The notes under the pieces are model-generated. The model saw nothing but the letters and a program-made list of their open reading frames with translations, was not told the DNA's origin and did no database searches. Position numbers and translations under genes: made by a program. From Klebsormidium nitens (lineage: Eukaryota > Plantae > Klebsormidiophyceae), in NCBI GenBank assembly GCA_000708835.1, contig DF236987.1, positions 1 through 64,000 on the forward strand: 64,000 nucleotides of DNA. Direction: 5' to 3'. This document shows, piece by piece, positions 1 through 64,000 of this stretch. How positions within the stretch are numbered: position 1 is the stretch's first letter; the number at the start of each line of letters is the position of its first letter.

Positions 1-62
1 AACATTCACCCGCTTTCCCCACTTGAGCTTTCTTCTCAATCGACATACCGCGGCTCGTTGGA

Positions 63-113
63 CCCTAAAACCCTAAAACCCTAAAAACCTAAAAACCCTA
101 AAACCTCTTAAAA
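63..113 (+). repeat. Short degenerate telomere-type array (CCCTAAAA)n, i.e. TTTTAGGG; also three perfect telo-boxes (AAACCCTA) about 250-300 nt upstream of the MetAP2 ATG
   Basis: CCCTAAAA at 63-70, 71-78 and 96-103, with variant units at 79-87, 88-95 and 104-113. AAACCCTA at 68-75, 76-83 and 93-100. Non-telomeric sequence lies to the left (1-62). Confidence 0.85.
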
Positions 114-366
114 CACAAACTTTGGTGATTTGTCCGCCTGTTGTACTGCCCGTTTGCTAGTATATATACTTGCAAGCTAGAAGTCTAAGCTCAAGAGGAA
201 GCTCGCCAGAACTGGAGTCAGTTACTGAGTCACTGAAAGAGCAACAAGAACTGAAAGGTAGAGGCGTCTGAAGAAGCATTGCCAGTGCATCCAAATTGGC
301 AGTCAAGTTGAGTCAGGCGGCAAGTTGTTCGTCTGGCGTGCCACCATGATAGCTGCAAACTCTACC

Positions 367-4134
<3,768 letters not shown>

Positions 4135-4479
4135 TCGAAATTGTCTGGTTTCGAGCGGGTTTCGGCGTTTGTTTAGAAAGAACCTGATTCTCGCATGCCC
4201 CTTTTTTCTCCAATCCAGGCTAACTGACAGCATGTACTCTTATAAAAAGTTTCAGAGGCGTATTCATCTAAAGCATTAGATATGTATGCGCGAAGGTGGC
4301 CACTTGATTCTGGACAAACAAGGTGGCAACTGATCGGCTACTTCCCTGATCAAAGTGTACTGTCACTTTTTTCCCTCTCTGTGGCGACTTCCAAAGCGCT
4401 AAATGATGTTCATATCCTTACCGCGTCGATCTAATATGAGAGTGGCCAGCTTGGTATCGATCTAGCTATACATTGCTAA

Positions 4480-5330
4480 GAACGTACTCTAATTACTAAG
4501 CATCACCGTGTTTATACAAGGCCATGCACAAACTAAGTAGGCTCCGACCGAATCTTTCCCAAGTTCGTTGTGCCTGAATCAATCTCAGCCGGCCGGGCCC
4601 GACCCTTCAATCCCAGGCACTAGCTTGACTTAGTGAGTGACCAGCCCGTGCATTAAGTTAGTGTGCCGGAACTAATAAGGGCCAGGCGCTCGACGTCGGA
4701 CTCACATGTGTGCACATATATGCACTGACCGTCATGACCATGGCATGCACGCGCAGCCCAGCTAGTGACTCGAATCTGCTATACAGTATAGTTTATAGTT
4801 ATATTTATACAAATATATGTACCCGGTCCGGTCGCCGTGTAGTAACAAATATATTGTCGGCCAAGTTCGCATGGTCAGATATAAACAACGTCCGATCTGA
4901 CATTAATCATTCGATCATGATCATGATATCGATGCATGTGCAAAGCTCAGGACGTAATGATAACGGGGCCGGATTGTGGCCGCCCGGGCGTAGTCTTAAA
5001 TTGTTGAGGCCGGTGCATGCGTGCGCACACGCTATGGCAGTGGCATTCAATATGGTTTGCCAAAGAATTACATCGATATGTAAGCTGTTGCGCTGCACAC
5101 TCCATTGGTGACGTTGACGGACCGAACGTATATGGCAAGAGTCCCTTCAAAAACTATGCAATTAAGCCCGGCCCCGTGATACTTACCCCGCAATTTAGTA
5201 AAAGTGCGTTCAGTACTTTGGAAGTTGCATGAAATCAGATTAGACGGCGACGCCTCATGATTGGCGCGGCCGCAGCTAGCCGGTCTGAACATGGAATCCG
5301 TGCATAACAAACTCAAATCGACCCCACTCT
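4480..5330. other. Convergent-junction spacer block 1 (RY-alternating tracts plus GGCC/CCGG islands); boundaries approximate
   Basis: 23-nt perfect purine/pyrimidine alternation at 4703-4725 and 20-nt at 5013-5032. GC islands near 4590, 4825, 4975, 5168 and 5268. No credible ORF. Confidence 0.7.
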
Positions 5331-5517
5331 AAACTTCAACCTCTTCTTCACGTCAATTTGCATCATGATAAAGAGATCCGGCGTTCGTGTAGATTCGTTG
5401 TTTAGGCCCCAGCGACTTGCTTTCCATCGCTTGAGAACATATACTAAAGTTCGCAGCCGCTGCGTGTGCTCTTATAAGCTAGCAGATATCACTTTGAGAC
5501 TTTGACGGTGGCCGTTC

Positions 5518-8500
5518 CTACTCGTCTTCCTCCTCTTCCTCTTCCTCTCCCTCGTCGTCCTCGTCCCCTTCCTCGCCGTCGTCCTCGCCTTCCTCGCCCT
5601 CCTCCCCGGTCGGGCTCTCGGGCACCTCGGGCTCCGGCTTGGGCGGCAGCTCGTTGGACTCAGCCAGGGCGGGCTCACCCTCGGCGGGCTCGTATTCTGT
5701 TTGCACGACGGGGGGCGAGGCCGGGCTGTAGGGTGCGTTCTTCACGCCCCAGCCGATGTAGATGTTGGAGAAGCCGGAAGGGGTGGCGATGGCATAAGCG
5801 CCGGGCCACAGGAGGGACCGGATACACGCCACCTGAAGGACGTAAGGAAAATCAACAAATGAATGCCATCGACTTCGCATCAAGCTTCGAGTGAGCAGCC
5901 CTGCAAAGGGAATTCCATTAGTCCTTCGAAATCGCTCTCGACAGTTTCCTTGAGAAGCATCGTCGATCTTCACGGTTCCCACGCATCACGTCCCTAGTCG
6001 AGACGCTGCGGCTGACCTTGTGCTTGAGCCCGGGTATGTCCGAGCTGAGCGCGGCCGCCCAGGGCTTCCCCCCGGCCGGCAGCTCCGCGTCGTTGTCCAG
6101 CGTGGTGAGCGGCGCGGGCCCCTCCTCCGCCTCCTCCTCGCTCGGCTGCCGCTCCTCCTCCTCGCCCTCCTCCGCGTCCTCCGCCGGCGGGGCCACCCAC
6201 ACCGCGCACCGCCCCTGCCAACACACACAGCACCGTCAGACTCGTCAGAGTTCAGCCGTGATGGTCGGCCTGTAAATGTCCGATTGAGGCATTCTGAACT
6301 GATCGCCAATGGCCGGTGTGAACAAGTGGCACCACATTTTGGTGGTTCTCTCTCGTCTTGGACGCCTTTGTTTCATACTTGCCATTCTGAAAGCGCAAGC
6401 GCTTCCGTTGCTGCAGAGTAACCTGACAAGGCGGCCTCTCTTAATCGTGGAAACCGTTGCATTAGATTCGCTTGTAATGCCGTTTTGCTGCATGTATTGT
6501 GAGGCTGGAGACGGTGTGAGGCTGGAGACGGCAGTCCAATGAAACGGTCTTAAGGCGTTATACCTGCCTTGAGTTTTTGCGTTCGGGTTTCCCATGTCTT
6601 GGCGACGTTTTCTGCTGCATGGCCGTCACGTCTGCACGGGTTGTTTTGAGCCCGCTGCCAGGCGGCTGCCCTGCCGGCCAGCGGTGTTGCGGGTGCGCAC
6701 CTGTTTCTTGATGTGTGGCGTCCTGTGCGCCCAGGCCTCGAGCGCTGCCGCGTCGGCCGCGGCGGGCGCCACGAACTCGTCGTTCTTCTCGAGGCCGGCG
6801 TCCTCCTCGCCGACCGTGAAGTAGCCCGCGGGGCACACCACCGTGCTGCCCGCAATGCGCGCCAGCTGCGCGCGCAAAAAGTGGGCCTCCACGCCGGGGA
6901 AAGGCGGGTACGCGGACACCTCCGCCTAGGGAGACACGAGCAGGAGGAACGGGTGAGATAGAGAATGGAGGACGGACTCTAGTAGGCAGAGCTGATGGTC
7001 AGCGAAGGATTCCTTCCTATGGCAGCTTTCAAACGGTCTTCTGGTAGAGGAAAGCCTTCCGCAGGATATCGGCAATTGATACCACTACAAACGACAGCCG
7101 CTTAGCCACTTCGCTTCACTTCACTGCCAGTGCAGCCAGTGCTTCTGGCACGGTACGAAAGAACCGTGCGTCGTACTATCGAAGTGACACTCCAAGCATG
7201 CACTCAAGCGCCGCTCCAGCGTAGACAGCGTAGAGCGGCCCTGACCTGAAGGTTGCCCGTGAGGAACTTTTTAATGCTGCGGGCCGTCTTGACCTGCAGC
7301 GGCGTCACGTCCGGCAACCGCGTCAGCGGGCCCCCCAGCCGCGTGGTGACCCAGTAGACGCACGCGTTGGCCCCGCTGCGCTCCTCCGGCGGCACGCCGT
7401 CCTGGGGGCGGCCCCACATTACAGCAGCCTCCGCGGCCACAGCCTCCTCCGATTTCTGCACGGGCAGAGACCGGGGGGTGAGAGAGGTGAGAGGGCAGCC
7501 GTCAGGGGTTGCGCAGGATGCCAAAGTGCCTAAAATCGTTCGTAAGTCGATTCAAAATGCTGTTGGAATTGACGTTGGTACATCCGAGGCCTCCACACTC
7601 TGACTGCGCTGTCCTGTGCTGTTCTCACTGTTACAACAGGCTCATCTCAGCATACTGGCCGGACCTTTTCTTCATCAGCACTTCTTCCAATCAAAACATA
7701 AGATCGGCCTAGTGAGGAGACTTCGAAGTCTCGTGCTCATCCTCACTGTACTTCGAAGCAGCACTACGAGACCCCGAACAATCTATTTCGGGAAATGGGG
7801 TTATATTTCTGGTACTGTTGTGCTAGTGTACCAATGCAGTTTTGCAGACTCGTGCCTCAACAAGCTCGCCATTGAAACACAGAGTAGTTCTGCTGCTACT
7901 CTCCATCAAGCAGTGCCTTCTGAGAAGGAAGGAGTCCCCGGCCGTGTGCGCACCTCTTCCTCCTCGCCCTTGGGCGTGCTCTCAAAGACGTAGTAGTTGG
8001 CGGTGGTCCCGAAAAGCTTGCCAAAGAAGCGCACGCTGGCGCAGTTCTTGGCCGGGTCCTGCCCCAGCTTGTGCAGTGCCAGCGCCACGCGGTGCATCTC
8101 GCCTGCGCCCAGCCCCACCCCGCATGCTGCGTACAGGCTGGCGTCCAGCAGCACGTCCTCCGCGTCATACTCGTTCAGCGGCTCAGCCTCCTCCGCCTCG
8201 CCCGTCTCAGCGTTAATGGCCGGCTCGGGAGTGCTGCAACCAGGACAGATTTGTAGCTGCTCAGTGCCGGTCTCATACCCAACTTGCCGCACCACAAGGG
8301 TCCAGTCCCTAGCTCAGAGATCGTGTGCCCCAGTCGTAGGTGGTATACTGCAGTCTGGCAAGACATGACTCAGAGGAGAGGAGATGGGACTTGCAGAGCT
8401 GGCGAAAACTTGACATGACAGTTCGAGTTCTAAATCCGTGGGCTGGAGAGCCAAGCTGGTCAATTTGGCGGCCCCAGTGGCTTGCGCTCGTTTGTATACG

Positions 8501-9474
8501 AGCTTAGCCCACTTGATTGAGATCCTTGAGGATGGACGCGCTGCTCCCAGGCACATTTGCGGGCAGTGCGAGGGGCCAGCAGGGAGCAGCCTACCTGTAG
8601 AGCTGCAGGGTAGCCGTGGCCGCTGCGATTGAGGTCGCATCGGGGCTGCTTTTCTTGGGTGCAGTCTCCTTGATTGAAGGCGGTGCCGTCTTCTTAACCA
8701 GCAGGCTGGTCTCCAGAATGTCTACCGCGTTGGCGGGCCGCTCCTCCAGGATCTGCAAGAATCCATATAGCTTAGGAACATGCGTAGCTGCACACCAGGA
8801 TGAAGCATGAGGACCACTCGGGTGGGGCTTAGACCTGACCCACAATTGTAGGGCCCCGCTTGTAATGCTGAATTGGTGAAGGTAAACCATATCTAGTGCA
8901 GGGCTTGAGGAACCATGTTCGACCTACTCACATTGTCAAAGGCCAGTGAGCCAGCGCCTAATGTTAGTTTCACCTGCTTTCCAGAAAGCCAGACATGCAT
9001 TCCTAATCCTAGCCAATCAGGTGCTCTAGCTAAATGACCCTTTGCGACTCTTGCTCAGCAACGTGCATTTTATAGGACTTAAACCTATTGTGCGACTGGT
9101 GACAACGTTCTCTGCAGCTAAACCATGGCTGGATAACTTGTGGCCTTGCAGAGCCCCTCCAAAGCAAGCTCCAGCCTTGAGCACTCAGCTCACAGGAGTC
9201 ACAGGAAGCCTAAGCTATGATGTACTGTGGTTCGGTAACTTGTCACACCCTCATGGACATCAAATGATTTGACGTTTGGAGCTCAGTTAGATAGTCAGAC
9301 TCTGATTGCCCATGATCCGAGAACGTGCAGGCTTCTGCCACTTGCGCTCTGCAATGTTTGACTCACCCTGTGCACCACGGAGGTGAGGTGGTCGAACACG
9401 CTGGAGCCCGCTGTGCTGCTGCTTTTCTGCAGGAACGCCACTGCCTCGTCCACGCTGCCTGCAGCGGGAGCCAT
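5518..9474 (-). CDS. RSP4/6: Flagellar radial spoke head protein 4/6 (RSPH4/6 family), 7 exons
   Basis: Exons 9474-9367, 8752-8595, 8233-7954, 7455-7246, 6925-6701, 6214-6017, 5832-5518. Motifs SVFDHLTSVVHR-ILEERPANAVDILETSLLVKK, VRFFGKLFG, EERSGANACVYWV, RSLLWPGAYA, FSNIYIGWG and an acidic tail. A probable 5' UTR intron acceptor lies near 9504. Confidence 0.93.
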
Positions 9475-10631
9475 GCTTGGGGCGACCAGGGCAGCTGTGG
9501 CCCCTGTCAACGGAAGCAGTCACTTTACGAGCTAAAGAGAGCACGAGCGAAGGGAAAGCTGCCCACTTAGTGCTGCGCCCTCCACAGTCTTCCTGACGAT
9601 TCAAATGTCGCACGTCGACAATGTGCAAACTGCATCAGTGGGAAGGAGAGCAAGATCGTCATTTGAGATCTTTGTGATGAACATGGTAAAAGGACACCAA
9701 GGACTATGCCTCAACCTGCTGCGGCCTTTCCCTGCAGGCAAGCTAGCAACAATAGCACGATGACAAACACTGGATACAACAGTAGGTCAGAAGGTACTGG
9801 TACCTGGGTAGAGTCTTTGATTGCTGGGGAGAGCTCAGAGAAGCACAGTACATTTTCAAGTACCTACTTGGTACAGTACGCGTTCAGAAGATAACGGTTC
9901 CTCGGAGATGATTTGGGTTTCAATAGAAATTCCGCCTTAAACAAGCGCTGTCGCCGTAGAGGACTCTCTCCGCGCGCGAGCAGTTTTGCTGGTCATGTGC
10001 AAGGGCAGAATCAACAAATGAATGGGAATACGCCGGAAGTACACGTCCTGAACTTGAGCATGGCGGAACTTGGCAGAACCGTGCATCTGGCATTGAGTCG
10101 ACTGAATTGATCTCCAGTTCCTCAAAAGCCGGGTTCGCCACAGATATTCCCGCCCCATGCATAGAACATGGGCTGATTTCATATGCAGCGACAACCATTG
10201 CACCAGGCTGCATCTCGATGAATAAGCCGGCCGACCATTGGCAGATGTTGACCAACGTGTCTGATTACACGTTCATAACGTAATTCGCTGGTTGATTAGC
10301 ATTTTTCCAGCAAGCTCCTGCTTGCCTGGTTTGATGCAACAAGCAGAACGATTGCAACACAGCATTGCCACTTTTCAGCCTTCACGATTGTTTCTATACA
10401 AGCCCGCAACTGTTTTGGGAACGCTCTTTTTCGAAACTTGGACAATAACGTAGATCACAGTCGCAGATCTGTCAATCCTATGTTCTGAACACTGTGGGCA
10501 TGAACTAGAGTCTTGCAGTCGTGCTCCTAAGTTGTCTGGAGAATGCTTCCAAGGTGCCGCCTGGAAGCGAAATCAGTGTGTCCAGTACAGCATTGCCCCC
10601 ATCGGCACTGCAGAGCCGCCTGCGTGCGGTG

Positions 10632-13600
10632 ATGGGGTCCAGCCTGGCAGTGGCGGGGGGCCCTGCAGCGGGGCCCCACGAGGCCCACAAGCTGCACATC
10701 CTGGCACACACAGCACGGCCGCTGCCCAGCCCGCACAGCCCCACCAGAGTGACCAGGGCCTTTGGCAAGCTCAACTTCCACAAGATCGTGAGAACGCTCG
10801 TCAAACCGTGGGCCATGTTGCATGTTGCAGACCAGAGTGCATAAACATCTCACAATGATGCTGCTCAAGATCTGGCCCTTGCCCTCCACGAACCGGCAGC
10901 TGGAGATCTCACGTAATCTGGTGCTTCCATTGCAATGCAAACCGTTGACTATACATGAGAAGACTCACTCAGACGTCTGGAGTTGGGTTTTTGCCTGCCT
11001 GCTTTCTCTGCCTCACCTCCTCATCAGGTTCGAAGGCTTCCTCACTCAGCCGGGGCCGTGCCCCGCCTTCATGGGCCTTTGCCACCTCCTGTATCTTTCA
11101 TCTAGAGTTGCACGTTTTCAAAATTGAGTTTTGTTCCCCCTCTGCCCGCAGGCCGAGCTGCTGCACAGCAGCGACCTGGCGGTGCGCCAGAAGGCCACCA
11201 AGGCTGCTAGCGAGCTGCTGGCCACTGCGGAGAGCAGGGCCGAGTGCCTCGCCATTCCAGGTGCGCATGCGGCCAGGCCCTTGCCGTCAGGATTATGCCT
11301 GCTTGTTGCTTTCGTGTTCTGCCGCCGTCAATCAGTGGGACTAGCATCCTAGCAATGAGCTCACAACAACTTCGTACCCGGTCAGCTACTTGCAACTTCG
11401 TCAACGTCTTCTACCACATATCTGAATTGAAAGTGTAAACGGCTACTTCCGGCCTGCCGCATCGTACTGGCTCACTAACTCACAGAGGCACTGGGCTCCA
11501 GCCGTTTTTTTGACTGAACAAGGTAAGAATTGCATTGCAGGCGTGACGGGCACGCTGGCGGGTGCGCTGGTGGATGGTGACCTGGTGGTGCGGCAGCAGG
11601 CGGCGCAGTGCATGGTGCACATTGCGGGCAGCCAGAAGGGCTGCGCCGACCTGTGCGACAATGGGGTTGTGCTCAAGCTGGTGGCCATGGTGAGGCCACG
11701 CACCACACTGCAAACGTCCCTTGATTCGTGTGATACAAGATGGTGGAGGAGGCACATAGTTGACAGGACCACCTCGGACTCGACTTTGAGAAAGTACACA
11801 GCCGGCCAGAGTGAGCCAGCTGCAAGTAGTAAAACATGAAAGGAGCAAAGACCTCGTGCCAACTTAGACGGCTAGAAGAATCGAGGGACATCAAAAGCCT
11901 CTACGCGCAACGGCTCATCTTGACGAACTTGCCGGTGCGATCCCTCCTCTGTAAAGTCCTTGCTTGTACTGATGTGTGAAGAGCCCTTTCCTTGTCTGCA
12001 GTTGACGGATGATGACGGGAAGATTCGAACAACTGCTTTTGAAGCGCTAGCAGCGGCTTCCAGCCAACCGAGAGGTAGGCGACCGTTGATACAGACTATA
12101 AACTGGGGTCAAATGTCTCGAATGGAGGTTTCGAAGGTCATGGGCATTGTACATGGTCGCTTCTCTGGTCATTTGTGCACCTCGAACCCCGATCCCGTTC
12201 TCGAAGAGTATTCCGCGCCCAAAATTGTTTGTTGAAAGACGAACTACGCTTCTTGTCTCGCCTCACCGAACCTCGTCCCTCGCGTGCAGTGCGTGAGATC
12301 CTGATCGGCGGTGGCTGGCTGGTGGGCTTGCTGGTGCAGCGCGCGGGCGTGGAGAGCGGGGAGCGGGCTCGGCATGCGGTCGAGATCCTGGTGCAGTGCG
12401 CGCAACACGCAACGCAGGGGGACGCGGCGCGGGAGCAGACTCTGGCGGCCAAGGGCGTGCCGGTGGCGGTCAAACTGCTGGGCAGCCCCGATGCGGCGCT
12501 CAGGGAGACGGCGGCACGGCTAGTTGCGCAGCTTGGGTGAGAGCCCCTAGCGGGCTTAATTTAATGCTGAACGGTCGAGAACGGGTCCGAGCCCGCATCG
12601 GCGCAACTGCTATCCATTTGTAAGAGAGCGGTCACACAGTGATGCGCACCACGTCCTTTCGATGGAGGCGCTAAGAGGCGCAAATGTAAGGGCTTGTTTC
12701 TTGCATCATGATGGCCGGACTATCTTTAAAACAAGGTTGCATGCGGACGGCAAAACGAATGACTCTCAAACGAGCAATAGCGCATGAGTCGAGGCTTTTC
12801 GTTCCTACTTGAAAGTATGATCGGATTAGTGTCGTTCCTCGCAACGTCAAGCTTCAAGATCCGAGTTCCGGCCCCATTTACGGAAGCAATGAAGCCGCTT
12901 AACGTCTTCCCAAAGCATGGTCAATCTTTTTTCAAGATATCCGTTTACGTCTCCTTCTCAGCAGACGAGCTGCCTTAATTTTCTTTGAGCTGTCCGCTTG
13001 TTGACAACTTTCCCTCATGCTCACGCCGCCGGCTGGCCCCCGCAGTGTGTCGGAGGGCGGCAAGGCGGCATGTGTGGCAGGAGGGGCGATGCCGCCTCTG
13101 GTGGTGGCGCTGCAGGACAGCAGCGTCAGGATGCGCACCGCGGCCGCGAGCGCGCTCATGAGGTGAGGCACGTCGAGCAGCATGGGACTACGTCCGGCCC
13201 GAACACGCTCCTGAGGAACCCCGCCCGCCAATTATCATGGGCCAGGGCAACTGCAAGAGAAGGAAATTAGAATAGCGTTGTCCTGGTCCTCTCCGTGAGC
13301 GAGAAGCGGGCAAGTGCCGCCGTCGGGTAACGAATCAAGGTTGAGTTTCTTCTCGACCCAAGACAACGTTCAAGTTTCCAGAGATTCAGCTCGTGAACAA
13401 GATTGCTCCCACCGCCTCTGTCCTCGTGTTCACTCATGCATCTAGGAAAACCTGTACTAAAACTACATCACGTCTGTTACCTGATTGGTTCGACTTACGA
13501 ACCGTCGGCCGCTCGGCGCAAAGCCCCTCTCATAGCACTGACGCGTGCTGTGTTTTGCGTGCCCAGCCTGACGGTTCCCTTGGTGGGCAAGGAGGCCTTC

Positions 13601-14284
13601 GTGGCGGCGGGCGGCCTGGCGCACCTGCCGCCGCTGCTGGACGACAAACAAGGCACGCTCTGCCTGCACACCCTGCAGGTCAGCCACGCCCCGGACTCCC
13701 AGAGAACTCAGGGAAACGCGATACACGGAGCGACTCGAGCGCCCGTCTACAGATAATGGGGCCCGGATCAATCTGGAAATCTAGGACTGTCCTGTAAGCA
13801 AGATGAAACCCTGCGAAAAAGTTTGTCACGTAAACGTCAGAGCGTTGAAGTAAACGTGCTTATAATCTCTCGTCCCGAGCAAACCTAAAACGGTCAAGAA
13901 TTTGGTATCAAAAGCCAAAGTTCGCCATCCTCGCACGTTCACTTTTACCATAAAAGGAAGGACATCCTGAGGCTTTTAAAGGACAATGTCAAGCCGCCAG
14001 ACCGAAGTGGTTCGTAGCAGGGAAAACTTTTGGTCAAGGCTTTTTGGGTACATGGAGAAGCAAGTTCAAGCGCCTCACAGGTGATCTTTGTGTCCCCTCA
14101 CTTCTCCCTTTCTGTGTGCTGTGTGCAGCTGATCGCGAACCTGGCGGAGCTGCCGGCCGCCCGCGCGGGGCTGCGCGGCGCGCTGCCGGTGCTGGAGCGC
14201 ATCGCCGCGGGCAGCGGGAGCGGCATCCACAAACGGTTTGCAGCGCAGGCCGTGCAGCAGGTCACCTTCCAGCACGCAGGCTAG
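10632..14284 (+). CDS. RSP14: Armadillo-repeat radial spoke protein 14 (RSPH14/RTDR1 family), 8 exons
   Basis: Exons 10632-10787, 11152-11260, 11541-11689, 12002-12074, 12290-12537, 13046-13162, 13567-13678, 14129-14284. N-terminal HILAH..P..PTRVTRAFGK, ARM/HEAT-like repeats and C-terminal LIANLAELPAAR...KRFAAQAVQQVTF match recalled Chlamydomonas RSP14. Confidence 0.85.
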
Positions 14285-14789
14285 CCCAGCCGCACCGCGC
14301 GCGCATCGCTCGCTGTTAACGACGTTGGCAGATTGTGGGTACGTAGATCAGATTTAAGGAACAGCTCTTAGCACAGGTGGAGGAAAAATGCGGGTCCGTT
14401 TTGTAGCAGCTCGTCGTACCACTGTACATAAACCGTCATCGGCAACCAAGTGTATTGGAGTCCGCTAGATGCAATTGGAATACTGCAAGTTAGGTTGTTT
14501 TAGGGACTGTAAGCTTGTTGATCCTAAAGAGAGACTCGGACTTTCGGATGCTCGATTGAACTAATGGAGGCGTTGCAGCGTCGTCATTAGGAACATGTGC
14601 AGCGGCCTTCGCACAGCATGAAATGCCTGAAGTTATCAAATGACTGAAAGTCATCTTTCGGACTACGGACAGGATATCTCAGTGACCCTGCTACGTGCAC
14701 ACCACTGCTGTATAGCTGGCCAGGCAACATTGTATAACTCCAGAATCTGTCAACGAGTGCAGTGATAAACGAATGCGGGTTAGTGGAAT

Positions 14790-15790
14790 ATTTCCGATCA
14801 ACTGCCTCAATACTTACATAATAACATGGACGGTTGCGCTAGCCCCGCCTGGCCCTGTGGGCGTGCTTGTATAGAGAGTCCGATCTCAATGCGACCGACG
14901 GTTAGTGAGTCACTCCGGATGAATCCGATGCACTTGATGATGCAGGCGCCCAGCTCAGCTAGGGGCGATCCATATGCCGTCATGCATTGTATATCCTATC
15001 AACCGTGGGATTACCGTCGGCCGGCGGGCCGCGGGCCCCGGGCCGACCACCTTATAGTCACGATCACTAGGATATGCTTAAACGCGTATATACGGCGTAT
15101 CCTCTTGATTCTTTCAAACGACTAAGCTATCGCATCATGCATGCATTGCACCTCCCGCGGTCCATAATCAGGCCCGCGGCCGGGCAAACCCTGTCCTTTT
15201 TTACCACTTCTAGCTTATAAGGTCCGGAATTGGTGTACGTACATATAGATACAATCAAAACCTTGGCGATGGGCTTGAAAAACGGGCGCGGCCGCCCGAG
15301 TTACCGCTCGAAGTGAGCCCTTATGCATACGCATATATGGTTGGATTACTTCAGGCTCGCGAACTAGCAAGCGCTGTGTTGCTCATGATCGCAGTTGATT
15401 TGTACGGTAATCAAGCACCTTATAAACTCACTTTTTGGTGCGACCCAGTACCGCGGCCCAGTATGGTACCAGTATGTGACAGTTGTTCGAGTCGGAGTGG
15501 CGGGGAATGGGATATGCATGCTTGTGGATCCACACTTGGATTTTACAATTCCGACCAGTCCAGCCTCGCATGGATCGGATCACAACAAGCAGGTTGCCGC
15601 AGAAGTGCCGTCTGAGATTGCAAGACACAATTTGTCGCCAAATTGCCAGTGCATCGGGTTGGTTACCACAAGCGTCCATTGTCAATGGGACGCTTAACAC
15701 GGTTGAATTCAACCAGGTGTGACGCAATGGTTGGGGAGATCAAGGAGTCTGGTCAATCTGCATGCGCGTGCTTTGATCATGGCCACAGCT
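14790..15790. other. Convergent-junction spacer block 2; boundaries approximate
   Basis: RY tracts at 15233-15247 (15 nt) and 15322-15339 (18 nt). GC islands at 15018-15048, 15170-15185 and 15284-15299. Confidence 0.7.
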
Positions 15791-15877
15791 CAGCTCGCTA
15801 ACTACACCTCTTTTGACAATGTTCCGCATTGCGAAAAGAAGACCTGCCCAAGCCCCGTGGCACGTCGAGGTGCTGCG

Positions 15878-18800
15878 TCAGCCGCCCGGGCCGACGCACT
15901 GGGTGACTCCCTTGGGCGTGAGGACGCAGTCTTGGCCGGGGTCCACGCGCTGCAGCACCAGGGCGTAGTCGAGAAGGGCGACCGCGCAGTTGCCAGCCTC
16001 GAAGTAGAGCTCGTCCTGGCAACAAAAGGACGGATTGGCGGTGGGAAGGGACCCCAAACACCAGCAGAAAATTGCCCCCGCCTGATACTGTATTGCTATT
16101 AGTGAGCGACAAGAGGGCACTCTTTCGAAATGCTGAGGATTTTCAAAAAGAGTTGCAAACGGCTTAGCTGATAGCGACCATCTCGGGGCCCTGAACCTCG
16201 TACCGGAGCCGTTGCACGACCGTTCTCCAATGTGTCGGGTGTGATCTTCAGGACTCCGACGATTAAAAGTATCCCCGCCTCCCTTGAAGATGTCGAACAC
16301 TCCGTCGAAAACACAACATCTTGGGTGCGAGTTTGAGGGCCCCACCATCTTAACTGCTTCACAGTCCGCAAAGACAGAACCGGACTACAAGCACAAGGCC
16401 ATCTGCGCACACGACTTATTGGCTCTCTTGTTTATGCACCGGCTCCGACGGCCGCTCATCTCTCGCAAGATGTTAAGCTTGAGAACAATCTTCCAGTTCT
16501 GCACGGCGAGGCACGCCCTGAGGCACGAGGTGAGAACATAATCGCCGCAGAGCTCGCTGTTCCTCACCTGCGGTTGCAGGTAGATGGCTCGCCGCTTGCT
16601 CCCCGTGATGCGGTCGTCGGACTCGCGGTGGAAGCGGTAAATGGCCTCGGAGTCCGCCACGTCGACCTGGCGCACGCCCAGCTTGACCCGCCGGAACAAC
16701 TCGGCGCACACGAAGTCGCCAGCGGCGTCGCTCTCGCTGAACCTGGACACACGAGGGCCAGTGCGCCAGGGTCAGAAAAAGGGGTTAATGCAAATCCTGG
16801 GTGGCATGCGATTCTAGCCGACATGCCCACTGTTCTGGAGCAGGTTCTGGACGATAGCGGCTCGAGCACCTGCAATCGGTCCAGACTCAAGTTACGGTGC
16901 TACTGACTGGAGTTAGCAATTATGTTCCGGCGGCTACGCAGTTGCGCGCTCGGCTATTGACGAAGGAAAGAAAAGAAAGCATACCTTGAAGGTGCGTCTC
17001 ATCCTTCGGATGTGTGGTTAGTGGGGGGAATTGATAGTACAGTTACAAAGTCGAAGTATCGAAGACCCTAAAAGCCACCAGAGCTTACTTTCTATCCCAG
17101 ATAGAATTTGCTCAGAATCGCCCCCACAAAAGAAAATGTGTGCTGCTAGCAGCTGCAGATGAAACTGGAAACGACAGTCCTCGAGAATTTAAGAGAAAAG
17201 CATCATTTCCAGTTAGAAGCAAGCACACCCGTAAGTAAAGGGTTGGCTTCTTTGAAACAATTTGCCGCCACCGCTCGCGCTTTCCTCCTGCTTCGTGCTC
17301 TCACCTGTTGTTGATGTACAGCTCCAGCCTGCGCGGCCCGAGCGGCTGCCCCTGCGGCCCGCTGGGGCTCAGCACGATGGTCTGCCGCGTGGGGCTGCCA
17401 CGTGGATCGTACACCGACTCCTGCACGCCGCCGTAGCCCAGGCTGGCCTCCATAAGCGACCTGGCACGCAGAAAACGTACTGGTGAGCCTCATTGGCGAG
17501 CCTTGTTCTCAACGACCCTGGAACAAGTTAAGCATCTGGGTATAGCCATTGTTCCTTAAGGTTCAAACCAATGGACAGAACGGTTGTGCTATTTCTTTGA
17601 AAGGCCTCACAATTGCACCATCGTTTAGCAGACGGATAGCACAGGAAACGCAGGAAAGCACGACAACCCTAAGCGGCCCTGCTGATTGCACGGTAGATCC
17701 CCTGCACGAAGCATGTGGCTATCGTTGACAGGTTTGTTGGGCCGCAGGACAGCTGTCTCGTAGTCTTTGGTTTCACGAGGCTTCAGGCTGTCACATCTCA
17801 GACAAAAGTTGCGATGCACCAGACTGGCCAGCAACAGCACTTTTGTAAGAAGCAAGCGGCTCACTTTGCATTGAATGCCCTGTCTGCAATGATGGCACTC
17901 TCCGGCAGCTGCCCCGCCGTGACGCGCAGCTTGTTGGCCCATGTGTCGGGCAGCGTGCTGTAGAAGCGCGCCTCGTATTGCACCGCCGAGCCCACGCCGT
18001 AGCGGGGATCTGCCACCTCTCGCGCCAGCCTGCACCAGCTACTCGCAGGTCAGGTGCGGAGCTTCAGGGAAAAATTGGTGTTGATCCATGTGATCGCAGG
18101 GGCTTTATAAACAAAGCGCCTTCCAAGAATGCGGGACAGAAACGCTCAACCACGGAAGAAAAGCGATGCCACGTCAGCCAGCCAGTGGCACTGAACAGAC
18201 TCTGTGTAGGAGCCTCCAAAGAGAGCAGTACCACGCAATCCAGGCCCAATGGATAGGTTCGCACCGTCAAGATTCTGCATATCAGAATTGTGACAGAGCT
18301 GGGGACATGGCGGATGATCCAAAAGTAGGGATTCAAGCAAGAGACGCCCCACCCGGTGGAGATGAATCGCTCCCCCAGCGGCGCCTTGAAGCCCGTCAGT
18401 TTCGCTGTGACGGTCCAGGTGCCAAAGAGCCACTGCGGGTAGTACAGCTGGAAGGGCCCCAGCAGGGCCGACCCCGGGTTGTACACGCGGTCCGCACTCA
18501 GCCGCTGCGAAAGAGGGGGGTCCAGCCCAAACGGCAGCCCTGCGCTTGTTGCGGTGGGGGGCATGGAAAGAGCTGCGCCGCACACTGTGATAGCAACCGA
18601 GTGTCGCAGCAAAGCACTGCGGGTGTGGACCTCATAGACGGAGCCCGGCTCGGTTGTGGTCTTACCACCCTGATCATCACCTTTACAACTATGATCGCTG
18701 CACAATGTGTGCTTAAGCTGCTGGTGGGCTGATCGGTGATTGCAGACAACGGTGTCGCCAGCTGGCGTCCATTCACAAGTACGGCGTGCTACAGAGGGGG

Positions 18801-19029
18801 GGCTGCTGAAAGATTCCTGAAATGCGTATACTGGGGTCTGCCACCTCGCTCGAAAAACAAAGGTGGGCGGATTATTACACAGTCTACTTTGCGAGGACTC
18901 TAGTGGCCTGCCGACCGAATAAGCGACGCTGCGGCCGCATTGTACTTCTGCTAGACGAACTCTTTGGCTGTGCCAGATTGACGATGGCTGGGCCGGGCAC
19001 TGGCAGCAGGCTGGTGCAGCACCACCCAT
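15878..19029 (-). CDS. DUF6816-like protein (cyanobacterial/plastid-type conserved unknown) with a long N-terminal targeting-like extension, 5 exons
   Basis: Exons 19029-18353, 18029-17865, 17460-17305, 16742-16568, 16015-15878. Motifs YYPQWLFGTWTVTA, IIADRAFNA, AIYLQPQDELYFEAGNCAVALLDY. The start is inferred from an uninterrupted frame back to ATG 19029. The family name is recalled, not searched. Confidence 0.72.
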
Positions 19030-19114
19030 GCTGCCACGGCGGTCTTCCGAGGCGCAGGGTCGGAGAGTGTCTTCTAGCTAGCTTACTACCTGTTGTATCG
19101 ATATGATGCCCTGA

Positions 19115-19738
19115 CTACTTCTTGTCACCCACTCCCTCCATTGAGAAGCCCCCTGCTCCAACTGACGCAGCCATTATGGCAATGGTGACCCCCTGAGCGA
19201 CGACTCGTGCGCGCATGAGCTGTTGACTTCTCTGCGTGTTGCCCTTCTTGAAAGCATACAGTCCCGCAGCTAGCACGCCAGCCGTCAAGAAGGCACCTGC
19301 AGGGTTGGTGCAGCTTGTCTATTTATCAGTCTTGATCAGACAGCCAAGCACATGACAGTATCCCTGAGAGTAATGCCTGCGGTCATCAGCTAATGGGAGT
19401 GCATGGGTGGCGCTAGGAAGTCATCTTTGATTGACAGGTCAAGCACCAATCAGCGGTGGTGCTTCTCATGAACACCTCCACTCACAAGTTGCACTTCTGA
19501 TATCAGTAGCAGTTCAAAATAACACGGATCTCTGAAAGATCCTGAAAGATCCTGCATCTGAATGGGCTGTCCCTCCAAGAATCGTCGCAATGCTGACACA
19601 CTTTGCACTGTAGTGTCAGATCTTTGAGCCTCACAGCTTCACAGACCAAGCCTTACCTGCTGGCACCCACGGGTTCCGCTTATTGCCAGAGGCAAACATG
19701 TCTTCCTCCTCCTCAAAGGGAACACCGCGGGACGTCAT
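19115..19738 (-). CDS. HIG1 domain protein (hypoxia-induced, Rcf1/HIGD2A type), 87 aa, 2 exons; not in the supplied ORF track
   Basis: Exons 19738-19657 and 19296-19115, with GTAAGG donor and CTGCAG acceptor. Protein MTSRGVPFEEEEDMFASGNKRNPWVPAGAFLTAGVLAAGLYAFKKGNTQRSQQLMRARVVAQGVTIAIMAASVGAGGFSMEGVGDKK has two hydrophobic helices and the Q-x3-R-x-R-x3-Q motif. Confidence 0.9.
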
Positions 19739-20952
19739 GCTAGTACACTTTGATTGCTCGCACGTGTGGACCCCCAGATACCCGACTTATGGCTTGTGCA
19801 AACCTGATCAAGTGCCTCCTTGAAAGAGAGCATGCGCCGGACCATGCGCACACCTTATCGCTGCGGCTCTTGACGACTGTTGGAGGAGTCGTCCTTTTCC
19901 TGCGCCAGCTTGATGAGCCTCCTGAGCAAGTAGCTAGCTGGGCCGCTGCGGCGCTGGCAGTGGCATGCACCACTTCGCAAGGAACAGGCTCGCGTGTAGC
20001 CTTAGCCTTAGGCCAAAGCACCACCCATGCCAATGCCAATGCCAATGGATGCCCCGGCCGGGCCCTAGCTTGCATGCAACTGTTCCAAGAAAAGTTTCCT
20101 TCGGGCAGAATCTTGGACTGGGGCAAGTTACAACCGGCAGCGTTTCCAGCAACGGCAAAATCGTCGTGACTATCCTCTAGACTGAAATAGCCGGCAAGAA
20201 GTGCCGCCGAATTTGCCGTTAAAAGACGCCAGCTTGAACATTCTGGAGGTTCATTTTGGGAGATAAAATTTGCAGGAGGCAACTTCTCAGAACGAAAGCT
20301 GAGGCTCATTTTCCAGCTGCTGGCACCAGCTGAGCGGCTAGCTGCGAGCTGGCGAAAAGGCCCTTCCGCATTTCGGGGCCAAACAAGACCTGATAACAGC
20401 TACATGTCTGCCTTGCTCTGCCTTAGACCCTTCTCTATGACGCATTTTCTGCTTCAAGGTTTGCGCAGGCCTGGACTTGGAGCAGAATTGAATGCTTGAT
20501 CAGTGGACTCAACATTGGAAGTTGCAAGCAGGAACATGAGCAATTTTTGATCGCATTGGCTGCAGAAATCAGATGGACTGAAGCAGACAAGCTTTACGGC
20601 AGCGACTTGGTAGCCAAGTGCAGCCAAGAGTTTGCACAAGGATAAAGAGCGGCTGCAAATGCCGCACAGCATTCATTGTATTGCAGGCCCTCAAGTTGAG
20701 AGCATCACAATTGATTGAACATTGAAGCACCGCCCACTCAACACGTTTGCTGCTGGACATTCGCTGGTCATTCCAAGCCTCATGAGCACCAGAACATTGG
20801 GGAGCTGTGGTTCAAAGGTTGCATCCCTCCCATTGCTATCAGCACCACTTACAGAGCAGGGTCGCAGTTTCGTTTCCGTTTGGAGGCCCTCTTTGAGCAA
20901 GCCCAGCCCAGGAGGTCCAACCAAGTCAACGCGGAGAGCTACTCAAACAGTA

Positions 20953-23900
20953 ATGGTTTACCATGATGGTGAGCTGGCGGTGCAGCGCAGAGTGGGCACA
21001 GCGGAGCAGGCAGCCCAGTATGCGGTGAGTGGGCGGCATTGCAGGTTGGAAACCTTCTTGAAGCTTGTGCAATCGTGTGTGCCTGCACGAGTCTCGAAAC
21101 TGCTTTCAGGCTGTACCTTCTGTCACAATTCAACAATGTAGGTGCACGTGAGCTTCTTGTGAGGTGGATGTACCTTCCTTTGTTCTAGATCTTGGAACCT
21201 GGCCCTTTGCTATTCACAAGTAAACAAGCCCAAAGCTCAAAAGGGCCCAACTCTCAACGTGAAGGTCCTTGAAGAGTAAACGTATTTCATAAGGGTCCCA
21301 TTGTGGTCTCTGGCAGCACCCCTTCTGCCTTTGACTCTTCCCCTGCGCTGTGCAGGGGTTCGTGCGGCCCCTAGTGAACCAGCAGCTCTCCCTCTTTGCG
21401 GAGCAGCGCAGTGATGTCATCGCTGCGTCAGCGGACTCTGAGGGCCGGCTGTGGGCCAGCATGCTGTTTGGCGCCCCCGGCTTCATGCGCGTCACTCCAG
21501 ATGCTTCAGCTCTTCTGGTGGGCGCCGACAACATGCCAACTGTCAGCCCAGGGGATCCCCTGCACGACAATGCACTGGCCGATGGAGCCGCCCTGGGCTT
21601 CCTCTGGTGAGTTTTAGCACCACGACCCGTTCAAAACAAGAATCATTTGAAGACAATGCTGATAAAGAGGACTCAGGAGGAGGCGCCTGCTGGGGAGGAT
21701 TTTGCCCACAGAAAATGCGTTGGAGGTGAGGGGATGCAGTAGGGGATAAAGGGATCAACCGGGCAAGTGAAAACTCATGTTGGCATTGTAGGGTCAACTC
21801 CAGGCTTGATGTGTGCATGTTTGGAACAGCGTTACGATGCATTTTCAAAGGGCGACTTAGCAGTGACTTGTAGCAATTGAGTGTGCTGATTGGCAAGTGA
21901 AAGTGCCCCTTTTTTTGTTGTTTAGTGTCACATGGTTGCGGCAGTCCTTCCTCCTATGGCCTGTCTTGGTCCGTGATTTTTTGGTCCTCCTGTAATCGCT
22001 CTCCTATAATCGCCCTCCTGTAATGGTCTGGCATTGCCATATGGCGTCTGGCTACTTCATGGCAACCCGCATTGTTCTGACCCCTCTCGACCTTCTGTGC
22101 AGTATTGAGATGCAAACACGCCGGCGCAACCGCATCAATGGCGTGAGCCGCCCTGCGCGCGCTCCCCCTGGTGGGCTGTTCGTGCAGGTACAAGAGGCCT
22201 TTGGCAACTGCCCCAAGTACATCACACGGCGCACCATCTCCTCCCCTTCACAGGGGGCTGGTTTGCTCCAGGGAGAAGCCCCCCCTGTCAAAACTCAGAG
22301 CCTAACTCCTGACCAGCAGCGGCTGATTGCAGAGGCGGATATGATGTTTGTGGCCACAGCCAACCCAGGGGGAGGAGCAGATGCGTCGCACCGCGGGGGA
22401 TCCCCCGGGTTTGTGCGATTCTTGGACGAGAGGACGTTGATGTGGCCCGACTACACTGGGAATGGCATGTTCATGGTGAGCCGCTTATTTGAACATGTAG
22501 TGTCTTGATTGGCTAACTCTTGACTGGACCACATGGCAGCCAGCTAAGCCCTTGAACATTGAAAGAGCACCTCAAAACACAGGGGTGGTATTTGGCGCAA
22601 GATGCACGTATTGCATTTCAAAAAGTTTTGTTCCATCGTATTTTCTGGTTCGAAGCACGCCCTCTCCACTTGGTCGCCAAAGCGGAGGTCTGGGGCTATG
22701 CTCACGGCCTGGGTCCGCTTCCTGAAACAATTGCTCGCTTACTGCTTGTTGCCAGAACTGGAGCGCTGTTCAATGGCCTTTTGATCGGTGTTCCGTCTTG
22801 CAAAGATCTCACCCCCTCTCCGCCCCTCGCGCAGACTCTGGGCAACATCCAGCTGAACCCCGCTGCGGGCCTGCTCTTCATCGACTGGGCCGGCCACTCG
22901 CTGCTGCAGCTGACCGGCCACGCGCAGGTCCTGTTCGAGGAGGACATCGCACGCCGCCAGCTGGCGCCCCTGCTGGGCGGGGCGGAGCGCGCCGTTATCT
23001 TCACAGTCGACGAAGAGTTGCACCGCAAGAACAGCGTCCCCTTTGACTACCAGCTGATTGACTACTCCCCCTACAATTACCCCGTGCCAGCCAGCCTTGC
23101 CAAGAACAGCACGGTAGCCCCGGGGAAGGACGAGCAGACCGTGACAGTGGTAAACATCCAGCAGATTACACCCCTCGTAAAGGAGTTCACGTTTGAGACG
23201 GAAAACGTGTTGCAATACTTGCCGGGGCAGTACGCCATGTTCAATCTGGAGGTGCCGCGGGCAGGGGGTGCGGGCGCGCAGCACTTGATGCGCAGCTGGA
23301 CCGTCACCAGCACTGCAGCGCCGAACAAGCGCACCTTCTCCATCGCCGTGAAGCGCCTGCCGGGGGGGCGCGCATCCACCTGGTGAGTAGGCCCCTTGTA
23401 CAAACAAAGGGGTTCCAAGATACTGGAAATGGTCGTGCGGGGCGGCTGCCCCACTCGAGCTGGTTCTGAATGATTGGGACCACTGCGTGACGGAATGGAC
23501 TAGAGTTGAGGTCTTCTTTCAGCCCTTGAGGAGCAGAGCACGTCTGTCGGAGAACGCTGGGATGAATCCACTTAAGCCAACACCTGCACGTCCATCCAAC
23601 CCTTTTCTACGGTATGCAATTCTCGATCCATCACCGACTGTACACACACTGGGCACCTACAGTAGGCCCCCTCCCTAGTCCCCTCCTAATCTGGCTCCGT
23701 GCTTGTTCTTTCTCGCAGGCTGCACGACACCGTCCGGCCCGGCACCCTGGTGCACCTGGTGGGCACGGCGGGCGACTTCACGCCCTTCTCTGCTGCCGGG
23801 GTGGTCGCCGCTCCCCGGCTGCTGCTGCTGTCGGCGGGCATCGGCGTGACCCCCATGCTGGCCATCCTGCGCGGGCTGAGGGCAGGCCAGGGGGATCCCC

Positions 23901-24698
23901 CCGACGTGGTGGCCGTTCACACCTCCCGCACCGCTGCAGATGTTCCCTTCAGGTAAGAACACGGCTCCAGCCTGAGACACCCGCTTCGGCATGCTTCGAG
24001 TGCTTGGCTGCAAAAGTGGCGCACGTCTAGGCGCCTGTCACGAAACTCAGCTCGAGCGGACTGTTCCTCGGATGTTTTCGGAGGACGAAGCTTCTTACCG
24101 AAGGTGAACGCCCATGATATGTTTCTGATCGAACGGTCTTTGCTGCTTTACTCAGATCTGTTATCGCTGCGCAGGTCCGAGATGCCTGTGAGCGCCAGTA
24201 CGGACGGCTTCCTTTTTGTGGAGAATCTGACGGAGCGGGATGGCCGCCTCACTGCAGACCGTCTGAAGCAGCACGTGCCTGACGCGGCGACCAGGCAGGT
24301 CAGTGAGCGCGGTCCGGTTCAGTGCGTCTCGTCGCTTGAGACCCAATGATCATAAGGTGTAGGGACGCTTCTCTGCAGACGGCTCTTCATTCCAAAGTAC
24401 AACAGCTTCGTCTGTAAGTAGGGAACTCTTTCCATTCAGTTGCTTGTTTCCGTGCACGAGGCACCTTCTAAATTCGTACGAAGATCAGAGTCATTTCGCC
24501 GCGGGTCAAAGAAATGAGGTCGATCGGTGCGCTCCTCAGAGGGAGGGTCGCACTTCAAAGCCAAGCGCTGATAGATTTCGCTGCCTGTCGCAGGTGTACC
24601 TGTGCGGGCCGGCGACGTACCAGACTCACATGACGGCACTCCTGGAAGCGCTGGGGGTGCCACCTGGCAACATCCACACCGAGAGCTTCTCCTACTGA
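20953..24698 (+). CDS. Fusion oxidoreductase: tandem pyridoxamine 5'-phosphate oxidase-like FMN-binding domains plus ferredoxin-reductase-type FAD/NAD(P)-binding domain, 7 exons
   Basis: Exons 20953-21024, 21356-21606, 22103-22475, 22835-23382, 23719-23952, 24175-24298, 24594-24698. Motifs YHDGELAVQRR, AFGNCPKYI, ADASHRGGSPGFV, PDYTGNGMFMTLGNI, PGQY, RSWT, SAGIGVTPM, YLCGP, HTESF. Confidence 0.9.
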
Positions 24699-25449
24699 GG
24701 CACCACCGCGGGGAAGCTGGGCAGAGAACTCGAAGCAGCGAGGGTTTTGTTTCGGATGTCCTGGGGCGCCGCTCCGACAGAAATGCTGGTGCTACATTCA
24801 AGACGACCTGCGCGGTCGCTCTGTGCAACAATACTTCCATGTGATATATCCAGTGGTGCGTCCAGTTGAGTTTGTGAGGAAAATTCTATTGAGTTTGTGG
24901 GAAAAGAATAGCGTTTATGAGGGACAGTGTATTAGATTTTTGGTGTGACGCTAAAGTGGTTGGCATCAGACACAGAGGCGGATGCAGCCAGGTAGGGGCA
25001 GTGAACTCAACGTCGTGGCATGCGGCCAGGGTCGGATAGTGGAGCATTTTTGGGCCAGCTGTTCCTTAGCTGAGGCTCTTTGAATCTTGTTTGACAAGCT
25101 TCTGTACGTATACTCGCTGTACTCCGTTGTGAACAGATTATGCTGGCTTGTAGACACCTGGCTTAAACTGCGCTATTACAGTTGCGCTAAGTCACAAATT
25201 TGGACAACCTTGAGACAGCTTAGGAGGTAACTTGGACTAGAAACACGGTCGTTGTTTGATTGACAATATGGTATTATTCGATTTTGTTGCAGCCAGATAT
25301 GGCGGCCTAGGGTTGCGTTTCAAGTTTCCGAGTCAGTGCCAGCTGGTAAGTTGGAAAAGTGATTCTCCTGTCGAAATTGCTTCAAGTTGGGGGCATGATT
25401 TACAGCAGAAGGATCCGGTACCTCACCATCCTTGAAAAGTCAACCGTCA

Positions 25450-26520
25450 AACCTCGAGTCGTTATAGTGCACATGGGGGGCCTAGGGCGTGACACAGGCG
25501 CTCAATGCACGCGGAATCAGGCCCGAGGGCGTACGGCATGTGCATGGTCGGACTGCAACTTGCATGCACCTATACAATATATCATGGTATGCGTGACGCA
25601 CTACCCCGTATTTCTCGATGTAGTAAACAGTTGAATAGTAAGCATTTTGGAGTACGTCACTGAAAATCCTAACTCAGATTAAAAATCGCCCCTTCCGCGC
25701 ACGTATGGCCGTACCCACCCGGCCTAACGCCCTCACCAACCGTCCCTACCGGCCCGTCTCCGTTACTGGCATGCTTTACCCCATCATGGACGGTCCCACT
25801 GCGCAGTTCGATCGAGCGCATTCTAACTGAAATTAAGACGACGAAACCCGGCCGGGTCACCTTTTCTTCCGCACGAGGCCCATATGCATGGCATATTTTT
25901 GACTCAAGCTCGCGCGCTCGATTCGATCCTTCAGAACCGAGTTCCTGCAATTCCCTAGTTGGATCTGATATCGAAAGAAAGCTATATAGCTGATCGAATC
26001 TGCATATTGATATCATTGGGACGACAGTATACATGATTCAGGAATTCAACCGTCCGGGCCCACTGCGTGGCCCGGCCAGTTATTAGATTCCGCTTGTACA
26101 TATGTTAGCAATAAGCTAGGACGATATATTGAGCCTTTCCGTCAAACGCCGACTCTTTGAATATGTACTTAAAGATCTCCTACGGCCGGGCCGACCTTCC
26201 GAAGTTTGCAAAAATTCAGCTGAGGCGTCGATCTGGCACGCACATGCATAGGTAGCATGATGACAAAAGTGCGCAATGATCTGCATAAAAACTTTGAAAG
26301 CGGCACCGGCGGGGGTTCAAGCCGGGTAACTTGAAGTGGCTCAACCCAGCCCGTCCTAGAACGTGTGATGCAAGTGCCACTTCGTACCTGTATGTACAAT
26401 CTGCGTCAACCAATTCCTTTATAATTCCAAAAGCATACGCAGGCTCAGCGCAACTTACATAATGGGTGTTGTTCAACCAACATATTGGCAATCACAGGGA
26501 CCGCACGCATGCGCGGCAGA
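25450..26520. other. Convergent-junction spacer block 3; boundaries approximate
   Basis: RY tracts at 26236-26250 and 26502-26515. GC islands near 25720, 25850, 26050-26080 and 26183-26196. Confidence 0.7.
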
Positions 26521-26733
26521 TTTGGACGGCCGCACTCCATACTCCAGGTGACAGTGTTGCTAAATGCCCGTGCTTGCCAGCTTTTCGCTACAACACATAA
26601 AGATCAGGAAGCATCTGCGGTCGGAAGTGAGAGTTTCTCCACTGATCGAATGCGATCAGTTTCTTGAGCCTCTCTTCGAGCTCCTTTCCTGTTCAGCAAG
26701 ACCGCTGCTCTCGTGCCCGCCTGTCTTCGGGGC

Positions 26734-29700
26734 CTAGACCTGTTGCAGCGTGAGGTCGGCAACGTGCACGGCCTCCACTCCGCTCGCGAGCGGCCGTTGC
26801 GCGCGCTGCTCCTCCGCCTCCGCAATCAGCTTCTCCGCCAGCAGCAGGTCCTCCGGAGTCGTCACCTGGAACACGGATTCGATGCTCGTTAGGGGAAGCC
26901 CGCGGAAATTGTGCTTCAGCGCCCGTCGCGGTCGAGTACGCCCCGAGATGAAAAGCCTGTCCGACGCCAGCGGAAGACAGTGTGCTGACGTACTCTGTAA
27001 AGACACAGTCTCTGAAAGGAGCATGACGAGTTGCGGTCGGCTAGGGGCACGTGCAGCGCCGGGTATAGGTGCATCTCAGAGGATGCCCTCACGCCGAAGA
27101 TGTTACAGCCTTCTCCTTACAAACCTTGTCAGATTTGCCGGCAGAAGTATACTCTAGAGTCTAAGCCTACGTGAGCTTCCTCTTGACGGGCTGGCATTCT
27201 CTATTATCGCCCGTCAAAGAAGCGTTGCCAGATTGAAGACGCTGTCATTTCCGCAACTTTGGAGAGACAGACTTTCTTGTCCAAAATTTCGCAATGACAC
27301 CAATCTCCGTTGCTTACTCAGGCACCCGCGGGGGCTGCGCGGTTGCCCCACCTTGATGTTTGTGTAGGAGCCCTGGGTGATCTTGACGGGGGCGTTCAAG
27401 TACTCCACGATGGACACGTCATCCGTCACCTCCAGACCCTCTCTGCGACGTCAGGAGACGCACGTCAGCTTCCCAGGCTGCTTTCGGCAAAGTGGTTTTG
27501 GGCCGTCAGCGAAGAGACAGCTGTCTGATCTTTGACCAGGTGCTTTCATCCACCCACATGGCGCTTTACGGGTTGACCTCTGCTAACGGCGGCGTTGAGT
27601 GGGAACTTTGCCACGTACGACAAGTGAGTGCCGCTTTCTGCCGCAATGCTGTCCTCTCCTCCTCTCGGGTACTCAGACCGGCGTACCATCACTAAGTTTT
27701 ATGCAACCAACTTGCCAAGTCGGAAGCCAAAAATCTGCCGAGTACCCGAAGCTGACCCATCCGAAATTCGAAAGCGGCTGATCGACCGGTCCAAGTTTCG
27801 GAGGTCAAGGCTCAAAGGGGGAGGTGGCAAGTTTACTGCAGACAGCTGTAGCAGGCCTGCCGCACGACCCAGCTTCGCAAGGCAACTTCTGCCACCCTCA
27901 GACCACATCACACCCCTTTCAAAGCGCATATCTCGCGCTACTTGCACGCAGGATAAAATTCGGTACTGATACAATCGCAGATTCTATCGAACGGCCCTAT
28001 TAAACGCAAGTTCACGAGGTTCAAACAAAAAGTAAGACTGGTGCGCCCTTTTCTGGACGATTTTGATTCCGGACGGGCAAACCCAACTTTTTATTTCGAA
28101 CTCAGTTAACCCAGTCTGCGGCTGCACAAGCGCGTCGGAGTTCGATGTCGAGTCAAAAGTAGCAGGAGACGAGCCGCATGCGACACGTGTTACACACGCA
28201 CACGCGGAGCCGCAGGCTGAATCAGACACTTTGAAATTGAAATCCGGGTTTATAATCGTCCGACATTGGGCGCATTAGGCTTAGTCGAGCGTGTCCGCTT
28301 TTATCCACCTTTCGGCCTGCCCACCTGCGCACGTGCTCGAAGCCGCGGCGCAGCAGGTCGGGCTTGATGACCTGCGGCGTCTGCATCTCCCACAGCAGCG
28401 ACCGGTTCAGCGTGCGCGCCACAAAGCCACCCGCCTTTGCCTGCGGACACGCCCAGGACAGAGCACGTCAGCAACTGGTATAATGCTCTAGATGGAACGA
28501 CTTTCGAAACGCGCTGTAGGTCAAACTTGCCATCGGCTTTCCAGATTTTCGGACAAGGGGCCCGATCTTGAACTGTACAATCGACGATCTAAAGGCATCC
28601 GACGGCTTCACTTCGGGGATCATGCCTCGGAAGTTGAAATTGGGATCGCAAGTTTGACGCAAAGACCTGTATGAGCCACATAGAACATCAAAACACACGC
28701 TAGCGGTCTAGATATAAAAGTTGGAGGCCAAAACGACCAATTTGGCACTCAGAAAGGGAATGCGTGAACAGAACGGAGCCAGCAGACGGCCTGTCGCCTT
28801 TAAAATGACTTCTATCAGGTACGCGCATAATATGGAAGGAGCTGAGAAAGAGTTGAACACTTCCAATAATCGCAAATGAAGTCGGGGCCCTTTCTGGAGC
28901 GTTGGGCTTGACGACGCGTGATCGATTCAGGCTGATCAGTTCCAGAGGTGGAAAACAAGCAGGGCGTCGTTAACAGCTTGCTTGCCCCTCGAAGCGAAAA
29001 AACCTGCCTAAGCTGTCAAAAATGCTGTTTATAAAGCCTCCCTGAAGCCAAATCTTCCGTACTCAGCAAAGGTTCTCGCCCGTAGAACTTGAGCACAAGA
29101 AGAGCGGGTGTCGTTTCTGTTCTGACGCTCCCTGCAGCCGACAGTGTCGTCCACCAGAATTTCCTACTGGACCGCCGAGAATGTGCGGGAAAGTGATGCA
29201 CTCCGATAGTGCGCCCCGCCCACCTCTTTGATGGTCTGCTTGACGGGCACCCCGAGCACGGCCGCCCCATGCCGGAGCCCGTCCCGGAACACGCGCCGCG
29301 CATCCTCGTGCGTCAGCAACGGCCGCGCCGAGTCGTGCACGCACACCAGCCCCGCAGACGTGCGGACCTCCTGCGGAATACAAGACTCGAGAGGCTGAAC
29401 TAGAATGGATCCGATGGGTCTGTAGGGCATGCCATTTAGAGACTAAGGCGCTGAACTATTCATGGAGGCAACCAAACCGTTCGTTTATGTATCGTACGGC
29501 ATGCGACTCTTGCTCATCCACTCAAGAATCAAATTGTATTACGCCTCATTGAGAAGCGTCGCCACCGTCGATATACACGATCCGACAGTCAAGGTGCGTG
29601 CTGACCGCTGAAATTCTGAGCAATGAATCAACGAACACGAAGAATCTTCGACGACACTCGCGGAAACATACATTCTGATGCATCGTCGAAAACTGATAAT

Positions 29701-32402
29701 CTGAAAGGTTCAGAAGGTGGGAGTTGTAAATGCTACGGCTTTGCCCTCTTCAAGCACGTGCGCCATTCGCTCGGACTTCCTCGACAACACGTCGGCTAAA
29801 GAAAAGGCTGACAATGGCATGCCAAAAGCGAATTCGCTGATGTCCGATTTTGAAGCAAATCAAGCGACTCAACAACGATTGGGCGGAACGAGATTGCACA
29901 CGGCTTGTTGTTGGAGGAAAGCACCTTGAACTGGGTCATCTTGCTCGATTTTCGAGCGGTCTCATCCACTACTTCGCATTTTGGGAAATGATCGTTGAGT
30001 ACAGTCGACCACTGGCCGGCTCGTTTGCTCGTTGGTTGTCGAGTGTGAATAGAGAACGGCCCAACCGTTCAACCCTGAAAACCTTAACACATTAAAACCC
30101 TATGAATGTGGTCTGCGCCTCACCTGTAGTCCGTTGAACACGGAGTCTTGCCGCTCCTTCCCCGGGCTGGCCCACTGGAGCGTCCGCCCCGACTTCTGGA
30201 TCGCATCTGCATCAGCAACGAGATATCACAGAATTCAAAATGAGCTCGCCAACATGCACAATCATTTGTTTCCACTCAAGCCACCTTGTTGGGGATGACG
30301 TAAGTCTGTAGTCTTCTGAGAAGCATCCACAACTGAACCCAGTGTTGCAAACATGTCTGGAGATACATTGAAAGAGTAGGCCCCTTTCGAGGCCTCTCAT
30401 TGTAACGCCTTGTGAACTGGTGCGACAATCACAGCTAGAACCACCGCTGCTGCATCTCCGACCTTGTCGAAGGTTTTGTGTTGGCCGTTCTGTGGCTGTT
30501 CAACAAGCTCACCTTCGAAAAGTTGTCTATAAGAAGGATCACAGACCACGATGATCTCGCCAACTTCCTTCAGAGATGCAAACAGGGCCAGGCTGCAGAA
30601 GAAGGAAGGAAGTGCCAGCAGGGTTTGTATGCTTCAGGAAGAGGATTGTGCACCTTTATCGAAACAAGTGACGTCTCATTTCATGGATAGACGCGTTGAG
30701 CTCACAAAGAACCAGAATGATTCCTTCATTCCTCGTCTGAAGGGTCATGATCCGCTTTGCTGCTTGTTGTAGCATCAGGAAAGTCTGCAGACATCTCTTG
30801 TAGCCTCAAGCTACTCAGAACCCCAGGTCTCTATTGATATAGAGACTTTGACAGGGAGATCGCAGAACTCTGTGACGGACAAAACGGTGTCACAGCCGTC
30901 CGCTCTTCACCAAAGGAAGCAAGTCTAAGAGTGCATGTGGGCGATAGCAGTTTGCGACCTGAACCAGACTCCGAGCTTAGCATTCCGCTCTGAGCTGGAA
31001 ACAAGAGATCGGAGCCGTCAATTTGTCGACGTTGACAAGACGTTGAGAAGGCCGGTGGTGACAGCCTCGCCGCTTGTCCCCCAGCCATTCTTAATTGTAA
31101 GTTCCTATTGTTGATTGACACACACCTGTAGAGCGCTATGGGTTGGCCTCGTATGGGCAGATACTGCTTCGGCATGGACGCCTGCACCAGGAATGCGCAA
31201 CCAAATCAGGCACGCACTATGAGTGCCTTCACGCCAGTCACTTCGGTTTGGGACTTGCTTAATGAAAAGGCCAGAATCTGGAACTTTAATGCCCTGACAC
31301 GCCCCCCTGCAGCATAGCGTTTGCCCAAGCAAGCACCAACAACAAATGCTGAGATAGCAAAGCAGCCCCTTGAAGGCTACATCAAACTCGGGGAGAATCA
31401 AAAGAACCCATGTCGTCTTTCTGGTCAGCGTGGGGGATTTCAAGTCAGACTTACCCCCATTCTTTTCCCCACCCCGCCGGCTAGGAGTACAACGGAGACA
31501 CTGCCGGCAGGAACAACTTCCTGCGAGAACGGGACAGCTCTTAGCGCCCAATCAAGGAACGAGAGGGGCATGCGCTAGGGAGCTTCAAAAGCAGCTTTGG
31601 TTCCTCTCAAAGCCCTGAGTGGGCAACAATTGGCCCATTGTGGGGGCAGAATGGGGCAAAACCCAAACCGGATGATGCAGTTTGAGCGCCAGAATCATCT
31701 GACACCGCCCACAGAAAACATGTCTTTGACTCAGTATCAGTGCACAGGCACTAACAAATGTGGCCCTAACAAATATGTGGATGGTGTCTCCACAACCTTC
31801 GCCCTCCGCTGCCAAGACTCATCAAAGATGCAAATGGTCTGTAAGAAGCCACCGAGAGACTCCCAGTTCTCAGGGGATTACAAGGTCAATGGGGCACCAA
31901 GTCGGGCTAAGATAATGTGACCCAAGATGAACTGACAGCGAACGCTGATAAAAGTGATGATCTTTGTCTTATAACAAAACCTGGGGTGGCGCCACCCTCA
32001 CAATATCAGCTGGTTTACTTCACATTGGGAGGCACCCAAAGCCACATTCAATTTCACCATGCTCAGATGTTCAATGCACGGTTTGCATTTTCTGTTTTAG
32101 CCACTCACCTCCTCTGCATTGGCTGTGTCACTGGACTGAGCTCTGGCACACCCGCTGCCTTGCCTTCGAATGGGAACATTTGGGCAATGCCGTCTCAATG
32201 TGGCACTATGCCGCCGTCCCAAGACTCTGCAACTCCGGCTTTCTGCAAGCGTGTGTGCTAGTAAGCTTTCAATCTGCACTTGTTTACAACTTGCTGGCGG
32301 GACCCTGCATTGTACTCTGGGTTGATGCCTGTCTTCGACTCCCCAGTGGAAGACTTTAAACGTCTCAGCAGCGCGCAGTGCCGTGCCCATTGAAGCTGTC
32401 AT
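26734..32402 (-). CDS. ispD: 2-C-methyl-D-erythritol 4-phosphate cytidylyltransferase (MEP pathway) with plastid transit peptide
   Basis: Exon 1 (32402-32109) is transit-like. Later exons encode [13 protein letters not shown] (31520-31455), ASMPKQYLP (31181-31126), IIVVCDPSY (30592-30513), [52 protein letters not shown]. Confidence 0.95.
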
Positions 32403-33149
32403 TCTGGATTCAATGCGTCACGCTAATCAGGGAGAATAAAAATTGCCCTGCAATTCTTTGGGGGAAAAGAGACGCTTCAAGTTCTCAAATCTCAGAGGAG
32501 CATTGCTGGCATTGTTCCGATTCGATCCTGAACGTCTTCGCTTGAACTTCAGTTGAAGTTGTCAATATCGAGCTGCATGAACAGCCGACTGCAAAATCGG
32601 CAGTGCTCACAAATTGAAACAGTATTGGAGTCTGGCAGTAAATTTGATGAGTATATTATAGCCGTTTAGAACCGAGCCTCTTCTCAAGGCACTTTCACAA
32701 GAGCTCGCGTACTCATTTCTGGTGAGTCTGGAATTCCTGAGGTGTCCTTGCCGCTGATCTCGACCCAAGTCTGCCCTCTTTCACGCGCCCTGCAAAAGGC
32801 ACACCAGGAGCAGCAGGCGCTCTGTTGGCAGGGGTCCCGCATCGTCTGACAAGATGGTGAGGGCTCTTTCCTTCTCTCGGGCCTTTTTCCAAGGCATGAA
32901 AACATTTGCCCCTCCGTCATCACGGTGACGGTTGTGTATGACGATCATGTGGTGAATCTCTGGTGTTCTTGAAGACGCCGGCGTCGTAGGCATTCTCGCT
33001 GTTTTATTCTGGTGCTGGCTTCGAAAAGACGGAGTCCGAGGTCTTGAGGATTCTACCGCCGGCTGCTTCAGGCTCGCTTTTATGGTAGTCCCGCTTTGCA
33101 GCGCAGTAGCTCGTGCAAGCCAGGAAAAGTCACGCCTCACTGCAGGCTG

Positions 33150-33310
33150 AAGCCCAGGCTGGACATAGGGTTTCTTTCAAAAGGGTTCTCATGTCGAGTT
33201 GTCAGTTGACTTTTCGTTTACGCAACAGCTATATTCCTCCCTCCTTGGAACAGCCCAAAGTGCAACCTTCTGATGCATATTCCTGGGCAAGGGCTTGCAG
33301 TCGCCCACAT
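33150..33310 (+). promoter_or_regulatory. Telo-box plus site II (TGGGC/GCCCA)-like elements upstream of RPS17
   Basis: TAGGGTTT (reverse telo-box) at 33166-33173. GCCCA/TGGGC words near 33152, 33253, 33284 and 33303. This combination is established for plant ribosomal protein promoters. Function is not shown here. Confidence 0.55.
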
Positions 33311-33340
33311 TTTGCCGGGCAGTTAGGAGGTTAGAGAGCA

Positions 33341-35914
33341 ATGGTAATGGTGTCTGGGCTCGTCTCTAGAGTCCTCACATGACTTGTATGGTCTTGGGGG
33401 GACCATTACCAGGGGGCATGCTCATCGCGCTGTATTGGGCACCGTGTGCTCACATGGCGGGCAGTGCGCAAGACGGGTGTCAACGTGGCAGTGTTATTGG
33501 GCGTACGGTTAGACTGGGGGCAGCCGCGCACCAGCTCGGGTTCATTAGCTAGAGACTAAAGAAGTATTCGCTATAGACCGTTTCAAGTATGAGAAGAATA
33601 GAGTATTTTGGCCCCAATGGGCATCGTCGACATGATGCACCATAATTCTACTGGGCTACTCGATAGAGTTGTGACAGATGGGCGAAATGGAGGGATCAGA
33701 CAGTGTTTATGGGTTTCAGCGGGTCAATGAACATTGGGCACAGGGCTGGTGTGAGGGTTGGCGGTGTGGTGCTCGAGTTAAGAGAGGCGTCTAGGGCCAG
33801 ATTCACTGCGGCATCTCCAGAGGAGCGCGCACTGGGGTGTGAAAACTGGACATTGGTGGATGGATCTTAATATGTGCCGGGCCTGGATGCAGGGTCGCGT
33901 CAGGACGAAGACCGTCAAGAAGGCGTCCCGGGTTATCATTGAGAAGTACTATGCCCGCATGACGCTGGATTTCCAGGTGCGCTGAGTTGCCCTGCTGTAC
34001 CAATCAGATGCTGCTCACGACGGACGCAATGAAAGATGCATCGTCATGTAAAAGAAAACAGAGATTGCGGTACAGTCCGATACTCGTTCTGCGTCTCCAT
34101 TGCGGTGGGCTGGATTTGCATTGGGCAAGCAACTGATTTTGCCGTAGCCGCATCTGATGCATGACTGATCCTCCCCCTCTTGCTTCCCTTGCAGACAAAC
34201 AAGAAGGTAAAACTCGAATCCCCCCCTCCCCCATGATCCAGGCGTTGTTCTCCTTTAGTAGACCAAAAGCGCACATTCTGACCATTTTAGTACGCTGTGA
34301 CCATTGTTTTGGACAGATCGTCATGCAGTGGCACCTTAGAATTGCGGGTTATTGTGTCAGATTGTGTTTGTCCTGCCGCTTTACAATGCAACCTCATAAC
34401 GGGGGCGTTGCTACAGATTGCGGAGGAGGTCGCTATCATCCCATCAAAAAGGCTGCGCAACAAGATCGCTGGATTTGCCACGGTGAGCTGGCGTGCACTC
34501 TGTGGGGCCCGCTTTTGTGTACTTTTACAGGATTGTGGCCAAGCATGGTTGCTGTATGCCTGCCAGGTGTACGTCCATGGAAGCGCTAGTCAGGGGAATT
34601 ATACCTGGGATCTTGGAAAGGCAGCCCTTTCGAGGATCACAGTGAATGGATGCCCACAATTCAGTAGATCGAGCGGGCTGATGTAGGAGCGTGAAGGGCG
34701 CAAGCTTACGGACATGGCTTGTAGAAGTGGCTTTGCAAAGGCAAGCCGCGTATTGTGAGTGTAATGTCGATGCATCGGTCTCAACATTCTGTGCCTAGTG
34801 AGATGTAGTGTCAGCATCGCAGAAATGTGTCAGCTGAGTTCGTGTTAATGTGGGCCTTGAGGAGCTGGGGCAATTCCAGTTGCTCAGCGGTCCCAAACGG
34901 CAGCTGTTTGTGGTTCCATTGATCCCGCTGACGCTCATTGTGCAAGCAGTGAGAGCGCCCCGTGCTTGTGCTGATGTGGCGGTCGTGTGCGTGCAGCATC
35001 TGATGAAGCGCATCCAGCGGGGCCCGGTGCGCGGCATCTCGCTGAAGCTGCAGGAGGAGGAGCGCGAGCGCCGCATGGACTTTGTGCCCGAGGAGTCGGC
35101 GGTCAAGACCGACGTCATCGAGGTGAGGGCCGGACTTTGCGCTGACAGACGTTCCGTTTGAGGCGGATGATCGGCTCTTGTTGCTTGGCATCGCTTGTTT
35201 TGAGGGCCGTTCCTTCTCCGCTGACAGTGCTTTTTTGGGAGGATTTTTAGTGTCTACTCGGCCAGCACAGCTCGTGGCTGGCAGTACGATGCCTAGCCGA
35301 GTTCTGGACTGCAAGCATTTGTTACTTCCAAGACAGCATGACCTGGAGCAAGAAACTTCAGCAGTTTCGTGCAGTGAGACTTCGGAAAAGTTTCGAAACC
35401 TTACACGATAGTGATCAGTGCGGAGAAGTCGGACTCGAGATCATGTGGCATGTGTACTTGTGCACAGGTTGACCGGGACACCATGGACCTGCTGCGGTCG
35501 CTCAACCTGGCGGGCTTGCCGGGAGTCGTACAGCAGGTGAGCCGCAGCACAGCCCGATGTCTAGATGCTGGCCTGGTGTGACAGGATTAGCACTCAAGTT
35601 GCGAAGTGGACAGATTGTTTGGGCACAGTCGAGCAGGGCAAATTCGGTTCCTACTGTGAGGCCACTTGGTTACCTCGTTTCACAGTTTGGTTGATTTGAG
35701 CTCTAGGCGCTGATTGCTAGCGAAACAACCAGCCTCTCTCCATAGGCTGGCTGTTAGAGCGCTAATTGCGCTGATTCGCCTGCAGAATTCTATTGGTCCC
35801 GGATGTTCACCTGTCATTGGGATGTTTTTGCAGGCTACCCCGGCCCCCGGTGCGGGCGGGTTCGTGAAGCCTCCTTTCCAAGACCGCAACCAGGGCGGGC
35901 CCAGGAGAGCGTAA
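33341..35914 (+). CDS. RPS17: 40S ribosomal protein S17 (eS17)
   Basis: Probable ATG-only exon 33341-33343 (ATG|GTAATG), then 33893-33976, a 12-nt microexon 34195-34206 (TNKK), 34417-34482, 34997-35122, 35468-35536, 35834-35914. Protein [20 protein letters not shown]...[13 protein letters not shown]...[23 protein letters not shown]. An alternative start is ATG CAG at 33887. Confidence 0.96.
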
Positions 35915-35970
35915 AAGTAAAGCGGAGTGCAACTTCTGACGTTGGAACCTTCGCCCTTTGTACCTTTCAC

Positions 35971-35975
35971 TGTAA
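35971..35975 (+). terminator. Candidate UGUAA polyadenylation signal of RPS17
   Basis: TGTAA 57 nt after the stop codon. UGUAA is the established poly(A) signal of Chlamydomonas-type green algae. Similar words follow TRM10 (about 47863) and RSP14 (about 14508). Confidence 0.4.
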
Positions 35976-36189
35976 CACTTCTTTCTTCCACCCTTGGATC
36001 TGGCACTGAGCTTGTTGCTCATCGCAACCGTAAGCGCTCAGCTCGAGGTCGACTCTGCGGATCGGTTCAGGGCAGACGTCCATCATGTTAGCGAAGCTAC
36101 TGTAAAGTTTCTGTGTGGGCGTGAGCTGGGCGGTGATGGATGCTTTCAGACGGCCTCTCAATCGAGTCAGTGGTTGTCATTGACTCCAG

Positions 36190-36237
36190 CCTGAGACACC
36201 ACATGTCAACCTGAGACACCATGTCAGCCTGAGACAC
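36190..36237 (+). repeat. Three-copy tandem repeat, core CCTGAGACAC, periods 20 and 18 nt
   Basis: Core at 36190-36199, 36210-36219 and 36228-36237, separated by (C)(AC)ATGTCA(A/G)-type linkers. Confidence 0.85.
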
Positions 36238-36279
36238 GGTGTTCAATTGGAATTGGAATACACGGCTTTTTGGCTTGAT

Positions 36280-37040
36280 TGCCGAATGATGGTTACCGAG
36301 TTAGCGTGTACTTCGGGTATCCGGCTCAGCCTGGCTGTCTGCAATGATGAACGATATTCATCGCCATGTGTGCAAGGTTTGATCTCGATACGCGAGCCGC
36401 GCACTGAGTCACTGCGAAAAGATGTTCAATTGCAATCACCTTGCGTGCTGGCACGCCGCGCACATCACATCGATCAGCCTACTAGCTATGAGCAGGCTTC
36501 ATGTATGGGTAAGGGCCGACCACCGCCGCAAGCTTTATAGGTGCGGTCACTGCAAGCAAGCATAATGATGTGTATGCACTTCACTTTCAAGCTATAGCCG
36601 GTGCATGTATACGCGCAACTGTCAGTGTCGGACTATAGTCTTCAGACAGAAACTTTTCGACCATGCATACCGCAAGTACGTGGTGAGCTAGGGCAATTCC
36701 TTGCCCGGCCCGGTGGGCGGGCTCATTCCTTGCTCGGCGGGCTGGCTGAGTCTGCCATTCGATCGTATATTCGCTTGAAACAAGTCGGCCGTGCAAGTTG
36801 CACACCATGACATATGGTACCGCTTGCCATGCAGCGTGATGCAAGTCTGAGCTAGTCGCGATTATGAAGATTGATGGCGACGTAACTGTCGGCAATAGGC
36901 TGTGCACGTCGCCCACATGCATGTCGGAATGAAAGCGGCGTTTTATGGTCTGGCAGCATGTCGGACTGCATATGCAGTTTCATGGCTGTACAAGACTTGA
37001 CAGGCCTCTCATGCACTGAGCCGAGTGCGCAGCTACGGCC
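36280..37040. other. Convergent-junction spacer block 4; boundaries approximate
   Basis: 17-nt RY tract at 36601-36617 and repeated CATGCAT/TGCATATGCA words. GC islands near 36515 and 36705-36720. Confidence 0.65.
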
Positions 37041-37190
37041 AAAGCGTCTTTTCTGGCACCTGACCCCGTCGCCTAACCCCTCAGACGGAAAACTCTTGAA
37101 TCTAACTACACAGTTGTCCAGAGAAGGATGCACCTTCTCCAACTCGTTCTGGCGTTTATGCTACGAAGCCTCTGACTATCTCTCTAAAAC

Positions 37191-40100
37191 TCAAACGGCC
37201 TCTGGGTCTACAAACACGCTGGGCACTTGTGACGTCTTCGTAGAGGTGTCAAGCCACTCTGGGTAGGGCAGGTTCTTCGACTTGAGGAAGTCGACGTTGT
37301 AGATCTTGCCCTGGTACCGCGTCCCATAGTCGCACAGGATCGTCACAATCGTGTGCCCGGGGCCTAGCTCCTTGGCCAGCTTGATGGCGCCTGTCAAGAA
37401 GAACAAGTGAGTCAGTTTCTGCCGGAGAAGAGGGGCCAAGATCGAGACTTCCATGTTCGGAGTCCTCACTGGTAAGCTACTCGAAGTATCGGACAGCGCC
37501 TTGCACAGCCAGGTTGGTAGCGACGAGGCGTCGAGCTCAACAGGTCCACAGAGTTCTCAGCATACCAGCAGATCCCTATTAGCTCCAAAAACTACATCTA
37601 TCCAACACGCGCTGCTTCGATTTGCTCAACGTATTCGAAAACTTCATTGACCGCACAACCAATTGACTTAAGCCTTGTCCGGCTGACTGCAAGCCGGCCA
37701 AACAACAAACGTCCGAAAGTACTAGATATTCTCCCGAGCAACAAACCAATCCAGAGGAGAAGACGGCTCTTTGCAACGCGCCCTCGTCACGAAAACGAGA
37801 CACATTTCGTCATGACCACATGCGCAGGCGACATCATTGGTCGAGAAGAATTGACGAGGGCTTCATGGAGAAGCTGAAAGGGACTCCGTTAACTCTTGGT
37901 TTGTGTAAGGGCCGATGTTTTATGGTAAGCACCCGAAGGACGGGTGAGGTTAGTTTGGGGGTTAGGGTGGTTGCGGGTGCAAAGCGCGTAAGCTTTTGGG
38001 TCAGGGTTCTTAGTCGAGGTGCCCGGGGCTTAAGTATCTTAGTTCTCCTGTTTATACATTCTCGAGTTACCAGTGTCTGAAAGGGCGGCTCACCCCCGAT
38101 GTTGATGCCCGTGGAGCCGCCCATGACAAGGCCCTCCTCCTTGAGCAAGTCGTAGATGAGCGGCAACGCCTCCTCGTCCGGAACCTGCAGCCGAAACGGA
38201 CTTTCGGTTCTCAGCATGGCGAACGCTTGACGCAAGCCACACTCACAGCAAGAGCCCAGTGCCTTGATTCAATCCAATCTTATAGGAGTTGGCTGAAGTA
38301 TCTTTAGAGCTTGATTTGAGATGATTGGCAACGCCTGCTCGTTTGGAGCCGAATTGGACTTTCGATTCTTAGTATGGCAAAAGCTTGACACGAACAAACG
38401 CTTGCAGTACAAGCCCAGCGCCCAAATCGACCTGACTTCATAGGGACTCGATCATCAGTATCAATCAGCAGTACGGCGGACGCTTGTAGAGAGAAACGAA
38501 TCCTCTCATATCGAAGGGGGACGCTGCTTGCAACAAGAACCCACTGCCCCTGATGGGCCTCAATACGTGGCCGGAAAGAAACAAAAGCCTTCACTAAAGC
38601 ATCTCTGGAGCATGATCCGAGGTGAAAAGAAAAGGTGTTTCTCGATGCTCGAGCAAGCCTGAAGCGCAGTGGCCTTCCGCAATTTAGGTCGCGTTGTTGG
38701 TGTGACGTTATGATTTGCGACTGGGGCATGTTTCTTTTGTGTACCTCGCACAAAGCAGCTTTTATTACAGGGACTCGACTCGCATTCTTGCGTTTGCACG
38801 TGAAGCAAGCAGAGCATCTGCAATTTGACGCTTCGCTTTTGTGGACTCTGGCCCTGGACCAAGATCGAATCGCCGCTACATTTTATCCCACGTTTGAGGC
38901 ACAGATAATTGACCGCTTGCTCTTCTATAACGACTTGATGTTTGATTGAGTCCAAGGCGAAAAGGCGACAGGAGCAGTCTTATTGCCCCGAGATCCAGCC
39001 GAACGCACACTATTACATATACAAACGGCGCTTTCCCGCCACGGACGGCCGCCACGTGGCGTGCTGACCTGGCACCAGAAGTCGACGACGCCGCCTTCCC
39101 GCGTCGGCTGTCCCCAGCCCTCCAGGTTGCCCGTCACTCGGCCCTGCCCGATGCCCTCCGTCAACTGCAGGCAGACAACCGGGGTGTGACGGACGGCCAA
39201 AATGGATGACGGACTATTTCGTTCATAATAAGAGCCAGGTATAGTAAGCTCCGAACAAAGACTAAAAACCTAACCCAACGAATTGCCTGCTCCGCACCCG
39301 TACCCACCCTAAATCCCCAAACTAATCTCACCCGTCCCAGGGTGGTTAGCTTATTGTACCTGGCCCTTAACAGTTCTGAATTAGGCCAACACCCAAAATG
39401 GTGCCCATTTCAATATTCTGAGGTTTTCCGGTACGAGGCACTTGTTTTCCTTGGCAAGGCTTCCTTTAGTGTATAGACGTAGGGTAAAACCGTACACGCG
39501 TCTGGAGTAAGACCTGCTTATGTCCCGGGTTGAGGTCCGTACATCTTCAGGAACACTGCCGAAATGTCTTGTAAACGCAGTGAGTAAACGCCCAATCGTT
39601 CAAACCTCCCAAACCAATCCACGCGCTTGATGGTGTTTTAGACTCATCAGCTATCCAAAAAGCAGGAGCGGCCAAAGGCATCTTGACATGTTGGACGGAT
39701 CCGAGCACAGGTTTCTGATCGGAGTCTGCGCCGCTCACCGACGTCCCCTCGGACTTGAGCTCTCCATTGGCGTAGTAGTTGAACATGGACGCCCCCATCG
39801 GATCCGCCATTCCGATCCGGATGTTGGGGTTCTTCTCCTTCAAGTACTGCAACGGATGGTGGGGATGTTTTCTCAGTGAGCTCAAACACAAGGCTGTGGA
39901 AATGCCACTAATCTGCCTCGGATTAGCCGTGTTCCCAGGATCGAGCACAGCAAAGCGGGCCGGCAGAGGATAAAATCCGTCCAGGCCAAGTCTGGCCCAA
40001 AACTCTGTCGACGGAGGAATCTAGAACAGGCACAGAAGGCCCAGATACTGTGTCCTTTTCAGGATTCTAGAGCGAACTTCTAGTTGAAGGGACGAAACGA

Positions 40101-43100
40101 CGGAGCAGTCGTTCCAGATAAGCGGAGGCTTTTCCTTCGTAGACACCGGAATTGTAACTCCTCATGAAAACGAACAGGAGAAAGTCAACTCCCGAATCTG
40201 CAACTCTACACCGCATCGCTCAGGGTGAGTATCAGAAGGCAACTTTCTCCATAGTCGCAGCCGGTATCCTCAGCTTCGGGACATTTTGAAACCCAAACAG
40301 TCATTGTATCCAGAAGAGGACAAGCGAGAACTGCTCACTTTGCCAGTCCCCGCCAACGTGCCGCCAGTTCCAATCGCGCACACAAAGCCGTCAACCTTTC
40401 CCTCAGTTTGCGCCCAGATCTCGGGGCCTGCAGAGATACGAAGGTGCGGTTCGTACGAATTTTCTATCCATAACCAAGTCATCGAGAGTCAAGAGAACAT
40501 GCTCCAATCGCTGTCGAAGGGATTAAACCCAAGAGCAACTCCGAACTTAACGAGAATCAAAAAAGGGTTATAGCGTACCTGTTGTCTCATAGTGGGCTTG
40601 TCTGTTGGCCTTGTTGTCGAACTGATTCGCCCAGATTGCCCCCCCGGGGTTCGTCTGCCGAGTTAGAAAAGGAGGCGAGCGTCGGTGGGCGCCAGAGGTT
40701 TTGCCGAATTTGAGCAATGCAGTAGTTATGTCATCCGGCCACGCGCTTTGGTCTCGTCCTCCACTTAGACTGCTCAAAGTACTTACAGGCTGGCCAGAGT
40801 GAAAAAATCTCTCGTGAATACGAGCAGCTAAATCAGGCACTTCGATGTGATATATCCTGTGGGGGAGGGCGACAAAGAAATCGACTTCGCCTCAAGGTTT
40901 TTTGGCGACCCCGTCCGGTTTAAGTCTAGCTTTCGGTTGCCCAGAAGATGAAATCGAAGTGTCAATACGCAATCAAACTCAAAGCAAGCCCCCACGACAA
41001 CCGCTTGGCTACTTGAGAGAGCCCCACTTCTCTAAATGCCTGACCTTTGCGAGGTGCTCTGCGAGCCTGCCCGAGTATTTGACGTAGTTGTTGGGGTTCT
41101 TGTAGGGTACAGCCGGGACCTGGACCAGCTCCGCGCCCGCGATCAACAGCATGTCCTTCTTCTCCTGCGCAGTAAAGGGCGATTCAAGGGCTTCAATGTC
41201 CGTCCTCTAAAATATATGAGCAGGCGAAAAGCCGATGTTTGTGGAGTCAACGGTTATGGAGCAGTCGACTTCACATGGGCATGCCTCTGTGTTTTAGCGA
41301 GGAGTGGGGCCTTGCGATTGCTCTCACGCTTGTGCGTGTCTATTGTGAACTGCGGAAAAGCTACCGGCTCTCGGGCTCGTGAGTCGCTTCCTTTCGAGTT
41401 CCAGAAAGCATTGAAAGGTAAGCTGATACCCTGCAGCCTTCACAAGCAGCACATCGTTCGAGCCGTATGCAGGCAAGGGGCAGTGTGATAAAGGGCCCAG
41501 ATGAAAGGTTACATTAACCCCGTCACTGAAGGTCCAAATGGCATCTGGAGGTCCAGGCCAGGACCGAGGGTCACGAAAAGCGATACGTCCGGCTAAGAAA
41601 CAAAAGGCATGTGCTCCTTCGTTATGAGAACCCCCGCAAAGCCCAGAACCCAGGCAAGAAAAGCCGCAAAGCACACCTGACTTTGTGTCTTGGGAATGAC
41701 AATGACGGTTTTGTAGCCCCTGGCATTAGCCACGAGCGCCAGGCCGATACCCGTGTTTCCTGCGGTGCCTTCAACGATGATACCCCCGGGCTTGAGCAGA
41801 CCCCTCTCCTCAGCGTCTTTGATCAGGTACAGAGCCGCTCGGTCCTTGACGGAGCTCCCGGGGTTCAGGAACTCGGCCTGTGTCAAGCAACGAGGATGGG
41901 GAATAAACTCTGTGGTTTTTGGACCGGGGGATTGCCTCTTGAAGCATTTGACAGGGCCACCGCAGGTGGTCTGGTAGGATGATTCTTGGTTGGTTGGAGG
42001 CATCCTCAGGTGTATTGAAAAGTCGAGAGATAGGATTGAGCTGTACTAGTTACACTCATGATAACACACAGATACCAACACTGCCTTGTCTTTGCTGTCG
42101 CGGGCAAAGTAGCCCCTCTGGCTGGTTGGCATATTGCTCACAATCGGAAGGCGGGAAAGACAAAGAGGGTATTCAACGTCCCGATCGCTTTTGATTGAAA
42201 AGTTGACAGACTTTAAGACGATCCTTTGACCGTCATGTTTCTTGAAGTAAAAACCAAAAGGCTTCTGAGAGTGCATATGGCCTGACGAGGACGCTCTTCT
42301 CACCTTCCCATAGATTTCGCATCCGGTCATCTCGGACGCGCGCTTTAGACGGATGAGGGGCGTGTTGCCAATCTGTGCAACAGAGGGGGGTTTATGGACG
42401 AGTACCCAGCTAATGCTGTTAATCATGTCATGCAAGTCTGCACATCTCAATTCGCATCGTGCAAACCAACTATGGATGCCAACGAGTGACCTGTCCAAAA
42501 CTGGAGAGTCTACTTTGATTGCAGCCTTCAGTTGGTCGATACTCATCATACAAGAATTGGGAGTCAAAGAGTGGTGTCGCCTGTAACAGGAGTGGTTGAG
42601 CAGCAACAACTTACGGCATCAAGAAACCCCTGCCGTACACCCAAGTCGCCAACGAATGGCTTTGCAGCCCCTGGCTTGAAACGCTTGTCATCCTGTGTAG
42701 ATTGTAGAAAATTCGAAAGGAGTTAGTGAGTTACATCAGAAGGATGCTGGCACAGATACTAGCATTCGAAGGGCAAACAGAACATGCAAGGCTTCACAAT
42801 ACTTGCCCCAAAAGTCAATGCTGCTTCTTCCGAGGAAAGTCTTGAAAGGGTCCATCACAAGAAGCCCGCTGCAAGCAAGTGCAGTTTAGCAATCCCCTGG
42901 AACTTGTTGATTCAGCAATAGTCACGTTAGATATGAGGGCTTTGATTTGGAAGTGAGCTCAATTGCCAAGAGCAGCAATAGACCAAACCCACTAGCATGA
43001 CATCAACTCACATGCATCTTGGTCACGCTCTCTGATGCCACTGTGCTCGTCATTCTCGGTGATTGGCGATGCTTCCCAGACACTCCCAATGAATGCCGCT

Positions 43101-43236
43101 TTCGGAAGTCAAAGTGATTGCCTCTGAGAAACCCGCCAGTCAGACAATTGCGCAACGGACTCCCCAGCGATCGCAAAGGCCCGGCCGATGAGAGGGGACG
43201 TACGAGACACAGTTGAGTGCCAGTGACAGCTTGCAT
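37191..43236 (-). CDS. cysK: Cysteine synthase / O-acetylserine (thiol)lyase, bacterial-fungal CysK-like type, with organellar transit peptide, 11 exons
   Basis: Exons 43236-43012, 42692-42615, 42372-42304, 41877-41677, 41164-41045, 40654-40579, 40427-40339, 39846-39739, 39164-39069, 38184-38094, 37390-37191. Motifs [25 protein letters not shown] (PLP lysine), [33 protein letters not shown]. Confidence 0.94.
37906..38015 (-). repeat. About 110-bp dispersed intronic element, copy A (inverted relative to copy B)
   Basis: Its reverse complement aligns end to end with 39260-39369 (GACTAA...GCACCCG..CCACCCTAA..CCCCAAACTAA.CTCACCCGTCC...GGCCCTTA), roughly three-quarters identical by eye. Confidence 0.85.
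39260..39369 (+). repeat. About 110-bp dispersed intronic element, copy B
   Basis: Aligns to copy A in inverted orientation. Shares the exact 25-mer GCTCCGCACCCGTACCCACCCTAAA (39289-39313) with 45868-45892. Confidence 0.85.
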
Positions 43237-43399
43237 TGAGCTGCACCTCTCTAGCTGACTGTCAACCAACGGAATATTGTGCAAACCGGCTTGCTCTTTC
43301 TGGCTTGAAAATAAGCTTTTATATGTAGCAACTGAGCAAGAATTCTGCACGATCTTCAGACTTCAGGGGCCAATTTTGCCAGGGCAGATGCTTCCCTTC

Positions 43400-43426
43400 T
43401 GAATTAGGGTTGAAAACCCTAATTCA
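43400..43426. promoter_or_regulatory. Perfect inverted repeat of telo-box-like half sites in the 250-bp cysK/TRM10 bidirectional promoter
   Basis: TGAATTAGGGTT-GAA-AACCCTAATTCA: 12-bp arms (43400-43411 and 43415-43426) with a 3-nt spacer. Contains AAACCCTA at 43414-43421. Confidence 0.7.
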
Positions 43427-43486
43427 AGAACCCTCCATTTGACTGGTAAATTCTGCTTTGCAACTTTGGCCCAGGGTCCGGCAGGA

Positions 43487-46400
43487 ATGGCGTCCGTGGC
43501 TGTGAAAACTCCGGTGGTGCAGGCTAGCGAACAGAGCCCCTTGGAAGGCATGCTGGGGGTCACTGATTTGGGTATGTTGGACCGGTCAGAAAGCCCCAAA
43601 GATGGGGTGGAAACGCAGGCGGAAGCGGGTGGTGCGGAAACTCCGAAGATGTCCAAGAATCAGCTGAAGAAGTTGAGGCGGAAGGAGAGAACGGAAGTGA
43701 AGAATGCATACAAGAGAGTGAAGGAGAAAGAGAAGAAGAAGGCGGTGGCGGAGGAGCGCAAGAATGCGACTCGCGAAATGCTGGCGGGCATGACCAAAGG
43801 TCCGTGTATAGTGGGCGGTCGATGGGAGCCAGTCCTTAGAAAGAAGTTCCGGCTGTCGAGCATAACAGCAGTCTGCGTCCAGGAATGGTCAATGTGATGG
43901 TGGTATGCAATGCTGCCAAGTAGACACTTCTGGTTGGCAAAATTGGAGCGGTTCCTAAATTGATTATTAAGTGGGGCGCCAAAGCTGGAATGCCACATTT
44001 GGATTTTGAGGTCACCAACATGAAAGTCAGTGGCTTTCGCCTGATCATTGGTGGTTGAAACCAATTTCACTGATAAGGTCATCTGTCGGCGCACATGCGC
44101 TGGGGATTCTCCCTTGTCTTTGAGAGTGAATTCTTGGGTTCCTGGGGCATAAATGCTATGCCATTCGTTGCTTGCCCCAACCTGCGTTTTCGTTTCTAAA
44201 GGGTCCTGAAGACAATTGACGGCATACTTGAAGTCATTTGTAAGCAATGGCTCACTTTGTGCTCCTAAAGAGCCCCCAATCCTGGGGATGACAAGTGGAG
44301 GCCTGATCCCGTATTCCCCATGCAGTCTTGAATAGTTCTTGAGGGTTGTTGCTTATCTTGGCAATGCTCTTTCGACTACTGTCCTCTTTTCACGATCTTT
44401 GTGTACTCTTCTGGAACAATCGACTCACAGCAGCAACAGTGACCCCGTCCCTCAAAGGGTCAGCAGGTTCCCTGCTATTGGCTCGTGACTTTTCAAGCGG
44501 GATTGTTTGCCTGAGTAAAGGATATCAGATGTTGAAGTCGATACTTATATGTCTTTGTTTTGTAGAGGAAAAGCACGCGGAGCTACAGCGGCGGAAAGAG
44601 GGGCGCATCCAAAGGGTGCGGGAGAAGGAGCAGCGCAAGGTGCGGCAGAGGGACGCGTTACAGGGAGGGGCGGACCTCGTCATCGATCTAGAGTTTGGGG
44701 ACCTCATGGAACCACATGTGAGCAGCTTTGAGCCCCGCGCTGTTGCAAGAATCAGTGGAACCTCGGCCAGAATTGGCAGTGTGAGGCAATGATCTTGCTT
44801 TTGTCATTCACAATGTTGGCAACAGGCACGAGGAAGAATGCTCTAAGTGGAATCTGTTTTGCCAAAACGCGAGGGAGTTCTAGGACATCCTAGTAGCTCA
44901 GTCCAACCTCCTAAGTGGTTAGCAGATCCCCTGAGCCACACAATGTGTTGATGACGTCAAGGGCAGACATTTGAAAGAGCAGATTGGCCATTGAAGTGGG
45001 GAACGATTCGAATGGATTGCCCTGATTCGAGCAGGAAAGTTGTGGATCCTTTAAGGGACGGGTTTGACGCCACTTGTAGAACGATCCAAGGCTTTGATAT
45101 CTTGAATCGCATGTTTCTGTATTTCGTTGCAGGAGCGCAAGTCGCTGATGCAGCAGCTGATGTACAGCTACAACCGCAACAGCCAGGGCGCGCAGCCCTT
45201 CCGGCTGTGCCTCACCGGGGTGACGGGCGCGATGAAGGAACAAGTGCACGGCATCTGCGGCTTCAACAATTGGCTGGTCAGTCTGCGGATGGTGCTCCGT
45301 TTCCTGCCCTTTAGCAATTTCGGTCTCTAGGTTTAATGCCACTAGGACATTGAGTTGTACGGGACAGAAGTTCCTTCGAGATTGCAGAAAAGGGCCGATC
45401 ATCAAGCGGGAAGCGATGGCCAGCCGAACTTCGTTCGGGTGTCTGTCATTAGAGTTCGAATGATCTCTGCAAAGTAAAAGTGATTATCCTTCTCATTGTA
45501 TCAAAGTAGGCTCAGTCAAGTCCGCTCACCTTATCGGAAGACCTTGTCAAGGAAGGCAACAACGAACGAGAACGGCTTGGGATTCTCGGGCAACTTACGA
45601 GGCCCGAATCAAAGATGGCGTAGCTTAGCGAGCAGCTACGCCCGCTTCGAGAAAACAGCGTGCCAAAAGTGACGACACGAGGTCCTCTGTGTTCTGAGGT
45701 AATGATTCGATCACCAGAAGTTGCTGATTCGGCTTTAGGCCCGTGGTCGAGTTTTGGGTCTTCAAAGTCTCAACTTCAAAGCTGCATGTCTCGTCAATCT
45801 GGTACGGTAAGCTCTAGCCTTAGTAAGCTCCTTCTTTGACACAATTTCCTAATCCTCAAAACCACCCGCTCCGCACCCGTACCCACCCTAAAACCTCAAA
45901 GTAACCCCACCCGTCCCAAACTGGTCAGCTGACTACGTCTAAAGGTTACTAGACCTAAGTTGGGACTTTATCGAAGCTGCGGCACAGACCTGTAATGCTC
46001 CTCGCAGGTGGTCAGCGAGGAGCGGTCGTATCTGGAGCGGTTTGCAGACCGGACGTCGGACCTGGTGTACCTGACGGCAGATGCGGACGACACGATCCAG
46101 GAACTAGATGCGGACAAGATTTACATCATTGGGGGGATCGTCGACAGGAACCGCCACAAGGTGGGCCGTCCGATGTCAATCTGTATGCTTTTGCGAAGAA
46201 AGGGCTACAAGCGAGCGCAGAGTCTGTCGCTTCAATTAGTCACTGAGGGACCTTTATAAGTGGAGCGTCGTCCTGGTCTACATTACAGATGGTCGGAAGG
46301 TAGTCGGCAACAGAATACGGTGGCCTTCGGATCTTCTTCGGGTGGTCCATTTGGATCATCGCGGTTTTACTGAGACTTGCCAAGGCTGCAAAGCTCAAAG

Positions 46401-47844
46401 ACGGGTAATCATCAGCAATAAATGCAAACCCCATCAGTCGAATCTGCAGAAAGACTCGCTCGCTTCTCTAAGCAAAAACGAAAACAAGTAATTGTCAAAC
46501 TCGCTCGTTCAAGGTCCCTGCCCCAGCACTACCAGCGGGACACGGCTCTCAGCGTCAAGGGCCTTTACCTGATGGGCCTGCAATAGTTGGGCTTAGCTTT
46601 CTTGTCGCTGTGTGCTGCAGCGGCTGACGTACGACAAGGCGAAGTCACAGGGCATTGCGATGGCTAAGCTGCCCATTGGCGAGCACCTGCGGCTGGCGTC
46701 GTCCAAAGTGCTCACCGTCAACCATGTGAGCGGGCAGCGTGCATCATATGCGCGATCGAGGCTTTGATGTGGAACTCGTTTTGACAGAAACACAATTGCT
46801 CGTCCCCGTTTCTTTTTCGGCGCAAATTCACGCTATTCGCATGTTGCAAAAGCGATTCACGAAATCATTGACGTGTCTTTAGAAAGACGAGGAAGAGCAG
46901 GCAAAGCACGGCGCTTACAATTCATCGGTTTCTTTGTTCCTGCCTTATCGAGGAACATCACGAGTACCTCGTATAAATCTAGATTCGACGACTTACTGCC
47001 GTACACAGCTTGCTCTTTTGGGACTGAGACGAGGTCTTTCCTGATACCACTGCTTTCGGCAAAGTCACTTCGTAGAGGTCTTTCAAGCGATCGCTTCTGG
47101 TTTGCGAAGCCAAGATTTTGGCCTGGGCTGTTAAGAGCCGGTAGATCTTTCTTGACGGCAAGGCTTTGAGGAGCACCGGCCACTGCGTCGTTCCCAGGGA
47201 CCGGCCAGACTAGGAGTGCTCCTTGGTTCCTTTATTTCTAGATAGTGTGAGGGATTTTGTCTCTCTCCCGTCTGCCAAGGACGCAACAGCTTGATGTACC
47301 GGTAATTGTCGCAGCTGACCAGCACCGAACCTGTTCTGTTTGCTCCACGCTTCCCGTTACGAAGTAAAAAGCTATAAAGTGACCCGAGGTACCTTTGTGT
47401 TCTGAACGAGGCGCTGAGCGAGCATTACGCTGCTTGTCGATGCAGGTGGTGGAGCTTTTGGTGCGGTATAAGGAGCTGAACGACTGGCAAAAGGCCCTGG
47501 AATTGGTGGTGCCCACCCGGAAAAGGGCGGGAGACGAGCAGGACAGGTTGGCAACAAGGCCGCGAGTAGAAAGCAGCGAAGAAGAAGGGGCCCGGAAAGA
47601 CGCGGATCCGGAAGCTGGGGGAGCAGAGGCAGTAGGTTCAGAATTGAAGGAAACCGCGAATGCGAGAGAAGAAAGTAGCCGTCTGGAAATGGTTCAGGAA
47701 GGTGCGACGTTGGAGCGCGTACATATGGTGCCTGGGGCAGGTTCAAATGGAGGCTTAGCAAACGGTGATTCAGACGGACGGGAGAAGGATGTCGAAGGGT
47801 TGACGTCAGACCAGTGCGAACACTTGAAAGACGAAGGTGTGTGA
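43487..47844 (+). CDS. TRM10: tRNA (guanine-9-N1)-methyltransferase Trm10 family (SPOUT), 6 exons
   Basis: Exons 43487-43799, 44566-44717, 45133-45276, 46008-46160, 46621-46725, 47446-47844. Motifs MSKNQLKK, LVIDLEFGDLM, KSLMQQLMYSY, LVYLTADA, IYIIGGIVDRNRHK, AKLPIG, VLTVNHV, DWQKALELVVPTRK. Confidence 0.94.
45855..45925 (+). repeat. Partial third copy (C) of the intronic element, in TRM10 intron 3
   Basis: Exact 25-mer at 45868-45892 shared with copy B, followed by a similar ...AAA.TAA.C.CACCCGTCCCA stretch. Confidence 0.8.
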
Positions 47845-48099
47845 CGCATATGTGGCCTCGATTGTAAGTTGCCTGTATCATTACCTCAGGTCGTCTGAGT
47901 ACTTCAAGGAAAGGCTTACACCGCTAGTGCTGAAACTGGATTGCATGAGGTTCTTGACAACATGATGATCTGCAGGCAGCGCTGCTGACGGTACTGAGCC
48001 GGCGCCTGGCACTTGCATGGCCGCTTGCTTGCCGGGCGGCCTGCCGTTGCCTGCACACAGGCATCGCCGCCCGGGCCTAGGATTGTAGGAGTTTTCTAA

Positions 48100-48920
48100 A
48101 ACATATGACACGCGAGCATGCACTTACATAGCTGCGATTCCGGACTCAGTGAGTATATGCATTGAATTTTCTGACTGCAACGGTAGTCTAGAATGACTAC
48201 TTATATATACATGTCACATATATACGTGCCCCAGCTAGCTCCGCTTACGGGTATGTGCCTACCGTATGCACATGATAGCATCGGCCACTGGCATGCTAAT
48301 ATCATGCGCAGGCAGTACGTAAATATACGTGCTTGAAGCAGAGGTGTGAACTTTGCAGGCGGCCGGCTCAGTGCAGACGCGCGCACGGTCGAAATAATGA
48401 TGCACCATATCTTCAATTTAACGAAAGCTCAAATTCTCAAGATTGTGAACGATTGTCCGCCAATTGTACTTCAAACTAACTCTGCAACTGCCGAGATCGC
48501 GCGAGCGTGCCATTCAACACACCTCTATATTCATCATGGAAATGTTGATTCTGCCACTTGGCCAACCAACGTACCGCCAAAGAAATTGACAATTGACAAT
48601 TGCGGCTGCCTCAAGTCGCAATTAGAATGCGCAAAAAGGCAAAGTCTGGATAAGATTATGCCACCGTCGACAACGTCCACGTTTACAGCTGGCAACAACG
48701 TTCAGTGGCAGCACTATATACTATTGCAAAGAAACAAACTATGTCACCAGTCAAGCATTGCAACCTAAGTTATCGATCCTATAGACCAGATGTCGAGGCT
48801 GCTCAACCTACACCGCATCAGAACATATACATACATGCCCAGTCGAGAACTGGTCACTGCTTTGTCACAGTGACCACAAGTCTGCCGGCCTAAAGCCTAA
48901 CGTGCTTCAACAGCTTTCGA
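48100..48920. other. Convergent-junction spacer block 5; boundaries approximate
   Basis: RY tracts at 48202-48214 and 48215-48229 (28 nt with one break), CGCGCGCACG near 48378, GGCGGCCGGC near 48358. Confidence 0.65.
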
Positions 48921-48956
48921 TACAGAGTGGTGCATCTATTTCCTCCCATCACGGAA

Positions 48957-51152
48957 TCAAGCAGCCTTCGCCTTTGTCGGGTGTGCCGGGAATTGCTGCA
49001 ATAAGATGGATCCCAGTCAGAACAATAACAAGAAGTTGTCTCTTATCAAGATGCCGACTGGACCAGCACCCAGTCGGTGATTTGACTCGATGCTTTGCAC
49101 TCCGATCATTGCACAAACCGGAGCCAAATCCTGCCAGAAATTAGGGCACTGGAAAGTTACACCGGCTCAGTCTCCAAGCGCCGCCGCGACCAATGATCGC
49201 ATCATCTGACTTGCCTAACAGATTACGTTTCTCAACCGAGTTTCAGCAAGCCGAGAAGCATCACATACGAAGAGTCCCTTTGAAGGGTCCCCATGACTAC
49301 GTTCTTGGACGGCTTACCTGATAGCACGCAATCAGGGACGTTATAAGGCCCAGCGTTCCTGTCATTCTGGGTGTGACAGTCTCTGGCGCCAGACCCACGA
49401 GGCCAATCCCCACCACAGTGTCCAGGTTGGACCGGATGAGTGCGATCATCCTGGCCTTGATCTTCTCAGCGTCAGCGGCCTTCTCAGCTTCCTGGACAGA
49501 CAAGCTCGCAAGTATTTACAATTAGTCCACGAGTGAGCAATGATTCAGCCGAACAGATCGTCCTGCACTACAGGTTGTCACCGCAGACACTCCAAGACGC
49601 CTTCCTGAGAGTTGTAGCTGTTGACAAAAGACCTCAGAGATCAACGGCCAATCTATGTACAACCTCACGTGCCAGGCTCCAGAAAGAAACCTCACGATTC
49701 TATCAGTGGGCCAGCAGAGGAAGTCCTCCCTGGGTGCAACTTCCCAGAAGCTAGAAGGCTGCCATGAAAACTTACATCTGCCGCACCGTCGACCAGTCCA
49801 CTCTTCTTCCGCTCCTTCGCTGAGATCCGTGAAATCTCTGCAATCTGCAGCATTCGAGCAGCCGCATAATCAGGACTCACTGATATCCTCGCTACCCCCA
49901 CTGTGACAGCAACTTACATTTGGGGTATGCGTTCAAAACGCGCCCTGCAGAGCCACAATTTGATGCGAACGAACCACACAATAAAAACGCTCTATGATTG
50001 TACTACTGGATCTAACAAGGTCATTCAAATGGATTGCCCTGTTGAACGCATCTCTTCAGTAGCTGCAAGGTGCAGACTGCCGCGGGGCTCTTACCTCAAT
50101 GATGGCGGACACGACAGTACTGACGGTCCAGCAGTAGAGAGACACTTTCGAGAGCAGCTCTGTCTTTTCCTTGTTCTTGTAGATGTTGGAGCGACCGAAC
50201 CAGACAAAGGAATCTGGAAGATTATCAAAGCAGTGTGTCACCATCCTCACAGTCAGCATGACCGAAAAGACAGCCATAACACCAAGTCGTCGATAATTGT
50301 ACCATTTGGACGTGCAGAAGGGTGCCCAGGCAAGGAAGCGACGTGCAAAATCAGGCAGCCTTGAAACCTCCTGTGAATCTTGCTTCTGAGCTTCTAAGCG
50401 AGCAAGTCACTTACCCAGTGAAAAGTAGCCAAAGAGGAGGGCATGCTTAATCTGCGGGGAAAATAAGGAGAAAAGCATAAATATTACCACGATATGTACA
50501 AGGCAAAAGGAGGTGGGAGACCGTAAAACGACTTTCTTCAGAATGGTTCAAAGCGAAGCCCAAGCCAAATGGGGCTCATCCTCCACCAGTCTCGTCTACA
50601 TTCACGAGGCTTACCTTTGTCAACACCACAATAGGCAGTGGCGAATCCTTTGGAGCTGGAGTCAAGAGGACTTGCACGTCGTTCAAGAACTGCAAGAGAG
50701 ATGCAAGCAGGAGCTCAGTTTTAGCAGGTTGCTCCAATTGAGCGAATATATTCAGCTGCTGGGGGGAATCAGCAAGAGCAAGGCAAAAGAGGAGTCTCTC
50801 AGAATCAGCACAGCAACAGATGGAAATAGTGCACCCTGGGGCTGCCATTTATTTTTTTCAAGAAAGTCACTCTTTCTCTCGTGAACACCCTTTCTCTTGC
50901 CGGAAGGGAATGTTAACTGCTCCAATCCCCATTAATTGAACTCCTGCACAGGCAACTCACCTTTGCCAACCTGAAAACTTTCCTCGCCTGGCTTGTATTC
51001 TTCTCAATACCCTGTGCAATCCCAGGCTGACCGCCTGAAATAGCTTTTGACCCGTACTGGATAGCTCGGCAAATCTTGTCACGAGTTTCTGCCTTGCTCA
51101 AGTACAGCGCAAGCAGAGCAAGCTCCGCACGTGTAACATCAAGGACCGCCAT
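48957..51152 (-). CDS. PEX11: Peroxisomal membrane protein PEX11 (plant PEX11c/d/e-like), 7 exons
   Basis: Exons 51152-50961, 50689-50615, 50451-50415, 50213-50095, 49844-49776, 49491-49318, 48995-48957. Motifs LALYLSKAETRDKICRAIQYGSK, TSQARKVFRLAKFLND, FVWFGRSNIYKNKE, VTPRMTGTLGLITSLIACYQ. Confidence 0.92.
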
Positions 51153-51892
51153 ATTTCTTATCCCGAGTTTCCCTAGAAGTAGATGCCCCCTGCCTAGCTC
51201 TTCAAACACCAATGTATGCTAATGCCTGAAAGTTAAGTGTTGACCACTTTGGCAAGTATGGCGTTCAGCGGTGGCCGTTTGACTTGGACGCACCTACAGG
51301 CCAATTGAGGTCAATCTCCCAAGCAGAGACTTCTCTGATGCTATACTGGTCTTGCCTCCTGCACATTCCAATGCAAGGTTGAGAACAGCTTTCTGAAGAT
51401 ACTTGCTGTTTTAAAAGCTCATCAAAGAAGGCTCAACGAACGCAGACATTTGCAACACACTGCGGAAGTGACGAGAATGTTGAGATGGATCGGTTCCAAA
51501 ACGAGCAACAAAATCCTGCAATTTTCTGGCCGCATGTCTCAACCTCAGAACTGCACTTATTGGCGAGCGGAGCACGTGCGTCGGCTGAATGCAGCGCCAC
51601 ACGCAACTGCCTTAATGCTGATACATATGCCTCGCAGAGGCTCTGCACGAAACTCACCCGGCCTTTGGCCCCTTTACAGGCGTCCTGCTTCCTTCACACA
51701 CCCCTTCCTTCTCTTCAAATTTCTGGGGTGGCTGACTGTGCTAGGTTGCATCACCAGCAGCCTGCATGAATGAAAGGCGCCCCAGTCGGAAATCCAGCTC
51801 ACGTACAGTCAGCACAACTAGAGGTGCGCTGAAATTCATGGAAATTTATTTAGGTTATATGTTTACGGTGGCGACCTCCTGCACATCCAGTC

Positions 51893-51999
51893 GATCAGAT
51901 GGCCGAGCGGTCTAAGGCGCCAGCTTAAGGACTTCCGCATTCCCGGAAGGACAATCGCTGGTCTCTTCGGGGGCGTGGGTTCAAATCCCACTCTGGTCA
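51893..51999 (+). tRNA. trnL-AAG: tRNA-Leu(AAG) with a 25-nt intron at the canonical 37/38 position
   Basis: Acceptor stem GATCAGA/TCTGGTC, A box TGGCCGAGCGG, anticodon stem CCAGC/GCTGG, anticodon AAG at 51927-51929, intron 51931-51955, long variable arm, B box GGTTCAAATCC. T5 terminator at 52005-52009 and TATA-like TTATAT at 51855-51860. Confidence 0.93.
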
Positions 52000-52121
52000 C
52001 ACCCTTTTTCGCAAACCTTTCGTCCTCCCAAGCTCGCAATCGTAAAGCGAGGCCGCAAGGCGGTAGCAGCGGTAAACTTTTTGCTCGGTACAACTCTCCG
52101 CCCTTTTTGTTGCACTTAAAA

Positions 52122-52145
52122 TCGGGGGGGCTGCCGCCCCCCCGA
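52122..52145. other. Very stable GC hairpin TCGGGGGGG-CTGCCG-CCCCCCCGA
   Basis: 9-bp perfect stem (52122-52130 with 52137-52145) and a 6-nt loop, 120 nt downstream of the tRNA. Confidence 0.8.
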
Positions 52146-52619
52146 GCCCCCTCGCTCCCTCCTCTTGCGGTCTTGGCGTCGTTGCACGAAAGTGGACGAT
52201 AATTGAAGGCTTGCGAGATGGTCACGACTCACCACATACCTCTTTTGGTCCGAGCAGCTTCGTGAATGCGCATACTGGCATGCGCTTAGTTGGCATCCAG
52301 CCGGGGATCGGCGTCATGCAGAGCGGGACTCCGTTTGTTGTCAGCCTTTGCAATTTGTTATGGTTGCAAGCTCAGCGTGAATGATTGAAAGAGATGTTCA
52401 TTCATCAACGCTTTAATGAACAAGCAACTACATAGAATTAACTGCTATAGGATCGCAGCAATAGTACATGAAAATCTAAGAGCCGTTTCGAACATTTGCA
52501 CGTTTCTAGCGGCACCTATGATATTTTCTGCATGAAGATTCAGAGTCAAGGCCAGCAATATTCGAGGTTGATGTCATCCTTGGTGACGAGTTCATTGGTT
52601 CATGACTAGGTATGATTGT

Positions 52620-53241
52620 NNNNNNNNNNNNNNNNNNNNNNNNNNNNNNNNNNNNNNNNNNNNNNNNNNNNNNNNNNNNNNNNNNNNNNNNNNNNNNNNN
52701 NNNNNNNNNNNNNNNNNNNNNNNNNNNNNNNNNNNNNNNNNNNNNNNNNNNNNNNNNNNNNNNNNNNNNNNNNNNNNNNNNNNNNNNNNNNNNNNNNNNN
52801 NNNNNNNNNNNNNNNNNNNNNNNNNNNNNNNNNNNNNNNNNNNNNNNNNNNNNNNNNNNNNNNNNNNNNNNNNNNNNNNNNNNNNNNNNNNNNNNNNNNN
52901 NNNNNNNNNNNNNNNNNNNNNNNNNNNNNNNNNNNNNNNNNNNNNNNNNNNNNNNNNNNNNNNNNNNNNNNNNNNNNNNNNNNNNNNNNNNNNNNNNNNN
53001 NNNNNNNNNNNNNNNNNNNNNNNNNNNNNNNNNNNNNNNNNNNNNNNNNNNNNNNNNNNNNNNNNNNNNNNNNNNNNNNNNNNNNNNNNNNNNNNNNNNN
53101 NNNNNNNNNNNNNNNNNNNNNNNNNNNNNNNNNNNNNNNNNNNNNNNNNNNNNNNNNNNNNNNNNNNNNNNNNNNNNNNNNNNNNNNNNNNNNNNNNNNN
53201 NNNNNNNNNNNNNNNNNNNNNNNNNNNNNNNNNNNNNNNNN
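52620..53241. other. Assembly gap (622 N)
   Basis: Continuous run of N. Confidence 1.
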
Positions 53242-53881
53242 NCGTGCGTGTACTTGGCCTCGTTGAAGCCTTCTTGTACTCTTATAACAACTCTTAAAGA
53301 GGTATGTTTGTAGAAGCGTGCGAGCCTGAGTCTCGTCATGAACGATCTGCTAGGGCACCACATGGTATGTTTTGCGGCCCTTCTGACTTGGATATCCAAA
53401 GTGGTTCGAGTCACAAAATCCAGATCCGCATCGAGGCTACTAGGCTAGGCTCACGTATCATCCGAAAAATTCTACCGGTCTTCTACCATATATCTGGATA
53501 CGGCGGGCTGCAAACATCATCTGCCGCCCCAACATATATCAATTACTTTGCCACAACCTCATGATCAGAGGTTTTCATAATCGGTGCACGTAATTTGTTG
53601 CATGATATACAACAGAGAATTTTAGACACCTTAACAAGGCTTGCTTTAGATCTTTTACGCTCTGTACAGCTACTGGTATAGGACTATGTCACACCTCTCC
53701 AGATCCTCTGGGAGCCCAAGTTCACACAAGTTGTGCACTTTGAGTTGAAGTGATGCAAGCATGCCGACTTGAGAGCCATGATGTCGCCAACCACGGAATT
53801 TCCTTTCGCTGTACCGCATGATAGGGGGCTTGCAATATAGAACCATTTCACGTATTTCCGCTTTTCAAAATAGACGTATTG

Positions 53882-56800
53882 TCATTTGGGCGCGCTGTCG
53901 TTCGTTATTCCTGCCTCTGCAATCTCTTTTTGGACTAGACCTAGTTCCCGGCTTAACTCGTTGACCATCTCGTGCGCGCGCTTGGCGTGCGGATCTAGTG
54001 ACCGCTGCAACCGGGCTAACGTCTCGAACGGCAGCCGAACGCCTGCACGACGGAGGCCAAGATTGAGACAATCTGATTTCAAAGCTTGAAACAGTCGCAT
54101 CAGCAATACAGATCAAACGTACCTTGCAGCGAGCTTTGGAGCTAGTCCAGTTTCGGACCTGCCTCGGTCAGGCTGTTCTGGCGCTTTGTCCATTTCTCTG
54201 TACCTTGATCAGACTGTTTCGCGGCTGCGTTAGAAACCTATGCCACCCTTCAATCGAGGCTCGAACAATGAACTCCAAAATTTCAATCATGATAATCATG
54301 ATAAAGTGCACTCAAAAGCCAGATCAGCCAATATCCAGATCCGCTTTGCTCTTGGCTCAATCAGAGCTCCTTCGAAGCATTTCATATGTACCTAATTTCC
54401 TCACGAGTTGCCACATGTTTATTTGAAGCTTCTCCGAGTGACTCTGTAAAAGTTTACAAGCTTACGTGGCTTCCGTTTTGCCGGCGACCCCGCTCGTCCG
54501 TTCTTCCCCGTCACCCGGTCGACCGCCATCTCGTGCCGCCGCGCGCGCTTCAGAGTGTACATATCCTCGCGCAGCGCGCGCAGCAGCTCGCCCAGTTCCG
54601 CGCACTCCTGGTGCGCGCGGGCTTCCGCCGCCGTGCACAGCTCCGCCGCGCGCTGCGCTTGCTGCATGCCGCCGATCGCCGCGCGCTCGCGCAGTTGTAA
54701 CGACACGACTTCCTCCTCTAGGCTCTTCGTTCTCCTGCGGAGAAACCGGTGCCGTTGTTTTATGGGTGATTCAGGTGACGAAGTTGTGATGTGCACAAAG
54801 GTTCGGCTCTGCAATATGACGTCGACCTCGTCTGTGATGGAGTGGACATCTCCGAGCTGCGCGAAGCCGTCGGTCTCTTCCCAAGGCACACCCTAGAACG
54901 TTATCCTCCTTGTTCGTCCGATTGAAAGATCATCTTTGAGCGTTGAATTTCGAACGGAAGGGAAGGGTTTAACTACGAAGTTTAAAGAAGGGACCCTTCG
55001 AAGAAAGGAAATCTGAACTGACCAGACGGACACTCTCTTGGATCAGGCGTGTTGGAGGACGGACTTTCTTGCAACCTGTGTCCTTATCGGCTTCGCACTG
55101 TGAAGTAGATCAAACGCTCAGCAATGCCCACCTGGCCAACGCTTCGCTTCTACAGATTGCGTCCTCCGCGGCCCGCTTCTGGATCGCCACGTGGCGGCTG
55201 TCGCGCCGCGCGGCCGCGAGCTCGCCCTCCAATCTCGCCGTTTCTTGCCGCAGGTGTTTCACTTCGCGCTGCATCAACTCTAGAACCCGGCTCTCGCCCC
55301 CGCAACTCGTACTGACCGTCGATCTCGCCTGCTGCGAAGCGCTCATCAGCTGACTGTCGCGGGCGACCTCGAAGGGCGCATCTCTCGCCGAGCTGTCGCC
55401 GCTGGAGGCTCCGTTTCCCTCCGCTGATGACCCGCTCGCTGACGTCATCAAAAGGTCACCCCGCACGGCCCCCGAAGCGCAGTTTGTTCCGAGCGTCGCT
55501 GTGTGCGCTAGGTCAGATTCGTAGCGCGCGCTCGCGTCTCTGACCTCTTTTCTGAGCTCGCGCACTTGGTGCCTGAGCTCGCGCAGTTCCTGGTCGTACT
55601 GCTCGAACACGGCCGCGTGGGATGACGCGCGCTCCAGGAGGCGGCACCGCGCGCGCGCCTTGTGAAGCTCCAAGCGTAGATCGTCCAGCTGGCAAGATGA
55701 GGGAAGGACAAGTGTCACTCTTGGAAGCTGGATGCAGAAACGACTTCCATTCGAGATGAAAGCGGCCGTATCTTAGATGTTTACGGCGACAAGACCAAAT
55801 GTCGGCAAGTTCCACAAGCGCCACCTTCTCCTTGTTGAAAGTTTCTCTTCTCTTTATTCACTAAAACTAAGCTGCAAGAAGAAGCCGGTGAAAGAAAACC
55901 TTCAAGATTCTTGAAAGATACAGAGAAGATCTGTCAAGAAAGCAGAACTCGGATCCCCCGGTCTTTCGTTTTTCAGCAGGTTTTTCTACTTTACATAATC
56001 CTTCGCAAGCATTGCAGTCTACGGAGACACCGGGCCGGGTAGTTTGATTCAGCTCCGGACCCACAGAATACTCGCATGGCTGGCAAACCAAATCTGCAGT
56101 AATGAACACCAAGGCAGCAAAAAAAGCATGGGGAACCAAGGTAAACCAGGGAGTTACTGCTTCCAATTTCTCTCACCTTGAGACTGTAGCTGGTGCTGTT
56201 CTCCAGAAGTTCCCTCTCTAGTTCCGCCTCCCGCCCCTCCGTCTCTGCCCGCTTCTGCCTCTCCCTCTGTAGAAGCTCTAATAGGGCGTCATAGTCTCCC
56301 GCCTCCCCACAACTCTCCCCCGCTTTTCCCGGGCTCTGCTTTTTTCCACCAGCTCTCGGAATGTCTAGTTGGCCTCTAGAGGAGGAGGCAACCTCGGGGC
56401 TTGTTACACCTGTTCCTTGTTCCGGATTTCCGACTCTCTTGAGAGCTTCTGTACGTCCATCCATTCTCTCCGGAGAGACCGTATTGGATTTCGGCGAACC
56501 CTGCTCGTTCAAGGCTTTCCCCGCTGCTTGAACGTGTGGGCTATCATAGGCCACCTTCTCTTTTTGGCTGTTGATTTCCACCCTCTCCATTCGACTGTTA
56601 TACCCCACTTTTTCCAAATCGACTTCCAACGAAGCTTCCCTGGTCGTCTCCCGCTCAATCTCTTCCCGCCTCTTCCGTTCCGCAACTGAGGCAATCACGC
56701 TACTAGTCAGATCCTCGATCCGCCTTCTGTCCAACTTGTCTATGCTCGATCGCACCGTTTGACCGGCGCTCAACTTGCTCTTCTGCAACGCGCCCCTCCC

Positions 56801-59800
56801 CTTCTTTCCACTGCTTTTTGTTCCCCCCGGAGAGTCGCCGCCTGGCTGGGGGCTATCTCCGGGCCCTCCAATTTCGCCGTACGACCTTTCCAATCGGTGT
56901 TTTTTGCCATGTTTGGGCCTTTCAAACCCGCTGCTTGACACTACTCGGCTGGGAGAGCCTACCCGAGAGCTTTCCCGTGTTCCTGGTGTCAAAGAAGCGG
57001 CCAACCTTCTTCCCGTCTCGAATTGCAACTCTTCCTTCAGCAGCTGGTTCCTTTTTGGAGTAGCCCCAGCGCTTGCGGTTCTTCCTTCATCTCTTTCTGG
57101 GGCCTTTTCTATGCTGCTATTGATCCTATGCAACTGAAGCGTCCGCCCCACGTAGGCTTCGCCGTCTTCATAAACACTGCTTTTCGAAACGCTACCCCGA
57201 TCATTCTTTCCGTCCCCGTTCCGGTACACCGAAAAGGGATCGCGCTCCGCCGCTTCCCTATCCGTGCGCACCGTTCCCCCCACATGTTCTGGGCCCTGTC
57301 TCTCACATTCTCCCCCGTTTTGACCGTCGAACCCACCCGTAAGAGCCTCACCCGCTCCCGAAACAGGGCCTCCTTTCCTGGGGCTTTCCTTGTCAATCCT
57401 GCTAAAGACGTCTTCAAACTCCTTGTTCAGACTCTCCATCGCCTCAACCGCAGACGCTCTGCGCGGACGCGCACGCGCGGCCGCGCTCTTTCCGACGCGC
57501 GGCGACCGCGACGGCTCCCGCGAAAACCTTCCCGGGGGCGGCGTTCCGGCGAAAGTGCTCTCCTGTGGGCTCTCGAGCTCTCGGGAAAACGCGCCTACGG
57601 CCCGCCTTTCCTTCTCACCGGTCACTCTTCCCGGACTGACGTTTCCGCTTGGCGAATGCTTCTCGTAATTTCGTACTTTTCCTGCGTCCGGCGACAACAA
57701 AGAATCCAGTCTCGCCATCTTTGCAATAATCTCCCAGTCCTCGACTTGTTTCGGACTGGCCATCTGCTCGGACCGACTCGTCAGCTGGTCCGAATTACTT
57801 TCATCGTGCTCTTCTGTGAGCCCTTGCTCCGCCCCCTCCTTCCGAACGCTTATAATCGAGCCGTCTCTTCGAACGCTCCCCGGACGTTCTTCCGCCGCCG
57901 GAACGCTCTTGCGGTCCCAATCTTTCTCCGCCCAACTTCTCTCGTTCTCTGATTCCGCCCACGTCAAAGAAACCCCTGCCGAAGCGTCCCGTGCCGGAGA
58001 GAGCTTTGACCTCATCCGTGACGTCATCTTACCGACCCGCGGCGTAACAAACTCTGACGGGGACCGGTTTCCCTGGCTGCTGCAAGGAGAGTAGTCCGAT
58101 CCGTACGCGGACAGCGGACTGAAAGGGTGCGCGTGCGTGCACGCGCGCGACGTGGCGCGCGAGAGGACCCTCTGGACGGACTGCAGCCCTAACACCGCCA
58201 TCGGCGAGCCCTGTTAGACGATACGAAAACTCCGAGATGAGCAGTTTTCGTCCTCCAAGCAAAGAACGTTTAAGCGCAAGAGTGAATTTGACAGGTAATC
58301 TGGCTCCAAGGCACAAGACTTGAAGCATACAATATTCCAGGAGGGAACGCGAGAATCTGAGAGTACCTTCCGTTTCTTTGCCTTCGATCTGCTCATGGTT
58401 CGTGCCACTGAAATCTGGACATGTTGGTAACAGTCTTATGCCGTCACCCAACATCATCCATGAAGGTAATACGTGCCGACCGAAGTCACACAGTCTCAAT
58501 ATCATGCCGAACAGAGCCTCCAGTTGAATCGGATGTGCGGGTATGTCCTCCTCCCAGAGAGTGCGCTTTACTTCACGACCCACAAACAATGCTCCACCCA
58601 CTCGTCAAGCGCGGCCGCAAACGTGTTTAACTGGGCGGCAGCCCACCTGTGCTCGCAGGCAGGGCGTCACGATGGCACGTGCCCTGGTGGCGACCCGCAG
58701 CGTGTTGACCGAGTCTAGGTAGGAGTCGGCGGAAGGCGAAATGGTCGCCAAAAGGAACGTCTTGCAGTTGGCGGTCAGGGACGGCACCAGCTGGTTGGTC
58801 AGACTGTGGGGGGAGAAAATTTATCTCAGGAGCATTTGAATCGTTTAAAATATTCACGAGGAGCTGAAGCGATTAGGGTCCGCGTCTTCCGCAAGCAAGT
58901 GGGTTTGTTGGCTCTCAATCACATTCACGTGGCAAGGTAAACCCGCCCTTAGCCCTGCAAGTGGGTGAGATTGGCGGTTGATCTGAGGTCAGTCTGTCAC
59001 GCTCAAGTTATCGACTTCCCAATCTTTTGGTTTGACGGGGAGCCTCACGTTGAATCATCAGAGCATTCGGGACCGGTAGGTGAATGCCTGAACGAGCCTC
59101 TATCATCGGGCTCAAGAGCGGGTGAAGAGCATCTCCAATGTCAGAGAAAGCCCTAAACCCGACCCTCAAAAATGCAAAGGTCGGCAGTTCCGCCGGCAGC
59201 AGGCTTCAACACGAAGCAGACGGTACCATTGAGTCCCACAGTATACTACCACTAATCATGACGGCGAGCTGACCCTCGTGCAGGACGGGCGGGCTGCTTA
59301 CGAAAGCATGGGTGGAACATAACCTCAGCTCACAGCCTGTTTCTCCACATTGAGAAGGGCGGACCTGTAAGTCACCGACGGTGATCAACTTCCAGTACAA
59401 CTGTCCTTAGAGACACTTTACAACCACAGGTAACCAATGTATAAAAAGCGCAAGATCCAGATGGTTTGCAATCGAGGAGAGCCGCGCTCTTACGTCGTTC
59501 TGGGGCCGGTGAGCAGTCGGCTCGGCTGCGGCTTCCCCCGGGCGGCGTCCTCGCAGTGCTGACTGACCTCCGACAGCAACCGGGCCAGGGCGGTCAGTGA
59601 CCGCTGCGTGTTCAAATAAGCAGATTTTGGTTTTCTTCAGGCTTGGATTTTTCGGGGATGCGTGCGGCGACTTCAGGCAGACTTTTGAGACACGACAATG
59701 GACTGAAGCTTTACGGAGTCGATCTTTGACAGTTTTGAAGTCCGCAGAAAGTTCCTACAGCAACAGGGCCAAAGCAGGGAGGGACCGCTGTACGCAAACA

Positions 59801-62593
59801 CGCCAAGTAATCCTTTTTGCATTCTGCAAGCTTTCGGGGAATCTGCAGCCCCAAGCTTCTCTGACTACGCCATTCGATGATGGGAGACAGAAAACAGAAT
59901 GAAAACGGATACATGGGCGTTGGCGCCTAAAAAGCAGATCCTTTTCGGATGTACCGTCTCAGAAGTCAACGATATCGATCAATGACAACCTTTGCCAAAA
60001 GGGGATCCGCTGAGCCGCCTCACTACGGGGACTGGCCAGATTGGATACGTAATGACAGTTAATCAGACACCAGACAGCTCTTACGTCGCCGCTCATTCGG
60101 CAGAGCGAAACTGTGCCAATCGGACCTGATTGTCGCGCGCAGTCTTCCGGTCGATGTCCGAAAATGTGGACTCGGACGTTTGAGAGGTGGGCGGAGCTTG
60201 AGACGTCACGGACGGGAAGCCGGCAGGGTCGACTACCTGACAAACGAAAGGGCAGACTCAATTCACTCTGCCAAGTCTGCAATTCTGTTGCAATGAGAAT
60301 CAATGAAAATCCATCCCTGCCTGATTTGCGAAACGCTTTCCTTAGCAGGCCTAAGATTCTACTGAAAGAACGTGACAGAGCAAGAACTGTGCCAAAGTCG
60401 TTTGCCTGCTTAGTGACAAAAAAGCACGTCTCAGGAACCTGCTCGAGTTGGATCGCCCGCTGAGCTTCCTCTGAACCCCCAGGCTGATGTTTCAATTTTC
60501 CATGTCAGTCGGTTTGCCTGAGAGAATCAACCAGAACCGCTCTAGAAAACGGCTTCTCTGATTGTAAGCTCACCGTTAGAGTGCTGACGTGACTCTCGGG
60601 TCCACGTGTTAACGTCACCCTGACGAAAGCATGGGCCCGGTTGGGCAGCGGCCGAGCCCCTGCGTCCCCCTTTCGATCTTGCCAGTTTACGCTGGCTCGC
60701 CGACAATGCGAGAGCACAGATGTGACGTCAACCGGAGTCTCGATGAGGACTGCAGTAACATCGGTTGTGCCTGCCCAAAGGAGAAGATCAAGCATGAAAG
60801 ACTGGGACGAGAAAAGGCTACTGTGGCCGAGTCGGCAAAGCGGAAAGACAAGTTACCACACCTTTTAGGATGAACAAACGAATGATTTCTCGAAGAGAAA
60901 GATTCAGGACGAGACGCCACTCTCAGGAACCTAAGTTCAGAGAAGCATTTTTTTCCAAGCGGCTGTTGATCAAGCAACAGTCCGCAGCTTGAATGGACAC
61001 GTAATTTCTGCAAAGAAGAGCCACCTTTTGCGCAGCTGGCATGTTCTGCGATTCTGAAATGGTGAAAAGCCTAGCGTGTTGCACTGCAAAACACACAAAT
61101 CATGCCACAAATCTGTAATTTATTTACCTACACCAACTGACCGAATCTCTACATATATATTGCGCTGAGTCCGGATCTTACCGCTTAAGCTCGACCCCTG
61201 GCTCACCTATCGCAGACGCCTTGTCCCCTCTCAAGAGATCCACCGTCTTCTCCCCCCGCACCTCCCAGCACTGTAGCCCCACAGTGCAACTCCCGCTCTC
61301 AGTCTTTTTGCTTCTTTCGAGGAGGGTCGATAAGATATGGTGCATTAAGCCGTCCTGCTCCGACGCAGGACCATAAGAGCTCCCCCCGAACAGGGAATGC
61401 GATTTGCCAGTCCCTGTCTGACCATAGCCTAAGAGAAGGGCGTTGAAGCCGTCCCATAGCCAGTCAATGATTGGCGCGCCGACTTGGGCACAAAAGCCCT
61501 GCACAGAAGACATGGGCTGATGGGGCTTCGTCTGATAATGCACAAAATGGAACATTGGGCTCGTTTGAGTCTCTACGTTCAAGCGAATGCAACTTCAGTC
61601 GGGGAGTAATGACTTCTACACTACTATGTTTTGAGCAAGTGCATCTTCAGTTGGGCTCCCATCGCGCTTGCCTCAATATACTGTCAGGTCCATTAAGAAT
61701 CAGTCTTGCACAGAGGACGTCAAAGGCACTTTCTGACTGACCAACAGCCCAGTAAGCTGCCCCCAAACGAGGAATCTGACTGGGCGTATCGAATCTTTTG
61801 TGGCCCGAATGTAGCTACCACCAATTGAATCATTGAAATTTTGTGATGGCTCTTACAGGTCCCGCTTTTAGAAAGTCTGACTTAGGTGATGCACGCTTAA
61901 CAGCGCCAGCAACATTCACGAGATTGACCCAACAGGAGTAGTTTAGATGGCTCACCAGCTGAGAAGCGCCCGGCGGGAATGCCTGGGTGCAAGAAAAAGT
62001 ACGCGGGGTGGAGGTTGGGTAGCGGGGTTCCCTGTAAAACGCATGCCGTCATGAAATGCCCAGTACATATGTGATGTAATGCCAGGAGGAAATTCCGTCC
62101 TCTGGCAAAGGACAACCAACCAGCGCAAATGTTGGTAAAGCGACCTACTAAGCGATTATGAGCCACGTAAGCTGCTGCTTCAAGCCTTTGTGGGCAGCAC
62201 AGACCGGATTGGCGGTTAGTATCGTCGCACAATGCCATGTTATTATTTTAACATCCAAAGCGGCTCTCTTTGAAGGTGATTGAATACTCGCTGGATTCTT
62301 GACTGCACGCATTAGCGCCCACCGCTCATAATCCTCACAAACCTTTGAAGTGGGCTCGAAGCTGATTGTTTGCAGCAGCTCTGAACCGTCCATGTTCTCT
62401 ACCAGAATGAAAACGAATGCCAAAAGACCCACACCTACCTTAGTTTCACAACGTTCTCCTTCTCGTCCCTCCCCTCCCTCAGTTCGTGCATGCAAAGATC
62501 CGCCCCCGGAGGAGCTGGGCACACCCTCACAAACAGCTCCAGCCGGCCGATGCGGGCATTCCCACCACCCAAAGCGTCTAGCTGCTCCGCCAT
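53882..62593 (-). CDS. Divergent kinesin-like protein: N-terminal motor, long Ser/Gly/charged low-complexity middle, C-terminal coiled coil; exon structure only partly resolved
   Basis: ATG 62593 (MAEQLDALGGGNARIGRLELFVRVCP). P-loop exon LLLGYGQTGTGKSHSLFG (about 61500-61208), NRAHAFVRVTL (about 60780-60580), RSLTALARLLSEV (about 59608-59495), LVPSLTANCKTFLLATISPS...SVNTLRVATRA (about 58800-58645), a large exon of about 58215-56180, then coiled-coil exons to the stop at 53882. Confidence 0.82.
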
Positions 62594-63227
62594 GTGAATA
62601 GCCCCCGGAGTTAAGCAGGCGGGCAGGCTTTGCTCGTGTGCATTGCCAACGACTGGTGGGTACAACAATGGGGACCGCATTGTGGAAAACCCCGCTCACG
62701 TCGTGGGGGCGATGCGAGCAAGATCAGAAAAACGTGACCAACTCTGGAGTCTCACTCCTTGCAGCATTGCTCGCACATGGACACGGCATCCGATCTCGTT
62801 CGGAACAGGTCAGCGCTGAGCTGTTCCCTCAAGTGAGCCCCTACCAAGACGGCACCATGAGTAAGACTGCGCAGAAAAAGAGCCGTCTATCTAATCCACT
62901 CAGGTAAGGAACTGAGATTGGCCCAAAGCTGCGGATTGCCACCCAGTTCTTGGAATGCCAGCCACTGGATTGGATTCTATGAAGTCCGACGATTGAGCCG
63001 CCGAATGCTCCGGACCAGGCCACTCCAAAGCATGGAGGGTGATCAGTTCTACAATTCTGATTACGTACGTTCAGAGATTCTTTGAGGGGCCTTTGAGCTC
63101 AAGTCTTTCCATATTGTTAAAACAAAGAAACGTCTGATCAGATATACTTTTCGCCTGCTTCGTTGGCCATCTAAAGCCTTGCAGAAGCTGGCCACAGAAT
63201 CCGCGCAGGAGAATTCTACTAGCTGGC

Positions 63228-64000
63228 TTATGTACGCGCATTAAGTTTTGCTCTGCGCAATGCATGCCGTTCTTTGACAAAGCCTTCTGTCTGCAGCTCA
63301 GCGCAGCGGCGAAGCGTCAGAAGCGCCGCGAAACTTGTCGACCTGCTCCATGAATACAAAAGTATTAATCCCAAAACTTTGGGAGCGTCAGGGTGAAGGG
63401 TCTGCCATTGACCAGCATTGTAATCAACATCCAAGTCCAGTCCAGCTGTCCAGAGTGGTCTGTCAACCGCCGCCTTGGTGCTCGCCGCAAAAGTACTGTG
63501 CGCGAGCACCTGATATTGCCGGCGAGGGGTATAAAGCTCCGCAAGGGTGATCCCCCTGCAGAGGGGTTCAAGCAGACTTTCGATCAGGGGTTGATACAGC
63601 TTGTTTGTAACGCTCGCGCCATCCTGCAGGGCAAGCGTAACAAGGGAAGACTGCCAGACTGGATGTTTCGTTACCAGCGATCAAACCTGGCTTCTCCGCA
63701 TTGCAAGAGGCGAGCTCAAATCTGCACATTTGTGATTCAAGAGCTCCTTCGATCTCGCCTTTGCTTGTTGTAAGTGGAGGGTCAAGCCTCTGTTGCGAAG
63801 ATCTGCTCTTCTGCAGAATTCTTCGTTGCAAAACGGGCTAGCATTCCAACAAAAGTGGCCTGCTGTTGGCTTGATCCAGACAATCATGGTATCTGGGCAA
63901 TGTGCGGCTAGCTCCTCTGCTTTGCAATCCACCTTCCTTCCATCAACCGCAGCCAACAGCTTCGCGGATCGCACTTTGGGCGGTAATGGTGCTATCTTGA
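63228..64000 (-). CDS. Possible 3' end of an unidentified spliced gene running off the window
   Basis: Plausible AG-bounded exons near 63627-63510 (DGASVTNKLYQPLIESLLEP...) and 63338-63228 (STSFAALLTLRRCAELQTEGFVKERHALRRAKLNART*). No recognised motif. Confidence 0.3.

What the first reader, a model, noticed from the sequence alone, without database searches (positions are those of the whole stretch)
4480..48920. A distinct class of spacer DNA at every convergent gene junction (candidate boundary, terminator or methylated-island system)
Seen: all five fully sequenced tail-to-tail junctions (about 4480-5330, 14790-15790, 25450-26520, 36280-37040, 48100-48920) carry 0.7-1.1 kb with the same unusual texture. 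They have 13-23-nt perfect purine/pyrimidine alternations built from CATG, TGCA, TATA, ATAT and GTAC, interrupted roughly every 100-240 nt by GGCC/CCGG-rich islands. The blocks do not align to each other as copies of one element and lack credible ORFs. By eye I did not see this texture at divergent junctions (9475-10631, 19739-20952, 32403-33340, 43237-43486, 51153-51892) or in introns. The sixth convergent junction (tRNA/kinesin) looks partly similar but holds the gap. Established: 5mC deamination turns CG into TG/CA, so GCGC-rich DNA decays to TGCA/CATG/TATA. In kinetoplastids a modified base (J) marks convergent strand-switch regions for termination. Inference: these are long-lived, position-specific modified-DNA or chromatin islands between colliding transcription units, with the patchy GC islands possibly reflecting nucleosome-phased mutation or protein footprints. 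The survival of CCGG amid apparent CpG decay is unexplained. I am not aware of a description of this, but I cannot search the literature.
Basis: partly seen in the sequence, partly recalled or inferred. Interest (0 to 1): 0.8.

Follow-up and report, generated by a model that had tools for sequence, protein, structure and literature searches.

The report
Palindrome-rich gaps between converging genes

Summary
All five convergent junctions carry 0.45-1 kb tracts with about 11% palindromic tetramers. Gene bodies and divergent spacers have about 6%. The excess survives local dinucleotide-preserving shuffles (508 observed, about 360 expected, z about 10). Divergent spacers, RNA-verified introns and all 11 gene bodies show none.

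The higher-order signal is 4-nt dyad symmetry, not purine/pyrimidine alternation: 15 of 16 palindromic tetramers exceed expectation. There is also a gap-specific 2.2-fold excess of 4-nt tandem duplications. TpA and CpG are not depleted in the tracts (o/e about 1.0, against 0.5-0.86 elsewhere).

At one junction, RNA contigs place the tract between the two poly(A) sites. In relatives the core cannot be aligned although introns are 64-80% identical, yet the same texture recurs there.

The methylation-decay reading fails: there is no CpG loss, no CpG hypermutability, and Ts/Tv is 1.0. GC-rich patches exist but are not periodic.

My best reading (0.45) is a hypermutable Pol II termination gap shaped by 4-nt-scale break repair. 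The main rival is a selected two-way terminator.

The scan found this before on other pieces of the same genome, which those earlier notes call Klebsormidium nitens. I found no description of it in the paper library.

The parts
4480..5330 (.). Convergent gap 1 (M24 peptidase + | radial spoke head -). The hyperdivergent core is about 4600-5062.
   Evidence: Palindromic tetramers: 110 observed, 65 expected, z 6.9. The core has 15.1%, o/e 1.51. The core is 49-57% identical to L007, against 64-80% for introns.
4618..4700 (.). In-place inversion of about 80-90 nt relative to the close relative L007 (7996-8090), at the edge of the core. An inverted repeat with 12-nt arms lies beside it in L007.
   Evidence: Seen. 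It is the only reverse-complement segment found in a 4.3-kb alignment.
14790..15790 (.). Convergent gap 2 (ARM-like + | DUF6816-like -).
   Evidence: Palindromic tetramers: 100 observed, 73 expected, z 3.9. Palindromic hexamers: 38 observed, 18.5 expected. Density peaks at 14900-15400.
25450..26520 (.). Convergent gap 3 (FAD-binding/PNPOx + | IspD -).
   Evidence: Palindromic tetramers: 125 observed, 78 expected, z 6.2. This is the strongest window in the unbiased scan, p 1.4e-8.
36280..37040 (.). Convergent gap 4 (RPS17e + | PALP enzyme -). This is the weakest block.
   Evidence: Palindromic tetramers: 79 observed, 61 expected, z 2.6. Palindromic hexamers are not significant.
47907..48615 (.). 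Convergent gap 5 as defined by RNA (TRM10 + | PEX11 -). This stretch is untranscribed in steady-state RNA.
   Evidence: No contig from four RNA-like runs lies here. Palindromic tetramers 12.4%, o/e 1.44, z 4.1, TA o/e 0.92. Alignment to L009 stops at 47805 and resumes at 48646.
48615..48642 (-). PEX11 poly(A) site cluster.
   Evidence: Contigs start at 48615, 48632, 48639 and 48642. One carries an unmatched run of 26 T before 48642.
47762..47907 (+). 3' end of the TRM10 transcript, from the ends of RNA contigs.
   Evidence: Contigs end at 47762, 47868, 47888 and 47907. The preceding intron is 46725..47446, GT..AG.
53243..53900 (.). 3' flank of the kinesin gene (-), next to the assembly gap. 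It carries an attenuated copy of the same signature.
   Evidence: Palindromic tetramers 8.8%, o/e 1.43, z 3.2, TA o/e 0.88. The tRNA 3' flank at 52010-52619 shows none (z -1.0, TA o/e 0.65).
It makes PEX11(-) and kinesin(-) tandem neighbours as far as Pol II genes go.
   Evidence: 47.1 bits. ARAGORN missed it.

Best explanation
The tracts are the non-transcribed spacers between the poly(A) sites of converging Pol II genes, the zone where both polymerases terminate. I think they are hypermutable DNA whose texture is a mutational equilibrium, not a set of conserved sites.

Inferred cause: recurrent breakage there, most plausibly from the torsional stress, polymerase collisions or R-loops of a two-sided termination zone.

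Inferred mechanism: error-prone end joining repairs the breaks and leaves marks on a 4-nt scale.
- Filling in 4-nt staggered ends gives 4-nt tandem duplications. This is the signature reported for trapped topoisomerase II in yeast.
- Hairpin-type or snap-back ends give 2+2 palindromes.
- Small inversions also occur.

Turnover is fast, so the sequence is lost between species while the texture is re-created. The same turnover, or the lack of whatever depletes TpA and CpG elsewhere, leaves TpA and CpG at their unbiased level.

Shown: the position, the lack of RNA, the statistics, the fast turnover, and the lack of preferential conservation of palindromes.

Inferred: that breaks occur there, which enzyme makes them, and that no selection is needed.
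For: - Position: at junction 5 the tract lies between the two mapped 3' ends. The alignment to a relative breaks exactly at those ends.
- Turnover faster than introns: the core is 49-57% identical with 12-45% gap columns, against 64-80% for introns and 92-100% for exons. One in-place inversion was found, and only inside the gap.
- Palindromic tetramers are no better conserved than other tetramers (0.39 against 0.41, p 0.75), yet both species carry the same number (107 and 110).
- The excess is generic. Fifteen of 16 palindromic tetramers exceed the Markov-2 expectation by 1.19-2.08 fold. Both the alternating and the RRYY types are enriched, while non-palindromic words with the same RY pattern are not.
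- The scale is 4 nt. Palindromic hexamers are only 1.1-fold over the expectation built from tetramers. Inverted-repeat excess falls from 2.2-2.3 fold at spacers of 0-1 nt to about 1 beyond about 9 nt, with bumps at 6 and 8.
- 4-nt tandem duplications: 46 observed, 21.2 expected (z 4.4), in the gaps only. Units of 2 and 3 nt are not enriched. Introns (9 observed, 8.9 expected) and divergent spacers (25 observed, 21 expected) show nothing.
- Duplicated palindromic tetramers occur at 11 sites in 4.5 kb, against 13 positions in 53 kb elsewhere.
- The same texture occurs in four loci of relatives, o/e 1.20-1.75.
- Published context: trapped Top2 gives NHEJ-dependent de novo duplications, most often 4 bp (bioRxiv 10.1101/2020.05.03.075358). 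Convergent genes are topologically stressed and unstable (PMC3273821).
Against: - No break, topoisomerase or repair data exist for these sites.
- Filling in staggered ends explains tandem duplications but not isolated palindromic tetramers. That part rests on a second, assumed end chemistry.
- The analysis of templated indels between the window and L007 was inconclusive.
- The conserved flanks of gap 1, which are 76-91% identical, also carry the excess (o/e 1.44-1.45). Hyperdivergence and palindromy are therefore not strictly coupled.
- Only one junction has RNA-defined borders.
- No clean tandem junction could be examined.
- Selection on an aggregate property would give the same lack of site conservation.
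Confidence: 0.45

Rival explanations
1. Selected two-way termination or insulation zone. The density of short dyad-symmetric and TA/CATG-type words is kept by selection, because it stops Pol II arriving from either side or excludes or positions nucleosomes. The property is maintained while individual sites turn over, as proposed for the palindromic UAUAUA element of yeast bidirectional termination zones.
For: - The tract lies immediately downstream of both poly(A) sites, with no RNA across it.
- TAYRTA, the yeast efficiency-element consensus, occurs at 4.0 per kb in the blocks against 0.42 per kb elsewhere. CATGCA/TGCATG occurs at 5.1 against 0.63 per kb, in all five blocks.
- The property is kept in relatives despite sequence loss.
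- The signature is tied to Pol II 3' flanks. It is present beside the kinesin 3' end but absent from an RNA-free stretch beside the tRNA and from the divergent spacers.
- The blocks are strand-symmetric.
- Yeast precedent: bioRxiv 10.1101/2022.11.02.514956 and PMC6420913.
Against: - Nearly all palindromic tetramers are enriched, including the GC-rich ones, which does not look like one factor's site.
- Palindromes are not preferentially conserved.
- Divergence above the intron level needs extra mutation or positive selection.
- Unlike in yeast, the elements lie outside the mature 3' UTRs and the zone is 450-700 nt long.
- There is no excess folding energy.
Confidence: 0.3
2. Default neutral composition. 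The gaps are simply the only unconstrained, untranscribed DNA, and the texture is what this genome's background mutation produces when transcription-coupled repair and RNA-level selection are absent.
For: - TpA and CpG o/e return to about 1 only in the gaps.
- TpA also relaxes in the equivalent spacers of distant relatives that lack the palindrome excess (L001 and L002).
- There is no strand asymmetry.
Against: - Other RNA-free DNA does not show the signature. Divergent spacers have TA o/e 0.50 and no palindrome excess. The stretch 52010-52619 has TA o/e 0.65 and z -1.0.
- Unbiased neutral drift does not produce palindromes 1.45-fold above local di- and trinucleotide expectation.
Confidence: 0.08
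3. Modified-base or special chromatin island. A DNA modification or heterochromatin mark is targeted to convergent junctions and shapes their mutation pattern.
For: The tracts are position-specific. K. nitens has CG, CHG and CHH methylation, with CG methylation in gene bodies and excluded from promoters (PMC5890265). This applies only if the genome is K. nitens, as earlier notes of the scan say. Palindromic tetramers are typical methyltransferase targets (my own knowledge).
Against: There is no CpG depletion, no CpG hypermutability and a low Ts/Tv in the gaps. There is no GC-island periodicity. The enrichment is not restricted to particular words.
Confidence: 0.07
4. Replication-related element. 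The gaps are origins or fork-convergence sites, with dyad symmetry and raised mutation as by-products.
For: From my own knowledge, not tested here: yeast origins are over-represented between convergent genes, and origins can be mutation hotspots. The AT-rich and GC-rich patchiness of the blocks is at least compatible.
Against: There is no direct evidence of any kind. Every junction has a tract, which would mean an origin about every 10 kb.
Confidence: 0.04
5. Decayed transposon or MITE debris, or accumulated excision footprints.
For: Hairpin-forming cut-and-paste transposases leave short palindromic footprints (my own knowledge). Earlier notes of the scan report such elements in this genome.
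Against: The blocks share no alignable sequence with each other or with the rest of the window. Their ORFs have no Pfam hit. The density of palindromes (11-18% of positions) is far above what sporadic footprints should give.
Confidence: 0.03

Closest known systems
Yeast bidirectional termination zones centred on the palindromic UAUAUA efficiency element (bioRxiv 10.1101/2022.11.02.514956), and short inverted repeats at yeast poly(A) sites (PMC6420913)
   Same: Palindromic TA-rich words of the TAYRTA type are concentrated where converging genes end. The composition is strand-symmetric. The proposed role is to stop transcription from both sides.
   Different: In yeast the zone is about 120 bp, lies inside overlapping 3' UTRs upstream of the cleavage sites, and rests on one motif family. 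Here the zone is a 450-700 nt RNA-free gap downstream of both poly(A) sites. Fifteen of 16 palindromic tetramers are enriched, including GGCC, CCGG, AGCT and TCGA. There is also a 4-nt duplication excess and faster-than-intron turnover.
Topoisomerase II break-repair signature: NHEJ-dependent de novo duplications, most often 4 bp (bioRxiv 10.1101/2020.05.03.075358)
   Same: There is a gap-specific excess of 4-nt tandem duplications, with no excess of 2-nt or 3-nt units. The location is one expected to accumulate positive supercoils.
   Different: That signature was defined in yeast reporter genes with trapped Top2. Nothing here shows Top2 cleavage, and the signature does not by itself produce isolated palindromic tetramers.
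Short template-switch mutations and spacer inversion between inverted repeats (PMC5453318, PMC8604942)
   Same: One in-place inversion of about 85 nt lies beside an inverted repeat in the gap. Dyad symmetry is generated locally.
   Different: Template switching typically gives arms longer than 2-3 nt and hairpin-capable repeats. Here the excess is essentially at tetramer scale and folding energy is ordinary.
Base J at kinetoplastid convergent strand-switch regions
   Same: It is a mark specific to places where transcription units converge, and it is linked to termination.
   Different: J is a chemical modification between long polycistronic units. Here single spliced genes alternate in orientation and only a sequence texture is seen. 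No modification data were available.
Plant RY element (CATGCA), bound by B3-domain factors (my own knowledge)
   Same: CATGCA/TGCATG is 8-fold enriched and occurs in all five blocks.
   Different: It is one of many enriched palindrome-derived words. Its count matches what the tetramer frequencies predict (12 and 11 observed, 9.6 and 10.2 expected).

Membership tests
Decayed methylated CpG island (product of 5mC deamination) | CpG depleted, with a compensating TpG/CpA excess relative to neighbouring DNA | tested here: not met
   CG o/e is 1.07 in the blocks, 0.67 in divergent spacers and 0.86 in the rest. TG/CA are 1.22-1.26 in the blocks and 1.15-1.32 elsewhere.
Decayed methylated CpG island (product of 5mC deamination) | Raised C-to-T change at CpG, and a transition-dominated spectrum | tested here: not met
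   Comparing the window with L007, the CpG to non-CpG transition ratio is 0.8-1.1 in the gap flanks. Ts/Tv is 1.0 there and 1.42-1.48 in genes.
Decayed methylated CpG island (product of 5mC deamination) | 5mC present on the tract | not testable with these tools
   This needs the public MethylC-seq data (GSE104474, named in PMC5890265).
Base-J type convergent strand-switch terminator | Long polycistronic units converging on the region | tested here: not met
   Single spliced genes of 2-6 kb alternate in orientation.
Base-J type convergent strand-switch terminator | A modified base on the DNA | not testable with these tools
   Only sequence was available.
Yeast-type bidirectional termination zone | Enrichment of the UAYRUA / UAUAUA efficiency element | tested here: met
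   TAYRTA occurs at 4.0 per kb in the blocks and 0.42 per kb elsewhere. TATATA is 22-fold enriched on small numbers.
Yeast-type bidirectional termination zone | Elements lie within overlapping 3' UTRs, upstream of the cleavage sites | tested here: not met
   At junction 5 no RNA contig covers 47907-48615. The 3' ends do not overlap.
Yeast-type bidirectional termination zone | Nucleosome depletion | not testable with these tools
   This needs MNase or chemical nucleosome mapping.
Transposable element or MITE relic | Several alignable copies, or a transposon protein domain | tested here: not met
   No hit longer than 22 nt between blocks and none elsewhere in the window. The ORFs have no Pfam hit. 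The whole genome was not searched.
Z-DNA-prone alternating purine-pyrimidine tract | Long RY-alternating runs | tested here: met
   Sixteen runs of 12 nt or more, against 3.8 expected from in-block shuffles.
Z-DNA-prone alternating purine-pyrimidine tract | Alternation as such enriched beyond base composition | tested here: not met
   Non-palindromic alternating tetramers have o/e 1.02 against Markov-2, while palindromic ones have 1.42. RRYY-type palindromes have 1.58.
Hairpin or cruciform terminator | Stem-loops with excess folding energy | tested here: not met
   DNA folding z-scores are -1.28 and -0.56. The inverted-repeat excess is gone beyond a spacer of about 9 nt.
Topoisomerase-II-type break-repair scar | Excess of 4-bp tandem duplications | tested here: met
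   46 observed, 21.2 expected, z 4.4, in the gaps only. Units of 2 and 3 nt are not enriched.
Topoisomerase-II-type break-repair scar | Top2 cleavage concentrated at the sites | not testable with these tools
   This needs CC-seq or END-seq.

The most novel reading that the evidence does not exclude
A lineage-specific process keeps rewriting the DNA between converging genes on a 4-nt scale. A two-fold-symmetric, 4-nt-staggered cutting activity (topoisomerase II or another dimeric nuclease) would be drawn there by termination stress. Its repair products, palindromic tetramers and 4-nt duplications, would in turn make the gap a better substrate and a better two-way Pol II stop. The result would be a self-renewing, sequence-free terminator or insulator. 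That would be a new kind of genomic element, defined by a maintained texture rather than by conserved sequence.
Probability: 0.15. Interest if true: 0.85.

Novelty: new variant of a known kind. Interest (0 to 1): 0.62.

Why it matters
How closely packed eukaryotic genes stop transcription before it invades a converging neighbour is poorly understood outside yeast and animals.

Here a streptophyte alga marks every such junction with a texture that can be scored from sequence alone. It has sharp borders at the poly(A) sites, and it is re-created in each lineage while the sequence itself is lost.

If the texture is a repair scar, it is a natural read-out of where termination stress breaks DNA and of which end chemistry repairs it. 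If it is selected, it is a composition-coded bidirectional terminator that could be used in algal and plant constructs.

Either way it gives a simple genome-wide predictor of 3'-3' boundaries in this lineage. It also corrects a tempting but wrong methylation-decay reading.

Tried and rejected
- Gene orientation from self-trained codon models and from splice-donor counts was too noisy. I used Pfam hits on exon ORFs and RNA contigs instead.
- The 321-aa DUF6816-like ORF is not on record as a called gene, so official gene calls for the window could not be fetched.
- I looked for a clean Pol II tandem junction and found none that could be verified. The candidate at 58.2-59.9 kb lies inside one kinesin gene: the motor domain is at 61181-61594 and the orthologues in L001-L004 are collinear. 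L010 is not syntenic beyond TRM10.
- There is no strand asymmetry of non-palindromic words between the two halves of the gaps, and so no sign of directional RNA signals.
- GC-island phasing and 10-11 nt periodicity are absent.
- There is no excess hairpin or cruciform potential.
- Templated insertions (direct or inverted copies of flanking DNA) among indels between the window and L007 were inconclusive. A few direct duplications appeared and no clear inverted ones.
- The excess of overlapping palindromes is mild: D.rcD.D hexamers 87 observed, 69.9 expected.
- The distant relatives L001 and L002 show relaxed TpA but no palindrome excess.
- Four literature searches for a prior description found none in the held library (and, for the methylome, 34).

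Full report
WHAT THE WINDOW IS. The window is an intron-rich eukaryotic sequence of about 53% G+C, with one assembly gap at 52620-53242. Earlier notes of this scan call the genome Klebsormidium nitens. I did not verify the name independently, and what I take from the K. nitens methylome paper depends on it.

Pfam hits on exon-sized ORFs, with profile coordinates running in the expected direction, give the gene order. Spliced RNA contigs support it for TRM10 and PEX11. The order is: M24 peptidase(+), radial spoke head(-), ARM-like(+), DUF6816-like(-), FAD-binding/PNPOx(+), IspD(-), RPS17e(+), PALP enzyme(-), TRM10(+), PEX11(-), a tRNA(+) at 51893-51999, and one long kinesin gene(-) from about 53.6 kb to beyond 63.7 kb.

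The window has 28 purine/pyrimidine-alternating runs of 12 nt or more. Sixteen lie in the five blocks, which are 7.1% of the window. In-block shuffles predict 3.8.

In 400-nt bins, palindromic tetramers peak at 9.5-14.5% in all five blocks, against a window mean of 6.2%. The few other high bins are GC-rich coding DNA.

Pooled, the blocks hold 508 palindromic tetramers:
- Whole-block dinucleotide shuffles predict 338, and each block has z between 2.6 and 6.9.
- Shuffles confined to 30-50 nt, which keep the local patchiness, predict 358-366, z about 10.
- Divergent spacers have 259 against 248 expected. RNA-verified introns have 104 against 107.
- All 11 gene bodies have o/e 0.90-1.07.

An unbiased sliding scan puts its strongest windows in gaps 1, 3 and 5 (p from 1e-8 to 3e-4). 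Only the gaps combine a palindrome excess with TpA o/e of 0.9 or more. The blocks share no alignable sequence with each other or with the rest of the window, and their ORFs have no Pfam hit.

WHAT THE TEXTURE REALLY IS.

Dinucleotide level. The gaps differ from everything else. TpA o/e is 0.96, against 0.50 in divergent spacers, 0.57 in the rest and 0.54 in introns. CpG o/e is 1.07, against 0.67, 0.86 and 0.82. ApT and GpC are at 1.3. Purine-purine and pyrimidine-pyrimidine steps are depleted (0.80-0.96).

Above the dinucleotide level, the signal is dyad symmetry and not alternation:
- Against a Markov-2 expectation, palindromic tetramers are enriched 1.42-fold (alternating type) and 1.58-fold (RRYY type). 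Non-palindromic words with the same RY pattern stand at 1.02-1.07.
- Fifteen of 16 palindromic tetramers are above expectation, by 1.19-2.08 fold.
- The outer pair is complementary in 38.7% of cases when the centre is self-complementary, and in only 26.2% otherwise.

The scale is short:
- Palindromic hexamers are only 1.1-fold above what the tetramers predict. Odd pentamers are 1.28-fold.
- Inverted repeats with 4-nt arms fall from 2.2-2.3 fold at spacers of 0-1 nt to about 1 beyond about 9 nt, with bumps at spacers 6 and 8.
- Single-strand folding energy is ordinary, with z -1.3 and -0.6.

A second gap-specific feature is an excess of 4-nt tandem duplications. There are 46 against 21.2 expected (z 4.4). 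Units of 2 and 3 nt show no excess, and introns and divergent spacers show nothing. A third of the duplicated units are palindrome-type, such as doubled TGCA, GGCC, GTAC, TCGA or AGCT, at 11 sites across all five blocks. This explains the same-base correlation at distance 4 (1.17) and the excess of palindromes offset by 2 nt.

GC-rich patches are real in three blocks. They are irregular, 43-304 nt apart, and show no autocorrelation peak. The two halves of the gaps show no strand asymmetry.

WHERE IT SITS RELATIVE TO TRANSCRIPTS. I laid four RNA-like public runs from four studies on 46700-52600. They are Logan contigs that hold about half of the sampled words and carry spliced joints.
- The TRM10 transcript ends at about 47762-47907.
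- PEX11 transcripts begin at 48615-48642, and one contig has an unmatched run of 26 T there, which is its poly(A) site on the minus strand.
- Nothing lies in between.

That 709-nt RNA-free interval has 12.4% palindromic tetramers (o/e 1.44, z 4.1). The flanking transcribed last exons have 5.8-7.3%, which is not significant.

The caveat is that contigs show presence, not absence, and unstable read-through RNA would not be seen.

RELATIVES.
- L007 is a close relative, an ENA contig about 80-85% identical. It keeps the radial-spoke/M24 junction. Identity along the pairwise alignment is 92-100% in exons, 64-80% in introns and 76-91% in the gap flanks. Across 4600-5062, where palindrome density peaks at 15-18%, it is only 49-57% with many gap columns.
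- L007's own gap is as palindrome-rich as the window's: 12.6%, o/e 1.75, z 7.2.
- One segment of about 85 nt (window 4618-4700) is inverted in place. It is the only such event in 4.3 kb.
- L009 is a second species, a Logan contig about 70-74% identical. It aligns up to 47805 and again from 48646, exactly the PEX11 poly(A) site. Its unalignable gap has 10.0% (o/e 1.45, z 3.9).
- Two loci of a further relative, L008 and L010, show a weaker excess (o/e 1.20-1.24).
- Two distant loci, L001 and L002, show only relaxed TpA.

Within the aligned parts of gap 1, palindromic tetramers are no better conserved than other tetramers (0.39 against 0.41, p 0.75). Both species nevertheless carry the same number, 107 and 110.

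Decay of methylated CpG predicts CpG loss, CpG hypermutability and a transition-rich spectrum. None of these is seen:
- CpG o/e is highest in the gaps.
- C/G-to-T/A changes at CpG are as frequent as at non-CpG sites, ratio 0.8-1.1.
- Ts/Tv is 1.0 in the gap and its flanks, against 1.42-1.48 in the two genes.

The published K. nitens methylome reports CG methylation in active gene bodies, excluded from promoters, with CHG and CHH methylation on transposons (PMC5890265). That fits the mild CpG loss I see in genes. The passages I read say nothing about these gaps. Whether the gaps carry any modification cannot be decided from sequence.

IS IT CONVERGENCE OR THE 3' FLANK? The window has no clean tandem junction. 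The nearest case is the kinesin 3' flank. Because the tRNA is a Pol III gene, kinesin(-) and PEX11(-) are tandem neighbours for Pol II.
- The 660 nt next to the kinesin 3' end, up to the assembly gap, have the signature in attenuated form: 8.8%, o/e 1.43, z 3.2, TA o/e 0.88.
- The RNA-free 600 nt beside the tRNA have none: z -1.0, TA o/e 0.65.
- The divergent spacers also have none.

This argues that the texture belongs to Pol II 3' flanks and not to untranscribed DNA in general. It rests on a single case interrupted by an assembly gap.

INTERPRETATION. The shown facts are these: a generic excess at tetramer scale, no preferential conservation of sites, divergence above the intron level with indels and an inversion, re-creation of the texture in each lineage, and restriction to Pol II 3' flanks.

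They fit best with a termination zone that is hypermutable and whose repair leaves 4-nt-scale marks (confidence 0.45). Filling in 4-nt staggered breaks, the reported outcome of trapped topoisomerase II (bioRxiv 10.1101/2020.05.03.075358), would give the 4-nt duplications. It would turn a palindromic tetramer into a doubled one that contains its shifted partner. That matches the joint enrichment of CATG with TGCA, GGCC with CCGG, AGCT with CTAG, GATC with TCGA, and GTAC with ACGT. Convergent units are known to be topologically stressed and unstable (PMC3273821).

This step is inference. Isolated palindromic tetramers need a second, assumed end chemistry, such as hairpin opening or snap-back synthesis (my own knowledge).

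The main rival (0.30) is selection for an aggregate property that stops Pol II from both sides, as proposed for the palindromic UAUAUA element of yeast (bioRxiv 10.1101/2022.11.02.514956; PMC6420913). TAYRTA is 10-fold enriched here. But the zone lies outside the mature UTRs, and nearly every palindrome is enriched. The two readings are not exclusive.

NOVELTY AND EARLIER WORK OF THE SCAN. Three earlier notes on other pieces of this genome report palindrome-dense convergent junctions. Two follow-ups called the feature real, shared with relatives and of unknown cause. My results agree with them. They add the refutation of CpG decay, the tetramer scale, the 4-nt duplication excess, the coincidence of the borders with poly(A) sites, and the 3'-flank case.

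Searches of the paper library found no description of such tracts in algae or plants. I file it as a new variant of a known kind (palindrome-rich bidirectional termination regions), with the mechanism unresolved.

Noticed in passing
window 1-52000: Ten consecutive Pol II genes strictly alternate in orientation (+ - + - ...), so every junction is either convergent or divergent and none is tandem. With random orientation, nine alternations in a row have a chance of about 1 in 500. I did not check whether hidden tandem genes exist inside the longer units (26.5-32.4 kb and 37.0-43.2 kb).
   Followed up: partly
window 51893-51999 (+): Rfam finds a 107-nt tRNA gene, long for a tRNA, so probably with an intron or a long variable arm. 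It scores 47 bits and is followed by a run of T. ARAGORN misses it. It sits about 200 nt upstream of the PEX11 5' end.
   Followed up: partly
window 48995-49318 (-): The last PEX11 intron (CT..AC on the plus strand) seems to lie in the 3' UTR. The Pfam match to the end of the PEX11 profile (positions 167-221 of 222) is encoded at 49300-49515, so the exon 48642-48995 would be entirely untranslated.
   Followed up: no
L007 1-6060 versus 6224-13090: This ENA metagenome contig looks chimeric. Its left 6 kb carries bacterial-type genes (LysR, TctC, rhodanese, hydrolases). The right 7 kb is the algal radial-spoke/M24 locus.
   Followed up: no
window 54501-55000 and 63001-63500 (kinesin coding region): Two coding windows also show a nested-palindrome excess (p 6e-5 and 3e-4), but with normal TpA depletion. 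Long GC-rich palindromes such as the 12-mer at 55185-55196 occur there. This may relate to the exon palindromes that other notes of the scan report.
   Followed up: no
window about 48585-48612: A short 7-nt tandem repeat (unit TGACAAT) lies just before the PEX11 poly(A) sites. It accounts for the whole 7-nt signal in the tandem-duplication test.
   Followed up: no
L010 2897-3004 versus window 51892-52003: The tRNA is 86% identical in a relative, but there it lies upstream of TRM10 instead of beside PEX11. The gene that converges on TRM10 in that relative shows no similarity to PEX11 or the kinesin. Synteny around this junction is therefore not conserved, yet the gap texture is present there too.
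   Followed up: partly

Follow-up and report, generated by a model that had tools for sequence, protein, structure and literature searches.

In Klebsormidium nitens, a gene for a small HIG1 protein (ORF1) and a gene for a DUF6816 protein (ORF2) lie 85 nt apart on the same strand, and RNA assembled in four studies covers both reading frames as a spliced stretch, so that the two are probably carried by one two-protein mRNA. On balance we favour a lineage-specific bicistronic mRNA in which ORF2 would be reached by reinitiation or read from a shorter, minor transcript. The DNA segment described here, part of a window of 64,000 nt (the whole stretch that was analysed), is identical to contig DF236987.1 of K. 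nitens NIES-2285, and both ORFs are genuine, conserved genes (Table 1). Search queries were single exons or the stored proteins P0006 and P0001; exons were joined only for the ATG and substitution counts.

Table 1. Features of the HIG1 and DUF6816 genes, in window positions
Feature	Position	Strand	Basis and remarks
HIG1 leader (5′ UTR)	19739..20031	(-)	~293 nt, 4 upstream ATGs; RNA contigs 19688-20019/20031 in four runs
HIG1 exon 1, coding	19657..19738	(-)	MTSRGVPFEEEEDMFASGNKRNPWVPA plus first base of next codon; splice joint in RNA
HIG1 intron	19297..19656	(-)	360 nt, GT..AG; joint 19294/19655 (cut +2) in 4 of 4 runs
HIG1 exon 2	19115..19296	(-)	HIG_1_N domain, stop TAG 19117-19115
Inter-ORF spacer	19030..19114	(-)	85 nt, no ATG
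ORF2 N-terminal extension, codons 1-155	18565..19029	(-)	absent from NCBI model; open frame in four taxa
Tat-like lumen signal TRSALLRHSVAITVCGAALSMPPTATSA	18538..18624	(-)	alignments with homologues
Remainder of DUF6816 exon 1, mature domain start	18353..18564	(-)	PF20670 E 8.2e-06; 100% match to P0006
DUF6816 exon 2	17865..18029	(-)	RNA joints, frame check
DUF6816 exon 3	17305..17460	(-)	RNA joints, frame check
DUF6816 exon 4	16568..16742	(-)	RNA joints, frame check
DUF6816 exon 5, coding part	15878..16015	(-)	stop TGA 15880-15878; RNA joints, frame check
DUF6816 3′ UTR	15634..15877	(-)	RNA contig ends 15634-15668

The RNA evidence consists of assembled contigs from four studies (runs X1, X5, X6 and X14), and such contigs merge overlapping transcripts and cannot show single molecules. 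A single contig in each of X5, X6 and X14 reaches from the DUF6816 3′ end to HIG1 exon 1; it lacks the four DUF6816 introns, takes in the spacer and HIG1 exon 2, crosses the HIG1 splice joint, and has no joint or loose end between 19294 and 18352. X1 also covers HIG1 exon 2, the spacer and the whole of DUF6816, here as separate contigs, and the depth of its HIG1 exon 2 contig (139.7) is close to that of its DUF6816 body contig (147.1). Across the four studies the HIG1 5′ contig reaches 0.52-1.06 times the depth of the main contig (0.52 in X1, 0.70 in X14). A weak 59-nt GT-AG intron at 19089-19031, suggested in the preliminary description, is rejected, as spliced contigs of all four runs cross this interval without a joint. 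Beyond the HIG1 leader lies an RNA-free gap (20032-20302, with zero depth at 20076-20242), presumed to be a promoter common to HIG1 and the divergent upstream gene. Transcription from near 20031 would give one spliced RNA of ~2.2 kb ending near 15640, on which the 87-aa HIG1 ORF would come first, followed after 85 nt by the 436-aa DUF6816 ORF. X1 has a contig break at 18951-18980, the point at which a foreign branch comes in; the first 30 letters beyond the loose end at 18980 do not occur in the window, and no canonical splice site marks the join.

HIG1 has two exons and encodes 87 aa (ORF of 264 nt), with its ATG at 19738-19736. Direct reading and translation confirmed the arrangement given in the preliminary description, namely a HIG1 stop at 19115 and a next same-strand ORF beginning at 19029. 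Exon 2 alone matches Pfam HIG_1_N (PF04588) with 59.1 bits (cut-off 22.4, E 4.8e-16), a domain match that this protein has in common with the HIG1/Rcf1/HIGD family, and the stretch QQLMRARVVAQ fits the motif Q-x3-R-x-R-x3-Q, which we take to be that of type 2 HIG1 proteins. The NCBI assembly likewise annotates an 87-aa HIG1, GAQ79772.1 being the sole 87-aa K. nitens HIG1 on the contig. As judged by omega, which is 0.11 against the K. nitens paralogue and 0.06 against the closer relative L011, this copy is kept functional and under purifying selection. Compared with the rest of the family, it is one of two K. nitens paralogues, its last five codons form a K. nitens-specific C-terminal extension past the ancestral ..KG stop in alignments, and it apparently lacks a 3′ end of its own. 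The product is predicted to be an Rcf1/HIGD-type protein of the mitochondrial inner membrane.

The locus was compared with that of L011, with those of the more distant L003, L004 and L005, and with four homologues more distant still (L006-L009). L011 keeps the pairing, with a spacer of 106 nt that is 81% identical over 80 aligned positions. In L004 and L005 collinearity with the window extends over both flanks, but HIG1 is missing: none was found within 6 kb upstream of DUF6816. Nor was there any in the 324 nt upstream of DUF6816 in L003 or on the contigs of L006-L009. Conservation of the pairing in relatives, put forward earlier as a check, therefore holds for L011 but not for the others, and conservation across green algae is rejected. 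By its distribution among these loci, the pairing is young and lineage-specific, being shared by K. nitens with the close relative L011.

The start codons of the divergent genes are 1924 nt apart here and 1264 nt apart in L004, a difference of 660 nt that approximates the 624-nt HIG1 body. Between this HIG1 and the paralogue on DF237415 dS is 0.36, as against 1.4-2.0 to the HIG1 of a distant relative. To judge from these comparisons, the pairing seems to have arisen when a duplicate of HIG1 was inserted here by chance. A second copy of the HIG1 gene body, together with its intron, would have entered the DUF6816 leader during the evolution of the Klebsormidium lineage, at a point downstream of the promoter that also serves the divergent upstream gene and ahead of the DUF6816 start codon, and the arrangement would have been retained since then with both ORFs under purifying selection. 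Synteny gives no pointer to the parental copy, none having been found between a relative's HIG1 locus (L002) and either of the two HIG1 loci of K. nitens; the HIG1 leader and spacer showed no significant homology to the DUF6816 leaders of relatives (a collinear 14-nt match has E 0.84). The idea that one mRNA couples a mitochondrial and a plastid function has no support; the pairing is lineage-specific and has the appearance of a chance event.

Nuclear mRNAs encoding two proteins are established in the chlorophytes Chlamydomonas reinhardtii and Auxenochlorella protothecoides, with medians of 291-357 nt for ORF1, 40-183 nt for the inter-ORF distance and 54-83 nt for the leader, a median observed/expected ratio of ~0.48 for AUGs before ORF2, and leaky scanning as the demonstrated mechanism (Duenas et al. 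2025, PMC11892635). The K. nitens locus resembles them in an ORF1 and a spacer within the reported ranges, a longer ORF2 on the same strand, an ORF1 product that is small and organelle-related, two products with unrelated predicted locations, and spliced RNA contigs over both ORFs. Unlike them, it belongs to a streptophyte alga and its pairing is evolutionarily young. It also shows no AUG depletion before ORF2 (9 observed and 8.9 expected, a ratio of 1.0), has an A at -3 of ORF1, and carries a leader of ~293 nt with 4 upstream AUGs, features that make leaky scanning unlikely at this locus. Literature searches on Klebsormidium returned no paper on nuclear polycistrons or long-read transcript data, one of the queries being too broad to prove absence.

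The start contexts given in the preliminary description, AGCATGA for ORF1 and AGCATGG for ORF2, are correct as letters (actagcATGa, with A at +4, and ggcagcATGg), but ORF1 is not clearly weak, since both have an A at -3; this applies the general rule rather than a consensus specific to K. nitens. The earlier doubt about leaky scanning is upheld. ORF1 contains five further ATGs, in agreement with the at least five reported before, and leaky scanning is unlikely because ten AUGs, one of them in a strong context, precede that of ORF2. All upstream ORFs terminate before 19029, which makes reinitiation the most likely way for ORF2 to be read. Ribosomes would reinitiate after HIG1 or after a shorter upstream ORF, and a minor shorter transcript may aid ORF2 translation. 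After an ORF of 87 codons, little reinitiation is to be expected (see the discussion in PMC11892635).

The sequence comparisons identify the ATG at 19029 as the true DUF6816 start. No other in-frame ATG lies ahead of the conserved Tat-type signal, and the preliminary description's proviso of a true start far downstream falls away because ORF2 starts at 19029. The NCBI model instead gives 281 aa from M156 (18564), cutting off the family-wide signal. If it were right, which we consider very improbable, the frame upstream of M156 would be untranslated leader and the two coding regions, 550 nt apart, would form an ordinary tight tandem pair. In favour of the M156 start, beyond the annotation itself, the extension has a GC3 of 0.535, a non-coding level, compared with 0.80-0.93 in the mature exons, and its substitutions relative to L011 are even across codon positions, with an omega of 0.74 and similar values in control frames. 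However, M156 sits inside the c-region of the signal, and in alignments more distant relatives have no Met there. The 155-codon extension is open in K. nitens, L011, L003 and L004, whereas only 79 of 20,000 shuffles of the first 155 codons stay open, and only 27 and 23 of 20,000 for the same stretch in relatives. There are zero indels in 465 nt between K. nitens and L011 at 30% divergence, whereas spacer lengths differ by 21 nt and 122 gap positions occur in a wider alignment of 2,098 nt that includes two introns; between L003 and L004 the indels in the extension are all in-frame. The ORF2 ATG and its context are identical in L011 and lie on an identity peak of 0.90-0.93, within a conserved block from about -60 to +55 that includes the 3′ half of the spacer. 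Full-length DUF6816 homologues are also longer than the NCBI model, at 300-470 aa. The extension is presumed to comprise a transit peptide and, after it, the first part of a Tat-like signal, in keeping with the plastid or thylakoid targeting proposed earlier.

The main rival for the RNA data is a pair of overlapping monocistronic mRNAs merged by the assemblers, with the HIG1 poly(A) site inside the ORF2 presequence region and the DUF6816 promoter in HIG1 exon 2, the HIG1 intron or the spacer. We regard this as possible but rather doubtful. Contigs cannot tell two transcripts from one, and normal translation of a separate DUF6816 mRNA would fit the absent AUG depletion. The missing chlorophyte marks (AUG depletion and a short leader) count against a bicistron, as do the A at -3 of ORF1 and the conserved block around the ORF2 ATG, which could equally mark where a separate DUF6816 mRNA has its core promoter and short leader. 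The shallower HIG1 5′ contigs of X1 and X14 also point to two transcripts. Overlap should add depth, however, and the two X1 depths are nearly equal, while X5, X6 and X14 have no contig end or branch at such sites; the promoter would moreover have to lie in a constrained coding exon or in the 85-nt spacer. The TGTAA proposed earlier as the HIG1 poly(A) signal is present at 18879-18875, and the TGTAATAAT motif 235 nt past the HIG1 stop would suit a separate HIG1 mRNA, but TGTAA, AATAAA, ATTAAA, AATAAT and TATAAA are all absent from the corresponding stretch of L011. As a conserved signal the TGTAA is thus rejected and uninformative, and the motif is a weak guide in any case because the DUF6816 3′ UTR itself contains no TGTAA, AATAAA, ATTAAA or AATAAT.

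It is also conceivable, and in our view improbable, that the spanning RNA is unproductive HIG1 read-through that is abundant in assemblies, with the DUF6816 protein made from a separate transcript of low abundance. That many AUGs precede ORF2 would agree with this, and contigs are uninformative on translation. On the other hand, the X1 depths leave little room for additional DUF6816-only RNA, and DUF6816 is single-copy among the matches and under purifying selection, with an omega of 0.18 in mature exon 1, and is therefore translated from whatever RNA exists. Within the bicistronic reading that we favour, we tentatively suggest a young two-protein mRNA soon after its birth, in which a HIG1 duplicate without its own 3′ end sits in the leader of a plastid-protein gene and DUF6816 is made by termination-reinitiation after the 87-codon ORF, not by leaky scanning. 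If this is true, the locus illustrates the birth of bicistronic genes in the plant lineage and reveals a second translation mechanism in them. The locus adds a probable bicistron whose origin can be traced, since K. nitens and L011 have the pairing and more distant relatives lack it at the syntenic spot. Because the marks of leaky scanning are missing, it is a natural setting in which to ask whether such marks are acquired once a bicistron exists and whether reinitiation can serve a long ORF1.

The ORF2 product is probably a thylakoid-lumen protein of 436 aa, in which a DUF6816 beta-barrel follows a long presequence and a Tat-like signal. Against PF20670, exon 1 by itself reaches 26.0 bits, just below the 26.8 cut-off; the annotated whole protein, P0006, carries the domain and finds 23 family members with E values down to 3.7e-63. 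Homology to the family is full-length, with the architecture of signal and barrel in common, and homologues with a Tat signal occur in other plastid-bearing eukaryotes, volvocine algae and a diatom being among the named matches. In alignments, the K. nitens signal matches the RR signals of homologues in its hydrophobic stretch and ATSA, whereas the twin arginine is RS in the Klebsormidium clade, and the ~135 aa ahead of the signal in K. nitens are unusually long for the family. To our knowledge DUF6816 has no known function. A literature search found no paper on it, scans of metagenome contigs found no further DUF6816 loci, and Foldseek with the fold model gave no match at E <= 0.001. The model itself has a pLDDT of 90, and its best matches, the KdgM porin (Z 8.2) and the CpeS lyase (Z 8.1), are at background level. 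The gene model of KFL_000380040 is corrected to 436 aa with a targeting sequence, in place of 281 aa, which bears on localisation and proteome work in K. nitens, a model alga.

The stretch 15878-19738 matches K. nitens NIES-2285 scaffold DF236987.1 without a difference and carries, both on the minus strand, the HIG1 gene (ORF1) and the DUF6816 gene downstream of it (ORF2). It is present in 20 public runs from seven studies; in 19 of the 20 the fraction of its words is at least 0.58, consistent with spliced RNA that lacks introns. RNA contigs of four runs (X1, X5, X6 and X14), one per study, were aligned to 15400-20400, and all five introns are spliced out in them. In X5, X6 and X14 one contig of 1.47-1.85 kb covers the DUF6816 exons, the ORF2 start, the spacer and HIG1 exon 2 and continues over the HIG1 splice into exon 1. 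This contig begins at about 15640 in X5 and X6, and at 16567 (exon 4) in X14. A separate contig holds HIG1 exon 1 with the leader, reaching 20019-20031, at a depth 0.52 to 1.06 times that of the main contig across the four studies, and no RNA was found over 20076-20242 in the four runs. The 59-nt intron (19089-19031) suggested in the preliminary description is unspliced in the RNA contigs of all four runs. DUF6816 intron 4 is unspliced in 608-nt contigs (15989-16596) of X1 and X14, at depths of 18-23 compared with 147-163 for the spliced form, which suggests that some of the RNA keeps this intron.

The HIG1 product is 87 aa long and exon 2 alone (see table) gives a match to HIG_1_N (Pfam, E 4.8e-16). 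The NCBI assembly annotates an 87-aa gene at this locus, and on contig DF236987.1 the sole K. nitens HIG1 of 87 aa is GAQ79772.1.

Gene structure of HIG1 (ORF1) in window coordinates
Feature	Position	Strand	Remark
HIG1 exon 1	19738-19657	minus	ATG at 19738
HIG1 intron	between exons 1 and 2	minus	360 nt, GT..AG
HIG1 exon 2	19296-19115	minus	stop TAG 19117-19115

The spacing first described between the HIG1 stop and the next ORF, 85 nt with an ORF2 start at 19029, holds, and five lines of evidence make this start better than the public annotation. The NCBI model (KFL_000380040) starts at 18564 (M156, counted on ORF2) and gives 281 aa. Full-length DUF6816 homologues have 300-470 aa and carry a twin-arginine signal (e.g. 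TRRAALGFLSAAVAAG) directly N-terminal of the conserved domain. The K. nitens counterpart, HTRSALLRHSVAITVCGAALSMPPTATSA, lies upstream of and spans M156, which falls inside the c-region of the signal, where the alignment has no Met in distant relatives. The sole in-frame ATG upstream of M156 is 19029, and no splicing between 19294 and 18352 was seen in the RNA contigs. The resulting extension of 155 codons has no stop in K. nitens, the closer relative L011 or the more distant L003 and L004, and an open frame over it was retained in just 23 to 79 of 20,000 shuffles. Its 465 nt align to L011 with 0 indels at 30% divergence, compared with a length difference of 21 nt in the spacer; between L003 and L004 all differences in the length of the extension are in-frame indels. 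The ATG context, CAGCATGGGTGGTGCTGC, is the same in L011, with a local identity peak of 0.90-0.93, and the ORF of the distant relatives also starts MG, about 165 codons ahead of the domain. The NCBI model has a single real argument in its favour, the weak constraint on the extension (omega 0.55-0.74, GC3 0.535, with control frames similar); a long targeting sequence might show the same pattern. Set against this, the signal position, the open frame in four taxa, the indel pattern and the conserved ATG context make a start at M156 very improbable, and the evidence favours a protein of 436 aa starting at 19029.

We consider a bicistronic HIG1-DUF6816 mRNA to be the best reading of the locus, and a moderately probable one. 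The main rival, overlapping monocistronic mRNAs, is in our view possible but doubtful. A foreign branch interrupts the X1 contig at 18951-18980, and the depths on either side are 139.7 (HIG1 exon 2) and 147.1 (DUF6816 body); such near-equality is predicted by one transcript and speaks against the rival, with the proviso that contig depth is a mean and that a contig over two genes does not prove a single molecule. The X1 branch contig itself (depth about 65) shares the 30-mer 18951-18980 and runs at least 255 nt upstream in the gene sense; its sequence beyond the 30-mer is absent from the 64-kb window and the junction does not have the form of a canonical splice site. The branch may represent a chimera, a repeat or a further copy in X1's strain.

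Translation of ORF2 bears on the same choice. Ahead of ORF2, four AUGs lie in the leader and five inside HIG1, in addition to the HIG1 start codon itself; one of these AUGs has a strong context (gccataATGg). Leaving out the ORF1 start, nine are observed against 8.9 expected, and the initial doubt about leaky scanning, raised from at least five further ATGs in HIG1, is borne out. Chlorophyte bicistrons have about half the expected AUGs, weak ORF1 contexts and short leaders, with leaky scanning demonstrated (PMC11892635). In contrast to these, the K. nitens locus has neither AUG depletion nor a short leader, and its ORF1 context is not clearly weak by the general rule. The lack of depletion fits a DUF6816 gene with its own mRNA; more broadly, missing adaptation for ORF2 translation fits a young locus and equally a separate DUF6816 mRNA. 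Under the bicistronic reading ORF2 would be read by reinitiation after an upstream ORF, which is topologically possible, as all upstream ORFs terminate ahead of 19029 and no AUG occurs in the spacer; reinitiation after long ORFs is, however, expected to be inefficient (PMC11892635). Alternatively, ORF2 could be served by a minor transcript beginning within HIG1. The HIG1 leader also contains a 36-codon uORF (19735-19845, minus strand, ATG 19845) whose TGA overlaps the HIG1 ATG (ATGA); such overlap is typical of stop-start coupling, but may be due to chance.

The pairing appears to have a datable origin. The closer relative's contig, L011 (Logan SRR23617307), is genomic. Its dS to K. nitens is 0.24 (DUF6816 exon 1) and 0.53 (HIG1 exon 2), and it keeps the gene order, with HIG1 (N-terminal MTSRGV), a 106-nt spacer and the same ORF2 start. 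In the two more distant relatives (L003; L004/L005; exon identity about 78-82%) both flanks are collinear with the window, and no HIG1 was found upstream of DUF6816 in the 6 kb searched in L004/L005 or the 324 nt in L003. The metagenome of L005 has HIG1 on a different contig, L002, with dS of 1.4-2.0 to both K. nitens copies. The divergent start codons are 1924 nt apart in K. nitens versus 1264 nt in L004, and the excess of 660 nt is near the 624-nt HIG1 gene body. From this we infer that a HIG1 duplicate, with its intron, would have been inserted into the DUF6816 leader after the L003/L004 clade split off and before or around the L011 split; the alternative is HIG1 loss in the L003/L004 clade together with gene conversion. 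L003 (295-306) and L004 (about 5971-5982) share a 3-codon mini-ORF (ATG TCA GAT TGA) stopping 6 nt ahead of the DUF6816 start; K. nitens and L011 instead have HIG1 upstream. The bicistronic kind is itself not new; the locus contributes this datable origin and the missing marks of leaky scanning.

The second K. nitens HIG1 copy is on DF237415 in an unrelated neighbourhood. The dS of 0.36 and omega of 0.11 between the copies indicate that both have been kept as working genes. In the copy studied here the ancestral stop (..KG*) is lost and five codons are added (..MEGVGDKK*; 19115-19132 compared with L011:745-760 and contig L001:6570-6588). L011 HIG1 ends in ..SWKG like the K. nitens paralogue, so the read-on postdates the L011 split. 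Stop loss and small deletions account for the shortening of the spacer, from 106 nt to 85 nt.

AlphaFold predicts, with high confidence (pLDDT 90.1), a closed beta-barrel for the annotated 281-aa part of DUF6816 (P0006). Foldseek gave no match at E <= 0.001 and the structure search matches are all at background level: KdgM porin (Z 8.2), CpeS bilin lyase (Z 8.1), BFA1 (Z 7.2) and nitrobindin (Z 6.7), the last three being the nearest soluble look-alikes. A literature search returned no paper mentioning DUF6816. A location in the thylakoid lumen, where the modelled barrel may bind a ligand, is suggested by the family's signal peptides and by its occurrence in plastid-bearing eukaryotes; in the Klebsormidium clade the twin arginine RR is replaced by RS. 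As a designed arrangement, the coupling of a mitochondrial and a plastid protein proposed at the outset found no support.

Upstream of HIG1 lies a divergent PNPOx/FAD/NAD-binding gene of 568 aa (plus strand, ATG 20953). Between the HIG1 leader and its transcripts (20303 onward) lies an RNA-free gap of ~270 nt (20032-20302), probably a bidirectional promoter, which would give the divergent gene a leader of about 650 nt.
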